NCBI GenBank assembly: GCA_020510985.1 | Contig: CM035838.1 | Location: 342,515,700 to 342,579,699 of the forward strand | DNA: 64,000 bases | Direction of reading: 5' to 3' | DNA from: Pholidichthys leucotaenia | Lineage: Eukaryota | Shown here: piece by piece, positions 1-64,000 of the stretch | Layout: every line of letters starts with the position of its first letter | How positions within the stretch are numbered: the first letter of the stretch is position 1 | Made by a program: the position numbers and the translations under genes | The notes under the pieces: model-generated | Seen by the model: the letters and a program-made list of their open reading frames with translations, nothing else | What the model was told of the DNA's origin: nothing | Databases searched by the model: none

Positions 1-42
1 AAACACGGGGTAAAACATTTTATCCCTACATCTGGTCCTCCC

Positions 43-1359
43 GTGTTTGCAAAAGCTCGGCGCTTGGATGCAGTTAAGCTCGCCATTGCGCGCAAGGAGT
101 TCGCCAGCCTAGAGAGGCTGGGCATCGTTCGTAGGTCAAAAAGCCCGTGGGCTTCGCCGCTGCACATGGTACCGAAAGCTGATGGCTCCTGGAGACCGTG
201 TGGCGATTACCGCAGGCTAAACAATGCTACGGCGCACGATCGTTATCCCATCCCGCACATTCAGGATTTTTCGGTGCACCTGGCGGGGGCGCGCATTTTT
301 TCAAAGATTGATCTGGTTCGCGGCTATCACCAAGTCCCAGTCCAACCGGGGGACATTCCTAAAACAGCGGTAATAACCCCGTTCGGACTTTGTGAATTTT
401 TACGCATGCCGTTTGGTCTCAAAGGGGCGGCGCAAACGTTTCAGCGGATGATGGATGCCGTGTTACGCGATCTCCCTTTCGTGTTTGTGTACCTCGACGA
501 CATTTTGGTCGCGAGTACTTCAGAGGACGAACACGAAACGCACCTCACAGCAGGTTTTAAGAGGCTGGGAGAGCACGGCTTAATAATTAACCCAACCAAG
601 TGCCAGTTCGGCGTCGAGCAGATCGATTTTTTGGGTCACCGCGTCTCCCCAGAGGGAGCGGTTCCGTTACCAGATAAAGTACGCGCGGTAGCAGATTTTC
701 CCCGGCCACAAACGGTCAAATCACTGCAGAAATTCTTGGGGATGGTGAATTTTTATAACCGATTCCTGCCCCACGCAGCTCAAATCATGCAACCGTTATA
801 TGCCGCGCTCAAAAAGCAAAAACCAACCCAGGCGGTCGAATGGTCGCGGGAGCGCGCGTTCACAGAGGTTAAAAAAGCCTTGGCTGACGCTGCGCTCCTG
901 GCCCACCCAGACCCGGCAGCGCGTATCGCGCTGACGACAGACGCTTCAGATTTAGCCATAGGGGCCGTTATTGAGCAACAGGTCGCCGGGGTTTGGCAGC
1001 CGTTGGCTTTCTTTAGCAAATCCTTAAGCGCGGCTGAGCGAAAATACAGCACGTTCGACAGAGAACTGTTGGCGCTGCATTTGGCTATTCGTCATTTCCA
1101 GTTCTGGCTGGAAGGACGGTGCTTCACCGCTTATGTGGACCACAAGCCGCTCCCATACGCCATGGCCAAAATTTCAGACCCGTGGTCAGGCAGGCAGCAG
1201 AGGCAGCTGGCCGCGATCTCGGAATTTACCACTGACATTAGGCACGTTGCGGGCAAATTCAATGCAGTAGCAGATTGTCTCTCGCGCGCGGTCATGACTC
1301 CACCACGCGCAGAGGCAGAACGGGCCACCGTGACGCAGCCCCGGTGCACGTGGGTATAG
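43..1359 (+). CDS. Retrotransposon pol: reverse transcriptase plus RNase H
   Basis: 438-aa ORF containing [53 protein letters not shown] and an RNase H-like region ([11 protein letters not shown]). Confidence 0.85.
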
Positions 1360-2678
1360 ATTACACAGCCATGGCAGCGGACCAGGGGGCGGACGCAGAC
1401 GTGCGCGCGCTCCAGTCTGGACCAACAGGGTTAAGGCTGGAGAGCAAGTGTTTACAAACCGGTATGCCCCCCCTGATCTGCGACGTGTCGACGGGGCGCC
1501 CGCGTCCGGTGGTTCCGGCCGCGTGGCGCCGCCGTGTTTTTGACTCTGTCCACTCACTGGCGCACCCGGGGGTGCGCGCGTCGGTGAAAATGGTGGCGGA
1601 AAAGTTTGTTTGGCCGTGCCTGCGCAAGCACGTGAAGGAATGGGCAAAAACCTGCATTTCCTGTCAACGGGCCAAAATTCACAAGCACACAAGAGCCCCG
1701 TTAGAACCGTTTCGCATTCCAGCCAGAAGGTTCGACCACGTGCACGTCGACCTCGTGGGCCCCCTACCGGCATCACAGGGGTTCACGCATCTTTTGACAA
1801 TGGTGGACCGAACCACACGTTGGCCGGAAGTGGTCCCACTTGCGACGACCACGGCCGCGGAGGTGGCTCGCGTTTTTTTGACGGCTTGGGTGGCGCGCTT
1901 CGGGGTTCCGTCGGACATCACGTCCGATAGAGGACCTCAATTCGTCTCCGAGCTGTGGTCAGCGATGGCCAACGGCTTGGGAGCCAAAATTCACCGCACT
2001 ACGGCTTACCACCCTCAGGCTAATGGTTTATGCGAGCGTTTTCATAGGTCTTTGAAGGCAACACTCAGAGCGTCGCTCACGGATGCAGATTGGGTAAATA
2101 AACTACCATGGGTTTTATTAGGGTTGCGTTCTGCGCCCAAAGAAGACTTAGACGCCTCCCCAGCGGAGCTGGTATTCGCACAACCTCTTAGGCTGCCAGG
2201 CGAGTTTTTACCAGAGCACCCGGAGCCCCCACCTCTCCCGGCTCTGGGACAGTTAGTTGGCACGGGAGCAGACACGCTTCCGGGTCCGGTTCATCACGCT
2301 TTTCCACGAGTTTTCGTCCCCAAGGCTTTGAAAAATGCCGAGTTCATTTTTGTCAGGCGCGAAGCCCTAAAACCAACACTCAAAACACCTTACGAAGGGC
2401 CATTTCGAGTGCTGGAGGCAGGTGATAAGCAATTTGTGCTAGATTTTGGAGACAGAAAAGAGACAGTCAGTATTGACAGACTAAAACCTGCTTTTGTCAT
2501 GAAGGACGGGTCTGTGCCGGTCGCAGTGGCGCCTCGACGAGGCAGGCCCCCGCAGGGGGCAAATAATCACTCTCTCCCTCAGTCAACAGAGCCGGAGCAG
2601 AAAGGCGCCGCAGGCAAGGCAGGGCCAACTCACAGCAGATTCGGCAGATGGTTGAAGCCCAGGCGGCGCACAGACTGA
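1275..2678 (+). CDS. Retrotransposon pol: integrase; frameshifted overlap with the RT ORF
   Basis: 467-aa ORF with a zinc-binding H..H..C..C region and an rve-like core ([33 protein letters not shown]). Confidence 0.85.
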
Positions 2679-2776
2679 ATGTTGATGTTGATTATACAGT
2701 AGTCAGTAAGATGTTATTGAATTTTAGGGAATAGTCCTTTCTTCATCGTTTGGGGGGGTTTATATGGCTGTGTAGT

Positions 2777-2868
2777 TGTGCATGTACATTTTGGACATAT
2801 GCATATGTGATTTAACTAGTGTGCATGTATATGTTGGACATATGCATATGTGATTTAACCTCACGATG
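2777..2868 (+). repeat. Tandem duplication of a unit of about 45 bp (gtgcatgta.attttggacatatgcatatgtgatttaac) inside the putative LTR
   Basis: Direct visual repeat. Confidence 0.6.
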
Positions 2869-3999
2869 AAGGAGACGCAGAGTCTGAGCCCCCTGCGGAG
2901 GACAGCGAGAGAAGACATAGGTGTGGACAGAAGACTTCCTGACCTCTGAGGCTCGAGAGGAGAGAGGGGGGAGTAATGTAAATAAAGGGATGATGAATGT
3001 GAATAAAGGGATTGTGATGGGGATGTGTGACCTCCCCTGCGAGGGAGATTCCTTTATGTGAGAATGTTTAAAAGGAGGACTTTGGTGTGTTTCCTCCTCT
3101 TTGTTTGCTGCTCAAGAATGAGAGCAGACTGTGGGAATGATTGCTTGAAATAAACTTGAATTAAATGCAATTCAGTTTCGTTATTCAAGGCTCCCCACAG
3201 TGGGTATTTTTTACTCCCCAAAATATTGAGGCTGAATTTGTGGATTGGGGTCTCGGAGCTGAGGGTCCATGGCCTTAGTATTCTCTGCCCCATAGCTAAA
3301 AATGTTCCTGATCATGGGCTTTTAATAAATGCTGCAACTTACAGTTTTTACAGATTGTTGTTGTGGCTTCAGTTTTTATCACAATAATTGCTGACATTGA
3401 TTTTCTGGTAAATTATTTTAAAATATATGTGACTAACTTCCCACGTTGGAACCAACAAAGTAAATCTATCCATCCTTCTGCCCACCCATCTGACAAGAGG
3501 CTTTAAAATCACATTTTCCTTTTTAATGGAAACAATTAAAAAATTTAATCCAATAATGAAGATGCATCCTCCTGGGCTCTGCAACCCCCAAACACACACA
3601 CATGAACACAGACACAGGGACAGGGACACACCACAGCATCACCACGCTGGCGCCTGAAAAACAAGATATTTTCTTCTGCGAGCTCCATCTGGTGGACCAG
3701 CAGCTCAGGAGCCAAGGCAGATGCAAGGGGTACCGTTGCATCTCAGAAAGTTAGAATACTGTTAAAATTTATATGTATTTTTTATGATTTCATTCTAGAT
3801 TTAAACGTATGTAAACCAAGGGAAATATTTCAAGCCTTTTTGTTTTAACTTTGATTTATAGCTTATTGAAAACAGAAATCTAGCATCTCACATTATTAGT
3901 ACATTTCATTTTAAGTTTGAATAAATTACCATTTGAACAGTATAAATACTGAATATGTTACAGTTCAGCACACACAACCACAGTCACTGGGAAGATGAC

Positions 4000-4860
4000 T
4001 GACTAGTTGTCCAGAAGACAATCAACACTCCACAAGGAGGGTAAGCCACAGAAGACCATTGCTGAAAAGACTGGCAGAAAAAGGTGTGTGAGCAACAGGG
4101 ATGACTGTCGCCTTGAGAAGAAAAGTCGGTTCAGAAACTTGGGGGAGCTTCGGCAGGCATGGACCAAGTCTGGTGTCGGCGCATCAAGTGCCACCACACA
4201 GTTGTCTATGGGAAAGTGGATACAACTGTCGTGTTCCTAATAGGATACTCCTGAACCAGAGGTGTCAGAAGTGTCTTAAGTGGGTTAAAGAGAAAAATAA
4301 CTAGACTGTTGTTCAGTAGTCCAACGTCATCATGGTGGAAGAAAAGTTTGCATTTTATTTGGAAATCAAGGACCTAGAAGTGTAGGGAAAAAATGGTCTG
4401 ATGATTTGGGGCGCCATGTCATCTGCTGGTGTTGGTCCACTGTGCTTTACAAGTCCAAAGTCAACACTGCTATCTACCAGGAAATTTTAGAGCACTTCAT
4501 GCTTCCATAAAGCTTTTCAGCAGTTGGAGATGCAGATTTCCTTGTCCAGCGGGACTTGGCACCACCCCAATGACAACTTATATGAAACTGTTTGTTGACC
4601 ATAAAGGTACTGTGTTCTGACTGGTCAGCCTGCTGTCCTGACCTGAACCCCATAGATTCTCTATGGAGTATAGTCAAGATGAATAACACCCGAGCCAAAA
4701 ATACTGATGAGCTAAAAGCTGCTACCAAAGCACCTTGTTCTTCAATAAGACCTCAGTGCCACCACTCACCTCCCCGCCATTGCTCATTGATGCTGTAATT
4801 CTTAGTAAAGGAGCAACAACCAAGTACTGAGTGTATAAATGAATACACTTTTCATGAGTT
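4000..4860 (+). mobile_element. Degenerate Tc1/mariner transposase remnant
   Basis: Scattered frames give LHKEGKPQKTIAEKTGRK (helix-turn-helix), WGAMSSAGVGPLCF and CCPDLNPIDSLWSIVK...NTDELKAA (DDE C-terminus). Multiple stops and frameshifts. Confidence 0.6.
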
Positions 4861-7365
4861 TGACACTTCTGCATTATAAATCCTGTTTGGATTGATCTTA
4901 GGGAATAGTTTACAATTCAAGATAGGACTGCTAAATTTCTCATGTTGATCAAAATTAAAACAAAATGCTTTAACTATTTCCATTTACTTGTAAGGAACAT
5001 AAAATACTGTATAAAACACTTATTTTTTGGAATCAAACCAATAAATGAAACATTTCCCCAATATAATTTTTGAGATGCACCTGTAATCTTTCCATTTTAC
5101 AATACTGATGCTGAGGCTTGTGACTGTCCTCCTTCTAACCAAAACCACACAGGTTGCCAGGTTGAGGACAAGCCAAATGGGCGCAATAACACACATTTGT
5201 GCTGGCATGACTCCTCCACGGTAAGTGGTTTGTTTTAGGCAGGGCAGAAATTCTCTTTTGTCCTGTTCTCTTGCTCATCTCCATGGTTGCAGCACACCGT
5301 TTTGTCCCATAGAAGTTTTCCTCTCTCTTATCTGGCATCACAGGGGTTCAAAATATGATTGGCTTTGATTTAGTAAGGAGTCCAGCCAACACAGGCCTAC
5401 CCTCCTAGGATGGATTGTGAACTTACCAGTAGGAATGCACAGCTGTAGCATTGTTGGAGAAGCCAGTTTTTCCAACTTAAGTGTTGCTTAAATGTCATCT
5501 TTTAGTAATATTTGAGCTATTATAGATCATAATTAGATGTCTTAAAGGTAGAATATGCAGTATTTTCTGCTTTTAAATATTCTATAAAAACTAAAAATGT
5601 AATTAGAGTTTAAAGAAACATTTCTTCTACCGTCATGCCAAATATGATAATTGATATATCGATATTGCAGAGCTGTGAATTCAAACAGTGATAAATACCA
5701 TGTTACACCAGCAGGGTGAGTCTAGAGCCAGTTTTCATCTCAGAGTCAAAAAAATCCTGTTTTAACTTGTGTTAATCTCTGGAGTAGGGCAGAACATGTA
5801 ACGACACCAGTTAATTACCGGTTCACTTGGAGTAGACAAACTTGAAGAAGCCGTCATGGGCCATCAAACTCATTTCAGTCTAGTTGGTAAAGGTTCATTA
5901 CTGCCATCTGCTGTTGCCAGTAATCACCTGCAAGTTCTACATAGTCCACCTTTAAACAGAAGGAACAAACATTTTAACCATCTGACTGATGCGTCACTTG
6001 AAATCAAGTCACAAATTCAAACCAGCCTGCAGGTGCTTATTACGTCTGAGAGCTTCTAAGATCTGTATCCTCCGTTTGTAGTCAAAATTAGGGATAAACA
6101 TACAAAATTTAAAATTAAAGTAAAATATTAACATTTTTTGATGTGCCAAAATATGCTTTGATAAGTTTTTACCTTTCCAATGTGTCGAATTTATTAGGAA
6201 GGTCATGTCTGGCCCTCGGGCTTTGTTATTAAGAATCGTTACGTCAACCGATCTGATTGACAAATTTGTAAAGCATTTTTTTAAACCAGAAGTGATTTCT
6301 TAAATGACAGGTGACATGATTCTTCTGACTGAATGTTTTCCACCGTGAAGTCAAAGCAGGATTTTTAAAGGTTAATGTCATGCTGGCAGCCATCACATAC
6401 GCTGCAGCTGCTAGGTGGTGCACCGCCGTTGAGCCCATCACAGTTTGATGCATTTGTCTCTACACAATAAATAAAATTCTCTCCTACATAACAGCGTCCT
6501 TGAGTGGCTGCAACGACAAAATACTGTAGATGAAAATTTATTTGATATCTGCTCATTTTTTTTATGCAACACTCTATTCAACGCTGCTTGTGACGTTTTG
6601 AGTCAAAATTAAATTTTAAAAAAAGAAAGTACTCAAAAGTATGTTAAGGCAAGTTTTTAATATTGCATCAACCATGTCGGCCTTTACAATCCAAACCTCA
6701 TTTAGTAGACGGCAGCACTGAAACAGACTTGGCTTCTTAACGGACATCAGAACTTAGTAAGGCAATGGAGGGAGGTCAGATTCTCCCCTTTTTAAAAAAA
6801 AAAAAAAAAAAACTTAAGACATTTGATATCACCAGTAAACTCGCTTTAAATGAAGGAGTGCAAAAAGCAGGAAGAAAAAAATCTTTGGTTGTCAGATCAC
6901 AGGACTTAAAGGGCTGTTTGTAGGCACATTTCTTCATAAATTTTCACCGCTGGTTCTCCATCCTAATGTAAACTCTATAGTATATGCTTAGCAACACGTA
7001 TGAAAGCTGGATTTAAACCAGACAATTTTCCACTACAATCCTGGTCCACATGGCTGAGTGTCCATTAAATCTAGCAGAAAAAAAGAAAAAGGGCAAATCA
7101 GTACCATGCATTACATCACCTAATATTTACCTGCTGAATTTCAAGAGAAAAGGAGCAAATATCTGCATTGCTCACATAAAAAAAACAATTATAACTTTAA
7201 TTAAAGAGAAAAATGTAAATAAAATTATATTGTATACCAGACAGTCCACTCCCCAAATTTCTTGTCTTTAATAAATCTATTAATAAACCATTTTAAAAAC
7301 TATTTTGTAAGGAGACAAATAGCATCACAAAATCTCCAATTTGTTTAAAAGCAGTGATTGGCTTT

Positions 7366-7371
7366 TTTATT
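7366..7371 (-). terminator. mvp: Probable mvp polyadenylation signal (AATAAA on the minus strand)
   Basis: TTTATT on the plus strand about 50 nt downstream of the stop codon, which would give a short 3'UTR. Confidence 0.5.
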
Positions 7372-7421
7372 GCAGAGATCTAAAGAACTTCAAAGGTTTA
7401 CCTTGGAGCGCGTCTTCTTCA

Positions 7422-7544
7422 TTAGGCCTGACCCGGGCCCGGCAGCGCCCCCAGCAGACCACTGGCTGTGGTGAAGAGGTTGATGGGAGATGAACCGTCC
7501 GTGATGAGGGTCGATTTGAGTCCCAGAGCCTGAAGCATCTTCAC
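7422..7544 (-). CDS. mvp: MVP last coding exon: [40 protein letters not shown]
   Basis: Acceptor gtcctcccctgcag|GTGAAG. The stop codon TAA is at 7422-7424. Matches human [32 protein letters not shown], with a shorter C-terminal tail. Confidence 0.85.
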
Positions 7545-7725
7545 CTGCAGGGGAGGACAAAAAAAGGGGCCAGACTTTAAACGACATATCACAGTCAATG
7601 GTTTAAACATCAAATTTATTAGGGGCACAGATAAAATGTAGTGGAAGACCATATTTGGCCCTCATTCATTGTCACTGATCCCTGTGCATTAAAGGGTTGT
7701 GGAGGAACTCTCAGCAGGACAGCAC

Positions 7726-7914
7726 CTGCATCTCAGGCCCGGCTCTGGCGATCTCCTTGAGCGTGTCGCTGCCCAGAGAGTCCATCATCTGCTTGAAGCG
7801 TTTACTCTCAATCTCCGCCAGGTTCTGCTGCTTCTCCACCTCCAGCTGGTCCATCTCCTTCTTGTAGTTCAGCTCCTGCTGACGAGCCTTCGCCAGCCGC
7901 TCCAGCTCTGCATC
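7726..7914 (-). CDS. mvp: MVP exon: DAELERLAKARQQELNYKKEMDQLEVEKQQNLAEIESKRFKQMMDSLGSDTLKEIARAGPEMQ
   Basis: Acceptor gtatgtag|GATGCA, donor ATGCAG|gtgctg. Matches the human coiled-coil segment [61 protein letters not shown]. Confidence 0.85.
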
Positions 7915-8162
7915 CTACATACACGACACATTGCAGAATAGGGGAAGAGTTCTATGAAGAACCCCTAGAAAAGATGTATGCTTACTGGAGGAGAAGCAAC
8001 ACAGAAGGATTGTGGGATCATGGGTCACTCAGACTGCTAGAAACTATAAAAATAAAATCTTGGACAGAGCTGTGTTGACATTTTGTATCCTTATCTTTAC
8101 AGAGGCTGTATTTCTGTCACTTAAAAAAAAAAAAAAAGGTCAGAGTGTGCATGTGAACGTAC

Positions 8163-8289
8163 TGCCTCAATCCTCTGAGCCTCGGTCTTCAGTTTGGCCT
8201 CATTGACTGCTGCCTCTCCCTGAATACGAGCTGCCTCCGCCCGAGACTGCGCCTCGGCCTTCGCTGCTCCAGTACTCTCCACCGCCGCA
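8163..8289 (-). CDS. mvp: MVP exon: (S)[42 protein letters not shown]
   Basis: Acceptor ctgtgtcag|T, donor GCA|gtacgt. Matches human [44 protein letters not shown]. Confidence 0.85.
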
Positions 8290-8879
8290 CTGACACAGAA
8301 TGAGGATCAATAAAAGTGTTCATATTCTGCATCTGTTACAAGACATTCTTGTAAACTTACATTAAATAAATCAAGCATTCTCCTATGACAAACTCCAAAC
8401 AATAAGACATCTAATAAATGATTGGATGATCAGTTCAGACTAAAAACCTTTAGTTACAATAACGTTAGACATCCTGGTTAAATGTTTTAACCAGACTCAT
8501 TCCAATCTGATGAACACTGAAGTCACCAAAATCCTTCTCTCTCTCTCTCCTTCCATTATATGGATGTAGAAAGGGGGAAGTATCGAACATGTCAACATTT
8601 CTTCAGTACACATATTTTCAATGAGGCAATTCGCATCAACATTTCACCTGAAGAAAGCCACATAATGAAATCAAAACATTTAAATCCATGAATAAAGTTG
8701 TTTGTAATAAAGTAGAATGAAGCAGGAATAAAGTACTGAACACATTAGAAAAAGTGACCCCCCCCCCCCCAAGGCATGGGGTAGAAAGGAAGTTCTACCT
8801 CCCATAAGGGGAAATTAATATCGGCAGATAGGTGGCTATAAAAAGGATTTTTTGTTACCAAGGTGTCACAAGAAACATC

Positions 8880-9480
8880 TCATGATGGGTAAAAGACGAG
8901 CTCTCCCAAAACCTACCAGGGAGTCAAAAGGGATAGTTTGAAGAGTAAACCAAGAGCCAAGGACAACCCTGAAAGATCTCCAGAAAGACTTTGAGGCGGC
9001 AAAATTGTGACAGAGAAAACAACAGGCAATGCACTCTACTATAATGGGCTACATCCATGCTCACCTCTCCAAGAGTCCATTATTAAAGAAAAGACATTGT
9101 TTAAAGTTTGCAAAGCAGCATTTGGACAAGCCTGTGAAATACTGAGTGCAGTGTTGTCGGATGAGATGAACATTCAACTTTTTGACTGTTTGAGAAAGAA
9201 CTGGTAGTGCACATTACCCAAAGAACACTAATCCTACAGTGAAGTTTGGAGGTAGAAGTATCATGGTGTGGGGCTGTTTCTCATCTCATGGTACTGGCAG
9301 ACTTCATGAATTAAAGGAACAATAAATGAACAATCTATTGCCATCCACCAAAATGATGAGACATTCCAGCAGAAACATGATTCCAAACACAAAGTAAGGG
9401 AAACTATTAGTTTGTAACAAAGAAAGTCAAGTTGTTAGACACAGCCCAGTCAATAAGCTGACTTATTAAATTTTCCTATT
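8880..9480 (+). mobile_element. Degenerate Tc1-like transposase fragment
   Basis: PTVKFGGRSIMVWGCFSSHGTGRLHEL and QKHDSKHK-like segments, with stops. Confidence 0.5.
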
Positions 9481-10274
9481 TAAAAAATTGTGACAAGAAC
9501 TAAAGATCAGGATTCACACGAGGGCCGTAAAGTTTTCAGGATTTCCAGGCAGTCTGTTTAGAAATGGCCAAACTCCTACCTGAGCACTGTGGGAGATTAG
9601 TTTCTTCATACAGGAATGTTTTGAAGCCATCTTTGCAAACAAAGCCTTCACTGCTGTGTTCAGCTATTTTTCCCCCGTTTCATTTCACTTCACATAACTT
9701 TATATATCACCTTAAATATTTTGATTTTTTTATATATGTCTGGATTTCTTAAGTTAATACTGAAGTCTGGTAAAAATTTCACATGGATAACTTCATAGGA
9801 AATATATGAGCTGGAAAAAATGTTGACGTGTTCAATACTTATTTTCCCCAGTGTATAAAAATGTCAAAACATTAAATTTATAACTGGAAATGGAGGCGAG
9901 AGGAAAGGGACCTTTAACAGAAAATAGCAAAAAAGCTTTTTTGGGGTTCACCTGCAATTTGATGATTAAAATGCCAATAAAATGTCTTCTCCTGTAACAG
10001 TAATACTGGAACCAAAATAGTCATGTGGTCTGTAGGCCAGTGGAAGAAGTGGCTGAAAATCGTTTTAATTTAAACATGTTCCTTTTCTTAGCAGCAATGC
10101 TGAGAAAGTCAAATTAAATTCTGTCTGATCTTAAAATTTTACAAATTACCATGAAAAAAAAAAAAAAAAAGAATTTCAACTGAAAGGTTGTGCGTTATAA
10201 AGCACTGCATGGTGACGGTCTTTCTGGCCTGCAGTTGTGGCTTTTTCTGTCTGAAATGTGCATCCCTCATTCAC

Positions 10275-10391
10275 CTGAGCGCCTCCAGCTCCAGCAGCTC
10301 CTTCCTGGCTCTCTCAGCCTCGGCCTGGTCGGTGATCTTCTGCCTCTCCAGCTTTCCCCGGGCCTCCTGCTCCAGACGTTCCGCCTCGTGG
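10275..10391 (-). CDS. mvp: MVP exon: (R)[38 protein letters not shown](S)
   Basis: Acceptor ctgtgcag|C, donor AG|gtgaat. Matches human [39 protein letters not shown]. Confidence 0.9.
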
Positions 10392-10472
10392 CTGCACAGA
10401 AACGCAAAAACCCCGTGAAGCCAACTGAACACACTGGAGTTTGGGGATTGCGTTTACGTATTCGTGTCGCAC

Positions 10473-10684
10473 CGTGCGGCCGCCTCCTGGGAGTTAGTGG
10501 TGATCTCAATGGCCAGCTGGACGCTCTTCTGCAGGGCGTCCCGTGTGCGTTGGTCCACGGGCTCCACTGACTGGATGTCCACGCTACTGATCACCAGGTT
10601 GTTCTGGCTGAAGCGAAGACTCGGGCGGATCTGCAGCTTCTCGTCAAAGCCGAACACAGCTGAGCAGATGATCCTGTTTGAGTT
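10473..10684 (-). CDS. mvp: MVP exon: [70 protein letters not shown](R)
   Basis: Acceptor ttttttttttgtcctgctccag, donor CG|gtgcga. Matches human NSARIIRTAVFGF...[41 protein letters not shown]. Confidence 0.9.
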
Positions 10685-10886
10685 CTGGAGCAGGACAAAA
10701 AAAAAAAGACATTTTGGCCCAAGTCCACATTCTGTTTATAAATTGCAATGTCACAGCACCCATTTGTCCAAACAGTAGGGAACAGAATAAAAACATGGGT
10801 CCCTTTAAGGTAGGGCTGCCCAAATGAGCCTGAACTACAGACTGTTTAAGTGCATCAGATGAAGATGAAAACAGTGGAACTCAAAC

Positions 10887-11031
10887 CTTGTGAAAATCAT
10901 CAAACTGAACGGATGCAACAGCTCCTCTGATCCGCGAGGCGATTGCTTTAGAGGCGTCGCCCACAAAGTCAGGGACGGAAAACAGAGCTGCTGCATCAGC
11001 AGGGTCTGTTCTAGACTTCACCTCAAAATGC
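10887..11031 (-). CDS. mvp: MVP exon: (W)[48 protein letters not shown]
   Basis: Acceptor cccctccatcccctcag, donor CACAAG|gtttga. Matches human [48 protein letters not shown]. Confidence 0.9.
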
Positions 11032-11390
11032 CTGAGGGGATGGAGGGGCCACGGTTAGAAACTCAGTCACATAACATGATGGAAAGGGTATACATAATAG
11101 AGTAGACATAATGAGAGAAAAGTATCTGAATTATTTAGACATTAACCTGCAGAATTACAGTGGTGTGAAAAAGTGCTTGCCCCCTTCCTGATTTCTCATG
11201 TTTTGTATGTTTGTCACACTTAAATAAATGTTTCAGACCATCAAATTTAAATATTAGACAAAGATAACACAAGTAAACACAAAAATGCAGTTTTTTAAAT
11301 GAAGGCGTTTATTATTAAGGAGGAAAAAAAAAATCCAAACCTAAATGGCCCTGTGTAAAAAAGTGATTGCCCCCCCGTTAAAACATAAAT

Positions 11391-11530
11391 TAAGTAAGTA
11401 AGATAAGCCTTTATTAGTCCCACAACGGGGAAATTCCAGGATTGCAACAGCACAGGGATAGCAACACTCAGAGCAACAATCAGAAGGCAAGAAAAAAAAA
11501 AAAAAAAACAAGCAAGCAAGAGCAGCTAAT
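11391..11530 (-). mobile_element. Inverted LINE 3'-terminal segment (last about 135 bp of the LINE 3'UTR, ending in (taaga)n)
   Basis: Reverse complement of 15111-15247 and 47855-47988. Confidence 0.75.
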
Positions 11531-11683
11531 ATTTTATTTTTTTTATTTTTTCTCTCGGCGCCACACGAGTAGGCTGCCTTTTGCAACAGCGGCTCGATTC
11601 CGAGTCTTTTTCCCTTCCTCTCTCTTTTGATCCGTCTTTTTTTTTTCACCCCACTTATATCACGGACACACAGATCGTCCTAA

Positions 11684-13024
11684 ATGTCTCCTGAGCCGGT
11701 GGACGGAGCCACTGTTTATAGCAGGGTACGATACAGCAGAGAACAGCTGCTAGCATTCAACCGCCACCCGGTCCCATTGGAAAAACTCGACATACCGAGA
11801 GAACTGAGGCGAAAACGCCGCGGCTGCCGGGCTGGAGTAAGGCGGAGGACAAAAAATATAAGGTACAGACCCTCCCTTCCATCTGTTGTCATGGGAAAAG
11901 TACGGTCGATACTGGGAAAGTTAGATGAGCTAGCGGCTATCTCCCGTTATGATAGCACATACCGGGAGTGCTCTCTCCTTTTGTTTACTGAGACGTGGCT
12001 AACTGAACTAGCAGCAGATGCTAACATTGAGCTGGAGGGTTTTCACATGATACGAGCTGACCGAACACCAGAGAGTGGCAAGGCTAGGGGCGGTGGAGTG
12101 ATAATGTATGTTAACAACAACTGGTGCAGACCGGGACATATCACTGTTAAACAACGACACTGCAGCAAAGACATTGAGTTGCTAGCTGTTAGCATGAGGC
12201 CTACATATCTCCCGAGAGAACACTCACACGTGATCTGCATTGTTGTTTATGCAAATCTGACGGCGAACGCTGGGACAGCACGTGACGTCATCCATTCAGT
12301 AACCGGCAGGCTGCAGACAGAACACCCAGATGCTCTTCTCCTCATCTCAGGCGATTTCAACCATGTTTCACTGTCTCCCATTCTACCCACGTTCACCCAG
12401 TATGTCACATGCCACACTAGAGACAATAAAACACTGGATTTATTCTACGCAAACACTAAGGAGGCGTACACCTCATCACAACTCCCCCCACTCGGGAGAT
12501 CGGATCACAACTTGGTTCATCTCCGGCCGGTGTACAAACCCCTAGTGCACAGACAACCTCCGGCCATGCACACTGTGGAGTTATGGTCTGAGGAGACAAT
12601 GGACACCCTAAAGGGCTGTTTTGAAGCCACCGCCTGGAAGCAGCTCTGCGATCCACATGGTGAGGACATCGATGGCCTCATTCACACCTTCACGGGCTAC
12701 CTCAGCTTCTGTGTGGACAAATCCGTTCCCACCAAGACCATACGGCGTCACTCAAACAACAAACCCTGGATCAACCCTGAGATAAAAACACTTCTGAGAG
12801 AGAAGAAGAGGATCTTCAGGTCAGGGAACAGGGAGATGCTGAAGTCCGTACAGAGGGAGCTGAGGAGAAAGATCAGAGAAGGCAAGGACAGCTTCAGGAA
12901 GAAGATGGAGGACAAGCTGCAACAGAGCGACATCAGCGGGGTCTGGAGAAACCTCAAAACCATCTCGGGGCTCCAGAATACCTCCCCCAGGCCACAGGGG
13001 GCAGGGAGTGGGCGAACAACCTGA
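11684..13024 (+). CDS. LINE ORF: N-terminal region plus apurinic/apyrimidinic-type endonuclease (frameshifted from the RT)
   Basis: LLLFTETWL, ISGDFNH and GRSDHNLVHL endonuclease-like motifs. Confidence 0.75.
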   Translation: MSPEPVDGATVYSRVRYSREQLLAFNRHPVPLEKLDIPRELRRKRRGCRAGVRRRTKNIRYRPSLPSVVMGKVRSILGKLDELAAISRYDSTYRECSLLLFTETWLTELAADANIELEGFHMIRADRTPESGKARGGGVIMYVNNNWCRPGHITVKQRHCSKDIELLAVSMRPTYLPREHSHVICIVVYANLTANAGTARDVIHSVTGRLQTEHPDALLLISGDFNHVSLSPILPTFTQYVTCHTRDNKTLDLFYANTKEAYTSSQLPPLGRSDHNLVHLRPVYKPLVHRQPPAMHTVELWSEETMDTLKGCFEATAWKQLCDPHGEDIDGLIHTFTGYLSFCVDKSVPTKTIRRHSNNKPWINPEIKTLLREKKRIFRSGNREMLKSVQRELRRKIREGKDSFRKKMEDKLQQSDISGVWRNLKTISGLQNTSPRPQGAGSGRTT

Positions 13025-13185
13025 ATCTGTTTTTCAATAGATTTGACCAACCGCCCTCCCCCCTGACTGCACAACAACCACTGCTGCCTCTAAAGAAATC
13101 AAGTCCTGCTGCCCACTCCCCACTCCACCAACACCCCCCCACTCCCAACACACAGCCCCCCATCCTGACCCTGACCAGGACCCAG

Positions 13186-14589
13186 GTGAGGACGGAGCTG
13201 AGGAAGATCAAGGTGAGGAAGGCGCCGGGACCGGACGGCATCAGCGCAAAGCTCCTCAAGTCCTGTGCAGACCAGCTGTGTGGGATTGTGACGTATATCT
13301 TCAACATGAGCCTGAAACTGGGGAGGGTACCACAGCTGTGGAAAACATCTTGTGTGGTACCTGTACCAAAAACTTCCCACCCCAAAGACCTGAACAGCTA
13401 CAGACCGGTGGCCTTGACGTCCCACTTGATGAAGACCCTGGAGAGACTGCTCCTTGCTCACCTCCGCCCCCTGGTGGAACCAGCGATGGATCCACTCCAG
13501 TTCGCCTACCAGCATGGCATTGGGGTGGAGGATGCGGTGATCTTCCTCCTTCACCGTTCTCTGTCCCACCTGGAGAAGCCCGGGAATATGGTGAGGATCA
13601 TGTTCTTTGACTTCTCCAGTGCTTTCAACACCATCCAACCGATGATCCTGAAGGACAAGCTGCTGCGCGCAGGGGTGGACCAGCACCTGTCATCATGGAT
13701 CCTGGACTACCTCACGAACCGGCCTCAGTTTGTGAGAACCCGGGACTGTGTGTCCAACACGATCATCAGTAGCACGGGGGCCCCCCAGGGAACGGTGCTG
13801 GCTCCCTTCCTGTTCACTCTTTATACTGCGGACTTCTCACACAACACAACACACTGCCATCTACAGAAGTTCTCTGATGACTCTGCGATCGTTGGCCTCA
13901 TCTCCAATGGAGATGAAGCTGAGTACAGAGGGCTTATCCAGGACTTCGTGGACTGGTGCCATCGGAACTGCCTCCAGATCAACGTGAGGAAAACTAAGGA
14001 GCTGGTGGTGGACTGCCGCAGGCATGGGCAGCCCCTCACAGTACCAGTAAATATACAGGGAACAGACATCGAGATGGTGACATCCTATAAGTACCTGGGT
14101 ATTCATCTGAACAATAAACTAGACTGGTCACACAATACTGATGCACTCTACAAGAAGGGACAGCGCAGGCTGTTCCTGCTGAGGAGACTCAGGTCTTTTG
14201 GTGTACAAGGGGCGCTGCTGAAGTCATTCTATGACACGGTGGTGGCATCAGCCATCACTTTTGGAGTGGTCTGCTGGGGCAGTGGCATTACTGCAGCCGA
14301 TAGGAAGAGACTGAACAAACTGATTAAGAAAGCTAGCTCTGTCCTGGGGCAGCGCCTTGATCCGATGGAGGAGATAGGAGAGAGAAGGACGGTGGCTAAA
14401 CTGTCATCTCTGCTGGAGTCCGAGTTCCACCCTATGCAGGACATACTGGATGCACTGAGGAGCTCATTTAGCAGCAGACTACATCATCCCAGGTGCACAA
14501 CCGAGAGGTTTCGTAGGTCCTTCCTACCAACGGCTGTCAGACTGTACAACCTAAGCAGGGCTGCTCGCAGAGATAGCAAAAAGACGTAA
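13186..14589 (+). CDS. LINE reverse transcriptase
   Basis: FFDFSSAFNTIQP, FSDDSAIVGL (FADD-like) and a C-terminal ...SFLPTAVRLYN. Confidence 0.85.
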   Translation: MRTELRKIKVRKAPGPDGISAKLLKSCADQLCGIVTYIFNMSLKLGRVPQLWKTSCVVPVPKTSHPKDLNSYRPVALTSHLMKTLERLLLAHLRPLVEPAMDPLQFAYQHGIGVEDAVIFLLHRSLSHLEKPGNMVRIMFFDFSSAFNTIQPMILKDKLLRAGVDQHLSSWILDYLTNRPQFVRTRDCVSNTIISSTGAPQGTVLAPFLFTLYTADFSHNTTHCHLQKFSDDSAIVGLISNGDEAEYRGLIQDFVDWCHRNCLQINVRKTKELVVDCRRHGQPLTVPVNIQGTDIEMVTSYKYLGIHLNNKLDWSHNTDALYKKGQRRLFLLRRLRSFGVQGALLKSFYDTVVASAITFGVVCWGSGITAADRKRLNKLIKKASSVLGQRLDPMEEIGERRTVAKLSSLLESEFHPMQDILDALRSSFSSRLHHPRCTTERFRRSFLPTAVRLYNLSRAARRDSKKT

Positions 14590-14699
14590 CAAACTAATAG
14601 TTTTTTGAATGCAAAAGATGCAATAGACTTACACAATGGTCCCCTCCGGCATACAACTAGGAACATACCGGTCGCTATGGAGGGTGAGAATATGTATGG

Positions 14700-15060
14700 G
14701 CACATAATCATACCATGTAGGATAACTAAGTAGACGGTTATGCTGTTTCATTCCATCTAGCAACAATGCTCTGCACTGTGTGTGTTTATATATTTACATA
14801 TTTATTCCATCTAGCTACAATGCTCAGCACTGGGTGTGTTTATATATTTATATATCTACATATTATTCCATCTAGCTACATTGCTCCGCACTGTGTGTGT
14901 TTATATACTTGCATATTTATTCCACCTAGCTGCAATGCTCCGTACTGTGGGTGTTTATATATTTACATATTTATTCCATCTAGCTACAATGCTCTGCACT
15001 GTGTGTTCATATATTCATATATTTATTCCATCCAGCTACAATGCTCTGCACTGTGTGTCT
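14700..15060 (+). repeat. 56-bp tandem satellite (about 6 units: ttccatctagctacaatgctc.gcactgtgtgtgtttatatatttacatatttat) inside the LINE 3'UTR, followed by (gt)n and (ta)n
   Basis: Direct visual periodicity. There are 3 units in LINE copy B (47700-47860). Confidence 0.8.
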
Positions 15061-15247
15061 GTGTGTGTGTGTATATATATATATTTTATAGTAATATGTA
15101 CATATGTATATTAGCTGCTCTTGCTTGCTTGTTTTTTTTCTTGCCTTCTGATTGTTGCTCTGAGTGTTGCTATCCCTGTGCTGTTGCAATCCTGGAATTT
15201 CCCCGTTGTGGGACTAATAAAGGCTTATCTTATCTTATCTTATCTTA

Positions 15248-15271
15248 TACATATGTACATATTACTATAAA

Positions 15272-15308
<37 letters not shown>

Positions 15309-15830
15309 GTGCAGAGCATTGTAGCTGGATGGAATAAATATATGAATATATGAACACACAGTGCAGAGCATTGTAGCTAGATGGAATAAATATGTAAATA
15401 TATAAACACCCACAGTACGGAGCATTGCAGCTAGGTGGAATAAATATGCAAGTATATAAACACACACAGTGCGGAGCAATGTAGCTAGATGGAATAATAT
15501 GTAGATATATAAAAACACAGTGCGGAGCATTGTAGCTAGATGGAATAAATATATAGATATATAAATATAAACACACCCAGTGCAGAGCATTGTAGCTAGA
15601 TGGAATAAATATGTAAATATATAAACACACACAGTGCAGAGCATTGTTGCTAGGTGGGATGAAACAGCATAACCGTCTACTTAGTTATCCTACATGGTAT
15701 GATTATGTGCCCATACATATTCTCACCCTCCATAGCGACCGGTATGTTCCTAGTTGTATGCCGGAGAGGACCATTGTGTAAGTCTATTGCATCTTTTGCA
15801 TTCAAAAAAAAAAAAAAAAAAAACTATTAG
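15248..15830 (-). mobile_element. Inverted LINE 3'UTR fragment (stop-proximal part with the 56-bp satellite; lacks the terminal 135 bp)
   Basis: Reverse complement of 14590-15110. Together with 14590-15110 it forms a palindrome with arms of about 520 bp. Confidence 0.8.
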
Positions 15831-17682
15831 CTGTGGTTTATCACATCTTTGGAAAGCTGAGCTTAATGTCTGTAGCCACACCCAGGCCTGATTTCTGCCA
15901 CACCTGTTCTCAATCACGAAATCACTTAAATAGGACCTGCCTGACAAAGTGAAGTACACCAAAAGATCCTCAAAAGCTAGACATCATGCTGTGATCCAAA
16001 GAAATTCAGGAACAAATGAGAAAAAGTAATTGAGATCTATCAGTCTGGAAAAGGTTGTAAAGCCATTTCTAAAGCTTTAGGACTCCAGCGAACCACAGTG
16101 AGAGCCATTATCCACAAATGGCAAAAACATGGAACAGTGGTGAACCTCCCCAGGACTGGCTGGCTGGCCAAAATTACCCCAAGAATGCAGCAACGACTCA
16201 TCCAAGAGGTCACAAAAGACCCCACAACAACATCCAAAGAACTGCAGGCCTCACTTGCCTCAGTTAAGGTCAGCGTTCATGACTCCACCATAAGAAAGAG
16301 ACTGGGCAAAAATAGTCTGCATGGCAGAGTTCCAAGACAAAAACCACTGTTGAGCAAAAAGAACATAAAAGCTTGTCCCAGTTTTGCCAGAAAAAAATCC
16401 TGACGATCCCCAAGACTTTTGGGAAAATACTCTGTGGACTGACGAGACAAAAGTTGAACTTTTTGGAAGGTGTGTGTCCCATTACATCCGGCATAAAAGT
16501 AACAGCATTTTGGAAAAGGAACATCATACAAATAGTAAAATATGGTGGTGGTGGTAGTGTCATGGTCCGGGGCTGTTTTGCTGCTTCAGGGACCTGGAAG
16601 ACTTGCTGTGGTAAATGGAACCATGAATTCCACTGTCTACCAAAAATTCTTGAAGGAGAATGTCCAGCCATCTGTTCGTGACCTCAAGCTGAAGCGCACT
16701 TGGGTTCTGCAGCAGGACAATGATCCAAAACACACCAGCAAGTCCACCTCTGAATGGCTTAAGAAAAACAAAATGAAGACTTTGGAGTGGCCTAGTCAAA
16801 GTCCTGACCTGAATCTGATTGAGATGCTGTGGCATGACTTTAAAAAGGCACTTCATGCTCAAAAACCCTCCAATGTGGCTGAAATACAACAATTATGCAA
16901 AGATGAGTGGGCCAAAATTCCTCCACAGCGCTGTAAAAGACGCAGTGCCAATTAACGTAAACACTTGATTGCAGTTGTTGCTGCTAAGGGTGGCCCAGCC
17001 AGTTATTAGGTTTAGAGGGCAATCACTTTTTAACACAGGGCCATTTAGGTTTGGATTTTTTCCCTTAATAATAAACACCTTCATTTAAAAACTGCATTTT
17101 TGTGTTTACTTGTGTTATCTTTGTCTAATATTTAAATTTGTTTGATGATCTGAAATATTTAAGTGTGACAAACTTACAAAAAAATGAGAAATCAGGAAGG
17201 GGGCAAACACTTTTTCCCGCCACTGTATATTTTCATCAAGAGAAGTGAAAAAGGCATCTAGAAGCTTTTTTTAATGTGCCATGTTCCTTAAAAATGGTGG
17301 AGTCTTTAAATCAAAGACTATATACCTACATTACTGTGCAAAAGTCTTGAACCACCCCTCATTTTTTAATTACTGCCAGGAAAATGGGAAATAAATGCTG
17401 ATGTTTGCTAAAACACACAAAATACAGCATTTAGGGGAGAAACCTTTTGTACAATTCAAACAAACCTTCTAGTCAATATTTATGATTACCCCTTTGATTC
17501 TTCAGCACAGTCTGAACTCTTATTCAGCCTTCTTGTAACTTCTTCAAATGTTAAATTTTATCGATTTTTTTTTAAATAAATATTTTACAAAATAAATGAG
17601 CTGACTCCCCCCACCCCCCACTGTTGTGCAAAGAACAAAGTCCAACAACCTGTCTTTAGTACCCGACTCAGTGCTCGCTTAC

Positions 17683-17880
17683 CAGTTGTAGGAGAGCTGC
17701 AGCTGCAGGCGGGCGTGGTCAGCCGTCTCAATGGTGATGATGTCAGTGAAAAAGTCTGGTCCCAACAGGAGGCAGACAGACTTGTTGACATTAGCCCTCT
17801 TGGGTTTGTCCCCAGACAGTGACAGCACGGTGAACTGCTCATCAGGTCCCAGCATCACCATCTCGGGTCCAAACACCACC
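17683..17880 (-). CDS. mvp: MVP exon: (R)[65 protein letters not shown](W)
   Basis: Acceptor cttgactgcag, donor TG|gtaagc. Matches human [66 protein letters not shown]. Confidence 0.9.
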
Positions 17881-17983
17881 CTGCAGTCAAGACCATCGAC
17901 AGTTTAACTGCTTTATTAAACCCCTAAACACACACACACACACACACACACACACCCCAGAGCAGCAGGGCGGGAGGTCCCAC

Positions 17984-18219
17984 CTAGCCTTCTTCTCTCT
18001 GTAGTCATACACCTGGACGGCAGCATTGTGGGGGACCCTGTAGGAGATCACCATGGTCTTGTTTCTTGCCTCTACGTCTTGTGACCTGTTACGATCCGAG
18101 CGGTCAGCCAGAGGGTCGATGCGGGCTGACAGCAGGGCCTCAACTTTAGGAGGGAGCTCCTTCTCCCACAGCTCCTCGTCTTGAGTCAGCATGTAGGTGT
18201 GTCCGATCACTGCACGCAC
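17984..18219 (-). CDS. mvp: MVP exon: [78 protein letters not shown](R)
   Basis: Acceptor cctccag|GTGCGT, donor AG|gtggga. Matches human [30 protein letters not shown]...[24 protein letters not shown]. Confidence 0.9.
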
Positions 18220-20014
18220 CTGGAGGCCGGACGACACGCTGGGGTCAGTTAACACAGCAAGGGGGCTTTTTATTTTAGCTTTATTTTATTCCAAATGCAG
18301 TGAATCCACGCAGCACATTATAAATCAGTGCACCTTTTCAACAAGACTTTTGTAGAAAGTTGAGCTCAAGTGATTTCTCCTTGGAAAGAAGATGAATTCT
18401 TAAAGTCACACAGTGGAGTGAGAGTTATCCTTTACGTCGGACATGCTCATGCACACAATACACCAATACTGAAGCAACCCTCCACTTGTCAAAATAACTG
18501 TATGGTTATGTTTAGTTCATAAAGGGGAGCACTTTAAATCCCACACCTTTTCATTTCAACAAGCGTTTAAAAACCAAAAAGCTTTGAACTTGAGAGCTTC
18601 TAAAGAGATTCCACTAAGCTCAGAATGAGGATCACTTTTTTTTTTTTTTTTTAAATACAGTCAACATTACATTTGTAAAGGGTCCATAACACACTTTAAA
18701 TCATGACTTATCTACAGTGTTACAACACTGACTTATCACTTAAAAGGTGCCAAAGGATCAAAAAAATTCAAGGTTTATGTATGTGGTTGTAATTCTATTA
18801 AAAATAAAACACATTTTGCACAAGACTTCTTGCAAGACTTGCACACTATGATGTCTGAGTGGCTGATTTATCTCATCGTCATGTTTCCAGGCAGCCTGCG
18901 CCTAAGACAGTGGCAGTGTTCCAATCTACATACTGGAGTTAGCTTAGCGGCTCACTAGGGTTATTATGGCTCTTCTCTGTAAAACCTAGTCACCTGAGAC
19001 ATCCGTGTTTTTGTTTTTTTTAAAATCCCAATCTTCATTCTGGCCCATTTTGTAATTTTGGCATGGGAAATCACGTCGTTAGCATAGTCTGCACAACAGC
19101 ACGAGTCCACATGACAGCACAGTTTATGGCAATTTTTTTACTTGACTATCCCAATAGTCGGCACAGCCCTGCAAGTCATTCCACCAGTGTTAGCTTTGCT
19201 GGCTGATGGTGGGTAGTCCATTTTGGAAATTCTTCTGTATAATCTATACACCCCACTAGACATCCATGATCCCAGCTGGATCATCTACATACTTAATTGC
19301 TAGATTTTATTTTACTACAGTGTATTATATACTGGATGGGATGACTCCTCCACCAGCAGTGTTCAGCTTCCGTTAAACTTTCACTCATTCAGATCTAATT
19401 TCACTCCGTCATATCTGATTAACCCCTCAAACCACACATCCCTGTCTCTGAAAATGCTCTTTACAGCTTTTACATAATCACAGTGTACCATCTTTATGTT
19501 ATACCCCCTTTACACAGGAGTGGAGATCATTGAGAGATCACTGAGAGATGTGGCCAATTTTTGATCGATCTTCAGTGTTCTCCGCAGTCTCGTCAACGTT
19601 TTGGCTCAGGCTCATCACACACAAAGATCTCCCAAACATCAAAAACTGGTCCAGTCTCTCCATGATCTTCGTGCTCAGACCATGCTCACCACCAAAGCCA
19701 CTGGCCAACATTTGCCTCAATATGGCCGCCTCGGTAACTGATAAACTGATGAAAGAGTTGGGGTGAACTGGGGCTCACGAGCATTTAAAGCAAAATGCAC
19801 CAAAACAGGTCATTATGAGAAAGGGTGCTTAAGCTTCTTGGAACTTGGTGCTGCAATATTTAATCACTGAGGTGTTCTGACCAAAGCATATCAGACATTT
19901 CAGTAATACCTCTGGGAACTGTCAATGTGGGAAACCAGACTTGATATATGCACCGACATGTGGATTACTGCATAGAATTGTGACTCAAAATTGACATTTT
20001 AGAGCTCTGAATAT

Positions 20015-20391
20015 GCAGGGCAGCACAGTGGCGCAGTGGTTAGCACTGTGTCAGCACAGCAAGGTCATGGGTTCAATCCCACCTCCAGACCATCGGTGAC
20101 CCTTCTGTGTGGAGTTTGCATGTTCTCCCCATGTCTGCGTGGGTTTACTCCGGATACTCCAGTTTCCTCCCACAGGCCAAAGACATGCAGGTGAGGTTAA
20201 TTGTCATCAGCTGGGGATTCTAAATTGTCCTTAGGTATGACTGTGAGAGTGAATGGTTGTCTGTCTCTGTGTTGGCTCTGCGATGGACTGGAGATCTGTC
20301 CAGGGTGTACCCTGCCTCTTGTCCAAAAGATGCTGGGATAAGCTCCAGCCCCCGCGACCCGAAGAGGATTAAACAGAAGAAGACGAATGGA
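20015..20391 (+). mobile_element. tRNA-derived SINE with 7-bp TSD TGAATAT
   Basis: tRNA-like head ggcagcacagtggcgcagtggttagcac...gggttcaatccc. The body is shared with the copies at 38908-39232 (minus strand), 43099-43483 and 44383-44500. TGAATAT flanks both ends (20008-20014 and 20392-20398). Confidence 0.75.
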
Positions 20392-20682
20392 TGAATATTC
20401 ACCCTTTTATTTTTCAAGTAGTCACAGCTCTGACAGCATTGTCTCCAGCTTGTTCTGAGCTCTTAAATTAGAAGCACTCAATATCTTAAATCATTTAGAT
20501 TCAATTCATACCAATTCTCAGTGGTCTGTCTTGTAGCTTTCATCACCATTCTAAATAAAAAGGTATCCCTCTGTGACATTTTGTTTTCAAGTCCAGATCA
20601 CAATTACTGAATGTTTTTGGGTTTTGTTTTTTTTTTTTTTTTTAAAAACTTAAAGACCTCCATCAGTTCCTGAAACTCCTAC

Positions 20683-20901
20683 CTTTCCTGTTTTGATGTC
20701 CCTGACGTAGATGCCCTCGTTCTCGTCCAGTGGAATTGCATGACGCTTCACCAGCACCTCCACTTGGGCAGGCGGCACATACTCAATAGGGCCTCGCAGC
20801 ATCCAGCGGTCTCCAGGGCGACGGAGAATTCCACCCCTCCGAGAGCGCTTGGCTCTCTGGCTGGACTCCTCGGCAGCCTCCTCTTCTTCCTCTTCCTCTT
20901 G
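20683..20901 (-). CDS. mvp: MVP exon: [73 protein letters not shown]
   Basis: Acceptor preceded by a long pyrimidine tract (ccctctctctctcccgttctctctgccag), donor AAG|gtagga. Matches human ...[42 protein letters not shown]. Confidence 0.85.
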
Positions 20902-23046
20902 CTGGCAGAGAGAACGGGAGAGAGAGAGGGCGAGGACGGAGAGAAGGGTTAACGTGGCGATGCATTGGAGTGGGGGAGGGGAAGGAGGAGAGGGGACTGG
21001 AGAGAGGCACTGGGTGAAGTCAAATAAACGGAAGGGAGCAAGAAAAGAAATCGTGAAGCGGGATGGTGGTTTAATGAAGAATGTGTTAGAAGATCAGAGG
21101 GCAGGGAGTGGAGTTAAAGGACGGGACAGAAGGAGAGAACGAGGGTAATACTTGTTAGGAAGGAGAGATGGGGCAACGAGGGACAGAATCACCTGGGTTT
21201 GACCAAAGAAGTCCACATTTCAATGGGTAGGGAGCTATGCAACAGAAGGCTACTGCCCGTTAATTACTCAAGCTGTTAGATGCTAAACTGAGCCAAGAGG
21301 TGAGAGGAAACCTGGCTTAAGTGGAGCCAGTGGGTTAAAAAAACAAAACAAGGAAAAACCTAGGTGACAAATTAGTTGTGGCTGTCATGTACAGTCAGTC
21401 GCCATGTCTGCAGTCTTCGTTTACTGTGATAATCAATCAGCGCGTTTATAAAAGAGATCTGTGTGCACTGAGGTCAAAGAGCCTGATTTTGAACAGTCAA
21501 AATACTTCATGTAATCTGAACAAATCCAGCACTGAATATATATATATAAAAAGGTCAGTGTGTTAATCAATCCTCATTCACCAATGAAGACCACTGGGAC
21601 CAAACATCAGCACGCTTTATTGGCCTGGCCCAATTAAAGTGGTAAAGTCAGAATAGTTGACTTTGTCTTCAGGCTCTGTGTGCGCTACCTTCTTACCTTT
21701 GCATACTCAGCACTGGAATGTATTGTGTTTGTTTAGCACCACAGAATCATTTTGGGTAGGGCATCTTCTGTAAGGAACCATGTCATGTGAACAAAGGTCT
21801 TGACAGAACTGCTAACCAGAGATTGCAGAAAGATCGAAGTACAGTTTTAGAGGCGATAAGATTTACCTCCCCGTTCAAACTTTGAACCTATAACTCAAGC
21901 GACCGCTTCTACAATGATCTGGAGCAAAGGATGCGGGGGAAGAAAGATGTGGTTTGAGGGAGAGTTTTAAAAGGAAAAATGCGCCACACAGTTATCACTA
22001 CACTTCCAGAATTATCAGTCGTCAGTAGATGAGGATAAGCGTCCCATGAGCCACGAGACAGGGCTCAGAGTCACGACAGATGTTTACCACTGGATTTAGT
22101 GTAAATAAATGACAAATTAGCACACTGACTGGTCACAATGCAGTCATCAATTCTAACCCACACTCTACTACTAAGAATTCATCTACCTATAATCTACTCC
22201 CTTTAACTCAAAACACTCCTCAGTGCAGCTGGGAGTGGTTTTCACATAAACCTTCAGCTCCATACCTGGCTTCAGAGAAGCTCTTTAGCGTAATACGCCT
22301 CAGCAATCATTCCTTCTGATCAACCGGTTACATGGGAGCGGCTTGCCCGACTAAACACGACAATCTTTCTACCTCCACCCTTCATTCTGGTTTGTCTACT
22401 TTACCAACTCTCCCCACAAAGTCGGGAAAACACTGCTAGACACAATTTTAGCTTCAGAAATAGCAAAACAATTTTTTTTTTTTTTTAAACTATCACACTA
22501 CAAGGCTCCAACTTATTTCCAACAAAAACTTTTACTCAAGTACATACTGCACATCTGGTAGTATTCTGAGTTGGTATAGATTTCACCGATTTTAAGACGG
22601 TATAAAATGTGCTCATTTATACTGTAATAAACAGAAACAACTGCATCTTTAATAATTTTAATGAATTGAACAAGATAAATCTTTTACGAACCCTGGTGAA
22701 CCCCGACAACCGCAACAATCGTGAACGTTTATTAGCATTTGCCACACTAGGAGGCCGGGGCTTTACTTATACTTGAGTAATTAATTTAAAGAGGAAATGC
22801 TACTGTTCCAGGAGTACAACTGCTGGGTCCTCTTCCAGCTTCTGCAGCAGAGCTTTAGGGACAGTGCTGCACTAAAATCCTGCAGGTGATATGCTTAAGC
22901 CACATGTGGCCTGAGTTTTGTTATCCAGATTCAGCCACACGACTTGCACCCCTGGACCCACTATGCAACACAAAACAAAAAAAACAAAAACAAAAAGACA
23001 AGTGAATCGGGGTCTTTCTGAAGTACGATTTTAAATAGCTCCTCAC

Positions 23047-23172
23047 CTCGTCAGCATCGTAAAAGGCCTCCACAGCTCCCAGCACCAGTCCCTCCTCCTC
23101 AGACAGCACATACACGTCCTGGATCCCCTTTTCCAGCTGCTCCCCAGGCTGCAGGAAGAATGAGCGCTCACC
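23047..23172 (-). CDS. mvp: MVP exon: [42 protein letters not shown]
   Basis: Acceptor catcttcag, donor GACGAG|gtgagg. Matches human [31 protein letters not shown]. Confidence 0.9.
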
Positions 23173-24233
23173 CTGAAGATGATCACAGAAAGGTTAGTCA
23201 ACCCTGGCATGGCATATGCAACAAAATACAGCTTAAACTTTATAAAAGTTATCTTTCTAGGCGTCATTTTAGGCAAGTAATGATAAAAAATATCCAATGG
23301 TTCTCCATTATTTTCAACTTTCAGCAATGAAACGACCCCAGTGACCAAGCTGACATACCAAACATCTGTACATCAGTGGCCCCTAATGAGAACTGATCAA
23401 CATCAAATGTGTGGGAAAAATACACGTCCCTCTGCCCAAAAATGGAATCCCTCATTTCAGTCGAAACTTCTGTATAAAGAGGAAGCCAATGCAATCAGAA
23501 ATGTAGAAGTTATACTGGTGACAATATAAAATGGAGTGAAAAGGTAAACCTTTTTTTAAGTTCTAGCCACAATAATTTTTCTACTGATGTCCGAGCTTAA
23601 TTCTGCTTAGCTTGGTGAGACTATGCCACATTTTTGTTTAGCCATTTCACTTAATCTACGTTTTTATTCACTTAACCTTCTGCTAATAATTTAAACGTTT
23701 GTGGAAATGTGGAAATGTGAAAATGACGAGGCAGAGTTTATCTCACGAGTCAGGTTTATTCACATCTTCCAACATCAGCAAAGCAGAAAGAGGAAAAAAC
23801 ATAGACATTCGTCCTTTATATATCCAGGACCTTCAAAGCTCACAGTCACATTGCCTTTAATCACAAGTAACAGTGCATCTTCTCTGAGATCCCATAACCC
23901 CCACATAGTCTCTGGCAGACCAGGAAATCCCCCCGTCTCTTGCATACCAAAGACTAAATTTTCACATCCTCCTGTTATCTCCAAGGAGACCCAGTTCTTT
24001 GTTCTCTCTGAGATGTGAAGCTTAAAGTGATACACATGCGTCCCACATGACCCCCCCAAACATCTAAGATGGAACAACAGAATAACAGTTTGCATGTCAT
24101 GATAAAATCATTACACATTAACCCACGTGCTGCTTGGGCCTCAGTCTCCTCCCATATCTGCTGTAAGCGGGCTTTGCCACTTCTGCGGCGCCATCCCGCT
24201 GGGGCGCTGCTGTCTTGGGGTGAGAACTGTTCG

Positions 24234-25253
24234 TCACTCCCTGTGGGTGTTCTGGGGAATGTCCCTGGGGGGGGGGGGGGGGGGGGTCTGCCCTGCCCTG
24301 GCCAACAGCACACCCTCGTCCGCCACCACAAAGGCGGGTTTGAGCCTGTTTATGCCAATCTTTTCCTTCCTGCCACCCAAATCTAGCAAAAAATGTTTGT
24401 CCCCTGTTTCCAGCACTCTAAATGGTCCATCATAAGGTGGTCGCAGCGGTGGGCGATGGGCATCATGTCTGACAAAAACAAATTCCGCGTTTTTCAAAGC
24501 CTCAGGCACAAAAACGCACGGAAAACTGTGGTGAACGGGGCCAGGCAGCGTGCCCGATTCTGTGCCACGCTGCAACCGCTGAGATGGGGAGCTATCTGGC
24601 ACAGGGTTATCTGGGAGAAACTCCCCGGGCAGTCGAAGTGGTTGCGCAAAAACTAGCTCAGCCGGGGAGGCTTCCAAGTCCTCTTTAGGTGCAAAATGCA
24701 ACCCCAATAAAACCCACGGTAGCCTGTCCACCCAATTTGCATCCGTCAGCGACGCTCTGAGAGCCGCTTTCAATGACCTATGAAAACGTTCGCATAACCC
24801 ATTAGCCTGCGGACTGTACGTGGTTGTGCGGTGGATCGTTACCCCCAGGCTGCGGGCCATTGCTGACCAAAGTTCGGAAACAAATTGAGGGCCTCTGTCG
24901 GACGTAATGTCCGACGGGACTCCAAAGCGCGCTACCCATGCTGTTAAAAACGCGCGCGCCACCTCCTCGGCTGTGGTTGACGCCAGTGGGACCACTTCCG
25001 GCCAGCGCATGGTGCGGTCCACCATTGTCAGGAGGTATGTGCACCCCTGTGACGGTGGGAGGGGGCCTACGAGGTCCACGTGAACATGATCGAACCTCTT
25101 AGCCGGGATGTGAAACGGCTCCAAGGGAGCTTTCGTGTGTTTGTGTACCTTGGCTCGTTGACAAGCCATGCAGGCTGCCGCCCACTCCTTAACTTGTTTG
25201 CGCAGGCTCGGCCATACAAATTTCTCTCCTACCATTTTGACCGACGCGCGCAC
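24234..25253 (-). CDS. Retrotransposon integrase
   Basis: [28 protein letters not shown] and ITSDRGPQF. Confidence 0.8.
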   Translation of the reverse strand: MRASVKMVGEKFVWPSLRKQVKEWAAACMACQRAKVHKHTKAPLEPFHIPAKRFDHVHVDLVGPLPPSQGCTYLLTMVDRTMRWPEVVPLASTTAEEVARAFLTAWVARFGVPSDITSDRGPQFVSELWSAMARSLGVTIHRTTTYSPQANGLCERFHRSLKAALRASLTDANWVDRLPWVLLGLHFAPKEDLEASPAELVFAQPLRLPGEFLPDNPVPDSSPSQRLQRGTESGTLPGPVHHSFPCVFVPEALKNAEFVFVRHDAHRPPLRPPYDGPFRVLETGDKHFLLDLGGRKEKIGINRLKPAFVVADEGVLLARAGQTPPPPPPRDIPQNTHRE

Positions 25254-25991
25254 TCACGGGTGCGCCAGAAAATGAATCGAGTCAAAGACGCGGCGGCGCC
25301 ACGCGGCCGGTACCGCAAGACGCGGTCGCCCAGTGGAGACATCGCAGATTAGGGGGAGCGTACCGTCTTGCAGCACCCTGTTCTCCAGCCTTAACCCTGT
25401 TGGTCCAGACTGGAGCGCGCGCACGTCCGCGTCGCTAACCTGATCCGCGGCCATGGCTGCATAATCTATCCCTACGCGGACTGGGGCCGCCACGGCGCGC
25501 GGGAGACAGTCTGCCACTACATTAAGTTTACCCGCCACATGCTGAATATCGGTAGTAAACTCTGAGATAGCGGCCAGCTGTCTTTGCTGCCGGCCTGACC
25601 ACGGTTCTGAAACCTTGGCCATCGCGAATGTCAGCGGCTTGTGGTCAACGAACGCGGTGAAACGGCGTCCCTCCAGCCAGAACTGGAAGTGGCAAATGGC
25701 CAAGTGGAGAGCTAACAACTCCCTGTCGAATGCGCTGTATTTTCGTTCACTATCGCGCAAAGTCCTGCTGAAAAAGGCGAGCGGCTGCCAAGCCCCGGCT
25801 ACATGCTGCTCCACGACCGCCCCTATGGCCACATCTGACGCGTCAGTAGTGAGCGCTATGCAGGCCGTTGGGTCTGGATGTGCTAACAATGCAGCGTTTG
25901 CCAGGGCTGTTTTGACCTCCGAGAATGCTCGCTCTCGCTCCAGAGACCATTCGATCTTATTTGTGGGTTTTTGTTTTTTTGAGTGCGGCAT
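25254..25991 (-). CDS. Retrotransposon RNase H region
   Basis: TDASDVAIGAVVEQ...[13 protein letters not shown]. Confidence 0.75.
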   Translation of the reverse strand: MPHSKKQKPTNKIEWSLERERAFSEVKTALANAALLAHPDPTACIALTTDASDVAIGAVVEQHVAGAWQPLAFFSRTLRDSERKYSAFDRELLALHLAICHFQFWLEGRRFTAFVDHKPLTFAMAKVSEPWSGRQQRQLAAISEFTTDIQHVAGKLNVVADCLPRAVAAPVRVGIDYAAMAADQVSDADVRALQSGPTGLRLENRVLQDGTLPLICDVSTGRPRLAVPAAWRRRVFDSIHFLAHP

Positions 25992-26782
25992 ACAATGGTT
26001 GCGTGAGCTGCGCTGCGCGGGGGAGGAAACGGTTATAAAAATTCACCATTCCCAAAAACTCCTGTAACGCCTTGACCGTTTGTGGCTGGGGAAAATTTGC
26101 TACAGCGCGCAGTTTGTCAGGCAGCGGAACCGCTCCTTCTGGAGAGACGCGATGCCCCAAAAAAATCAATCTGCGTCACCCCGAACTGACACTTCGCTGG
26201 GTTGATTATTAAACCATGCTCTCCCAACCTCCGGAAAACTGCCGTGAGGTGTTTTTCGTGTTCGTCTTCGGACGCGCTGGCTACTAAGATGTCGTCCAGG
26301 TAGATGAATACGAAGGGGAGATCACGCAACACCGCTTCCATCATGCGTTGGAACGTCTGTGCAGCGCCTTTAAATCCAAACGGCATGCGCAAAAACTCGA
26401 ATAGCCCAAACGGAGTTATCACCGCTGTTTTGGGTATGTCCTCAGCGCACACTGGGACTTGGTGGTAACCGCGGACCAAGTCTACCTTACAAAAAACGCG
26501 CGCCCCCGCCAAATGAACGGAAAAATCTTGGATATGCGGGATTGGGTAGCGGTCGTGCGCTGTAGCGTTGTTCAACCTGCGGAAATCTCTGCAAGGTCGC
26601 CACGAGCCGTCAGCTTTCGGGACCATGTGAAGCGGGGAAGCCCATGGGCTGTTCGAACGCCTGATGATGCCCAACCTTTCCAGGTTGGCGAACTCCTCGT
26701 GCGCTATGGTCAGTTTAGCTGAATCCAAGCGCCGAGCTTTTGCAAAAACGGGCGGCCCGGTGGTAGTAATAAAATGTTCCAC
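25957..26782 (-). CDS. Retrotransposon reverse transcriptase (two frameshifted ORFs)
   Basis: [36 protein letters not shown] and [13 protein letters not shown]. The frameshift lies near 26117-26169. Confidence 0.8.
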
Positions 26783-26881
26783 CCCGTGTTTAGCGACGGC
26801 TGCTGAAAATGTGGGAACCGTGAGTGCTGGGAACTGAGTGAGCAGTGTGTGGAACTTACCGCTTGCAGCTGTGACGTATAC

Positions 26882-27304
26882 TCAGGCTGTACAGGGAATA
26901 GAATAAAAAGAAAGTGCATTAACCAGGCGCCTGTTAGCAAGATCAACCAACAAACCATGTGAGCACAGAAAATCAGCCCCCAACATATTGAAATTCACTG
27001 CAGCTATGACAAAAGTCCACTCAAATGTACGGCCGTGTAGGGACATAAGCAGAGTCCTCTCACCAAAGGTCTTAATCTCCGAGCCGTTCGCTGCTGACAC
27101 CCCAGGACCTCTGGAAACCGCCAGCCGGTCAGCGGAGGAAGGTGTGATGAAACTCAACTGGGAGCCTGTGTCCACGAGAAAATGCCTCCCCAAGCGCGCA
27201 TCCTTCAAGTAGAGCAGCTTGTTCTCCTCCCCGAGGGCCGCAGCTGCTACCGACCCCCGGTCTTGGCGTTTCCCGAGAGCTTGAACTGGCACGGTGGTAT
27301 ACAT
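26882..27304 (-). CDS. Retrotransposon aspartic protease
   Basis: FLVDTGSQLSFI (DTG active site). Confidence 0.7.
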   Translation of the reverse strand: MYTTVPVQALGKRQDRGSVAAAALGEENKLLYLKDARLGRHFLVDTGSQLSFITPSSADRLAVSRGPGVSAANGSEIKTFGERTLLMSLHGRTFEWTFVIAAVNFNMLGADFLCSHGLLVDLANRRLVNALSFYSIPCTA

Positions 27305-28029
27305 TTGCGTGCCTTCTCTGCAAAGCGGCGATGGTAGAAACAGAGGATGTCTTCTCCATGATCCTTGGCCCCCGCCACCGCTGTCGTCGGTGGTTCTGCT
27401 ACTGCCGTCTCTGGCCCCCCGCCATCTCCGGCCATCGTGCTGAACTCCGTCGCTGCTGCGGTGGCAGCGCGCCGTTTGCTGGCGTTGAGAATCCAGTGCG
27501 CTTCCTGGGCCAGCGCGCGGAAGTCCCGCTGGGCCAACAATGGCAAGCTGGCCAGGGTCGCTCTCATGGCCGATGGTAGGGTCCTGAGGAAAATGTGGGT
27601 GAAGATGAAGTCGTCGTTGTCTGAGCCCCTCAACCTCAGCATGTCCTCCATCAGGTCAATGGGCGTGCCATCTCCCAAGTCGTTCAGAGCCAGGAGCCTC
27701 TCCGCTCTCTCCTCGACTGAGAGAGTGAAACGCTGGATGAGTGCAGCCTTCAACCCGCCGTATTTGTCGTTGGCCGGTGGCCGCTCCAATATGCTCTGCA
27801 CATGCCGAGCCGTGCGGTTGTCGAGCTTTGCAATCACATGGTAGAACTTCGTGTCATTTACCGTTATCCCCCGGAGGGCGAATTGTGCTTCGACCAAGTG
27901 GAACCAGGAGCACGGGTTGTCTTGCCAAAAGTCCGGTAGCTGGACCGTAGCGGCATACGCTTGGCTGGGAGCTCCTGACTCGGCTGGCCCGGGGGACTTT
28001 CTTTTGTCCATGATACGTCTTAGGGTCAC
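27247..28029 (-). CDS. Retrotransposon gag-like protein with no recognisable CCHC knuckle
   Basis: 260-aa ORF starting just inside the primer-binding site (MDKRKSPGPA...). Homologous to the gag of copy 3. Confidence 0.6.
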   Translation of the reverse strand: MTLRRIMDKRKSPGPAESGAPSQAYAATVQLPDFWQDNPCSWFHLVEAQFALRGITVNDTKFYHVIAKLDNRTARHVQSILERPPANDKYGGLKAALIQRFTLSVEERAERLLALNDLGDGTPIDLMEDMLRLRGSDNDDFIFTHIFLRTLPSAMRATLASLPLLAQRDFRALAQEAHWILNASKRRAATAAATEFSTMAGDGGGPETAVAEPPTTAVAGAKDHGEDILCFYHRRFAEKARKCIPPCQFKLSGNAKTGGR

Positions 28030-28590
28030 CAGTGTGGAAATGTGAAAATGACGAGGCAGAGTTTATCCCACGAGTCAGGTTTATTCACATCTTCCAACAT
28101 CAGCAAAGCAGAAAGAGGAAAAAACATAGACATTCGTCCTTTATATATCCAGGACCTTCAAAGCTCACAGTCACATTGCCTTTAATCACAAGTAACAGTG
28201 CATCTTCTCTGAGATCCCATAACCCCCACATAGTCTCTGGCAGACCAGGAAATCCCCCCATCTCCTGCATACCAAAGACTAAATTTTCACATCCTCCTGT
28301 TATCTCCAAGGAGACCCAGTTCTTTGTTCTCTCTGAGATGTGAAGCTTAAAGTGATACACGTGTCCCACACGTTCATCATTTTAGCAAGTTAACTCTGCA
28401 CATTCAATTTTATCTCTTTGACCACATTTACAGACGTGGCGACAAGCCACAGCTTTATCACCACCTTTAACCATTTAATTATTCACCGACACCAACTGCA
28501 TTGTACATTTTCAATCAGCCACGATACAGGTCCAGTTCAAGTAAAGACGGAATTAGAAGTTGAAAGAATTACAGGGAGACATTTTCTCAC

Positions 28591-28827
28591 CTTCACCACC
28601 TTCTTCTGACCCAGCTGAGGTTTACCATCAGGGCCGACTGGGTCCAGGACCACACAGTACTGCCTGCTGTTCAGTGTGGTCACATTCACCACACCCACCA
28701 CCTCCTCTGCTACAGAGGGGATGTGAGCCTCCCTGTCGGCCATGGTAACCAGCCACTCTTCCCCAGTACGGCGGTCACGTCCCCCGGCGTCTTTGAAGGC
28801 CCGCAACGCGCGGACATGGAGCGCTTT
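28591..28827 (-). CDS. mvp: MVP exon: [79 protein letters not shown]
   Basis: Acceptor cctgttttcag, donor GTGAAG|gtgaga. Strong match to human ...[60 protein letters not shown]. Confidence 0.9.
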
Positions 28828-30639
28828 CTGAAAACAGGGAGATGGAAAGAGAGTTTGTCACTGTGTGAGCAACAGATCTGCCTGCAGGAAGGCAGGTGTC
28901 TACAATTTAATGAGCTGATCTTAAACGAACTGAATCATAGAAATGTAACACCAAGTTATAAAATCAGATGTTTATAAAGTTTAATGTTTTGAAATGAAGT
29001 GTTTTAAAACAAGTTAATCATCAGTGTGGCCATTAAAATGCCTGCGGGCCCAACTACAGCAGCCCTGAAGGGCAAGTCCCACCAAAAAAAAGAAATCACA
29101 ACCGCAAACTAGAAGATTTGCACTTCTTGAAGAAAATCCAGTGTGGGTGCTGCAACGTGAAAATGAGTTCCGGCTACAAAAAAGGATGAAAGCTATAACA
29201 GACACAAAGAAGCTTAAACCTAAAAAAAAAAAAAAAATAGCTTAAAATCTTAGATCTTACACAGCTCAAAGATGATCCAAGTTAATTTAAAGGAAACAGG
29301 TGAAAATTGACCAAAGCAGTGTTGCCAACTCTCACTCTTTGTGAGACTCACTCCTTGGCCCTCTTTCACTCCCTCACTCCACACCCCATTTCTCACTCTA
29401 AAATGACAGAGGCCTTCAAATGTGGTAAATATTACTGTGAGAGCTATATTGTGTGTAGACCACAGTTTTTCTGCTTTTTCTGAGCCAACGACATTTTATA
29501 TAGGAAAAAAATTCATGGGACACCTCCAACCAAAACGGTTACAAAATGACACTGTAGCCAATTACAGTATACTGTATGTAATAAATCAAAGCATTACCTA
29601 TATAGCATTTTTCAAACAAAAAGTTGTAACACAAAGTGCATCACACATTGAAACAAAACTCAATTAATCCTCCCCACACAAAAAAAACCCCAACTTTTGT
29701 CTGTGCGAGACTTATGGCTAAGCACCGAGGATCCAGGTGTGGAAGCACCATCACTGGGGAGCCATCACCAGCAGGGAAAGTGCCAAGTCCACGGCTACAG
29801 GAACACCACCTCTGAGACCGCCCAAGTCCAAACCGAGTGGTCGACACCGCAGGCGTGGCGCCGCAGTGCACAAATCCCTCAGCCGGGTAGACCAGAGCAA
29901 TCACAGGCCGGCACCCTGCAGCCAGAAAACAGGCACAGTTCCCTGTGGAAGGGCTCCCTATGAGGAAACACTGGAGCTTGGACAGGATGATAAAAATCAC
30001 TGATAAATAATAAGATAATTTCCTGGTAAAAGGAAAAAAAAAAAAAAAAAAAAAAAAAAAACCACTTGAATACAATCAGACATAAATCCAGATGTCATAA
30101 TAATGACAATGATATTGTCATTATTATGACCGTATTAGTAATGACAGTTTAGGCTGTGTGTCCACTGAGCACACCGTCTATTTTCTGTTCAGTGCCCTTG
30201 GAGTAAAAATGCCCTCAGTGATGAGTGTTTTGTGTCGCTACACTCAAGACACAGAAAGTTGAACAAAGCTCAACTTTTTGAGCAGGCACTGCATCACTAA
30301 TAAGTGGCACACCTCTAATCCTCTGATCAGGATTATACTAAAAGGACACCATGATCATTATTTAACAGAAGCTTGGAGGGATGTAGGTGTTCACACCAGT
30401 TTGATGCAGTTTAGTGCAGTTAGAGAGCTTGAGGGTATCTTGTAAAGTAAAGTATCTTGTTTTTTGTGGTGCTGGACACAAAGTGACACACACACGGCCC
30501 CACTGTGCACACGCGCACACATAAACAAACCGCATCTCTTCATCTGCTCACTGAAAAATAATGCATAACCTAAATGCTCATTAGAGATGGGCTGAGCTGA
30601 TATTTGGCATCAGCTCAGCCACCGAGGGCCACCAAGGGC

Positions 30640-30955
30640 AACTTGGTGGCACAGTGGTTAGCACTGTGGCAGCACAGTAAGAAGGTCACAGGATCGATCC
30701 CACCCCCGATCATCAGTGACCCTTCTGTGTAGAGTCTGCTTGTTCTCCCCGTGTCTGTGTGGGTTTACTCCGGGTAGTCCAGTTTCCTCCCACAGGCCAA
30801 AAACATGCAGGTTAGGTTAACTGGAGACTCTAAAGTGGCCCTAGGTGTGAATGTGTGTGTGAATGGTGAAGGGATTGGCGCCGCACCATAGCTGCCTCAT
30901 CCATCCACGTGGATGCCCTGAGCTTCCCCTTTGTGGGACCAATAAAGGACTACAA
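30640..30955 (+). mobile_element. tRNA-derived SINE (related head, different tail)
   Basis: ggcaacttggtggcacagtggttagcactg...ggatcgatccc head, then cctgagcttcccctttgtgggaccaataaagg. Confidence 0.55.
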
Positions 30956-31974
30956 AATAAAAATATTGTATCAGATTCAGACAAAATGACTGGATCTGTA
31001 TCGGGGAGGGGAAAAAAATTTAATTTAAGAATGAGCCATTAAAACCAAAACAGCTTTAAAATTGCTCTACATTCTGAAAGCATCTATCCAACACTGGCTC
31101 TCCCTGCACAGCAACGGCTGCAGCGCTGCCATTGCTGAGGAGTCTGCATGCAGAGATGCAATGTTAGAGGCAAGATGTTTAAGAGTTTTTTTTAGGATTA
31201 CAAAAAGCAATGAAAACTAAATAAAATATATAATTGCAAACAAAAACATAATTAAAAATAAACAGACTTATAGACAAGTGGATAACCGATTTGATCCATT
31301 CTGCATATTTAACTCTTCATAAAATCTTTAAACTACTGACAGAGTGAATGCTCTTGCTATAGAGAACATCTTTGTTGGTTACTCCGGTAGCCTAAATTTC
31401 GTCTTTGGGAGGATAAAAATGTTCTGAAATAATTTCAAACAAAAGTAGGATTAAAGAGAAGCTCACATCTCTCCGATGTCTGACGGTGAGGTCAGCTGTT
31501 AATTGTTACGTTATTCTAAAAAAAAAAAAAGGAAAAAAAATGTTTTTGTCTGTTCAGGCATGTTAACTTGCACAGAGCAGACATTTTCTCCACCAAGATA
31601 TTTCAATCAATCATAATTAGATGTTACAGAAAATGACTAAAATAGAACTTGATGTTAGAGCGGTGATGAAAGATTTCTGACTGGTATTAGGGCTTCAGGT
31701 CAGACTTAAAATCATGCTGGGGATAAACTCACATCTTTTATAAATTTATTTTTCCTGTGATGTCTTCAGAGTTCAGACTGGCCTTTGCAATTTATTGACT
31801 GATTTTTAAAAAATGATAACATTGAGGTACTATTTGATATTCGTGTCCATACTGCATATATTCAATTGATCGGCCTGCTGCTGTTTGGAGGCATTAAAAT
31901 TAACACCGTGACCTTTCTGCTGTTAACAATCTGTTGCTGATATATAAACGTTACAGCTTAATAACTTCTATTAT

Positions 31975-31978
<4 letters not shown>

Positions 31979-32035
<57 letters not shown>
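31979..32035. repeat. (TG)n microsatellite
   Basis: Visible dinucleotide run. Confidence 0.95.
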
Positions 32036-32038
<3 letters not shown>

Positions 32039-32838
32039 ATACACCCATACCCCTTTGGTGCAGTTGTAAGAGTGCAGTTTTATAACCAACATCTCCAACC
32101 TTAAACACTTAAAGAAATACCAGGGAAAGGAGTAAGCTGAATTTATTCAGGCCACAAGCTGCATATCGGTTTTGTATTGTATCGGCCGATAGCCAAATTT
32201 TAAAATAATGGATTGGGCATTAAAAAGCTGCATCATTACATCCCTAATGCTCACCCTGTATTAATTAAAAGGAATTGTTTTTAAATAAATATGTGAATAT
32301 GAAAGCTTTGAGCCAATATGGAAAAAATTATGACAGATGCGTAAAATGCTGGTGCATTTTACAACCCTGTCTGTTAAAACAGCGGACAACAATCAGCAGC
32401 AACTGAACTATACAGATCGGTGTATTCTAGTCAGCCACTGATCTGTGCAGAGTTGGACAGGGCAAGAAAATTCAAAGACTTGTGCCAGTGACTCAACTAT
32501 AATGGAATATACAGTAGATCAGTGGGACATCAGCAATGTGAGGACATGGAACTGGACAAACTGGAGAAATGCAGAGTTATCTGCAGGGATCAGACCCTGG
32601 TTGGTGCAGTTTGAAAAAAGCCATCCAAGGTTGCTTAGGTGTTAAAACAACTTAAACTACGGTTGGTGGGCTGAAATTACGTGTTCCTTTAGTATATAAA
32701 TCATTTGCAACAACTAAATAATTTTTGGACAATTAAGTAAAACTGGATAATTTCCCCCTGCACACCTGATGATTTGTCATGACACACTGGTGTTCTGCGG
32801 CACAGTGGTTGAAAGGCTGATGTAGACTTCCTTTAGAT

Positions 32839-32953
32839 CAGGGGTCGCCAACCTTTTTGAAACCAAGAGCTACTTCATGGGTACCGAGTCATGTGAAGGG
32901 CTACCAGCTTGACACACTCCTCTAAAATAACAAATTGTATATTATATTTATAT

Positions 32954-33040
<87 letters not shown>

Positions 33041-33975
33041 AATAAATAGTTAATTATCAATAACTTAGAGTGGGTAACAGATAAGATCAATATTCAACAC
33101 TTTATTTTTATTAATCTCAGCAATTGTTCAGATGATCACTTCTACATTTCATTAAAAAAAAATGTCCAGTTTTCACCAGTCCCTTTTAACCGTAAAAAAC
33201 TAAACCCTTTTAACAATTCATGAACTATGTTGAACCATGTTTGAAAAAGTTGCCCAACATTTAAGAAAAATCAACTTTCATATTAAATAAATCTTATCAC
33301 ATTTTTAACTGAACAAATCTGCTGCAATTCTGCTCAAAATCTGTTACATTTAATAAACACACTTTTGTGTGTTCTTCTTCACTGGAATTATATCCATACA
33401 GTTGTTGCCAAGAATCATGCTGGAGTAATAATAACCAGCGCTGTCCTTTCATGAGAAGAAGCTGAACAGCGCTGAGAGTGGGCAGCAGGTTCACACTCTG
33501 AGTGCACCGTCGCCACAGTCGCCCCGCAAATGAAACACACGCAGCTTCCTTTCACGGTAGTAAAAAAGAACTCTTCCTCCCATTCACTTTGAAAATGATA
33601 CATTTTCTGTCTTTTTTTTGCCATGTTTTTGGGCTAGGAAACTGCACTCCGCTCACCATCTTCACTGCCCGCTAGCTTACTCTCCACAAGCGCGAAGGTT
33701 TTGTCATTCGCACAATACTGACCTTTGAACTAGGTCAGAGTTCACCTTAACTTTACGTATAATAAACATATTTTTATTTTTTTTTATTTTTAAGACATTG
33801 TCATTTTAAAATCTATATAAATGCAAGTGTGATTTTAAAGAATAGCAGCAGAAAAAATTACATCTTAGACGCAGCTCACTTGCGAGTCGTGCTATTCTTA
33901 GAACAGGCCTGCGGGCGACTCTTGTGGTCCTTGCGGGCGACATGGTGCCCGCGGGCACCGTGTTGGTGACCCCTG
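32839..33975. mobile_element. Non-autonomous hAT-type DNA element (about 1.1 kb) with 8-bp TSD CTTTAGAT
   Basis: TIRs caggggtcgccaacc and ggttggtgacccctg. The identical octamer CTTTAGAT lies at 32831-32838 and 33976-33983. The interior has (ta)n and (ca)n microsatellites and no ORF. Confidence 0.7.
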
Positions 33976-34539
33976 CTTTAGATTTTTACGAAATAAGGCA
34001 GCTCTCAACTGTCGAGGTATAAAGGAGCCAAAGTCACACCCCCTCTACTTCCACGTGTGGGCCTTACGTCAAAAAACAAAATCTCCATTGGAGTGAATGG
34101 CAAGAGAGAAATTCTTTTGATCCTGACTGAATTTTACTATGAGTAACACATTTATCAATTTAAAAGATAAATTTCCACCCAATTAAAGCTGTAGGTTGGC
34201 AGCTCTGTGAAATGCTAAATAAAACTATAATGCTCAAAATGTGCTAGCTTAAGCTAAAACGTTCTAACCTTCCACAATGTTAGCATAAAAGCAAAAGAGG
34301 TTAAAGTTGGAAAAAATTAGTGTATAAACACAGAATAAAAACTTGAAGCTCAAAAGGCTATCTTACAATATGAAGCTTTTAGCCTTAAAACCTGATTGAG
34401 CTCAAAGGATGAACTTCTCACAGTTTACTTTATATTTTTTAGCTAAAAAAAAAGTGTGAATATTATCAAAGTAAGAAGGATATGGAGTAGAAAAATACTG
34501 GCGGCTGCCAGTGGTACTCCTCAGCTTCTTTGCTGTTGA

Positions 34540-34900
34540 GATGTAGTTTATATGGCCTTTTGACCTTGACCTTCGACCTTGCAATACCAAAACCATAAGC
34601 AGGTCAGGGTGAACCTGTCTACAAAGTTTAGTGACCCTAGCTTCACTCGTTCTATAGCAATAGGGCACAGGGGAAACCAACCATGACCTTTGACCCCAAA
34701 CCTACAGTCAGCGGTCAGGGTCTCAGGGTGAACATGTGTACAGAGTGTGGTGACCCTAGGTTTCATTGTTGTTGATTTATAGTTTATATGGTATTTTGAC
34801 CTTTGACCCCAAACCCATAGATATAGGTCAGGGTCCTAAGGTAAACCGGGGTTCCAAGTTTGGTGCCATTAGCTTTACTCGTCCTCATTTGGTTTTGCCA
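34540..34900. repeat. Tandem repeat of about 125 bp, 3 units (tttatatggcc/tattttgacctttgacc...ggtcagggt...gtgaccctag)
   Basis: Direct visual periodicity. Confidence 0.7.
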
Positions 34901-34989
34901 GGGGTCCGCATTCGTTTTTCCCATTGGGCCAGAGGTCAATGCTAACATGATGCATGGGCAGATATTTCATTTTGATGTTGGGAGGGACA

Positions 34990-35275
34990 ATAAACAGAAC
35001 ACTGGGGGCAGCTGTGCCGCAGGTGTAGTGTGGCCGACTACTGATCGGAGGGTCAGGGGTTCGATTCCCGCTCTGTCTGCAGTCTGTATGTCGAAGTGTC
35101 CTTGAGCAAGACACTGAACCCCCAGTTGCTCCTGGTGGGTCATGCCAGCGCCTTGCATGGCAGCTCTGCCGCCATCAGTATGTGAATGTGTGGATAGCAG
35201 GATCTCTAAAGCGCTTTAGTCATCTAGTGATGAGGAAAAGCACTGTATAAATGAACACCATTTACCATTTTCTCC
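34990..35275 (+). mobile_element. tRNA-derived SINE of a second family
   Basis: A and B box-like head (gtagtgtggccgactactgatcggagggtcaggggttcgattcccgc) and a tail ...gcgctttagtcatctagtgatgaggaaaagcactgtataaatgaacaccatttacc. Confidence 0.6.
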
Positions 35276-35289
35276 AGAGTAAATATTGA

Positions 35290-35540
35290 AGGGATATTTT
35301 AAGTATTATTGGAGTCAGTCACAAATTTATGAGAAATAATGTACAAATGTACACTTATGGGAAAAAAGCTGCAAATTTACAAGAAAAAAAGTCAAATTTA
35401 TGAGAAAGAAAACTGCAAATTTACAAGAAATTGTTGCAAATTTACAAAAAAAGTCAAGTTTACGAGAAAGAAGTTGCAAAGTCATGAGTAAAACATGTAA
35501 ATTTAAAAGAAAAATGCCTCAAATTTATTAGGAAAGGGTT
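35290..35540 (+). repeat. Minisatellite of about 23 bp ((a)gttgcaaatttacaagaaa, about 9 units)
   Basis: Visible periodicity. An inverted copy of the same family lies at 52120-52490. Confidence 0.7.
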
Positions 35541-36376
35541 AATTAAGGCTAGTTAAGCAAATATAAATGTTCTTCAAAAGCTGAAAAAAATGATACCAGA
35601 ATTAAGTTTCCAACAAATACAAAGTTTCTAGTAAAATATACAGGATAGTGATAGCAAGAAAAAAAAATGATTGACTCAAGCAGTAATGTTGATGTTTAAC
35701 ACCATTCACACAAACTGTGAGAAGTTGCAGAGATGTCAGGTAAGCAGAGCTTGGCAAAGAGTGAGAACAGTATGGGTCAAATATAACAGTCCCTCCAGGA
35801 TTTCACGGGATGTTTTTATGATTGTTGCGGCCCAAAAAGCCTGAATTTGTAGGAGCTTTTTTTTTTTTTTTTTTTAAAAAGCGTTGCGATAAAAGTTGTA
35901 ATTTTTTAGTGTTTTTTGCACTAAAAGCTGTGGGAAGAATTACAAATTTTAAAGCAGATGGTTTTTTTTTTTCCCAGTTTACTGCAGTGATATTCTATAT
36001 AACAATACAAGAAAAACACATGTTTGTCAAAAATTTCCTATTATAGTGATTTGTAAATTCAGCAGAAACTTCTGCTATACAGAACAACTCTTGTGCAACA
36101 GCAAATACAAACATTAATACAGTCTAATAGCCATTACAACAGCTAAATTGCATTGAATGTATGTTAAAGAGTAGAGATTTGGAAATAATTGGCAGCACCT
36201 TCATTTGAAAACTCCCTACAATCCCCAACCACTTGGTACCGAGTGGAGAGGAAAAAATAATTTATTCTGATGCTGTGTTGGCTATAGGAGTCTGTGTTTT
36301 CTGAAAAAAATACAAAGAATATTCTCTCTCTTTCCATGCGTAACTCCTACCTGTCTGTCTGCTGCAGGTCGGTCTT

Positions 36377-36380
<4 letters not shown>

Positions 36381-36416
<36 letters not shown>
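36381..36416. repeat. (CA)n microsatellite
   Basis: Visible run. Confidence 0.95.
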
Positions 36417-36421
<5 letters not shown>

Positions 36422-38907
36422 TCTATCTTTCATTTATGCCGGGGGAGGCTGTCCGTGCAGACCAGAGATCCACAGCTTTAAAGCTCATTGACCAGATGCA
36501 GTAATGATTTTACCTCTAAAGATGTATAAAATGTTCCAACACTGGCTGTAGTGTTAGATTTCCTCACTGTGTTTGTGGTTTTACAGAGTCCCCCCCTCCC
36601 CCCACGACGGGGTGCTTTTGAAGCAGGTGGATGTTTTTCAACACAAACCCAGCACTTCATGCACGTGGTCAGGACTGAGACATGGGGAGATGGAGGAAGG
36701 AACAGTATTGGAAACCTCGCGGGTGGGTGTTTTGTTTTTGTTTTTTTTTTTAAATCACACACTCCGTCTGCTGATGTGTTCTGTTAACACTCCTGTAAAC
36801 ACGGAAGTGAACACAGTGCAGCGATGCATTTGATTGGTTAGACTGAGCATTTCAGCGCCAGTCAAGAGATAAAATTGGTTGGTGAAATTGGCGGAAGTTG
36901 ACGAGGATGGCCAAAATTGCGGTGATTGGACAAAGTTGCAAAGTCGCACAATAGTTGTGCTGATTGGCTGATTTTGCGTGAATTGATGTGATCACAACAT
37001 CGCAAAATTCTGGAGGAACTGCATAAAGTACTGGTAAATGTATTCAGTACTTCTTCTTCCGGCTCCGAGAGAGAGCAGTCGCATTTTTCTGCCCTCCTCC
37101 TGTCTGCCTTCCTGACCTATTCCCAGCTTTGCAATGTTGCGTTTTTGTTTGTGTTTAGTCGCTCTTCTTCTGCTGAATCTTAATCTAAACGGAATTTATG
37201 GATTTGGAAGCGGCTTAAATGTGCTATTGTCACTATTTTTCAACAAGAACCGGGCCAAGGGGGAGCCCATGAATTGGAACCTGCATGATTTGATTGGAGA
37301 TGCAGAAGACATCTATTGGCTATGACACGGGATTCTATTTTTGGCCCTGGAGTTTCCTGATGTTTCAGAAATTGAGGAAGGTGGAGAGCTGTTCAAAATG
37401 CGGATCCAGGCAAGCTCCTTCACCAATTCGACCAGTTGGGGAGTGCACGAGGCGGCATGGTGAACTGAATGGAGATTCAGATGGTGGAATACATCTTGAA
37501 GTCGCCAGTGCTCTCCAGAGAATGTTAAAGTTTAAGCCTGCACATGGAAATTATGAAAGCACAGAATTGCACGGGTGAGGAAAAATCTATTCTCTGAGTG
37601 CACTGTGCAGATTTGACCTTGTCTTTGGTGCCCTTTATTTACATTCCTCCTGATGAAGATAAGCGGAAGGAGCGGCTCTGCCTGCTAACCCAAACAATCG
37701 ACACAATTGTTGTTGTTTCAGCAGATGAATGCTCAAGGATAGTGCACCATGTGACAATTTACCATCTGCAAGCAAGAGCGAGAGACTCTGGACTGCTTAG
37801 ATCACATGACTTTAACATCTATCCACTGCCAGGAGGCGCCCTCTGCTGTTCACTAGCAATTGACACACCTACACTACTGCATTCAACATTACACTACTGA
37901 TACAATTACTGATATATATTCACAATACACTGACTCTCTCAACTACTGCTTTGTCATTGTGTGATCTATTGTCTGCTAATTGTGCATTTGAGAGTTTTTT
38001 TCTTGTAATCAAAATTTTGGTCATAAAATGAGCTCTATTTTGATCAACAATGCTTTTTTCTCTCTCCTATTGCGTTTTTCCCTATCCTTCCCCCCCTCCC
38101 CCCTCTTTACCCCCCCCATATGACAGGTGCCTCGTCATGGCTGCTGCGTCATTGGGATGCGCCTTTCGTGCGCGCCCAAAGTCAAGTCAAATTCCTCGTA
38201 TGTTTACTTGTTTACTTGTAAATGTGCTTGGCAATAAATCTGATTCTGATTCTACTAGCAATTTACTTTATTAATATTCAAGCAGACAGAAAAAAGCAAA
38301 ATATCCAGATCTGAAATCCGAAAATCAACACAAAAATGAAAGCACTAAAGGTGCTACTGCCTCGGTGCTTGTGGCAGTCCACGCATGCAGGCTTGTGAAA
38401 TGTTTGTCATTTGTTTACAAGGGGAAGGGCACTGTTTTGCCTCCTCCATGTGCACGGGAGAAAACAGCCAGCATCACATACATATGTCAGTCACGTCCCA
38501 TTGACACGCCTATGATGCGGATTTCACCGTTACAACACACGAGCTGCACCCTCATTGGTCAACATGTCTCCTGGAAGGCGGTCTGTTCAATCCCATACAA
38601 TATGGCGTCGGGACATTAAACATTCTCTTATATCTTCAAAACTAAACAGCGAAACATGTTTCTGAAAACAACTGATGTGATAAATAAATGACGTAGTTGC
38701 CAAATGTGTATTTACTTTTCATTAACAACCACTATTTTAAGAAGTTCAGCATGTGATCCAACGGTTGACAGGAAGTTATATATGGTGCTGTATAAAAGTC
38801 ACACTGCCATCTGCTGGCCCGGCACAGTTCTTCTTGAAAGTTTTGATCCACAAGAACCTTTAAGGTGAACGAATCATGACATTTTTTGACAAAGCCTCAT
38901 CTTGAAA

Positions 38908-39232
38908 TTATCTATCCATCTTCTTCCGCTTAATTCTTTTCGGGTCGTGGGGGGGCTGGAGCCTATCCCAGCATCTTTGTGCAAGAGGCAGGGTACACCC
39001 TGGACAGATCGCCAGTCCATCGCAGGGCCAACACAGAGAGACAGACAACCATTCACTCTCACAGTCATACCTAAGGACAATTTAGAATCCCCAGTTTGAT
39101 GCCAATTAACCTAACTTGCATGCTTCTGGCATGTGGGAGGAAACCGGAGAAATCCCGGCGTAAACCCACGCAGACACGGGGAGAACATGCAAACTCCACA
39201 CAGATCACTGTTGGTCGGGGGCTGGGATCTTG
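38908..39232 (-). mobile_element. tRNA-derived SINE (same family as the one at 20015)
   Basis: Reverse complement of the SINE consensus (ccatccatcttcttccgcttaat...cccagcatctttg...gggtacaccctggaca). Confidence 0.75.
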
Positions 39233-39772
39233 AAATTACTTTGAAATTAAAAGTCCAGAAAACATGGCGATGCATTGATAAAAGCCTTTAATTCCACCTG
39301 ACTTTCACTGGGCGAGCTGAAAACCTGGTAACAGACAGATCGATACGCACACAGATACATGGACACACTACCATATACCTACTTTGCTCATGCGTACCAA
39401 GGCATAACAAACTATTTTCTTTCAGGCATGCACTCTTTTCGGATGAACATTTAATATAAGTCAACAACATTTGAGCAACAGGTTTGACATCACATTAACA
39501 GAATGATATAATTTAGTTCATGCTTGAAAAGGGCTTCTTAATGGTCCAAGTTTGTTCATTCGGAGAAGTGGCACCAAGTTTTAAATAAAGTAAAATTAGA
39601 TGGAAATGGGCTTAAAGCCACTGCAGCTGAAGGCATTACCAAAAAAATACCTTTGTTGTGTTTTCACATATAGGTCAGAGAATTATTCAACATCTTATGT
39701 AGATTAGAAATGCTACTTAGCTTTAAGCCTTTTTTTTTTGCTCTGAACAAGACAAATAAGGGGTGGAGTTAC

Positions 39773-39867
39773 CTTGTCAGTCAGGATGAACGCGTTTACA
39801 ATGTCGATGACCTCTTCATGGGCGCCTGGAAGATACGCTCCCACCTTTCTGACCAGCCACTCCTCAC
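39773..39867 (-). CDS. mvp: MVP exon: (G)[31 protein letters not shown]
   Basis: Acceptor gtgtggtacag|GTGAGGAG, donor GACAAG|gtaact. Matches human [32 protein letters not shown]. About 10.2 kb of TE-rich intron lies upstream of this exon. Confidence 0.85.
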
Positions 39868-40751
39868 CTGTACCACACACACACAGGACAGATGAAACAC
39901 AGCTCATGATAGGAAGGGGGAAATGACTGGGATTTAGTCCTTTAAAGTCATTTAAATTAGCAGAGGGCTATTAATTTGTTTGAGGTTTTTGTTTTACATT
40001 TATTGAAGCACTGAAGCTACAAAAAATAAGCTTATAAAACAAAACATAAGATCATTTATCTATTATCACATTTTTAAATGTACATACTGTAATACAGGGT
40101 ATCAACATAAGACACTTAAGAGAAGCTGTTACTTTAATATAAAAAACAGAACCATTGTGACAGTAGTTTAGCATTTCATATTTGTATTGAAATATTCTAA
40201 AACAAGGTTTTATTCATTTTGATCACTTAAATAAAATACTTAAACTAAAAACTTTGCAGATATGAATTGAGTTACTTGGACAAGGTAAACTGGGTCATGC
40301 CTTCTTTTCACTTTGATAATTTACCATTGTATATGATTTATAAAATTCTGCGTGGCTGCGTTTACAATGTCGGTACCACTCAGCGCAATGTGACACCCTC
40401 TTGGCAAGGTGTCCTGAATGAATCGACAACAAAGCATTGCCAAGATGGCCGCAGTGCATCTTGTTGTTGCTGTTGTATGATGGGCGTTGGCTCAAGTTGA
40501 GCTCGTCTATCCTTTTATAGGTCTTGTTTTTCATCCTGCTGGATGTCATGCAGCACTCCTCACCAGCACAAAGCTGGTAGGGGAGCTGTTTTAGACGACT
40601 ACCCATCCGTGTGGCAGGTTGCACTGGGTTACACTGCCAGCAGTAGCAGTCTATCTAGACCCTGACCGGACACTGGTTATATGGTTTATAACATTTACAT
40701 TAAACTACACAAAACCTTGTACCTGCACATAACCCATAATCTACAGAAACG

Positions 40752-42346
<1,595 letters not shown>

Positions 42347-42934
42347 CAATTTTGTCCATGTGTGCTGGTCACAACTTTCTGCACACGGAGTACACAGCTT
42401 CAATTTCCACCAAACCCAACAAAAACAGTTTATTATAGTTCTACTTAAAGCTGCAATCATATTTCATGGTTCATGAAGCTCAGATGCCTGATCACCAGCG
42501 CACACATTTACTACACTAGTCAACAGCCGTATGTCCATTGCAAGATCTTGGAACAGACTTTACGGGAACCGATGGTGCGTGTCTCCACCATCAAACCATC
42601 CCCTGTAATTGGAAGTTTTCAGGAACTCGTAGGGGCCAACAGTAGCAGACTCAGACATGGGCCATGTGGGCAAGTGCCCGGGGCACAGTTCTTTTGAGGC
42701 CACCATGAGAATCAAAAGAATAAAAATAATAAGAGACTGATAAATATGTGTGCCGAGTGTGTATTTGTGGCAAATGGGCGCCCTCTACAGGTGGGATGCC
42801 GGCGCCCTCTGGTTGCGGATGGCAGACTCCATAGATCAAACTCCAGTATGGCCCATTCAAAGCGCAGCAAAGAAAATTAACAAAAAAAAAAAAAAATGTT
42901 AAAAGTAGTTTTTTCTTAGATTATGCAGCAGTTT

Positions 42935-43085
42935 TAACTTGAGCTCTAAAATGGCTACATTTGGTCATCACAGCTTTTGTTATGTAACAATTTTTCTACA
43001 ATGTGTTGTAGTCATTGGAGAAAAATTGTTACATAACATAAGCTGTGATAACCAAATGTAGCCATTTTAGAGCTCAAGTTAAAAC
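42935..43085. repeat. Palindrome with arms of about 65 bp (ttaacttgagctctaaaatggctacatttggt.atcacagctt..ttatgtaacaatttttc / reverse complement) and a loop of about 20 bp
   Basis: Direct inspection shows the reverse-complement arms. Confidence 0.75.
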
Positions 43086-43098
43086 CTGTTGTAGTCAG

Positions 43099-43483
43099 GG
43101 CGGTGCGGTGGCAGAGTGGTTAGCACTGCAGCAGCACAGCAACTCACCCTTAGCCGGGGGATCCCGGGTTCGATAACAGCCCCTGACCAACAATGATTTG
43201 TGTGGAGTTTGCATGTTCTCCCCATGTCTGCGTGGGTTTACTCCAGGATTTCCTCCCACATCCCAAAAACATGCAAGTTGGGTTAATTGGCATCAACCGG
43301 GGATTCTAAATTGTCCTTAGATATGAATGTGAGAGTGAATGGTCTTCTGTCTCTCTGTTCTGTGTTGGCCCTGTGATGGACTGGCGATCAGGGTGTACCC
43401 TGCCTCTCGCCCAAAGATGCTGGGATAGGCTCCAGCACCCCTGCGACCTGAAAAGGATTAAGCGGAAGAAGATGGATAGATGG
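43099..43483 (+). mobile_element. tRNA-derived SINE with 12-bp TSD TGTTGTAGTCAG
   Basis: The head gcggtgcggtggcagagtggttagcactgcag...gggttcgat and the body are shared with the other copies. The identical 12-mer lies at 43087-43098 and 43484-43495. Confidence 0.8.
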
Positions 43484-44382
43484 TGTTGTAGTCAGCTTCA
43501 GTTTAGTGACCACATGAATTAATTTCAGGGCTGTGCAGAGACCATTTGAGAGGCAGGGGTGCAAATTAATTAAAAAAAAAAAAAAAAAGGCACACGGAAT
43601 GAGATTTGTTGAAAATATATGTCAGCTTTATGTGTTACTTAATTGGTGTCCATTTTACTTCAATAACTATACACTCATTGACATATTTAATACCCCATGG
43701 ACTTTTTCAAATTATCAACTGCGACAGAGACCATGGTCTTCATCATTAATTACGTAAAGGTCAATGACAAAAAAAAAAAAAAAAAATGGTCAGCTTCCAT
43801 TGAAAAATGATTCTTTTCAAAATAAAAACATCTTTGCAAAAATCTGGAAAAAAAGCTTTTCTTTCAATAATAATTAAAACTTCATTCAAATGACTAAATC
43901 ATTGCAAAAAAAATTTAAAAAGGCCATTCACCTAGTCCACAAAATGAGCCCAAACCATCCCCTCTGTTAAACTGCCGCCCTCCATCTCCACAAAGACTGC
44001 AAGGATAGTTTATACAAGAAAACGTAGTACGGGGCATCTCAATAAATTAAAATGTCATTGAAAAGTTGATTTATTTCAGTAATTCAGTTAACCTTTTAAC
44101 TGCCCCAGGCACCGTATGGCGACAGGGATGGTTAAAGGGTGGTCAAGGCCCCTAGTGGTCAAGAGTGGTAAAAAATTTTGTCAATAAAATAGTTCAGATT
44201 TCCAAGGCTATAACTTGGAAGCTACAAGAGATAATGGCTTACTGTCAATTAGAAAGATGTAGAATATGATCCAAAGTTTCAGATGGGAATAAATTTACGC
44301 ATCTAATTTGCATAATGTCACGGCAGCTATATAAATTACATAACTCAGTCAAAATTGGACTTTGGACACATTTACACAAAGA

Positions 44383-44500
44383 ATGGACTGGCGATCTGTC
44401 CAGGGTGTACCCAGCCTCTCGCCCAAAGATGCTGGGATAGGCTCCAACCCCCCGCCACCCGAAAAGGATTAAGCGGAAGAAGATGGATGGATGGATGGTC
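44383..44500 (+). mobile_element. 5'-truncated SINE fragment (3' part only)
   Basis: ggactggcgatctgtccagggtgtacccagcctctcgcccaaagatgctgggataggctcc...ggattaagcggaagaagatggatgg. Confidence 0.65.
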
Positions 44501-44654
44501 CGGGTTTTTTTTACGCCTTTTTGTCTACAGGGGTCTGTTTTTATCAAATCTTCAAAGTATATGAACCAGAAAATCAATAAAATGTGAAAAAAAACATATT
44601 TCTCATTAACCTGTTGCCGGGAGGGGAAGGTTCGTTCGCCCACGTGACCGGTCC

Positions 44655-44965
44655 GTTTTCGTCCATTGTGGTCGATGTTTTGCGTTTGCTCGGTCATTTA
44701 CACTCTCTACCACATGTACAAACTCTTATGATTATCCCACATGAATTTTGTTTGTATTACACGGCTATTTTTCCTGTTTGGTGCATTTTTCCCATGAGAA
44801 TGCATGACGATCGTGGGCACCGCCACCTTGGTACCGGTAGCTCAGTTTTTCGCCCATAGTGGTCGAGGTTTCGTGTTTGGTCAGTCATTTACACTTGTAC
44901 AAACTCTTATGATTATCCCACATGAATTTCGTTTGTATTACACAGATATTTTTCCTGTATATATA
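44655..44965. repeat. Tandem duplication of a unit of about 190 bp (cattgtggtcga.gtttt.cgtttg.tc.gtcatttacac...caaactcttatgattatcccacatgaatttt)
   Basis: Two units by inspection, immediately upstream of LINE copy B. Confidence 0.6.
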
Positions 44966-45159
44966 CACACATATATATTTTCCATGTCAGCCATCATTCC
45001 TTCGGCACGTGTCTGCCACCTTGTAAACTGTCCGATAAATAGAGATTAGTACAAATTCTCAGTATAGCCGGGGGACGTCAGTAAGTTGTCAAGTGCAGTT
45101 GCTGTGCCACTGGGGGCGCGTGACCCATCCATTTAATCTGGGCGGTTACACACTTTATA

Positions 45160-47988
45160 CATCACGGACACACAGATCGCCCCAAATGTCTCCCGAGCCG
45201 GTGGACGGAGCCACTGTTTACAGCAGGAGACGGTACAGCAGGGAACAGCTGCTTGCACTTGATCGCCACTCGGTGCTAACGGAAAAACTCGACGTACCGG
45301 GAGAAATAAGGCGAAAACGACGTGATTGTCGGGCTGGTGTTAGACGGTGGACAAGGAATATAAGGTACAGACCCACCCTCCCATCCGTTGTTATGGGGAA
45401 TGTACGATCTACGTATATTGGGAAAGGTAGATGAGCTAGCGGCTATCTCCCGCTACGATAGCATATACCGGGAGTGCTCCCTCCTTTTGTTTACCGAGAC
45501 GTGGCTAACTGAACTAGTAGCAGATGCTAACATTGAGCTGGAGGGTTTCCACGCTGGCTGTTTTGAAACCACCGCCTGGGAGCAGCTCTGCGATCCACAT
45601 GGTGAGGACATCGATGGCCTCACTCACACCATCACGGACTACATCAGCTTCTGTGTGGACAACACCGTTCCCACCAAGACCATACAGTGTTGCTCAAACA
45701 ACAAACCCTGGATCAACCCTGTGATAAAAACACTTCTGAGAGAGAAGAAGAGGATCTTCAGGTCGGGGAGCAGGGAGATGCTGAAGTCCGTACAGAGGGA
45801 GCTGAGGAGAAAGATCAGAGAAGGCAAGGACAGCTTCAGGAAGAAGATGGAGGACAAGCTGCAACAGAGCGACATCAGCGGGGTCTGGAGAAACCTTAAA
45901 ACCATCTCTGGGCTCCAGAATACCTCCCCCCAGGCCACGGGGGGCAGGGAGTGGGCGAACAATCTGAATCTGTTTTTTAATAGGTTTGACCAACCGCCCT
46001 CCCCCCCCCGACTGCACAACAACCACTGCTGCCTCTGAAGACATCAAGTCCTGCTGCCCACTCCCCACTCCACCATCACCCCCCCACTCCCAACACACAG
46101 CCCCCCAACCTGACCGTCACTAAGACCCAGGTGAGGACAGAGCTGAGGAAGATCAAGGCGAGGAAGGCGTTGGGACCGGACGGCATCAGTGCAAAGCTCC
46201 TCATGTCCTGTGCAGACACATGTGTCCTGTGTGGGATTGTGGAGTACATCTTCAACCTGAGCCTGAAGCTGGGGAGGGTACCACAGTTGTGGAAAACACC
46301 TTGTGTGGTACCTGTACCAAAGACTTCCCACCCCAAAGATCTGAACAGCTACAGACCAGTGGCCCTGACGTCCCACATGATGAAGACCCTGGAGAGACTG
46401 CTCCTTGCTCACCTCCGCCCCCTGGTGGGACCAGCAATGGATCCACTCCAGTTCGCCTACCAGCATGGTATTGGGGTGGAGGATGCGGTCATCTTCCTCC
46501 TTCACCGTTCTCTGTCCCACCTGGAGAAGCCCGGGAATGCAGTGAGGATCATGTTCTTTGACTTCTCCAGTGCTTTCAACACCATCCAACCGATGATCCT
46601 GAAGGACAAGCTGCTGTGCGCAGAGGGTGGACCAGCACCTGTCATCATGGATCCTGGACTACCTCACAAACCGGCCACAGTTTGTGAGAACCCGGGACTG
46701 TGTGTCCGACACAATTATCGGTAGCACGGGGGCCCCCCAGGGAACGGTTTTGGCTCCCTTCCTGTTCACCCTTTATACTGCGGACTTCTCACACAACACA
46801 ACACACTGCCATCTACAGAAGTTCTCTGACGACTCTGCGATCGTTGGCCTCATCTCCAACGGAGATGAAGCTGAGTACAGAGGGCTTATCCAGGACTTTG
46901 TGGACTGGTGCCATCGAAACTGCCTCCAGATCAACGCGAGGAAAACTAAGGAGCTGGTGGTGGACTGCCGCAGGCAAGGACAGCCCCTCACAGCACCAGT
47001 AAACATCCAGGGAACAGACTTTGAGATGGTGACATCCTACAAGTACCTGGGTGTTCATCTGAACAATAAACTAGACTGGTCACACAATACTGACGCACTC
47101 TACAAGAAGGGACAGCGCAGGCTGTTCCTACTGAGGAGACTCAGGTCTTTTGGTGTACAAGGGGTGCTGCTGAAGACATTCTACGACACGGTGGTGGCAT
47201 CAGCCATCACTTTTGGAGTGGTCTGCTGGGGCAGTGGCATTACAGCAGCCGATAGGAAGAGACTGAACAAACTGATCAAGAAAGCTAGCTCTGTCCTGGG
47301 GCAGCGCCTTGACCCAGTGGAGGAGATGCGAGAGAGAAGGATGGTGGCTAAACTGTCATCTCTGCTGGAGTCCGAGTTCCACCCTATGCAGGACACACTG
47401 AATGCACTGAGGAGCTCATTTAGCAGCAGACTACATCATCCTAGGTGCACAACCGAGAGGTTTTGCAGGTCCTCCCTACCAACGGCTGTCAGACTGTATA
47501 ACCTAAGCAGGGCTGCTCGCAGAGATAGCAAAAAGGCGTGACAACCTAATAGTACTGAATGCAAAAGGCGCAATAGACTTACACAATGGTCCCCTCCGGT
47601 ATACAACTAGGAAAATACCGGTAGCTACGGAGGGTGACAATATGTATGGGTACATAATCATACCATGTAGGATAACTAAGTAGACAGTTATGCTGTTTCA
47701 TTCCATCTAGCTACAATGCTCTGCACTGTGTGCGTTTATATATTCATATATTTATTCCATCTAGCTACAATGCTCCGCACTGTGTTTATATATCTATATA
47801 TTTATTCCATCTAGCTACAATGCTCCGCACCGTGTGTCTATATATTTATGTTTATATGTACATATGTATACTCGCTGCTCTTGTTTTTTTCTTGCCTTCT
47901 GATTGTTGCTCTGAGTGTTGCTATCCCTGTGCTGTTGCAATCCTGGAATTTCCCCATTGTGGGACTAATAAAGGCTTATCTTATCTTA
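45160..47988 (+). mobile_element. LINE copy B (same family as 11653-15247) with an internal deletion in the endonuclease region and a frameshifted RT
   Basis: Same 5' end (tatacatcacggacacacagatcgcc). ORF fragments at 45093-45434, 45388-46038, 46131-46724 and 46627-47541 are 85-90% identical to copy A. The 3'UTR has only 3 satellite units and ends in cttatcttatctta. Confidence 0.8.
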
Positions 47989-48182
47989 AAGGGTTAAAAG
48001 TGCATGCCCATAGAAACCAAGTATAAGCAAGTATTTGCATGCCCGTAGAAAGGAGGTGTAAGCAAGCATTACATAACATTATTATTATTATTTGTATTTG
48101 TATCTTGTATACTTTATTGATCACCAGAGGAAAATTCAGGGCTTCCATGGTACAGCGCCGATCCCTTCACCAGTGTCTCACT

Positions 48183-48185
<3 letters not shown>

Positions 48186-48216
<31 letters not shown>
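48186..48216. repeat. (CA)n microsatellite
   Basis: Visible run. Confidence 0.95.
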
Positions 48217-48219
<3 letters not shown>

Positions 48220-48559
48220 CAGAATGACCCATTTGGCTGCAAGTTTTGCATCAGTGTTGCCCATTTGTCTGTAAATATTTAAATAAAAATTATTTATTTC
48301 GTTATTTGGACATTTTTGTGTCTTGCTGTCATTTAGTCAAAGCGTGTGTCCACATGTAACATGCAGTTCATCTGGTCATTCTGCTCCACAGTGAAGCAGC
48401 AGTCGGGACTTTCGTCTACCACTGGCTAGGCAGGCTGAGCGTGCCTCCCTCTGAACATTCGTGGAGCGCACAGTGGGACATCGGTGTTGGCCGGTTAACG
48501 GGAGTCTCGGCTGCTGCCTTACCCATGTGCCAGTGATGTCAATGCGGCACCACGGGTCC

Positions 48560-49060
48560 CCGGCAGTCCTCCCCCCCCGCACCTTGTGTTCGCTATGGCA
48601 AATATATCCATTAGATCTATGCAACTTTATGGTATATATTTTGACTCACCGGCACCATACTCGTGGATGCGTGGGTCCCGGGCAGTGCACCCCCCCCCAA
48701 AACACATACACACCTCGTGTTCTCTATGGCAAATATATCCATTAGACCGACGCAACTTTATGGTATATAGCAGCTCCATACTAGTGGATGCACGGGTCCT
48801 TGGCAGCGCCCCCCCCCCCCCCCACCGCATTCTGTATGGCGAATACACAACTTTATGGTATATATTTTGACTGAGCGGCTCCATACTCATGGATGCACTC
48901 CCTCGTAGCCTCAGCAGCAAGCGTTGTGGTGACTGACAGGTTGTGATGCCTGACAGGTTGTGATGCTGTGTTATCCAGTCAGCATGGTCGTGATGCCGTG
49001 TATTGTCCAATCAGCATGGCGGTGATGTGGCGTATTCGCCAATGAGCACAAAGTCAATTC
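48560..49060. repeat. Unclassified tandem repeat of about 130 bp, 3 units (tctatggcaaatatatccattaga...caactttatggtatata...ccatactcgtggatgc..gggtcc), followed by short repeats caggttgtgatgc and cagcatggtcgtgatgccgtgtat
   Basis: Direct visual periodicity. Confidence 0.6.
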
Positions 49061-50112
49061 GAAACCCCGCCCACGCTTCTTGAAGCCAGGGGGTGAAAAC
49101 AGAGTGGTCACACAGCGGTGGCTCAACTTTTATTGATAAAAATTACATATTTTGACTGAGTGACTCCATATTTGGGGATGCACACCCTCGTAGCTTCAGC
49201 AAAGCACGTTTAAAATCTTAGGTCAGTGTGACAAACGGTTTGAGAGATATCTGAGGAACAAGCACACACAGACACACAAACCAAGAGGTGTCTTGAATTT
49301 ATAGCTAGAGAAAAAGTAAAAAAAAAAAAAATGTTTAAAAAAAATATATGTGTGGGGGGGAGAGTGGTGCACCGGGGAGACAGTTCGACCAGGGCGTCAT
49401 ACAAGCCAGGACCACCCCTGGGGGCCAAAATAAGTCCCTGGTCTAGGGTAGATAGTTTACCCAGAAAACTGCTGGGTAGGTTTTGAAATCAACTCCGGAT
49501 ATACAGTAGCTCAGCATCATGATGTAAACGGAATAGAAGCCATGTTGTACAATGCCTAAAAATTTTAAATCTAATACCGCCATGACTGCGGAGGGAACCA
49601 CTCAGATTTAATAACACGGCATATTCAAGTTGTGTGGCCACACAATGGGAGGGCATTGCATAAGACTGGCAGCTCACGCTGTCCATAGTAAGGAAGTGGA
49701 ATGTCTGGCCACACAGCTATGCCCTATAATTGATCCGTTCCTCCTAAATCTTTAATAACGGCAGCAAGTTGGTCCCATGCCCTCCACTGTAGTCATTTGG
49801 TGCATAATCATTTCTGTATGATTGCAATGCATTCTGAACAATGCAGTTTAACTGCGTCAGAGATGAAACTGTCAATTACATTAAAAAAAAAAAAAAAACA
49901 CCTTGGAGATGTTTGGGTCCTACCCCCACCAATGGAAATATTTCAGGGGACTTGATGTAGGAACAGGCCTTACCAAAGTTCCTGATCCTAAAAATTAGTT
50001 TACAGTTTCTGCAACAATGGGTTTCCAGTTCTGCCAGTGGAAACTGGGCTTGCATCAGTTTAACAGAATCACACATTTGGCATTTCTCTATACTCCAGCA
50101 CGAGTTTGGTAC

Positions 50113-50244
50113 CTGTGACTCTGTTGACTCCACTTCGGTCCTTGCCCTCTTTGCGAGCCCTCAGTCTGATGGCCTGGTTCTCCCTGATCACCGTGGCCTT
50201 GATCGTCTCCAGCACGGCCACCTCCTTCCTCGGGATGTAGGTCC
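50113..50244 (-). CDS. mvp: MVP exon: (G)[43 protein letters not shown](G)
   Basis: Acceptor tgtttgtttcag|GGACCTAC, donor ACAG|gtacca. Matches human [32 protein letters not shown]. Confidence 0.85.
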
Positions 50245-50372
50245 CTGAAACAAACATTTTTATTGGATATTTACAAAAATTTAAAGATCCAAAATCAAGG
50301 GGGGACTCTGCCATTTAACAACCAGTCCACCCTCTTTGAAAGCAACTATATTTGAGCCCAGATTGGACATGC

Positions 50373-50496
50373 CTGGTCCTTCAAACAGCCACTCGTCTCC
50401 AGCTATCCTCTTCTCTCCTCCTTCCTCCTCAAAGTCTAGCAGAGCCTGCAGACGAAGAGCGGTGTCTGGATACACAATCTGCAGCGGGGTCACGTC
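50373..50496 (-). CDS. mvp: MVP exon: [41 protein letters not shown](G)
   Basis: Acceptor tttttcttgcag. The 3' end, GGA CCA G|gcatgt, is the only position that keeps the frame into the next exon, which implies a GC donor. Confidence 0.8.
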
Positions 50497-51163
50497 CTGC
50501 AAGAAAAATACAGTACATCAGCTCAGGAAACGGAAACTACCACTTCAGTATAAAGAGTTGCTTTTAATATTAACCTGTTGAACTCTGTTCAACTTCCCTA
50601 AAAATAACATGCCCAAAGTAAATCAAAAGCTGTTCTTCAACCCTTTGCAGCATCTTCATGGGGTTAGTCTCATTTAAAAGAAAACACTTTGAATTTTTGG
50701 CAAAACAGTCATAATATCTCTAAGTGCTCCTGCCACTGAATAACAAGAAAGTTCACCTGGGTGTTTTTTTAGATACAAATGCTTGCAAATAACATACAGC
50801 TGTCAGATACTGGCTGGAAAACACAACAGAAATGTAGAACCAAGTGTTTTCAAGCTCAGGTCAAAATTTTGTAAAAATACCACAAAAAATGAATATATTA
50901 CACAGCTTTTTTCTCAAGTTGTAACAAGGCTGTGTCTGTACTGGGAGACCGGAAATACAGCTTTTTTTTTTTTTTTTCAGTGCGCACTGAGACGCACTAA
51001 GATGCAGAGACGTGACCGCCCGCGGAATTCACAGAGTTCAAGGGGTTAATGTTTTTTTTCTTGCAGGCCTCATAATAATATAATGATACTAATATAATTT
51101 AGGCATTATAATGGAAATCTGATTACAAATTAAAAAAAAAAAAAAAAAAAAACTCCTTCTGAC

Positions 51164-51359
51164 CTGCTGAATCTCCTCTCCAGGGTACAAAGGGAACGGG
51201 TCCTGAGCCAGGCGGATCTCCAGGTCAGCGTGGCGAAGCTTGGCCTGACCAGACTGATCAAAGAGGACCTGACCGTTGTCATCACGGGCCACGGGGTTGG
51301 AGATCACACAATAGTGACGTGGCGGCACCATGATCATCCGCACGGGAGCGAAGAGAACT
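51164..51359 (-). CDS. mvp: MVP exon: [65 protein letters not shown]
   Basis: Acceptor ttttatttcccag, donor CAG|gtcaga. Colinear with the first MVP repeat domain (human: VLFAPMRMVTVPPRHYC...[13 protein letters not shown]). Confidence 0.85.
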
Positions 51360-51447
51360 CTGGGAAATAAAATAGATCAACAAAAACATTTGTGTTTATA
51401 ATCTACACCGCCCACATGTCAAAGGCCATCCTGCTGACCCAACTGAC

Positions 51448-51611
51448 CTTTCGTTGTCCTGGCGGATGTAGGTGAGTGGTCCAATCTCCACACGGGCGAT
51501 GTTGGTGTTCTGATCCAGGACATGGATGTAATTGTGAGGTGGGATGCGGATGATCGAAGTCTCCACCTGTAGCTCCATTTCCGGCCCGCTCTTTGCTCCC
51601 TTCTTCGACAT
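51448..51611 (-). CDS. mvp: Major vault protein, first coding exon: [54 protein letters not shown](R)
   Basis: Minus-strand translation matches the conserved MVP N-terminus. The ATG at 51609-51611 is preceded by an acceptor-like tttgcag (exon start about 51626), so a non-coding exon 1 probably lies upstream. The donor is AG|gtcagt. Confidence 0.85.
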
Positions 51612-52119
51612 GGTTGTAGTTAAATACTGCAAAGAGTAACAGAGGGTTTTTATTTAAATAATTTGATCATTAAAGCCTGATTTACAGTTTTGCAATCAAT
51701 CATTCAAACAAGAGATTAAGATTTTCTGAATCATTACAAGATATTTTTTCAGCCATTTGTACAGTTGGGAGGGTTTCATGTCAGCTTTGTTTTCTGCATG
51801 GTGTTGGCATGTAATGTGAGAAGACATCTACTGTATATTTACAAACCTATTTATCAGCAAGGTGCCAGCAGAAAAACCAGACCGTTGAGTAGCTCATTCC
51901 AGCCTGAAGAACACACCCCGAGTTTACCTTGAGCCTTTCCTTCTCCCTACATTTACAGAGATGTGTATGAAGCAGAGACCTGCTGACACCGGAAATTACA
52001 CTTACTCACCTTGTGACTTTTGACCCTGAGCACAACTTGGATGCGAGTAGATCCATTTATGGCTATAAAACCAAATTATGCAAAGGCAATGGTACCCCCC
52101 CCCCCCCCCCCAACACTAA

Positions 52120-52490
52120 TACTCCCCTTTTTCTCAAATGTTTGTATTCTTTCCCGTAAAAGTTCAGCTACTTTTAATAAATTTGCAATTTCCTTATAAA
52201 TTCGTGACTGTGTTCTCATAGATTTGAAAGCCATAAATGTGACTTTTTGGTAACTGTGAAACCTATCATTTGAAGCTTTTTTCCCCTCAAATTTGATATT
52301 TTTTCTTGTAAATGTGGAACTTTTTTTGTAAATTTACATTTTTTCCTCTCCTAATTTTCAACAGTTTTTTTTCCTCACATCTTTTAAACTTTCTCATTAA
52401 ATTGTGGCTTTCTTATAAATGTGCAATGTTTTTCTAATAAAGTTGCCCATCGTTCTTCTTGTAAATTTACAACATTCATATGGATGCTGA
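52120..52490 (-). repeat. Minisatellite of about 23 bp, inverted copy of the family at 35290-35540
   Basis: Units of ttcttgtaaatttgcaa... type. Confidence 0.6.
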
Positions 52491-52936
52491 TGAAATTTTG
52501 ATATTCTATGTAATGGTTTATGTTTTTCTGTAGACAATGTTTTTGTTGGGAGTGGAGAGATATTTTTCCCCAATTTTAAGAGTTTGAACTTGTCCCCATT
52601 GCAATGAAAGAGGCCCCCTAAACACAAAATTGCATAGGACCCCCAAAAAGCTGGCAACAGCCCTGCGTGTTAGTTTGGGCAATTGCTGAGGAGGAGTAGT
52701 GATTCTCAGTGGCATGAGCCAATTTTCCCTTTGCCATAATTTGTTTAAAAAAGTGTATTCACTTATTTTTGGAATAACATTTTGATGAAAATTCTTATAT
52801 GCAAGTCTGACTTAACTTCCAGATAATCTACCGTGAACTGGGAATTCAAGAGGACCCAGGGTCATTCCCTGCGGAACTGTACAGTTCAGTCAAGAGCAAA
52901 AACAGCAAAACCTTGTGATAAAGAGCATCAGTGTGT

Positions 52937-54507
52937 TACGGTGGTGTGAAAAAGTGTTTGCCCCCTTCCTGATTTCTAATTTTTTTGTACGTTTGTCACA
53001 CTTAAAGGTTTCAGATCAAACAGATAACACAAGTAAACACAAAATGCAGTTCTTAAATTAAGGTATTTATTATCAAGGGGAAAAAAATCCAAACCTACAT
53101 GGCCCTGTGTGAAAAAGTGATTGCCCCTTAAACCTAATAACTGGTTGGGCCACCCTTGGCAGCAACAACTGCAATCAAGCATTTGCGATAACTGGCAATG
53201 AGTCTTTTACAGCGCTGTGGAGGAATTCTGGCCCACTCATCTTTGCAGAATTGTTGCAATTCCGCCACATTGGGGGTTTTTCAAGCATTCAGGTCAAGAC
53301 TTTGACTAGGCCACTCCAAAGTCTTCATTTTGTTTTTCTTAAGCCATTCAGAGGTGGATTTGCTCGTGTGTTTTGGATCATTGTCCTGCTGCAGAACCCA
53401 AGTACGCTTCAGCTTGAGGTCACGAACAGATGGCTGGACATTCTCTTTCAGGATTTTTTGGTAGACAGCAGAATTCATGGTTCCATTTATCACAGTAAGT
53501 CTTCCAAGTCCTGAAGCAGCAAAACAGTCCCAGACTATCACACTACCACCGCCATATTTTACCATTGGTATGATGTTCCTTTTCTGAAATGCTGTGTTAC
53601 TTTTATGCCGGATGTAATGGGACACACAATTTCCAAAAAGTACAACCTTTGTCTCGTCAGCCCATAATATTTTCCCAAAAGTCTTGGGGATCATCAAGAT
53701 GTTTTCTGGCAAAACTAAGACGAGCCTTTATGCCCTTTTTGCTCAGCAGTGGTTTTCATCTTGGAACTCAGCCATGCAGGCCATTTTTGCCCAGTCTCTT
53801 TCTTATGGTTGAGTCATGAACCCTGACCTTAACTGAGGCAAATGAGGCCTGCAGTTCTTTGGGTGTTGTTGTGGGGTCTTTTGTGACCTCTTGGATGAGT
53901 CGTCGCTGTGCTCTTGGAGTAATTTTGGTTGGGCGGCTACTCCTGGGAAGGTTCACCACTGTTCCATGTTGTTGCCATTTGTGGATAATGGCTCTCACTG
54001 TGGTTTGCTGGAGTCCCAAAGCTTTAGAAATGGCTTTATAACCTTTCCAGATTGATACATCTCAATTACTTTGTTTCTCATTTGTTCCTGAATGTCTCTG
54101 GATTGCAGCATGATGTCTAGCTTTTGAGGATCTTTTGGTCTACTTCATTTTGTCAGGCAGGTCCTATTTAAGTGATTTCTTGATTGAGAACAGGTGTGGC
54201 AGTAATCAGGCCTGGGTGTGGCTCGAAAAATTGAACTCAGCTTTCCATAGATGTGATAAACCACGGTTAATTTAGATTTTAACGGGACGGGGGGGGGGTG
54301 TCACTTTTTCACAGGACCATGTAGGTTTGGATTTATTTATTTTTTTTAACCCTTAATAATAAACATCCTCATTTAAAAACTGCATTTTGCATTTACTTGT
54401 GTCATCTTTGTCTAATATTTAAATTTGTTTGATGATCTGAAACATTTAAGTGTGACAAACATACAAAAAAAATGAGAAATGAGGAAGGGGGCAAACACTT
54501 TTTCACA
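52937..54507 (-). mobile_element. Tc1-like DNA transposon (same family as 11146-17228), uninterrupted but with a frameshifted transposase
   Basis: TIRs tacggtggtgtgaaaaagtgtttgccccc at 52937 and the reverse complement ending at 54507. Minus-strand transposase fragments (TVRAIIHKWQQHGTVVNLPRSSRPTKITPRAQRRLIQEVTKDP; [38 protein letters not shown]). Confidence 0.8.
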
Positions 54508-55199
54508 CCACTGTATATTGCTTTATCATGTCAGGTCAGGCACTGGTTTGCTTGCTACCGGATAACCATGAAGACTGGTACTACCCGTCTCAAGGGTAGG
54601 GCCGTTGGCGACTCAACCGGCAGCCCCACCCTTCCGAGGGCATGGAGGGTAAAACTGAGCATCCTGGCAGAACTAAAAACAATATCTGTCACAGATCTAT
54701 GGTGGACCACTCCCAGTTACACAGGGTGAGACTGGACATCCTGGTAGATAAGCACATCTGTTGCAAGGTCTGTGGTGGACTTTTGCCAGTCGATGCATCG
54801 TGACATGCACTACACAAAGAGCAGAGATAAACAAACCTATCATCTGGTTAGCCACTGCAACAGATACTGGAGTTAGTCTTGGTTTGTCCTTGCCACTGAT
54901 AAGACTGGTCAACACCAAATTTATTGTCGAAGTTTTTTTAGCTGATTTAGGACAATTTTGATGTGCTGAATCCAAAAATTACATTGATTTTGCTCAATCA
55001 GGTCAACTTTTTGAACTATGGCCACATTTTTTACGTTTTTTGTTTACATGTATGGGTATTTTCGCTTTATATGATGCAGAATTATTTTTTATTTCTTGAA
55101 ATTCTCTGAATTTTGAACAATGATGATGTAACATTAAATTTACATGTACTTACCTTTATCAATATCTACTATTCAATTTACAGTACAACTGTACAACTG

Positions 55200-55440
55200 C
55201 TGTACAACTGCTTACAACTTAGCATAAAAACCTGACCTGATCGAGAGAAACGGATGTCATTTTCAGATTCAGCGGTGCAAACGTCACCCGGACGTCACCC
55301 GGGTTAACAAGGTCACGAGTTCCTGGCAGAGGAAGGTGAAGGACAGAGCTGCGTGGAGGAATATGATCAGACCTAAATGAAACAGTCATTGTCGCCCCCG
55401 ACAGACTGCTATGATGATGATGATGATGAGGATGATATTG
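55200..55440 (+). mobile_element. LINE 3' fragment (RT C-terminus ...KDRAAWRNMIRPK* plus 3' tail with (ATG)n/(GAT)n)
   Basis: Translation of 55320-55380 gives a C-terminal motif typical of LINE ORF2. Followed by a short trinucleotide tail. Confidence 0.45.
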
Positions 55441-55448
55441 CTTTAGAA

Positions 55449-55643
55449 CAGGGGTGTCCAGTCATGTGCCATGGAGGGCCAAGACCCTGCAGGCTTTACC
55501 TCCAACCACTGTCTTCAACAACAGATTTCACTGAACTTCTTCCCACTGATTGCTGATCACTGAAAACACCTACTGAAGAGACCGGGTAGAAGAGAAAACC
55601 TGCAGGGACTTGGCCCTCCACGGCACATGATTGGAAACCCCTG
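55449..55643. mobile_element. MITE of about 195 bp with TIRs of about 45 bp (caggggtgtccagtcatgtgccatggagggccaagaccctgcagg / reverse complement)
   Basis: The arms are reverse complements; no coding capacity. Confidence 0.65.
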
Positions 55644-56786
55644 GTAGAACCTTTTAAAAACTTTTAATCTATGTTGTCCAGACTTCATATAACACATTTT
55701 ATTGTATTACAGAAATCCAAATAAAATACCGCACATAGGGAACAGGCTCCTGACGAGAGGTCACAGTGTCAAAGATTGTATCACTACCCATTGTTTCAAC
55801 TTCTTTGACCAACCATTTATAAAAAGTTGTTAAAGGTAGAAAATTGTTTAATCATGTATTACGTATACTGGGACCGTATCATAGCTGAGCTTTTTTTGTT
55901 AAATATAAACTCTTAAATGAAGCTCATTTTTGGTGTCAGTCTTTGACTTGTGTTGACTCAGCACAAACATTTAAAACGGGCCGAAGAAATAAGGGTCAGA
56001 AATTAAACAAGACTCAAGACAACAGGAGACGTTCAGCTTCTGAGAGTTCAGTAGTTCAGGAAGAAAATACTTTGATCTGAATAAATCTGACAAGGCAGAG
56101 CAGCTGCCAGGCCTCTGATGTTCAGAGACGCACCTACTGCGCAGAGAACGAAGTCTAAATCTGTCTGTCACACAAACAAGCTGGTTTAAAAGGGACAGCT
56201 CACAACAAAACTCTAACGTCTCGTTTTGGAGAAATCAGCAGCCAAGATTTACACCCCTTTGTCAACACACCCAACTTGTGACTCGGTTGTCAAAAAGTTT
56301 TCAAATCTCTCTTCAACCAGCAGAAAGAAGCCAAACATTATAGCAGAGCTTCCTGTACATCCTGTAAACTGCCTCTCTGTGGTCAGCTGCACCCATTACA
56401 TATTATGGAAAAATGATGTCCATATACAAGTCAGATTGAGAAGTCTTGTGTCATTTGCAACCAGAATTTGACCTTGTAAGAGTGTGTTTAAAACTTTAGA
56501 TGGTTGTGAGGTTTAATTTGCAAGGGTCTCCGTTTTGTTAGCACAGTGATTTCAGCGGCTTCATCACTGCAGCCACTGTTGGAAAATGGCCGGTCCATGC
56601 TAAAGCAGTTAACGTGGAAGGGCGGTGTCTCTCTCCCTCTTCTTCCACCTCTGTAATATAATAAACTGGACTGTAAAGTGGGTCGGTTGTTATGACCCTG
56701 GTCTGGTCCAGAACCGGACCTGGGTCTGGTCTGGACCAAAACCGGACCTGGGTCTGGTAGACACTGCCCTCTCCATTCTTTTTCAG

Positions 56787-56897
56787 ATCTCTGGCCAAGC
56801 AGCTGCTCCTGCAGATGAGGAAATTCCCTGGAAAGCTGCTCTGTCATCAGACCAAACTCCAGTGAAAAAGAGGAAGAAAAAAGTCCTAAAGACACAG
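56787..56897 (+). CDS. Candidate internal exon of an unidentified plus-strand gene: ISGQAAAPADEEIPWKAALSSDQTPVKKRKKKVLKTQ
   Basis: Strong acceptor (ctccattctttttcag|A) and donor (CAG|gtaagtg). Open 37-codon frame with a basic KKRKKK nuclear-localisation-like motif. Confidence 0.35.
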
Positions 56898-58388
56898 TAA
56901 GTGTTGTGGGAGTTCCCTGTATATCAGTCCAGTTATTCTACTAATTCCTACCAGGCCACGCTTACTAAAACAGACATTCATAAATAGAGAATTGCCAAGC
57001 TCAAGAGTTGTTGGAGAAAAGTAAGGAAATTGCATTGTAAACTCTTGTAAAAATGTGACATTTCGTTCAAGAAACAGCTGTTTGGTTAATTTAATTAGAA
57101 CCGAATTATAGCTCAGCTATGATTTATTCACAGTTCATGTTTAAGTTTTTTCTGTCGTGCAGAAATATGATATAATAAGTGTGTAAATGCTAAAATCTCA
57201 AATTTGACAGCAGCTTTCCGGCTCTTACCGGTGCGGCTCAGCGATAATGCACAGGCAGCTCGGTGTCTCCTTTCTCGCTCGGGTCCAAGCTGAAAGACAG
57301 AGTGGAGCCTTTAATAAACTAGACCGAACAAAGAAGAAACGTAGTTACAATCACACGGGTGGGCGTGACAATACTCTGCAGTTACTGAAACCCGGAAGAC
57401 CACAGCACCTACCGTTAGTCACATGGTTTCCCCACAGCGGTGTCAAACACGAACGTCAGCATGGTCGGGGGCAGCACACACATGCAAGTACCAGACTGCA
57501 TACAAACTACAAACAACGCCACATAAATATGTGTGTCTTTTACTCTGGATTGTGGGTTATCCTTATTTATTTCACACAACAGAAATAAACAGAACGTGTG
57601 CTGATGTAGCGCGACAGTAATCTAATACTGACCTTTAAAGAAGTGAGGAGGATGTGGGAAATGTCTGTTCTATAATTCTGTGCTACTTGTCTGGACATGT
57701 GCCACCCAGTGATGTACGCGTCATCGCACATTGGCAGAGCCATTTTCTGATCCGTTTCCGCTACTGTCATTTATTACCCCCCCCCCCCCGCAACTGATTG
57801 ATTGATTGATTGAGCTTATTGAGTAAAAACCGTACATGCATAAACAAGATACTGTGGAGTGTGTGAAATAAGAGGCAGATTCATGGACAGACGGTTTATT
57901 ACACACTTCACATCTCACAAGCACAGAACAGAATGAATCATTTCAGCAAACTCTCCTCTTTTACCCAAATCACTCTTCACACGTTTCATGGCATTTCTCA
58001 TCACACGGCATGACATTTACATTACACTGCATTCAATCCCCTATGTCCTTGACTCCTTCCTGCTATCTCGCCAGAAACCCCTTGGGCATTGTTCTCCCAT
58101 GCTTATTCACTGTCTCCGTCTGAGATGCTAAATAATCTGACATCCCCAAGGTCCTACAACGCCCCCCCCCCCCCCAGCATCTTAGATAGAACATTAGTCC
58201 ACACGCTCTTTTGGCTTCAGCCTCCTCCCATATCTGCTGTAACTGGGGTTTACCGCCTCCGTGGCGCTGCTGTGCCGGTGGGGGGCTGCTGGGAGTGTGT
58301 CTGACTGCGGGTGGGCCGTGGCGAGGGGGGGGGAAACTTCGCTCTGTCCGTGTGGCTGCTCTGGTGAATCGTTTCCCTGGGGAGCTCT

Positions 58389-59435
58389 TCATGGGGGTCT
58401 TCCACGCCGAGGGGCCCTCGCCAACAGCACTTGCTCGTCCGCTGCTACAAAGGCGGGTTTGAGTCTGTCTATGCCAATTTTCTCCCGCCGACCTCCCAAG
58501 TCTAGCAAAAAATGCTTGTCCCCTGTTTCCAACACTCTGAATGGTCCATCATAGGGTGGGCGCAATGGTGGGCGGTGGGCGTCATGTCTGACGAACACGA
58601 ACTCTGCGTTCTTCGAAGTTTTAGGCACGAAAGCACGTGGAAAACAGTGGTGGGCCGGGCCCGGCAGCGTGCCTGTGTTTGCGCTCTGCTGCAAAAGCTG
58701 AGACGGGGAGCTGTCCGGCGCGGGATTATCTGGCAGAAATTTCCCGGGCAGCCGTAGGGGCTGCGCAAAAACAAGCTGTGCCGGGGAAGCTTCCAAATCC
58801 TCTTTTGGCACGGAGCGCAACCCCAATAAAACCCACAGCAACCTGTCCACCCAATTTGCATCCGTCAGCGAAGCCCTGAGTGCTGATTTCAGTGATCTAT
58901 GAAAACGATCGCATAACCCATTGGCCTGTGGGTTGTACGTGGTTGTGGGATGAATTGCAACACCCAGGCTGTGGGCCATCGCGGACCAGAGGTCGGAAAC
59001 AAATTGAGGGCCCCTGTCGGACGTAATGTCCAACGGGACTCCAAAACGCGCCACCCATGCTGTTAAAAAAGCGCGTGCCACGTCCGCAGAGGTGGTTGCC
59101 GCCAGCGGGACTGCTTCTGGCCAGCGCGTGGTGTGGTCCACCACTGTCAGGAGGTGCATGCACCCCTGTGATGGCGGGAGGGGGCCCACGAGGTCCGCGT
59201 GAACATGGTCAAACCTCTTAGCCGGTACCCGAAATGGCTTCAAGGGAGCCTTCGTGTGTCTGTGTACCTTGGCTCGTTGGCACGCCACCCAGGCCGCAGC
59301 CCACTCTTTTACTTGTTTGCGTAGGCTCGGCCACACGAACTTCTCTCCCACCATTTTGACCGACGCGCACACTCCTGGGTGCGCCAGAGTGTGAACCGAC
59401 TCAAACACGCGGCGGCGCCACACAACCGGGACCAC
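58389..59435 (-). CDS. Retrotransposon integrase
   Basis: HADLVGPLPPSQG, TVVDHTTRWPEAVPL and ITSDRGPQF. Confidence 0.8.
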   Translation of the reverse strand: MVPVVWRRRVFESVHTLAHPGVCASVKMVGEKFVWPSLRKQVKEWAAAWVACQRAKVHRHTKAPLKPFRVPAKRFDHVHADLVGPLPPSQGCMHLLTVVDHTTRWPEAVPLAATTSADVARAFLTAWVARFGVPLDITSDRGPQFVSDLWSAMAHSLGVAIHPTTTYNPQANGLCDRFHRSLKSALRASLTDANWVDRLLWVLLGLRSVPKEDLEASPAQLVFAQPLRLPGKFLPDNPAPDSSPSQLLQQSANTGTLPGPAHHCFPRAFVPKTSKNAEFVFVRHDAHRPPLRPPYDGPFRVLETGDKHFLLDLGGRREKIGIDRLKPAFVAADEQVLLARAPRRGRPP

Positions 59436-61128
59436 CGGACGCGGGCATCCCGTGGAGACATTGCAGATTGGGGGGGGGGGGGGGCATGCCGTCTTGCAGT
59501 ACCCTGCTCTCCAGCCTTAACCCTGTTGGTCCAGACTGGAGTGCGCGCACGTCTGCATCGCTAATCTGCTCCGCGGCCATGGCTGCGTAATCTATCCCCA
59601 CGTAGACCGGGGCCACCACGGCGCGCGTGAGGCAGTCCGCCACCACATTAAGTTTACCCGACACATGCTGAATATCGGTAGTAAACTCTGAGATCGCGGC
59701 CAGCTGTCTCTGCTGCCGGCCCGACCACAGTTCTGAAGCCTTGGCCATCACGAACGTTAGTGGCTTGTGGTCCACGAACGCTATGAAGCTGCGCTCTTCC
59801 GGCCAGAACTGGAAGTGGCATATGGCCAGGTGGAGGGCCAGCAACTCCCTGTCGAACGTGCTGTATTTACGTTCACTGTCGCGCAAAGTCCTGCTGAAAA
59901 AAGCGAGCGGCTGCCAAGCCCCGGCAACGTGCTGCTCCACGACAGCCCCTATAGCCACGTCTAAAGCGTCGGTGGTGAGCGCTATCCGGGCCGCCGGGTC
60001 CGGATGCGCCAGCAGTGCGGCGTTTGCCAGGGCTGCTTTAACCTCCGAGAACGCCCACTCTTGCTCCGGGGTCCATTTGACCCCATCCGCGGGTTTCTGT
60101 CTCTTGAGCGCGGCGTACAATGGTTGCATGAGCCGTGCCGCGCAGGGAAGGAAACGGTTATAAAAGTTCACCATCCCCAAAAATTCTTGCAGCGCCCTGA
60201 CCGTCTGAGGCCAGGGAAAATCCGCTACGGCGCTCACTTTGTCGGGCAATGGGATCACTCCTTCCGGAGAGACGCGGTGCCCCCAAAAATTAATCTGCGT
60301 CACGCCGAACTGGCATTTCGCCAGGTTGATTATTAACCCGTGCTCCTCCAACCTCAGGATATCGTCCAGGTAGGCGAACATGAACGGGAGATCGTGCAGC
60401 ACTGCATCCATCACGCGCTGGAACGTCTGTACCACGCCTTTTAACCCGAATGGCATGCGCAGGAGCTCGAATAAATCGAACGGAGTTATTACCGCTGTTT
60501 TGGGTACGTTCTCCGCACGCACTGGGACCTGGTGATAACCGTGGACCAGGTCTATTTTGGAAAAAATGCGTGCTCTGGCGAGGTGAACGGAAAAATCCTG
60601 TATGTGGGGAATCGGGTAGCGGTTGTGTGCTGTGGCGTTGTTCAACCTGCGGAAATCACCGCACGGTCTTGCGAAAACGGGCGGCCCGGTGCTGGTGATA
60701 AAGTGCTCCACCCCGTGCTTAGCGATGGCCGCCGAAAACGTTGGGACCGTGAGTGCTGGGAACTGAGTGAGCAGTGTGTGGAACTTACCGCCTGGAGCTG
60801 TGACGTTGGCTTGTGCTGTTGGCCGAGTCCCTCGAGCTACACAGGGGAGAGATTCAAAGGACAGTGCATTAACCAGGCGTCTGTTAGCAACATCCACAAG
60901 TAAACCATGCGCACACAGAAAATCAGCGCCCAGGATCGGGCAACACAGTGCTGCTATGATAAAAGTCCACTCATACGAGCGGCCATGTAGAGATAAGGCC
61001 AGTGTTCTCTCACCAAACGTCTTAATCTCCGAGCCGTTTACTGCCACAAGTCCGGGACCGCTAGGTACTGCCAGCAGTAGGATGGCGGGATGACGCTCTT
61101 CTGGGCTCCGGTGTTGACGAGGAAGCAT
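59401..61128 (-). CDS. Retrotransposon PR-RT-RNaseH polyprotein segment (continuous 575-aa ORF)
   Basis: RT motifs (DLVHGYHQVPV, FMFAYLDDIL, with a short deletion after YLDDIL) and an RNase H region (TDALDVAIGAVVEQ). Confidence 0.8.
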   Translation of the reverse strand: MLPRQHRSPEERHPAILLLAVPSGPGLVAVNGSEIKTFGERTLALSLHGRSYEWTFIIAALCCPILGADFLCAHGLLVDVANRRLVNALSFESLPCVARGTRPTAQANVTAPGGKFHTLLTQFPALTVPTFSAAIAKHGVEHFITSTGPPVFARPCGDFRRLNNATAHNRYPIPHIQDFSVHLARARIFSKIDLVHGYHQVPVRAENVPKTAVITPFDLFELLRMPFGLKGVVQTFQRVMDAVLHDLPFMFAYLDDILRLEEHGLIINLAKCQFGVTQINFWGHRVSPEGVIPLPDKVSAVADFPWPQTVRALQEFLGMVNFYNRFLPCAARLMQPLYAALKRQKPADGVKWTPEQEWAFSEVKAALANAALLAHPDPAARIALTTDALDVAIGAVVEQHVAGAWQPLAFFSRTLRDSERKYSTFDRELLALHLAICHFQFWPEERSFIAFVDHKPLTFVMAKASELWSGRQQRQLAAISEFTTDIQHVSGKLNVVADCLTRAVVAPVYVGIDYAAMAAEQISDADVRALQSGPTGLRLESRVLQDGMPPPPPNLQCLHGMPASGGPGCVAPPRV

Positions 61129-61739
61129 CTCCCCAAGTGCGAGTCCGTCACGTAGAGCAACTTGTTCTCTTCACCGGCGGTCGCAGCTGCTACCGACTGC
61201 CGGCCTTGGCGTTTCCCGAGCACTTGAACTGGCACGGTCTCTCCGAAGCGGCGGTGGTAGAAGAAGAGCGTGTCTCTCTGGCGCTCCTTGGCCCCTGCTG
61301 CCGCTACCGTCGGTGGCTCCTCGCCTCCTCTGGTCGTCTCGCTGGGCTCCGCCACCGCCGCATTGACAGTGATCGCCCGGGTGGTGAGGATGATCCGGTC
61401 TGCCTCCTGGGCTAGTGCACGGTAGTCACGCGCGGCCAGCAACGGCGAATTGGCCAGAACCGCTCTCGCCTCCGTTGGAAGGTTCCGGAGGAAAAGGTGG
61501 GCAAACAGAAAGTGCCCGTCGTCCGTGCCCATTAACGCCAGCATCTTCTCCATCAGATCGACGGCCGAATCATGTCCTAACTCGGTCCGCCCCAGGAGCC
61601 TCTCTGCTCTCTCACATTCCGAGAGCGTGTAGCGCCGGGTCAGCGCAGCCTTGAGCGCCTCGTTTTTGCTGCGGGCTGGAGGCTGATCGAGCAGGCTCGC
61701 TACCTGCTGGGCTGTGAGAGCGTCCAGCGCTGCTACCAC
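61038..61739 (-). CDS. Retrotransposon gag-protease ORF
   Basis: Gag region homologous to copy 2 (RAERLLG...LFLRNLP). The protease motif reads FLVNTGAQKSVIP, with the active-site DTG replaced by NTG. Confidence 0.65.
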   Translation of the reverse strand: MVAALDALTAQQVASLLDQPPARSKNEALKAALTRRYTLSECERAERLLGRTELGHDSAVDLMEKMLALMGTDDGHFLFAHLFLRNLPTEARAVLANSPLLAARDYRALAQEADRIILTTRAITVNAAVAEPSETTRGGEEPPTVAAAGAKERQRDTLFFYHRRFGETVPVQVLGKRQGRQSVAAATAGEENKLLYVTDSHLGRCFLVNTGAQKSVIPPSYCWQYLAVPDLWQ

Positions 61740-63045
61740 ATGGTAGAGCTTGGTGTCGTCTGCCGTTACTCCCCGGAGGGCGAACTGGGCCTCAGTGTGG
61801 TGGAACCAAGAGCGCGGGTTGTGCTGTCAAAAGTCCGGTAGCTTGACTGAAACTGCACACGCGTTGCTGGGGGCTTCAGTCCGGGCTGTCTGTGGGATGG
61901 CTGCTGCGTCACTGGGGTTTCCCGACTGGGCCGGCTCCGGGGTTCTTGCCTCGTGTTCCGTAATTCGTCTAGGGTCACCAGTGTGGAGCGTGTGAAATAA
62001 GAGGCAGATTCATGGACAGATTCATGGACAGACGGTTTATTACACACTTCACATCTTACAAGCACAGAACAGAATGAATCATTTCAGCAAACTCTCCTCT
62101 TTTACCCAAATCACTCTTCACACATTTCGTGGCATTTCTCATCACACAATATGACATTTACATTACACTGCTTTCAACCCCCTTTGTCCTTGACTCCTTC
62201 CTACTATCTCACCAGAAACCCCCTGGGCATTGTTCTCCCATGCTTATTCACTGTCTCCATCTGAGATGCTAAATAATCTGACTTCCCCAAGGTCCTACAA
62301 TACATATATAACAATCGCAGAGGATAACACATAAAAGCATACAATTAGCACACTTATTTCCAATCTGGTCTTCAAAAAGAATAAAGATATTGATGCAACA
62401 GCCAACATAAAACAAGAAAAAAATATTTGAAAAAAATAATAGAACTATTGAAGATGAAAGCAAGAGGCAGCAAGCTGAACGACACACAAACTTTATTCCT
62501 CTTCCAACATAAAACACAGAAAAACTCTCCCTTTCTCCATTAGCATCCCTAACTATAGGGCCTTTTCCATTAGCCCCGCTTAGCACGCCACGGGACAGCT
62601 CAGCACGCTTTGTAAGTCTTTCCACTAGCCCCAACACGGTTTAACAGCCGCGATTTTCGGCCCCGCTCAAGGGCAGGGTACAGTCGTGCTGAGCCGTGCC
62701 GTGTTGTGACTTTAAAAGACTGGTCGCCGCTGATTGGTCAGGTCGTAACGTCACAAAAGCGACCGTCTTCTGATGAATCTTCACACGACCGCCATTTGCA
62801 AATTTCACGAACTAACTCAGTCACGGAGTAAATACGATATTAATACAGACAGCGTTGTAGGTTTTGCAGAACTCTACACCGTGGTCCAACGAAGAGGTGC
62901 AGAGTTTTCTCTGCTTGGTGGCAGATACACAGTGAGGAGTGACCCGGACCCATACAGATGGCTGGCCAGCATAGAACCGGACTATAGACAAGCTGAAGAC
63001 GAACGTGAGAGAACCATCGATGGTGAGTGATTTGTAATAATGTGC

Positions 63046-64000
63046 ATCTCAGAATCAGAATCAGAATCAGAATGAGATTTATTGCCATTGTTCATGTAGT
63101 ACACAAACTAGGAATTTGTCTCGGTGCAATGCTGCAACATTAAACATTAAACATTTTTAAAATAAAAAACTATGCATGCAATAAAATGTAAAATATGAAT
63201 GAGTAATACTAATCTATGCAATTATTAAATATATTAACAAGTAGCAGATATTGTGGAGTTCCACATAGTGCAGACGGTAGTGCAAAAGAAAACAGTGATA
63301 ATTGTCATGAGACCGGTTGAGCTGCTGTACGTAGTGCACGAGAGTCTAATAAGTCACTTAGTGTTCAGCAGTCTGATGGCAGAGGGGAAGAAGCTGTTCA
63401 TGTAGCGGGAGGTTTTAGTCTGAATGGACCGAAGTCTTCTACCTGAGGGGAGGGGGGCAAACAGTGCGTGTCCAGGGTGTGATGGGTCGGCTATGATCCG
63501 ACCTGCACGCCTACGGGTCCTGGAGGTGTACAGGTCCTGGAGGGATGGGAGCTTGCAGCCGATCACCTTCTCAGCAGCGCACACAACGCGCTGCAGTCTT
63601 AGTCTGTCCCTGGCAGTGGCTCCTGCGTACCACACGGTGATAGAGGTGGTGAGGATGGACTCGATGATGGCTATGTAGAACTGCACCAACATCTTGGTGG
63701 GTAGCTTGAGCTTCCTCAGCTGCCGCAGGAAGAACATCCTCTGCTGGGCCTTTTTGATGAGGGAGCTGATGGTCGACTCCCACTTGAGGTCCCGGGTGAT
63801 GGTGGTGCCCAGGAAGCGGAAGGAATCCGTAGTGGTGATGGGAGAGTCTGTGAGGGTAAGGGGGGGCAGAGGGGCTGTGACTTTTCTGAAGTCCACGATC
63901 ATCTCCACTGTCTTCAGAGCGTTCAGCTGCAGGTTGTTGTGGCTGCACCAGGACGCCAGCTGGGCCACCTCTGTCCTGTAGGTGGACTCGTCGCCGTTGG
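63046..64000 (-). mobile_element. LINE copy C (3' part; same superfamily as copies A and B but a different family), continuing beyond the window
   Basis: The minus-strand ORF at 63354-63968 encodes an RT C-terminus (FLGTTITRDLKWESTISSLIKKAQQRMFFLRQLRKLKLP...SFFPSAIRLLN) colinear with the copy A RT C-terminus. The 3' tail (gaatca)n lies at 63046-63075. Confidence 0.7.
63354..63968 (-). CDS. LINE reverse transcriptase C-terminal part
   Basis: See the LINE copy C entry. Confidence 0.7.
   Translation of the reverse strand: MAQLASWCSHNNLQLNALKTVEMIVDFRKVTAPLPPLTLTDSPITTTDSFRFLGTTITRDLKWESTISSLIKKAQQRMFFLRQLRKLKLPTKMLVQFYIAIIESILTTSITVWYAGATARDRLRLQRVVCAAEKVIGCKLPSLQDLYTSRTRRRAGRIIADPSHPGHALFAPLPSGRRLRSIQTKTSRYMNSFFPSAIRLLNTK

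Follow-up and report, generated by a model that had tools for sequence, protein, structure and literature searches.

The major vault protein (MVP) is well studied and highly conserved, solved vault structures are available for human and rat MVP (e.g., PDB 11dr, 4V60, 4HL8, and 7PKR), and its gene, mvp, is compact in the three teleosts compared here, spanning 8.9, 11.6, and 12.6 kb in Archocentrus centrarchus, Melanotaenia boesemani, and Seriola dumerili, respectively. The recruitment of intronic transposable element (TE) sequence as an alternative cassette exon is likewise familiar, with Alu and other elements in mammals as examples. At the locus of the convict blenny (Pholidichthys leucotaenia) described here, the window (the whole 64,000-nt stretch of DNA that was analyzed, part of a chromosome-scale contig of 493 Mb) yielded a minus-strand splice model, built from the sequence, of 16 coding exons with a 2,640-nt CDS encoding 879 aa. 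The product aligned collinearly with human MVP (PDB 11dr_A; residues 16-874 against human residues 3-853, 1298 bits, E = 0), far too strongly for chance, and the likeness, with the same Pfam domains, extended through the repeat domains, the shoulder, the cap-helix region, and the start of the cap-ring. The Pfam families Vault (PF01505), Vault_2 (PF17794), Vault_3 (PF17795), and Vault_4 (PF17796) were all matched above their curated cut-offs (vault-repeat family scores of 200, 133.6, 120.9, and 79.4 bits), the repeats were followed by MVP_shoulder (PF11978; 172.7 bits, residues 550-668, full profile 1-118), and the cap-helix and cap-ring segment (residues ~670-874) aligned without gaps to residues 650-853 of human MVP. 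The P. leucotaenia protein differs from its human counterpart in having 13 additional N-terminal residues, an acidic/basic linker after FYDADE that is ~21 residues longer, a shoulder-region loop that is ~10 residues shorter, and a C-terminal tail that is shorter than that of the 893-aa human protein. Homology with the rat and human particles, the structures of which are solved, predicts that the shell of the vault ribonucleoprotein is assembled from 78 MVP copies.

The locus was already known, as GenBank annotation carries exactly the 879-aa protein: all 879 residues of the spliced product are identical to those of KAM9394046.1, "major vault protein isoform 2-T2" of P. leucotaenia, with no protein difference between the two, so the window is that locus. 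For this species, bioRxiv 10.1101/2024.07.29.605683 cites the assembly GCA_020510985.1. The first-pass annotation, made from the letters only, had proposed a complete minus-strand mvp gene of about 44 kb with 16 coding exons and about 879 aa, and this held in each respect: the six peptides it quoted all lie on that strand at the places it gave, the explicit splice model and the match to KAM9394046.1 return both counts, and the gene spans 44.2 kb. Of its two end points, 7422 is the last base of the TAA codon, and 51626 immediately follows an AG acceptor that lies 15 nt 5' of the ATG. No in-frame stop interrupts the proposed exons anywhere in the 879-codon frame; the sole stop is the terminal TAA, and phase is correct across all 15 junctions.

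All coding exons lie on the minus strand. Coding exon 1 (51448-51626; coding part 51611-51448) begins with 15 nt of 5'UTR and contains the ATG at 51611-51609, and it is followed by exon 2 (51164-51359, 196 nt), exon 3 (50373-50496, 124 nt), exon 4 (50113-50244, 132 nt), exon 5 (39773-39867, 95 nt), exon 6 (28591-28827, 237 nt), and exon 7 (23047-23172, 126 nt). Exon 8 (20683-20901, 219 nt) opens with the acidic, then basic, linker that exceeds that of human MVP in length. Exons 9 (17984-18219, 236 nt) and 10 (17683-17880, 198 nt) precede exon 11 (10887-11031, 145 nt), which carries the shoulder domain, and exon 12 (10473-10684, 212 nt); the cap-helix region starts in exon 13 (10275-10391, 117 nt), and the frame is completed by exons 14 (8163-8289, 127 nt), 15 (7726-7914, 189 nt), and 16 (7422-7544, 123 nt including the TAA at 7424-7422). 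A candidate AATAAA on the same strand at 7366-7371, 50 nt 3' of the stop, is the likely mvp poly(A) signal, which would put the poly(A) site ~20 nt beyond 7366. Because the 15-nt 5'UTR begins directly after an AG acceptor, the ATG exon is probably preceded by a non-coding first exon, for which a candidate donor (AAG/GTGAGT) is present near 52011, and in the cichlid mvp an acceptor occurs at the same distance from the ATG. A minus-strand transcript, with probably one non-coding exon ahead of the 16 coding exons, would thus be spliced into an mRNA for the 879-aa MVP, transcription and splicing at every junction being predicted from the sequence.

Comparison with the three teleost loci, whose MVPs are ~89-91% identical to that of P. 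leucotaenia, revealed all 16 coding exons in each. Exon lengths, compared in Archocentrus and Melanotaenia, were equal save for exon 8, where they differ by complete codons; shared splice phases are thereby implied. The dN/dS ratio against A. centrarchus was 0.090 (dN = 0.0525, dS = 0.583); mvp is under purifying selection and is a functional gene. Of the 15 introns, 14 have GT-AG borders and the remaining one GC-AG: the intron-3 donor (CAG/gcatgt, intronic part 50372-50367) is GC, the rarer type, in P. leucotaenia, whereas all three teleosts carry GT, so that GC-AG is, judging from this comparison, the derived state. A GT donor 4 nt downstream was considered and rejected, as its use breaks the frame. 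The first-pass annotation had taken no notice of the GC donor.

The change from GT to GC, together with the AATAAA that both LTRs of the intron-6 element (described below) carry on the mvp-sense strand and a total intron length 4-7 times that of the relatives (41.6 kb versus 6.3-9.9 kb), could be taken to mean that the locus is a decaying, non-functional look-alike in which a weak donor and sense-oriented LTR poly(A) signals interfere with expression. We consider this highly improbable, since the frame is open over its 879 codons, every splice site is usable, dN/dS is 0.09, and the GC donor fits the GC-AG consensus at 5 of 6 intronic positions, while the LTR insertion (~1.3 My) is too young to reveal decay either way. 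In the protein database, P. leucotaenia MVP falls in one cluster on one contig, with no second mvp locus indicated. The reading that we prefer, with a probability of roughly 0.97, is that mvp is here an intact single-copy ortholog under purifying selection, with 16 coding exons encoding an 879-aa MVP and with TE-rich, lineage-specific introns.

Enlargement of the gene resides in its introns. Those in the 2.4-11 kb range are intron 4 (10,245 bp), intron 5 (10,945 bp), intron 6 (5,418 bp), intron 8 (2,463 bp), and intron 10 (6,651 bp), i.e., five rather than the four counted in the first-pass annotation, and two further mvp introns measure ~2 kb each. Introns 4, 5, 6, and 10, which are 5.4-10.9 kb in P. 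leucotaenia, are 83-1,488 bp in the three relatives; the difference between ~9-13 kb in other percomorphs and ~44 kb here is lineage-specific DNA, chiefly in these four introns, and much of the added intron DNA consists of LTR, LINE, Tc1, and SINE insertions. With TEs identified by hallmarks (Pfam domains, target-site duplications, LTRs, terminal inverted repeats [TIRs], and A/B boxes), the repeat-assigned share was at least 56% of intron 4, at least 86% of intron 6, and at least 89% of intron 10, as compared to 8.5% of intron 5 (10.9 kb, the largest) and 15.5% of intron 8. The earlier statement that the large introns are filled with TEs was thus borne out for introns 4, 6, and 10 but not for introns 5 and 8.

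Intron 10 contains a LINE copy (11656-15237, plus strand, antisense to mvp) with a reverse transcriptase, a weak endonuclease match, and a PF09004-like motif, and its 3' side bears tandem arrays of a 54-bp unit; a second, frameshifted LINE copy in intron 4 (45158-47988, plus strand, likewise antisense) is 93.6% identical to the intron-10 copy. Tc1/mariner copies, assigned by paired HTH and DDE domains in Pfam and by TIRs and frameshifted in both cases, were found on the plus strand in intron 10 (15826-17231; HTH_Tnp_Tc3_2, HTH_SB, and DDE_3) and in intron 4 (40743-42355; TIRs of ~210 bp at 40743-40950 and 42145-42355). Tc1/mariner DNA occurs upstream as well. Intron 8 carries a tRNA-derived SINE (20016-20393, plus strand), further copies of which lie in intron 4 (43096-43482 and 44383-44496) and intron 5 (30635-30867 and 38910-39228). 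When the SINE copies were aligned, their 5' end displayed TGGCGCAGTGG and GGTTCAATCC/GGTTCGAT motifs (Pol III A and B boxes); as ARAGORN and Rfam make no tRNA call on it at their thresholds, the tRNA-like head is degenerate. For intron 5, Pfam searches of the ORFs pooled from the two strands found no match, the repeat finder and TRF reported only microsatellites and a 21-bp array in addition to the two SINEs, and translated and low-stringency nucleotide comparisons with the rest of the window found nothing further. A hAT-like N-terminus spotted by eye at 33418-33633 in this intron was dropped for want of Pfam support. We infer that most of intron 5, ~91% of which is unclassified, originated from TEs.

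Several of the elements recur within the window at 86-94% identity, the sort of sequence that could confuse assemblers, and the large introns might on that account be assembly artefacts in which repeat-rich DNA was misjoined into mvp. We give this explanation very little credence: the mvp exons follow one another correctly in order and orientation with none missing, the repeat copies are at least 6% diverged and hence separable by long reads, the LTR element has intact ends and a clean 4-bp target-site duplication, and the assembly record is a chromosome-scale contig.

That element, a full-length LTR retrotransposon of the Ty3/gypsy or BEL/Pao superfamily, occupies 23700-28370 of intron 6 on the minus strand, in mvp sense, and is bounded by TG..CA ends and the target-site duplication CGTT (23696-23699 and 28371-28374). 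Its LTRs (23700-24047 and 28033-28370) differ by 4 mismatches over 338 aligned positions, corresponding to an age of ~1.3 My, and each contains TATATAA in addition to the sense-strand AATAAA mentioned above. The element also has PBS-like and PPT-like sequences, and it encodes, in this order and with breaks in the frame, gag(DUF7041), PR, RT, RNaseH, and IN (Pfam: DUF7041, RVT_1, RT_RNaseH, and rve; the aspartyl protease fell below the cut-off).

GenBank also lists an 888-aa isoform 1-T1 (KAM9394045.1), absent from the first-pass annotation and added here from the public record, in which a 9-aa insertion, PEYTSQLQA, follows the equivalent of human K303, precisely where exons 6 and 7 join; since a second isoform is annotated, the 879-aa protein need not be the sole or principal product. 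The insertion is encoded by an optional 27-nt cassette (26886-26860, minus strand), in frame and lying within the internal pol-region sequence of the LTR element. Its acceptor consists of a long pyrimidine tract and CAG (ending ...ttctattccctgtacag at the exon boundary), its donor is a perfect gtaagt, and a 21-bp deletion unique to this copy of the element brings the pyrimidine tract beside the acceptor. On the strength of the precise position of PEYTSQLQA in KAM9394045.1, the in-frame segment with its good splice signals, and the copy-specific deletion, it could be argued that isoform 1 is the main product and the 879-aa model a minor form. However, an alignment of the two Pholidichthys isoforms with 33 MVPs from other teleost species shows no insertion here in any of the latter, K316 and G326, which flank the site, are invariant columns of that alignment, the 9 residues break into a conserved repeat domain, and the host element is only ~1.3 My old; moreover, newly exonized TE fragments usually give rise to minor isoforms. 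We therefore regard isoform 1 as quite unlikely to be the main product. AlphaFold2 prediction of the 888-aa isoform from 35 teleost sequences gave a mean pLDDT of 35.3 and a pTM of 0.24, presumably because all alignment rows are at least 86% identical, and was not used to place the insertion.

The cassette resembles described cases of TE exonization in that a short in-frame piece of a sense-oriented intronic retroelement, equipped with good splice signals, is annotated as an alternative exon; it is unlike them in that its source is the pol region of a very young LTR retrotransposon and in that the exon is predicted. That a retrotransposon inserted in intron 6 ~1-2 My ago may already have supplied a 27-nt cassette for a lineage-specific MVP isoform with PEYTSQLQA is a tentative and, in our estimation, unlikely proposal.

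Elsewhere in the window, the ORFs with a Pfam match are all TE-derived and the remaining flank ORFs have no Pfam match. Rfam and tRNA (ARAGORN) scans covering the entire window found nothing and thus no vault RNA, which is not expected next to mvp, and no counterpart of the TRIM-like gene upstream of mvp in the cichlid was found in the window. The ORF/Pfam, Rfam, and tRNA scans, which genes with short exons could escape, agree with the first-pass view that mvp is the window's sole cellular gene. For ORFs at 4.0-4.8 kb, a Tc1-like identity is not claimed, there being no Pfam support.

For a protein as well known as MVP, the locus is of little importance beyond correct annotation. It does offer a clean example of a compact teleost gene (~9-13 kb in relatives) enlarged to ~44 kb by datable TE insertions. 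The retroelement-derived micro-exon is the one mildly unusual feature of an otherwise ordinary housekeeping gene, and a testable curiosity: a structural protein may here have a newborn micro-exon of TE origin. If the isoform were expressed and incorporated, it would represent a very young, datable TE exonization that alters a highly conserved structural protein.

The mvp gene was reconstructed on the minus strand by anchoring 16 exon cores on stop-to-stop open stretches and then reading the boundary nucleotides one by one, with an AG acceptor and a GT donor chosen so that the reading frame was preserved. The coding exons (1, 51611-51448; 2, 51359-51164; 3, 50496-50373; 4, 50244-50113; 5, 39867-39773; 6, 28827-28591; 7, 23172-23047; 8, 20901-20683; 9, 18219-17984; 10, 17880-17683; 11, 11031-10887; 12, 10684-10473; 13, 10391-10275; 14, 8289-8163; 15, 7914-7726; 16, 7544-7422) joined into a CDS of 2,640 nt encoding 879 aa, and a search of this CDS for in-frame stops returned only the terminal TAA. 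The model thus reproduced the first-pass annotation of 16 minus-strand coding exons and 879 aa; all six peptides quoted there were found on the minus strand at the implied positions, and both end coordinates proved exact, 7422 being the last base of the stop codon and 51626 the first base past an AG acceptor (51626/51627, minus strand) that lies 15 nt upstream of the ATG, as it does in the cichlid. A strong donor (AAG/GTGAGT) at ~52011, ~400 nt upstream of the ATG exon, marks the end of a candidate non-coding exon 1. Fourteen mvp introns are GT-AG, and intron 3 alone is GC-AG (CAG/gcatgt, donor 50372-50367, minus strand); an in-frame alternative GT donor was sought around this boundary and none exists. 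All three relatives compared (Archocentrus centrarchus, Melanotaenia boesemani and Seriola dumerili) carry GACCAG/gt at this donor; the GC, overlooked in the first pass, is a derived T>C change.

Residues 16-874 of the product aligned with residues 3-853 of human MVP (PDB 11dr_A) at 1298 bits, with indels only in the linker that follows exon 7 and in one shoulder loop, and Pfam recognized Vault, Vault_2, Vault_3, Vault_4 and MVP_shoulder, each well over cut-off. The best match in a large protein database was 'major vault protein isoform 2-T2 [Pholidichthys leucotaenia]' (KAM9394046.1; 879 aa; 492.9-Mb contig), which equals the spliced model at every residue; therefore, the mvp feature is real and already annotated in GenBank, and the first-pass observation is confirmed and its interpretation supported with minor corrections. 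The next matches were cichlid MVPs at ~91% identity, in line with a sister-group relationship between Pholidichthys and cichlids (PMC13622550). The chromosome-level assembly GCA_020510985.1 is given for P. leucotaenia in bioRxiv 10.1101/2024.07.29.605683. Judged by its homologs in the solved rat and human vaults, Pholidichthys MVP would build the 78-mer vault shell. The start of exon 8 (20826-20901, minus strand; residues 359-384) encodes an acidic stretch and, after it, a basic patch, and this linker resembles that of the teleost MVP consensus, whereas the human linker is ~21 residues shorter. Two database records appear to carry wrong labels: P0127, an 878-aa protein sharing 90% identity with Pholidichthys MVP, goes by 'voltage-gated sodium channel type V alpha [Sarotherodon galilaeus]', and a tilapia-type MVP (P0138) is filed in nr under Mustela putorius furo, the latter probably through contamination.

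The mvp loci of Archocentrus, Melanotaenia and Seriola served for comparison, Seriola for intron lengths and the intron-3 donor only, and all 16 exons were recovered in each. Exon lengths equalled those of Archocentrus and Melanotaenia, the two species in which they were compared, except for exon 8, which differed by whole codons. Because dN/dS against the cichlid was 0.090 (Nei-Gojobori; dN 0.0525, dS 0.583), mvp is under strong purifying selection, as expected of a working gene. Conservation with the cichlid also extended to a pyrimidine-rich tract of ~93 nt in intron 7 that abuts the exon-8 acceptor (20902-20994, minus strand; 14333-14425 of the cichlid locus L001), the BLASTN match covering tract and exon 8 together having 84% overall identity; no conservation with the cichlid was found in the remainder of intron 7, and the tract may be splicing-regulatory.

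From ATG to stop the gene spans 44,190 bp, vs 8,894, 11,569 and 12,575 bp for its three counterparts, and its summed introns reach 41,550 bp vs 6,254, 8,923 and 9,935 bp. The bulk of the extra length lies in introns 4 (10,245 bp vs 422-687 bp in the other fish), 5 (10,945 vs 91-1,488 bp), 6 (5,418 vs 85-135 bp) and 10 (6,651 vs 83-357 bp), with a smaller share in introns 8 (2,463 vs 71-408 bp) and 13 (1,985 vs 128-462 bp). The first-pass count of four introns of 2.4-11 kb must accordingly be raised to five (4, 5, 6, 8 and 10). Intron 7 is long in all four fish (2,145 bp here, 1,006-2,366 bp elsewhere) and stands outside the expansion. The contig bearing mvp measures 492.9 Mb, whereas its homologous chromosomes in a cichlid and a rainbowfish measure 30-42 Mb. 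An unusually large, repeat-rich Pholidichthys genome is suggested, in agreement with the intron expansion.

Mobile elements within the introns were surveyed by self-BLAST, Pfam on long ORFs, tblastn searches using TE proteins encoded in the window itself, TRF and short-repeat alignment. Repeats and TEs made up at least 56% of intron 4, 86% of intron 6 and 89% of intron 10, and at least 15.5%, 10% and 8.5% of introns 8, 13 and 5, respectively, so that the earlier description of the large introns as TE-filled was borne out for introns 4, 6 and 10 and is only likely for intron 5. Introns 4 and 10 each carry a LINE copy of one family antisense to mvp (45158-47988 and 11656-15237; 93.6% identity) and a Tc1/mariner copy (40743-42355 and 15826-17231), and tRNA-derived SINE copies with A and B boxes recognizable in the copy alignment occur in introns 4, 5 and 8. 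Both LINE copies have tandem arrays of 50-54 bp units at their 3' side (14750-15058, 15300-15657 and 47700-47845), the intron-10 array occurring twice in inverted orientation (14601-15110 vs 15809-15246). Intron 5 (28828-39772, 10.9 kb) is AT-rich (GC ~0.38), and ~91% of it lacked any detectable match to repeats, TE proteins or Pfam families, nor did added searches yield more; because these 10.9 kb are missing from all three relatives, a TE origin is likely. A satellite-like AT-rich short repeat with a 21-bp unit, AAAAAGCTGCAAATTTACAAG, lies in intron 5 (35345-35527), recurs just upstream of the ATG exon (52150-52470) and is probably a non-autonomous element.

Intron 6 is taken up for 86% of its length by a full-length LTR retrotransposon (23700-28370, minus strand, mvp sense) with TG..CA ends, a CGTT target-site duplication, PBS-like and PPT-like sequences, and the coding order gag(DUF7041)-protease-RT-RNaseH-integrase, with frame breaks. 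Both LTRs contain, on the mvp-sense minus strand, AATAAA (23760 and 28085) and a TATA-like TATATAA (23822 and 28147), and these two potential premature poly(A) sites would have to be read through by the mvp pre-mRNA. Two further members of the family lie outside the gene, a full-length element ~6 kb upstream of mvp (57853-62300, minus strand) and a partial copy cut by the window edge (1-2675, plus strand). A clock of ~4.7e-9 substitutions/site/year was calibrated on the synonymous divergence of mvp and a split between Pholidichthys and cichlids at 61.6 Ma (PMC13622550). With it, the two LTRs of the intron-6 element (4 mismatches over 338 positions, K2P 0.012) date to ~1.3 My and those of the upstream element (15 mismatches in 307 aligned positions, K2P 0.051) to ~5.4 My, ages that are only rough because dS is high and LTR differences are few.

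The flanks also hold a Tc1 copy (52937-54519) and a LINE fragment (63357-63998). The scan of long ORFs outside mvp took in all but several, mostly overlapping or antisense frames within the TE spans. Those that matched protein families were TE-derived, the remaining flank ORFs had no Pfam match, no Rfam family or tRNA was found in the window, and a counterpart of the cichlid's upstream TRIM-like gene was sought and was absent from it. These results are consistent with the earlier claim that mvp is the only supportable cellular gene here, with the qualification that short-exon genes could escape such scans.

GenBank also lists a second MVP isoform of 888 aa (KAM9394045.1), not noted in the first pass, which differs from the 879-aa isoform solely by PEYTSQLQA between exons 6 and 7. 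This peptide corresponds to a 27-nt in-frame cassette exon (26886-26860, minus strand) inside the intron-6 LTR element, between its protease and RT regions, flanked by a long pyrimidine tract with a CAG acceptor and by a GTAAGT donor. In the related element upstream of mvp the donor motif is also present, but the compact acceptor is not. A 21-bp deletion found only in the intron-6 copy brings the pyrimidine tract up to the AG and so creates a strong acceptor. None of the 33 MVPs from other teleost species in a 35-row alignment has an insertion at this position, and a structure model of the 888-aa isoform (pLDDT 35) was discarded. The annotated segment is a candidate retroelement-derived micro-exon that may be used in mRNA. 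Overall, mvp in Pholidichthys is an ordinary housekeeping gene of low interest, its annotation being already public, and the candidate micro-exon is the sole mildly unusual element at the locus.

Follow-up and report, generated by a model that had tools for sequence, protein, structure and literature searches.

How LINE sequence came to lie in both orientations between the two halves of a single Tc1-like transposon is the question raised by one intron of the window, a stretch of 64,000 nucleotides from Pholidichthys leucotaenia, a fish with unusually large chromosomes. The host gene was identified as major vault protein (mvp) from protein matches with vault Pfam domains. The first-pass annotation had named this gene, but tblastn against human MVP placed it on the minus strand, which corrects the strand given there. 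The intron spans 11031-17681 (6651 bp), of which the transposon nest takes up 6072 bp (91%), and its designation as intron 11 is plausible. The window as a whole is TE-dense, with at least 36.5% of its length repeated inside the window, and the Rex1-like LINE family made up ~3.55 kb of ~60 kb (about 6%) before the last insertion. The intron and its flanking exons contain the following features.

10887-11030, minus strand: mvp coding exon directly downstream of the intron in gene sense, human MVP residues ~546-593 (tblastn, 79% identity, E 3.7e-18)
11156-11157, no strand: left TA of the target-site duplication that flanks the Tc1-like element (direct sequence reading)
11158-11393, plus strand: left part of the Tc1-like transposon, a terminal inverted repeat region cut off where the LINE block begins (inverted repeats)
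11394-11531, minus strand: 3' end of the older LINE fragment, with the final ~135 nt of the 3'UTR (99% complementary to 15129-15232)
11532-11645, plus strand: pyrimidine-rich stretch (~114 bp) that adjoins the full-length LINE on its 5' side (without a match elsewhere in the window)
11646-15247, plus strand: full-length Rex1-like LINE (Pfam, teleost RT homologues, Rex1 primer site, TRF)
14594-15110, plus strand: left arm of the inverted repeat, inside the 3'UTR of the full-length LINE (inverted-repeat search, alignment)
15248-15830, minus strand: older LINE fragment, 5' part, equivalent to 3'UTR 14594-15110 of the plus-strand copy (inverted repeats, alignment)
15831-17225, plus strand: right part of the Tc1-like transposon, with a decayed transposase (frameshifts, stops) and the right terminal inverted repeat (Pfam)
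17226-17227, no strand: right TA of the target-site duplication that flanks the Tc1-like element (direct sequence reading)
17682-17885, minus strand: mvp coding exon directly upstream of the intron in gene sense, human MVP residues ~478-545 (tblastn, 76% identity)

Three successive, independent transposon insertions into this one mvp intron very probably account for the arrangement. The structure is real, yet it is an ordinary nested insertion of a known kind.

The outermost element combines a TA duplication, terminal inverted repeats and a DDE transposase with an N-terminal HTH, as expected of Tc1/mariner transposons. Its left terminus reads TA followed by CAGTGGTGTG and is mirrored by CCACTG followed by TA at 17220-17227; the second Tc1 copy in the window, used as the reference (54519-52937, minus strand), opens with the same TACAGTGGTGTG as this left end. 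The element begins at 11158 and not, as first annotated, at 11146, whereas its terminal repeats and its interruption by the LINE block were found as then described. An inverted-repeat search paired 11156-11204 with 17179-17227 and 11242-11298 with 17084-17140, and the terminal repeats of ~215 bp showed 88.7% identity (11156-11372 vs 17227-17017). Pieces of the open reading frame matched the transposase domains HTH_Tnp_Tc3_2 (PF01498, 1.7e-19) and DDE_3 (PF13358, 2.9e-14) in a gene that now has 15 stop codons in one frame. Alignment with the second copy, to which the right part is 86% identical across 1408 bp, revealed that the Tc1 sequence runs from ...ATAAATTAA straight into CTGTGGTTTATCAC at 15831, and removal of the insert in silico closed the transposon from 11393 to 15831 without loss. 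A split at 11391/15830 had been reported earlier; the split stands, but the exact junction is at 11393/11394 and Tc1 resumes at 15831.

The two minus-strand LINE pieces are the interrupted parts of one 3'UTR, as had been proposed from the letters of the sequence. Joining the reverse complement of 15248-15830 to that of 11394-11531 gave one 721-bp sequence that is collinear with the plus-strand 3'UTR at 14594-15247, with 633 matches and 11 mismatches (633/644 aligned bases) and with indels only in two T-runs, the (TG)n run, one VNTR unit and the tail. The pieces rejoin at the exact base, only TA/TAT (0-3 bp) being common to the junctions, and the split point inside the fragment is a TATA site. 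At one end the fragment is 5'-truncated at CTAATAG, which adjoins Tc1 at 15831; at the other, the conserved 3' box AATTTCCCCGTTGTGGGACTAATAAAGG and a degenerate (CTTAT)-type tail adjoin Tc1. The alignments show the nest first described, a Tc1 element split by a full-length LINE between inverted 3'UTR halves.

The ORF of the plus-strand LINE (11684-14589) covers an endonuclease-like region and a reverse transcriptase (RT) and has no stop codons. The first-pass annotation had listed a full-length plus-strand LINE here; its frame is not unbroken, since a 1-bp deletion in a C-run near 12984, relative to LINE copy 2 in the window (45158-47988), introduces one frameshift. The RT domain matched Pfam RVT_1 (PF00078) with an E of 2.1e-27 and 96.6 bits against a cut-off of 29.6, and a match to PF09004 reached 2e-05. 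Exo_endo_phos (PF03372) matched over residues 88-275 with the right position and length, at an E of 0.0066 and 16.7 bits, which is below the cut-off of 24.5. The 3'UTR (14590-15247) contains a 54-bp VNTR at 14750-15058 and a (CTTAT)5 tail at 15224-15248, both located by TRF. The closest database RTs are from teleosts (68-79% amino-acid identity) and are annotated generically as 'jockey' or 'reverse transcriptase'. RTX1-F1 and RTX1-R1 are diagnostic Rex1 PCR primers (PMC3728117). An RTX1-F1 site with 1 mismatch lies at 13612-13632 and is found in both LINE copies, where 0 matches are expected by chance; the best RTX1-R1 site has 6/24 mismatches at 14163, and its product with RTX1-F1 would be ~575 bp. 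Related elements of other fish share with the LINE the box AATTTCCC-loop-GGGA-N-AATAAAG and the short tandem repeats behind it, and the same 3' box and tail end the older fragment, the plus-strand copy, copy 2 and these relatives. The LINE may be classed as Rex1-like (CR1-related).

Homology of the plus-strand LINE to copy 2 starts at ~11646-11656. The preceding stretch, 11532-11650 (about 114-120 bp), matched nothing else in the window, the region upstream of LINE copy 2 included, in line with the ~120 bp of unmatched sequence already noted at this 5' end, and 11532-11645 had no Rfam match. A 5'UTR specific to the subfamily, a 5' transduction and extra 5' nucleotides are its candidate identities. 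Together with it, the plus-strand insert extends over 11532-15247, with a 5' limit that is uncertain by ~114 bp.

The two copies of the LINE 3'UTR are 98.3% identical overall. They differ by 7 body substitutions, by one 54-bp VNTR unit (6.6 units in the inverted copy vs 5.6 in the plus-strand copy, TRF) and by the lengths of three simple runs, namely two T-runs (20 vs 6 and 17 vs 8) and the (TG) run. They are therefore independent retrotransposition products, and not the outcome of one event or of an assembly fold-back. With copy 2 as the outgroup, 3 private substitutions fell in the outer fragment and about 2 in the inner copy, counts too small for a firm order. Judged by sequence decay, the ages of the elements agree with the nesting order: Tc1, with terminal repeats at 88.7% identity and a broken transposase, is clearly the oldest, and the inner LINE is nearly intact.

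We infer the following order and timing. A Tc1-like DNA transposon would have entered at a TA and later decayed. Next, target-primed reverse transcription (TPRT), probably primed at an AT-rich, TTAA-like site, would have placed a Rex1-like LINE inside it in minus orientation; synthesis would have halted after ~720 nt, leaving a 3'UTR-only copy with its own tail. Soon after, a full-length RNA of the same young subfamily may have inserted in plus orientation at the TATA within this fragment. The halves of both host elements are collinear without loss, and both LINE copies end in the 3' box and a (CTTAT)-type tail. One of the origins first considered, in which the LINE entered an older 3'UTR-only copy of the family that lay inverted, is thus upheld by the seamless closure and the independence of the copies. 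Inspection of the junctions revealed no clear target-site duplications at either LINE insertion; short or absent duplications and extra 5' nucleotides are known for fish L2-clade LINEs (PMC4245944). Because the family already accounted for ~6% of the window, random insertion into one of its copies is not a rare event, and no self-targeting need be invoked; should the family be scarce across the genome, a hit on a 721-bp copy of its own kind would be a coincidence.

The second LINE brought in a further copy of this 3'UTR, oriented the other way, and so an inverted repeat was formed, with arms of 517 bp (left) and 583 bp (right, 15248-15830) around a 137-bp spacer (15111-15247). The inverted-repeat search returned 14601-14861 vs 15549-15809 (261 nt, 97% complementary), 14847-15084 vs 15276-15513 (238 nt, 98%), 11399-11502 vs 15129-15232 (104 nt, 99%) and 15052-15110 vs 15246-15304, the arms of which are separated by 135 nt. 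The near-perfect repeat of 14590-15110 with 15248-15830 and its spacer of ~135 bp were confirmed in this way, but the arms are not both ~520 bp, because the inverted copy has an extra 54-bp unit and longer homopolymers. Arm identity is 97-98% across gap-free blocks, and inverted repeats this long and this identical are far beyond chance.

A cruciform and fragile site had been suspected here. The high arm identity that this supposes was observed; fragility is weakened by the spacer. Lengthening the spacer from 12 to 100 bp lowers inverted-repeat-induced recombination ~300-fold in dsDNA (PMC10164571). Efficient cruciform extrusion from dsDNA requires a very short spacer (about 12-20 bp), and the 135-137 bp found here, with a ~50-bp asymmetry of the arms, therefore argue against strong fragility; a modest risk of recombination or deletion is likely, as a passive consequence. 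At the RNA level, 14590-15835 read on the mvp-sense (minus) strand was predicted to fold into a single hairpin of ~520 bp (−942.5 kcal/mol), so that mvp pre-mRNA would be predicted to hold a ~520-bp intramolecular dsRNA hairpin. The nest implies no function, and its consequences are likely to be passive.

Chance landing may be set against targeted self-insertion, in which the LINE RNP would be attracted to genomic copies of its 3'UTR that lie antisense, for instance by RNA-DNA pairing (R-loop) with the copy or because the endonuclease favours the TATA stretch of that 3'UTR. The family would in that case show inverted self-nesting repeatedly. We consider this unlikely. One of the three insertion events of the family in the window did go into its own 3'UTR in opposite orientation, and over ~650 nt the top strand of the target would be able to pair completely with the LINE RNA. 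The case was, however, picked for its oddness and as n=1 has no statistical weight, and the local family density of ~6% makes a chance landing plausible. Neither LINE copy 2 nor two related full-length elements, in Epinephelus moara and Stigmatopora nigra, have inverted 3'UTR flanks, and the clustering at the E. moara locus is of unrelated LINE families, hence general TE accumulation. The specific internal site and self-targeting first envisaged find no evidence here, the site being an AT-rich TATA. It is very unlikely, too, that the arrangement goes beyond chance in its origin or its consequences, be it that a Rex1-like RNP homes to antisense 3'UTR copies via RNA-DNA pairing, with palindromes recurring throughout a genome that is very large and TE-expanded, or that the mvp pre-mRNA hairpin yields small RNAs repressing the near-intact LINE family, a Mu killer-like trap in a vertebrate.

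A single TPRT reaction that made all pieces by twin priming or template switching, also proposed at first, is very improbable, even though the 3'UTR copies are very similar (98.3%) and clear target-site duplications separating the events are lacking. Twin priming, as Ostertag and Kazazian reportedly described it in 2001, leaves two RNA-adjacent segments, an inverted internal piece and then a direct 3' piece, with one tail. Here, three segments were seen, the 3'UTR (14594-15247) is present twice, in both orientations, and a separate tail ends the inverted part at its outer border with Tc1 (11394). A twin-priming LINE inversion was rejected on this anatomy, which fits template switching no better: after 135 nt, RT would have to change to an antisense template of 3.7 kb and then resume on the first template at precisely the next base, and 7 sites and the number of VNTR units distinguish the copies. 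Palindromes are a known and recognised artefact class of long-read assemblies, and the sole frameshift sits in a homopolymer, a hint of residual sequencing error, but an origin of the inverted segments in a long read that was chimeric or folded back, or in LINE copies joined wrongly, is very improbable, given that the arm limits match TE boundaries exactly (LINE tail/Tc1 at 11394, truncation/Tc1 at 15830, Tc1 contiguous), that the arms are not identical (7 substitutions, a VNTR unit, different homopolymer lengths), and that the structured 137-bp spacer is itself duplicated at 11394-11531, where a fold-back read would give none.

Three nested insertions thus offer a clean textbook case of how a gene acquires a long inverted repeat when one LINE family inserts twice, in opposite orientations. 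For repeat annotation, the region contains three elements, not five fragments; beyond annotation, the locus matters little. The near-intact full-length copy and the 98% identity of the two copies show that the Rex1-like family was very recently active in Pholidichthys leucotaenia. The 520-bp hairpin may confound mvp read mapping, PCR and RNA-seq, and RNA editing or small-RNA production could use it as a substrate. On LINE target choice the locus bears only if inverted self-nesting is recurrent genome-wide.

Among known systems, L1 twin-priming inversions likewise place LINE sequence in both orientations at one locus, but consist of two adjoining non-redundant segments with one tail, in contrast to the three segments, duplicated 3'UTR and two tails found here. 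At Mu killer-type loci, an inverted partial transposon duplication gives a transcript that silences the family. By analogy, the present nest has an inverted partial copy beside a direct copy, and a hairpin RNA from the host promoter (mvp pre-mRNA) could match the element; unlike Mu killer, the hairpin covers the 3'UTR only and sits in an intron, and a silencing role is purely hypothetical. Inverted Alu pairs and other long inverted repeats (PMC10164571), as well as intronic dsRNA-forming TE pairs, share the inverted same-family arms, the 97-98% identity and the strong predicted hairpin, but high dsDNA fragility needs a spacer of ~12-20 bp, against 137 bp here. The Rex1/Babar elements are CR1-related teleost non-LTR retrotransposons (Volff et al. 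2000, as summarised in PMC6274825), whose 3'UTR has a conserved end and, after it, oligonucleotide tandem repeats that vary in length (PMC6274825). The LINE resembles them in this 3' end, in having one ORF whose putative AP-endonuclease-like part precedes the RT, in frequent 5' truncation and in the RTX1-F1 site with 1 mismatch; it departs from them in an RT only 68-79% identical to the nearest database entries, in the 6/24 mismatches to RTX1-R1 and in the 54-bp VNTR (3 to 6.6 units) of its 3'UTR. The closest parallel is with nested ('Russian-doll') TE insertions, including LINE-in-LINE and TE-in-Tc1, which show the same collinear halves that close up once the insert is taken out and the same TE-dense setting; inner elements are younger there, as they appear to be here. 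Nothing essential differs from these; insert and host here belong to the same family and lie in opposite orientation, and a long inverted repeat is the result.

Comparison of the region 10500-17800 with itself found again all the repeats that the first-pass annotation had named. They lie in one intron of mvp (major vault protein; best protein match, Pholidichthys leucotaenia MVP), a gene spanning more than 44 kb in the window. The features on which the assignment rests are the following.

Features of the nested elements and of related copies
51572 down to 7440 (-): mvp coding exons
11031-17681: mvp intron, 6651 bp long; the nest takes up 6072 bp of it
11158-17225: Tc1-like element, with TA at 11156-57 and 17226-27 on its two sides
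11156-11298 and 17084-17227: Tc1-type terminal repeats (self-comparison)
11394-11531 and 15248-15830 (-): older LINE 3'UTR fragment, in two pieces
11532-15247 (+): full-length LINE block, with one ORF at 11684-14589
14601-14861 and 15549-15809: inverted arms, 261 nt, 97% (self-comparison)
14847-15084 and 15276-15513: inverted arms, 238 nt, 98% (self-comparison)
15052-15110 and 15246-15304: innermost arms, 135 nt in between (self-comparison)
11399-11502 and 15129-15232: separate inverted pair, 104 nt, 99% (self-comparison)
14750-15058, 15300-15657 and 47697-47850: 54-bp tandem repeat (VNTR) of the LINE 3'UTR, 5.6, 6.6 and about 3 units
15198-15247, 47949-47988 and 11394-11445 (-): conserved 3' box, also present at seven loci from other fishes (L001-L007)
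45158-47988 (+): second copy of the LINE family (copy 2), which served as outgroup and reference

Copy 2 and a second Tc1-like element (52937-54519, minus strand; 86% identical to the split Tc1) came from a BLAST search of the whole window with the region as query. In the alignment of the two Tc1 elements, Tc1 sequence passes without loss from ...ATAAATTAA (11393) to CTGTGGTTTATCAC (15831), and all of 11394-15830 is therefore insert. The transposase pieces of the split element match HTH_Tnp_Tc3_2 and DDE_3, with a broken reading frame. Joining the reverse complements of 15248-15830 and 11394-11531 gave a 721-bp sequence whose end-to-end alignment with the plus-strand LINE 3'UTR (14594-15247) has 633 matches; of its 11 mismatches, four fall in the degenerate tail. 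Indels between the 3'UTR copies were confined to T-runs (+14, +9), (TG)n (+4), one VNTR unit (+50) and the tail. The join is exact, with uninterrupted GCTAA-TATA-CATATG; the split site reads GCTAA-TAT up to the break at 11525-11532 and TATA-CATATG from the break at 15246-15255, so that any target duplication at the inner LINE junctions amounts to 0-3 bp, a TA/TAT ambiguity only. The exact join and the end-to-end alignment confirm that the inverted pieces are complementary halves of one 3'UTR. Between the 3'UTR copies there are differences in VNTR units (6.6 versus 5.6), homopolymer lengths and seven body positions, which marks them as independent products: their RNAs differed slightly, or their ages do.

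At each LINE 3' end in the window, and nowhere else in it, stands the 3' box, AATTTCCC-(short loop)-GGGA-N-AATAAAG, exactly three occurrences in all; taxon-specific tandem repeats of 3-6 nt come after it. A scan of metagenomes with the 26-nt box matched five fish-derived contigs that have only the last ~60 bp in common; the box also ends full-length elements of Epinephelus moara and Stigmatopora nigra and is common to otherwise unrelated 3'UTRs of several fishes. Since box and repeats end LINEs across fishes and all three 3' ends of the window, 11394 and 15247 are genuine retrotransposition termini. Cross-species comparison suggests a small conserved stem UCCC...GGGA with compensatory-looking variants (CCCC/GGG, CCCCC/GGGG, CCCG/CGGG), which is probably an RT recognition hairpin; folding of the last 137 nt as a single sequence gave no significant structure (z-score ~0 versus shuffles).

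Three sequential insertions explain every junction. Tc1 would first have entered the mvp intron, followed by a 5'-truncated, 3'UTR-only LINE inserted into Tc1 in minus orientation; the third step would be the entry of another LINE of this young subfamily, full-length and in plus orientation, into the older fragment at the AT-rich TATA. Both Tc1 and the older fragment close exactly when their inserts are removed, which supports the nested insertion originally proposed, and the degree of decay parallels the nesting order.

The ORF of the full-length LINE has no stop codons and encodes an N-terminal endonuclease-like domain (Exo_endo_phos, sub-threshold), RVT_1 (2.1e-27) and PF09004. Its sole ORF-breaking lesion is a 1-bp deletion near 12984, where a C-run has C5 against C6 in copy 2; should this shortfall be a homopolymer sequencing error, the LINE would be fully intact and potentially active. 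Copy 2 is 5.3% diverged in its coding part, with several frame breaks, about 3 VNTR units and an internal deletion equivalent to 12047-12613. Homology between the two begins only at ~11646. The preceding 114 bp (11532-11645) had no match within the window, none upstream of copy 2 and no Rfam family, in agreement with the ~120 bp of unassigned sequence reported ahead of the LINE; they may derive from a 5' transduction, from extra 5'-junction nucleotides or from a 5'UTR specific to the subfamily. The only Rfam hit of the region, mir-297 (E 0.41; AT-rich (TG/AC)n stretch), was taken as chance.

Among other origins of the arrangement, self-targeting, in which the LINE is directed to sequence of its own family, is possible but unsupported. 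Neither copy 2 nor the related elements of E. moara and S. nigra have inverted 3'UTR pieces at their flanks, and the cluster at the E. moara locus consists of unrelated LINE families. Moreover, the family already covered ~6% of the window before the last event, and a chance hit on it is therefore unremarkable. An assembly artefact is unlikely because the arms end at biological TE boundaries, are not identical to each other and enclose a spacer of which 11394-11531 is a second copy. Twin priming or template switching, also offered by the first-pass annotation, would have made the inverted pieces and the full-length copy at once. Such an origin predicts a single tail and two adjoining segments without redundancy, whereas the locus holds three segments, the 3'UTR twice and two tails; the polymerase, once through 3.7 kb of antisense template, would in addition have had to resume at precisely the following base of the first template, and we consider this origin highly improbable. 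Finally, recombination between inverted copies cannot divide one copy into two flanking halves, neither inversion nor fold-back duplication can account for the leftmost position of the terminal 138 bp (11394-11531), and retrotransposition of the 4.4-kb block as one unit is rejected for a right end without LINE tail and a left end that is an inverted tail.

In the mvp pre-mRNA, the full-length LINE of this nested insertion is antisense and the older fragment sense. For minus-strand RNA of 14590-15835, a single hairpin of ~520 bp (-942.5 kcal/mol) is predicted, which makes intramolecular dsRNA in the pre-mRNA likely. As DNA, the inverted repeat has a 137-bp spacer and a 50-bp arm asymmetry, both of which argue against efficient cruciform extrusion; in yeast dsDNA, inverted-repeat-induced recombination is ~300-fold lower with a spacer of 100 bp than with one of 12 bp (PMC10164571). 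Arm interaction in single-stranded DNA is possible.

The window is TE-dense, with at least 36.5% of its sequence repeated inside it, and holds two LTR-type elements and more fragments.

Other interspersed repeats
23708-28370, 57853-62300 and 1-2551: LTR-type retroelement family
20016-20396, 38910-39229 and 43096-43483: short repeat family, ~320-400 bp, 77-87% identical, in three mvp introns

The LTR copy at 23708-28370 is young, its 340-bp terminal repeats (23708-24047 and 28033-28370) being 98% identical; those of a second copy are 91.5% identical, and a third is partial, at the window edge. Two LTR copies lie within the detected mvp exon span (7440-51572) or just downstream, and that at 57853-62300 lies upstream of mvp. 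The short family could be a SINE or MITE. About 1.4 kb separates the second Tc1 from the first mvp coding exon detected (51572); it lies upstream of this exon and therefore near the promoter region. A Tc1-like remnant (41834-42163, 66% identical) and a divergent RT fragment (63363-63998, minus strand; 33% amino-acid identity to the LINE), the latter cut by the window end, both add to the evidence of heavy TE load. The P. leucotaenia record with the best mvp match measures 492,896,000 bp, far above typical percomorph chromosomes; a strongly TE-expanded genome is suggested. Among the 10 literature matches listed of 12,134, from a search that did not require the name, no paper named Pholidichthys and nothing was relevant to its genome size.

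A protein search for same-family copies returned as nearest RTs unnamed or 'jockey'-labelled proteins of other teleosts, with only 68-79% identity. In E. moara, a BCAS3 intron (L006, 5418-12914) holds a full-length Rex1-like LINE with a 5'-truncated LINE of another family right at its tail, more LINE fragments upstream and one inverted downstream, so that different families cluster head-to-tail and inverted within 7 kb. The 3'UTR of the related element there (~9100-9400) also has a tandem-repeat block, so that a VNTR ahead of the conserved 3' box may characterise the clade. Neither LINE copy was found to have a target-site duplication of 7 bp or more at its junctions; for copy 2, a few k-mers of 7-8 bp do match, but away from its junction. 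Target duplications that are short or absent, and extra nucleotides where the 5' end joins, are on record for fish L2-clade LINEs (PMC4245944). By its sequence, the LINE fits with Rex1-like elements: architecture and 3' end, with the conserved box followed by (CTTAT)n, are comparable with the published Rex1 description (PMC6274825), and the site of Rex1 primer RTX1-F1 is present in both copies with one mismatch. The structure is of a well-understood, common kind; what sets it apart is only that a nest of one family in opposite orientations has left the gene with a long inverted repeat.

Follow-up and report, generated by a model that had tools for sequence, protein, structure and literature searches.

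A structurally complete, coding-defective retrotransposon of Ty3/Gypsy type, probably an inactive passenger, in the sixth coding intron of mvp in Pholidichthys leucotaenia

Ty3 of Saccharomyces cerevisiae uses +1 frameshifting, is primed by initiator tRNA-Met, generates a 5-bp target-site duplication (TSD) and targets Pol III genes. In animals the Jule/Mag lineage (Xiphophorus Jule, Bombyx Mag, sea urchin SURL), reported by Volff et al. in 2001, has elements of ~4.7–4.8 kb, with no env, no chromodomain and teleost hosts; one Jule copy reportedly sits within a host gene's intron, and Jule LTRs are said to measure about 200 bp. A literature search for Jule/Mag returned passing mentions only. G GGA AAC serves as the slippery heptamer at the -1 frameshift sites of BWYV and PEMV. 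LTR-mediated insertional mutations are usually caused by intronic elements in sense orientation, mouse IAP and ETn among them, and such elements are under-represented in introns.

The DNA analysed here, called the window throughout, is a stretch of 64,000 nucleotides from P. leucotaenia. We conclude, with a probability of roughly 0.88, that positions 23700–28370 hold one structurally complete, coding-defective teleost Ty3/Gypsy (Metaviridae-type) copy whose gag carries a DUF7041 domain, and that this copy was inserted once into mvp and is now an inactive passenger. It is an ordinary, fairly recent, inactivated copy of a known fish Ty3/Gypsy type.

The element is 4,671 bp long. Because its sense strand is the minus strand of the window, the left LTR is the 3' LTR. 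The LTR pair was recovered independently as direct repeats and then aligned, and both members are TG...CA-ended. The boundaries are as follows:

23696–23699, strand not applicable: TSD CGTT, downstream side in the element's sense; read from the sequence, identical to 28371–28374
23700–24047, minus strand: 3' LTR, 348 bp, left in window coordinates; repeat search and alignment
28033–28370, minus strand: 5' LTR, 338 bp, right in window coordinates; repeat search and alignment
28371–28374, strand not applicable: TSD CGTT, upstream side in the element's sense; read from the sequence

A 4-bp match at fixed boundaries has a chance expectation of 1/256. Perfect 4-bp TSDs also flank three relatives, namely a second copy in the window (copy 2, ATAC) and the teleost elements L001 (ATCC) and L002 (ATGT), giving 4/4 elements inspected. 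Within the window the flanks occur once only, and together with the perfect duplication they bear out the single integration put forward in the preliminary description. Exact-match scans of JGI metagenome contigs with the reconstructed empty site and with an LTR segment yielded no match to either.

The LTRs are 98.8% identical (K2P 0.012). They differ by four substitutions, all transitions and two of the four at CpG, by a terminal 8-bp duplication TGTGGAAA carried by the 3' LTR at 23700–23707, and by a 2-bp indel near 24035. The preliminary description had called them nearly identical apart from the duplication, which holds for the duplication and for the high identity and leaves out the transitions and the smaller indel. 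Likewise its "young" insertion is correct as to low divergence, although at ~1.2% this is not a brand-new insertion. If substitutions accrue at 1e-8 to 1e-9 per site per year, the age would be roughly 0.6–6 My. The interior has 56% GC and a CpG o/e of 0.88 (45% and 0.58 in the window as a whole), which is consistent with a recent arrival.

Both LTRs carry canonical transcription signals, and the interior is bordered by the two priming sites:

23822–23816, minus strand: TATATAA in the 3' LTR; from the sequence, element sense
23760–23755, minus strand: AATAAA in the 3' LTR; from the sequence, element sense
28147–28141, minus strand: TATATAA in the 5' LTR; from the sequence, element sense
28085–28080, minus strand: AATAAA in the 5' LTR; from the sequence, element sense
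28023–28031, minus strand: primer-binding site (PBS) TGGTGACCC, complementary to the tRNA-Trp 3' end, 1 nt past the 5' LTR
24051–24065, minus strand: polypurine tract (PPT) AGATGTTTGGGGGGG, with a G7 run 3 nt upstream of the 3' LTR

The complement of the tRNA-Trp 3' end, TGGTGACCCCGACGTGAT, was taken from the published literature. The match to it covers 9 nt in the mvp-intron copy versus 10–11 nt in relatives, and the site is kept in copy 2, L001 and L002, as is a G-run PPT of 7–14 nt lying 3–5 nt ahead of the 3' LTR. Neither the window nor the loci of four relatives yielded a tRNA gene when searched for direct confirmation of the primer. All the structural marks of an LTR retrotransposon are present, that is, TG...CA direct LTRs, a flanking TSD within the 4–6 bp range, a PBS and a PPT; the PBS, the PPT and the perfect CGTT duplications had been correctly recognised in the preliminary description.

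On the minus strand, Pfam domains fall in the order DUF7041 (gag), aspartyl protease, RVT_1, RT_RNaseH, Integrase_H2C2 and rve:

27247–28011, minus strand: gag ORF, intact, 254 aa; translation
27939–27691, minus strand: DUF7041 in gag; Pfam, E 1.5e-21
26966–27184, minus strand: aspartyl protease with active site LVDTGS; Pfam gag-asp_proteas, E 1.5e-5, just under the gathering score, and motif in the translation
26156–26623, minus strand: reverse transcriptase, YLDD present; Pfam RVT_1, E 2.8e-33, and Ty3 RT 4ol8, E 1.9e-85
25557–25949, minus strand: RNase H; Pfam RT_RNaseH and RT_RNaseH_2
24234–25253, minus strand: integrase ORF with H2C2 zinc finger, rve DDE core and C-terminal GPF module; Pfam, and matches to PFV integrase

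Gag ends in a C-terminal knuckle of the form CX2HX9CX3C. A literature search for DUF7041 found no papers, and Pfam returned no chromodomain match in the integrase ORF. From the integrase stop (24234) to the 3' LTR (24047) there are only ~190 nt and therefore no room for env, the absence of which sets the element apart from retroviruses and errantiviruses.

The pol region carries four lesions:

26882–26884, minus strand: lesion 1, in-frame TGA in the PR–RT linker; translation and comparison
26158–26164, minus strand: lesion 2, one extra nt in a T7 run (sense strand), frameshift in RT; one T less restores a 13-residue reading
25974–25980, minus strand: lesion 3, one extra nt in a sense-strand A7 run, which shifts the frame after the RT thumb and before RNase H; comparison with relatives
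25254–25256, minus strand: lesion 4, in-frame TGA for the Gly of the conserved HPG motif of the integrase zinc finger, where relatives read HPGV

At lesion 3, taking out a single A brings back LKKQKPTNKIEW, a reading collinear with that of copy 2 and other relatives. Each of the four lesions is private to the mvp-intron copy when set against copy 2, copy 3 and every relative retrieved. With two in-frame TGA codons and a +1 insertion in each of two homopolymers the mvp-intron copy is therefore unable to make Pol, and the uninterrupted gag and pol of an autonomous element are not present: gag is open and pol broken, much as the preliminary description had it when it called the copy non-autonomous. 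Lesions 2 and 3, both in 7-nt homopolymers, could be assembly errors; the two TGA codons would still inactivate pol. A -1 slip at the end of gag together with repair of the four lesions restores a Gag-Pol of 1,258 aa.

The change of frame between gag and pol is a different matter and calls for a correction to the preliminary description, since the elements of four other teleosts conserve a -1 signal at this point:

27231–27274, minus strand: predicted -1 frameshift signal, consisting of heptamer, spacer and stem-loop; covariation across relatives

The heptamer G GGA AAC, in the gag frame and within the gag/pol overlap, occupies 27274–27268 and is followed by a 7-nt spacer and a 10-bp stem in which 27260–27251 pairs with 27240–27231. 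It fits the X XXY YYZ pattern of slippery sites, and the spacer falls in the 5–9 nt range usual for stimulatory structures. The gag stop (TAG, 27249–27247), six codons past the heptamer, lies in the loop, and pol is open in the -1 frame. The same heptamer, a gag stop six codons on and a -1 pol were found in the Synchiropus, Maylandia, Entelurus and Serrasalmus elements (L001, L002, L004 and L005). Across the relatives 94% of stem cells are paired and 5/10 pairs show double changes, against 36–44% paired in slid controls. The folding energy of the stem taken by itself is not significant (z = -0.94), and the stimulatory stem-loop is for that reason supported by covariation and not by energy. On these comparative grounds the frame change is a predicted programmed -1 frameshift, conserved, and not damage. 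A 1-nt deletion in the G5 run at 27258–27254 was considered as its cause and rejected, four other species sharing the two-frame arrangement and the heptamer.

An Rfam scan of the element matched no known RNA family. The conserved GGGAAAC and a stem-loop whose loop holds the gag stop may represent a frameshift element, not yet catalogued, that belongs to a widespread lineage of teleost Gypsy elements. Its heptamer is identical to that of Luteovirus-type -1 sites (BWYV, PEMV), and both have a downstream structure after a spacer of ~6–7 nt. Unlike those sites, the stimulator here appears to be a simple 10-bp stem-loop holding the gag stop.

Affinity of RT, RNase H and INT to Ty3/Gypsy was judged by ranking the E values of matches. 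Among solved structures the best are Ty3 Gag-Pol (7q5b, E 1.9e-103) and Ty3 RT/RNase H (4ol8, E 1.9e-85), followed by the non-Ty3 entries 8r0s ("Enzymatic polyprotein", 7e-45), 7ksf/7o0h (protease-RT-RNase H, ~3e-35) and an MLV-type RT/RNase H p80 (~1e-23). A PR-RT-RNaseH-INT order, closest likeness to Ty3 references and lack of env place the element in Ty3/Gypsy (Metaviridae). That it might instead be a BEL/Pao element or an endogenous retrovirus we regard as extremely improbable. Both groups also have the order PR-RT-RH-INT and, according to published work, avian retroviruses use the same tRNA-Trp primer; yet Peptidase_A17, DUF1759 and DUF5641 gave no Pfam match at E<=0.01, env is absent, and no other solved structure comes near Ty3 in the strength of its match. 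The two identities were rejected on the missing Pfam markers and the Ty3 match. The complete Gypsy-like element of the preliminary description is thus upheld by its LTR pair, PBS, PPT, Pfam Gag-PR-RT-RNaseH-INT domains and best match to Ty3.

Like Ty3 itself, this Ty3/Gypsy element combines PR-RT-RNaseH-INT, TG..CA LTRs and a gag and pol in separate overlapping frames; it differs in its -1 signal, tRNA-Trp-type PBS, 4-bp TSD and DUF7041-bearing gag. Full-length teleost relatives share 57–73% Gag-Pol identity (73% in the best) and the same Pfam architecture. They are named "uncharacterized protein K02A2.6-like" or "Gypsy retrotransposon integrase-like protein 1" in Synchiropus, Maylandia, Entelurus, Serrasalmus, Oreochromis and others; the NCBI name K02A2.6 presumably refers to a C. 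elegans gene. L001 and L002 agree with the mvp-intron element in tRNA-Trp PBS, G-run PPT and 4-bp TSD, whereas their LTRs are ~180 bp as against 338–348 bp. What sets the mvp-intron copy apart from these teleost relatives is the PBS shortened to 9 nt and the four private pol lesions. The Gag-Pol also has a nematode match, in Trichuris. Size, the lack of a chromodomain match and nematode relatives are indirect hints of a possible Mag/Jule affinity.

The host gene runs along the minus strand; its 15 coding exons were all recovered in order, and the matched segments are free of stops. The peptide derived from the window matches major vault proteins with Vault and MVP-shoulder domains, the best at 83% (Goodea atripinnis). 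The exons on either side of the element are:

28591–28827, minus strand: mvp coding exon 6; donor GT at 28590–28589, 216 nt upstream of the insertion
23047–23172, minus strand: mvp coding exon 7; acceptor AG just upstream of the exon, ~520 nt downstream of the insertion

The element occupies the sixth coding intron, in mvp sense orientation and at an AT-rich site, and has expanded that intron about 7-fold, from ~743 to 5,418 nt. Element and gene share the minus strand, as the preliminary description had stated, and its "intron 6" is right when introns are counted from the ATG-containing exon.

The life cycle of the family would run as follows. Transcription would start downstream of the LTR TATA box and end after the LTR AATAAA; the first ORF would give Gag, and some ribosomes would slip -1 at G GGA AAC, stimulated by the stem-loop 7 nt downstream, to give Gag-PR-RT-RH-INT. 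The tRNA-Trp 3' end would prime minus-strand DNA at the short PBS and the G-rich PPT the plus strand, and integrase would make a 4-bp staggered cut. For the mvp-intron copy, a single integration in the sixth coding intron, in sense orientation, duplicated CGTT and lengthened the intron. Some 1.2% of LTR divergence has accumulated since; gag is still open and pol lost, and the copy is now presumably a passive intron passenger removed by splicing.

Pol may have been lost earlier than this scheme supposes. A copy already defective at integration, travelling as a non-autonomous RNA with proteins that intact relatives supplied in trans, is possible but doubtful: gag, PBS, PPT and LTR ends, the needs in cis, are intact, and related copies within the same 64-kb window make trans-acting proteins plausibly available, but the four lesions are absent from copy 2, copy 3 and all retrieved relatives, and the ~24 changes expected since insertion, from ~0.6% divergence per copy across 4 kb of interior, would suffice to explain two stops and two homopolymer indels. 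An assembly artefact (collapsed repeat, homopolymer errors) behind the insertion or some of the lesions is very improbable. Each frameshift is a +1 in a 7-nt homopolymer, and there are long runs of G in the vicinity (24267–24287); against this, unique flanks, a perfect TSD and mutually different LTRs form the pattern of a real single insertion. We also think it unlikely that the insertion is non-neutral, with the LTR AATAAA (28085–28080, 23760–23755), cryptic splice sites or a 3' LTR promoter giving truncated or chimeric mvp transcripts and a hypomorphic or altered allele. Shared strand, the TATATAA and AATAAA that each LTR presents in mvp sense, a distance of 216 nt from the exon 6 donor, the ~7x longer intron and the general record of sense-oriented intronic LTR elements as mutagens depleted from introns all speak for such an effect, while every mvp coding exon is intact and persistence of the element through ~1.2% LTR divergence and four pol lesions argues against strongly deleterious ones. 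Quite unlikely is the more specific proposal that the insertion marks an allele confined to one lineage or still polymorphic, its LTR AATAAA or 3' LTR promoter yielding truncated or N-terminally shortened MVP transcripts and a natural hypomorphic or neomorphic mvp allele.

Taken as an inactive passenger, the element is of value mostly for annotation, marking ~4.7 kb of mvp intron as degenerate retrotransposon, and would become important only if mvp transcripts prove disturbed; use of its LTR polyadenylation signals might turn it into a natural modifier of how mvp is expressed. With its empty-site sequence known, the insertion offers a clean and datable marker whose presence or absence can be scored across populations or species. 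The -1 signal and tRNA-Trp PBS document expression and priming in a teleost Gypsy lineage, which is useful for TE curation and involves no new principle. Gene predictors should be warned that the gag and pol ORFs are not host genes and are not to be joined by false introns. NCBI models of the relatives appear to fuse their ORFs through false introns across the frameshift site.

The LTR retrotransposon within the mvp gene is a degenerate Ty3/Gypsy insertion of an ordinary kind; the only additions of note are a corrected list of its lesions, and the conserved −1 signal and tRNA-Trp primer-binding site (PBS) of its teleost lineage. A repeat search of the window returned a single direct-repeat pair here, with a spacing of about 4.3 kb. 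Since the long ORFs of the element that carry retroelement domains (Pfam) are all on the minus strand of the window, the 5′ LTR is the one on the right in window coordinates. The features of the element and the adjoining exons are as follows:

28827–28591, minus strand, mvp coding exon 6
28371–28374 and 23696–23699, target site duplication (TSD) CGTT, directly flanking both element ends
28033–28370, minus strand, right (5′) LTR, 338 bp, TG...CA
28085–28080 and 23760–23755, minus strand, AATAAA on the sense strand of the 5′ and 3′ LTR, respectively
28031–28023, minus strand, PBS TGGTGACCC, 1 nt past the 5′ LTR
28011 (ATG) to 27249–27247 (TAG), minus strand, intact gag ORF, 254 aa
26884–26882, minus strand, lesion 1, TGA in the PR-RT linker
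26164–26158, minus strand, lesion 2, one extra T in a T7 run
25980–25974, minus strand, lesion 3, one extra A in an A7 run
25256–25254, minus strand, lesion 4, TGA in place of Gly in the integrase HPG motif
23700–24047, minus strand, left (3′) LTR, 348 bp, TG...CA
23172–23047, minus strand, mvp coding exon 7

The ends of both LTRs were read and aligned, and the TSDs were read from the sequence; the two LTRs and perfect flanking CGTT of the preliminary description are thus as it had them. Its statement that the LTRs are nearly identical apart from an 8-bp duplication holds in part: the tandem duplication TGTGGAAA is present at the outermost tip (23700–23707), but the alignment also contains four substitutions, all of them transitions and two at CpG, and a 2-bp indel near 24035. 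The element boundaries are fixed without reference to the TSD, by TG/CA, the PBS and the polypurine tract (PPT), and a 4-bp match at them has a chance of 1/256. Perfect 4-bp TSDs also flank three relatives, namely a second element in the window (copy 2; ATAC) and the elements of Synchiropus (ATCC) and Maylandia (ATGT). The flanks of the intronic element are single-copy within the window, and the empty allele is predicted to read ...CTAATAATTTAAACGTTCATCATTTTAGCAAG..., with one CGTT only. In sense orientation the LTR carries TATATAA at position 224 and AATAAA at position 286 of 338, and the layout is a normal U3-R-U5.

The interior is likewise organized as first described. Gag with DUF7041 (Pfam, 1.5e-21) is followed on the minus strand by an aspartyl protease (active site DTGS), RVT_1 (2.8e-33, with YLDD), RNase H, and an integrase with H2C2 zinc finger and rve core. 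The PBS is complementary to the 3′ end of tRNA-Trp, the complement of which is TGGTGACCCCGACGTGAT, and its start is kept in copy 2 (TGGTGACCCTAGACG) and in the Synchiropus (TGGTGACCCCG) and Maylandia (TGGTGACCCC) elements; the PBS is genuine but short, the match being down to 9 nt in the intronic copy. The PPT is a G7 run 3 nt ahead of the 3′ LTR, and the same three relatives have G-runs of 7–14 nt at the equivalent position. The integrase stop is only about 190 nt away from the 3′ LTR, and there is therefore no env gene. At 24267–24287 the plus strand has about 21 consecutive G, C on the element sense strand; the tract falls in the integrase C-terminal tail and codes for a poly-proline stretch at the point where relatives have PRRGRPP, and it is likely a homopolymer expansion or an assembly-prone site.

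The pol frame is −1 relative to gag, and this change of frame is not damage. The gag/pol overlap contains the heptamer G GGA AAC, read in the gag frame and placed six codons ahead of the gag stop; a 7-nt spacer separates it from a stem-loop, and the gag stop falls in the loop. The same succession of Zn-knuckle, heptamer, stop and −1 pol is common to elements of Synchiropus splendidus, Maylandia zebra, Entelurus aequoreus and Serrasalmus rhombeus. In a five-sequence alignment 94% of the cells of the 10-bp stem are paired, five of the ten pairs having changed on both sides, and pairing drops to 36–44% in a slid-partner control. From conservation and covariation we conclude that this lineage in all likelihood uses programmed −1 frameshifting. 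The NCBI gene models of the relatives have the knuckle region in a wrong frame, which seems to be their way of bridging the frameshift: in P0124, P0133, P0126 and P0142 the gag Zn-knuckle is translated in the pol frame or spliced around (frameshift regions at 2756 in the Synchiropus locus L001, 2763 in the Maylandia locus L002, and about 38470 in L004 and about 2135 in L005, the Entelurus and Serrasalmus loci). These models hide the conserved −1 site, and the “proteins” annotated from them are therefore artefacts where they span that junction. A contig from Logan ERR1987952 (L003, nt 877–960) retains GGGAAAC and a perfect 7-bp stem, with a spacer of 11 rather than 7 nt, so that gag and pol are fused in one 1,300-aa ORF; this could be either a naturally occurring fused-frame variant or a copy that has mutated. 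In a more distant TARA scaffold there is a single ORF and the heptamer is absent.

True damage consists of the four pol lesions, all private to the intronic copy in comparison with copy 2 and the relatives. A collinear Gag-Pol of 1,258 aa is recovered after a −1 slip, removal of the two extra bases and readthrough of the two stops. These lesions make the copy non-autonomous, in agreement with the broken pol frame reported earlier; the two homopolymer indels could be assembly errors, and the two TGA stops alone are enough for this outcome.

Among the solved-structure matches listed, the best relatives of the restored polyprotein are Ty3 Gag-Pol [1.9e-103, 7q5b] and Ty3 RT/RNase H [1.9e-85, 4ol8], far ahead of other retroelement reverse transcriptases. 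In a Pfam scan of the element no BEL/Pao family was matched, nor was a chromodomain. The nearest proteins in a large collection are from teleosts (about 1,050–1,390 aa, 57–73% identity, same domain set), with names such as “uncharacterized protein K02A2.6-like” and “Gypsy retrotransposon integrase-like protein 1,” and relatives further off come from a myxozoan and a nematode. Sequence relationships thus place the element in Ty3/Gypsy, and in its small size, lack of a chromodomain match and nematode relatives it resembles the Mag/Jule lineage, a candidate clade for it.

The four transitions over 338 aligned sites give a K2P distance of 0.012 (Poisson range for four events roughly 0.3–3%), and K/2r is 0.6–6 My at rates of 1e-8 to 1e-9 per site per year, an age which may be too high, since CpG sites account for two of the four changes. 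The interior has kept a high GC content (56%) and a CpG o/e of 0.88, whereas the window as a whole has 45% and 0.58; these values are consistent with the element having arrived relatively recently. “Young” is accordingly a fair description on an evolutionary scale, but this is not a brand-new insertion.

The exons of mvp were located with a human MVP sequence that served as a probe only. Fifteen coding exons were found in descending order on the minus strand (51572 to 7440), with 51–79% identity and no stops inside the matched segments, and the window-translated peptides match proteins named major vault protein with Vault, MVP-repeat and MVP-shoulder domains (best match Goodea atripinnis, 83%). 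The element lies between coding exons 6 and 7 on the gene's own strand, with the splice donor 216 nt and the acceptor about 520 nt away, in an intron of 5,418 nt (about 743 nt without it); both the sense orientation and, counting from the ATG exon, the designation intron 6 were right.

Most likely, a single integrase-mediated insertion created this copy, which would then have decayed neutrally and would now be an intron passenger that is spliced out. In mouse, sense-oriented LTR elements in introns are the classic mutagenic configuration, and it is for this reason plausible in principle that mvp transcripts are altered by the AATAAA signals on the sense strand or by the promoter of the 3′ LTR; the intact mvp exons and the time since insertion argue against a strong effect.

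Copy 2 (57853–62299), likewise full-length, represents a related subfamily; it too has minus-strand sense, is 71–81% identical in DNA to the intronic copy, and lies some 6.3 kb upstream of the ATG of mvp (51578). Its LTRs (57853–58158 and 61982–62299, minus strand) share about 95% identity, and the right one has a 12-bp duplication; a deletion has removed the Zn-knuckle and frameshift region, and there are frameshifts in pol. A third related Gypsy copy (1–2678, about 76% identity) is truncated by the start of the window. Located downstream of the 3′ end of mvp, it runs in plus-strand sense, opposite to the gene, and has long open ORFs for RT-RNaseH (43–1359) and integrase (1275–2678). Non-LTR (LINE-like) ORFs with RVT_1 and a Pfam “ALKBH8_N” match occur at 11684–15353 and 45388–47541 (plus strand) and 63354–63968 (minus strand); two of these regions fall in large introns of mvp, in antisense orientation to it. 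As these ORFs and the Gypsy copies jointly show, the mvp locus is rich in transposable elements. Introns 4 and 5 of mvp (39770–50248), at about 10–11 kb each, are far longer than the others, presumably because repeats have inserted there, one LINE-like ORF cluster being the example examined.
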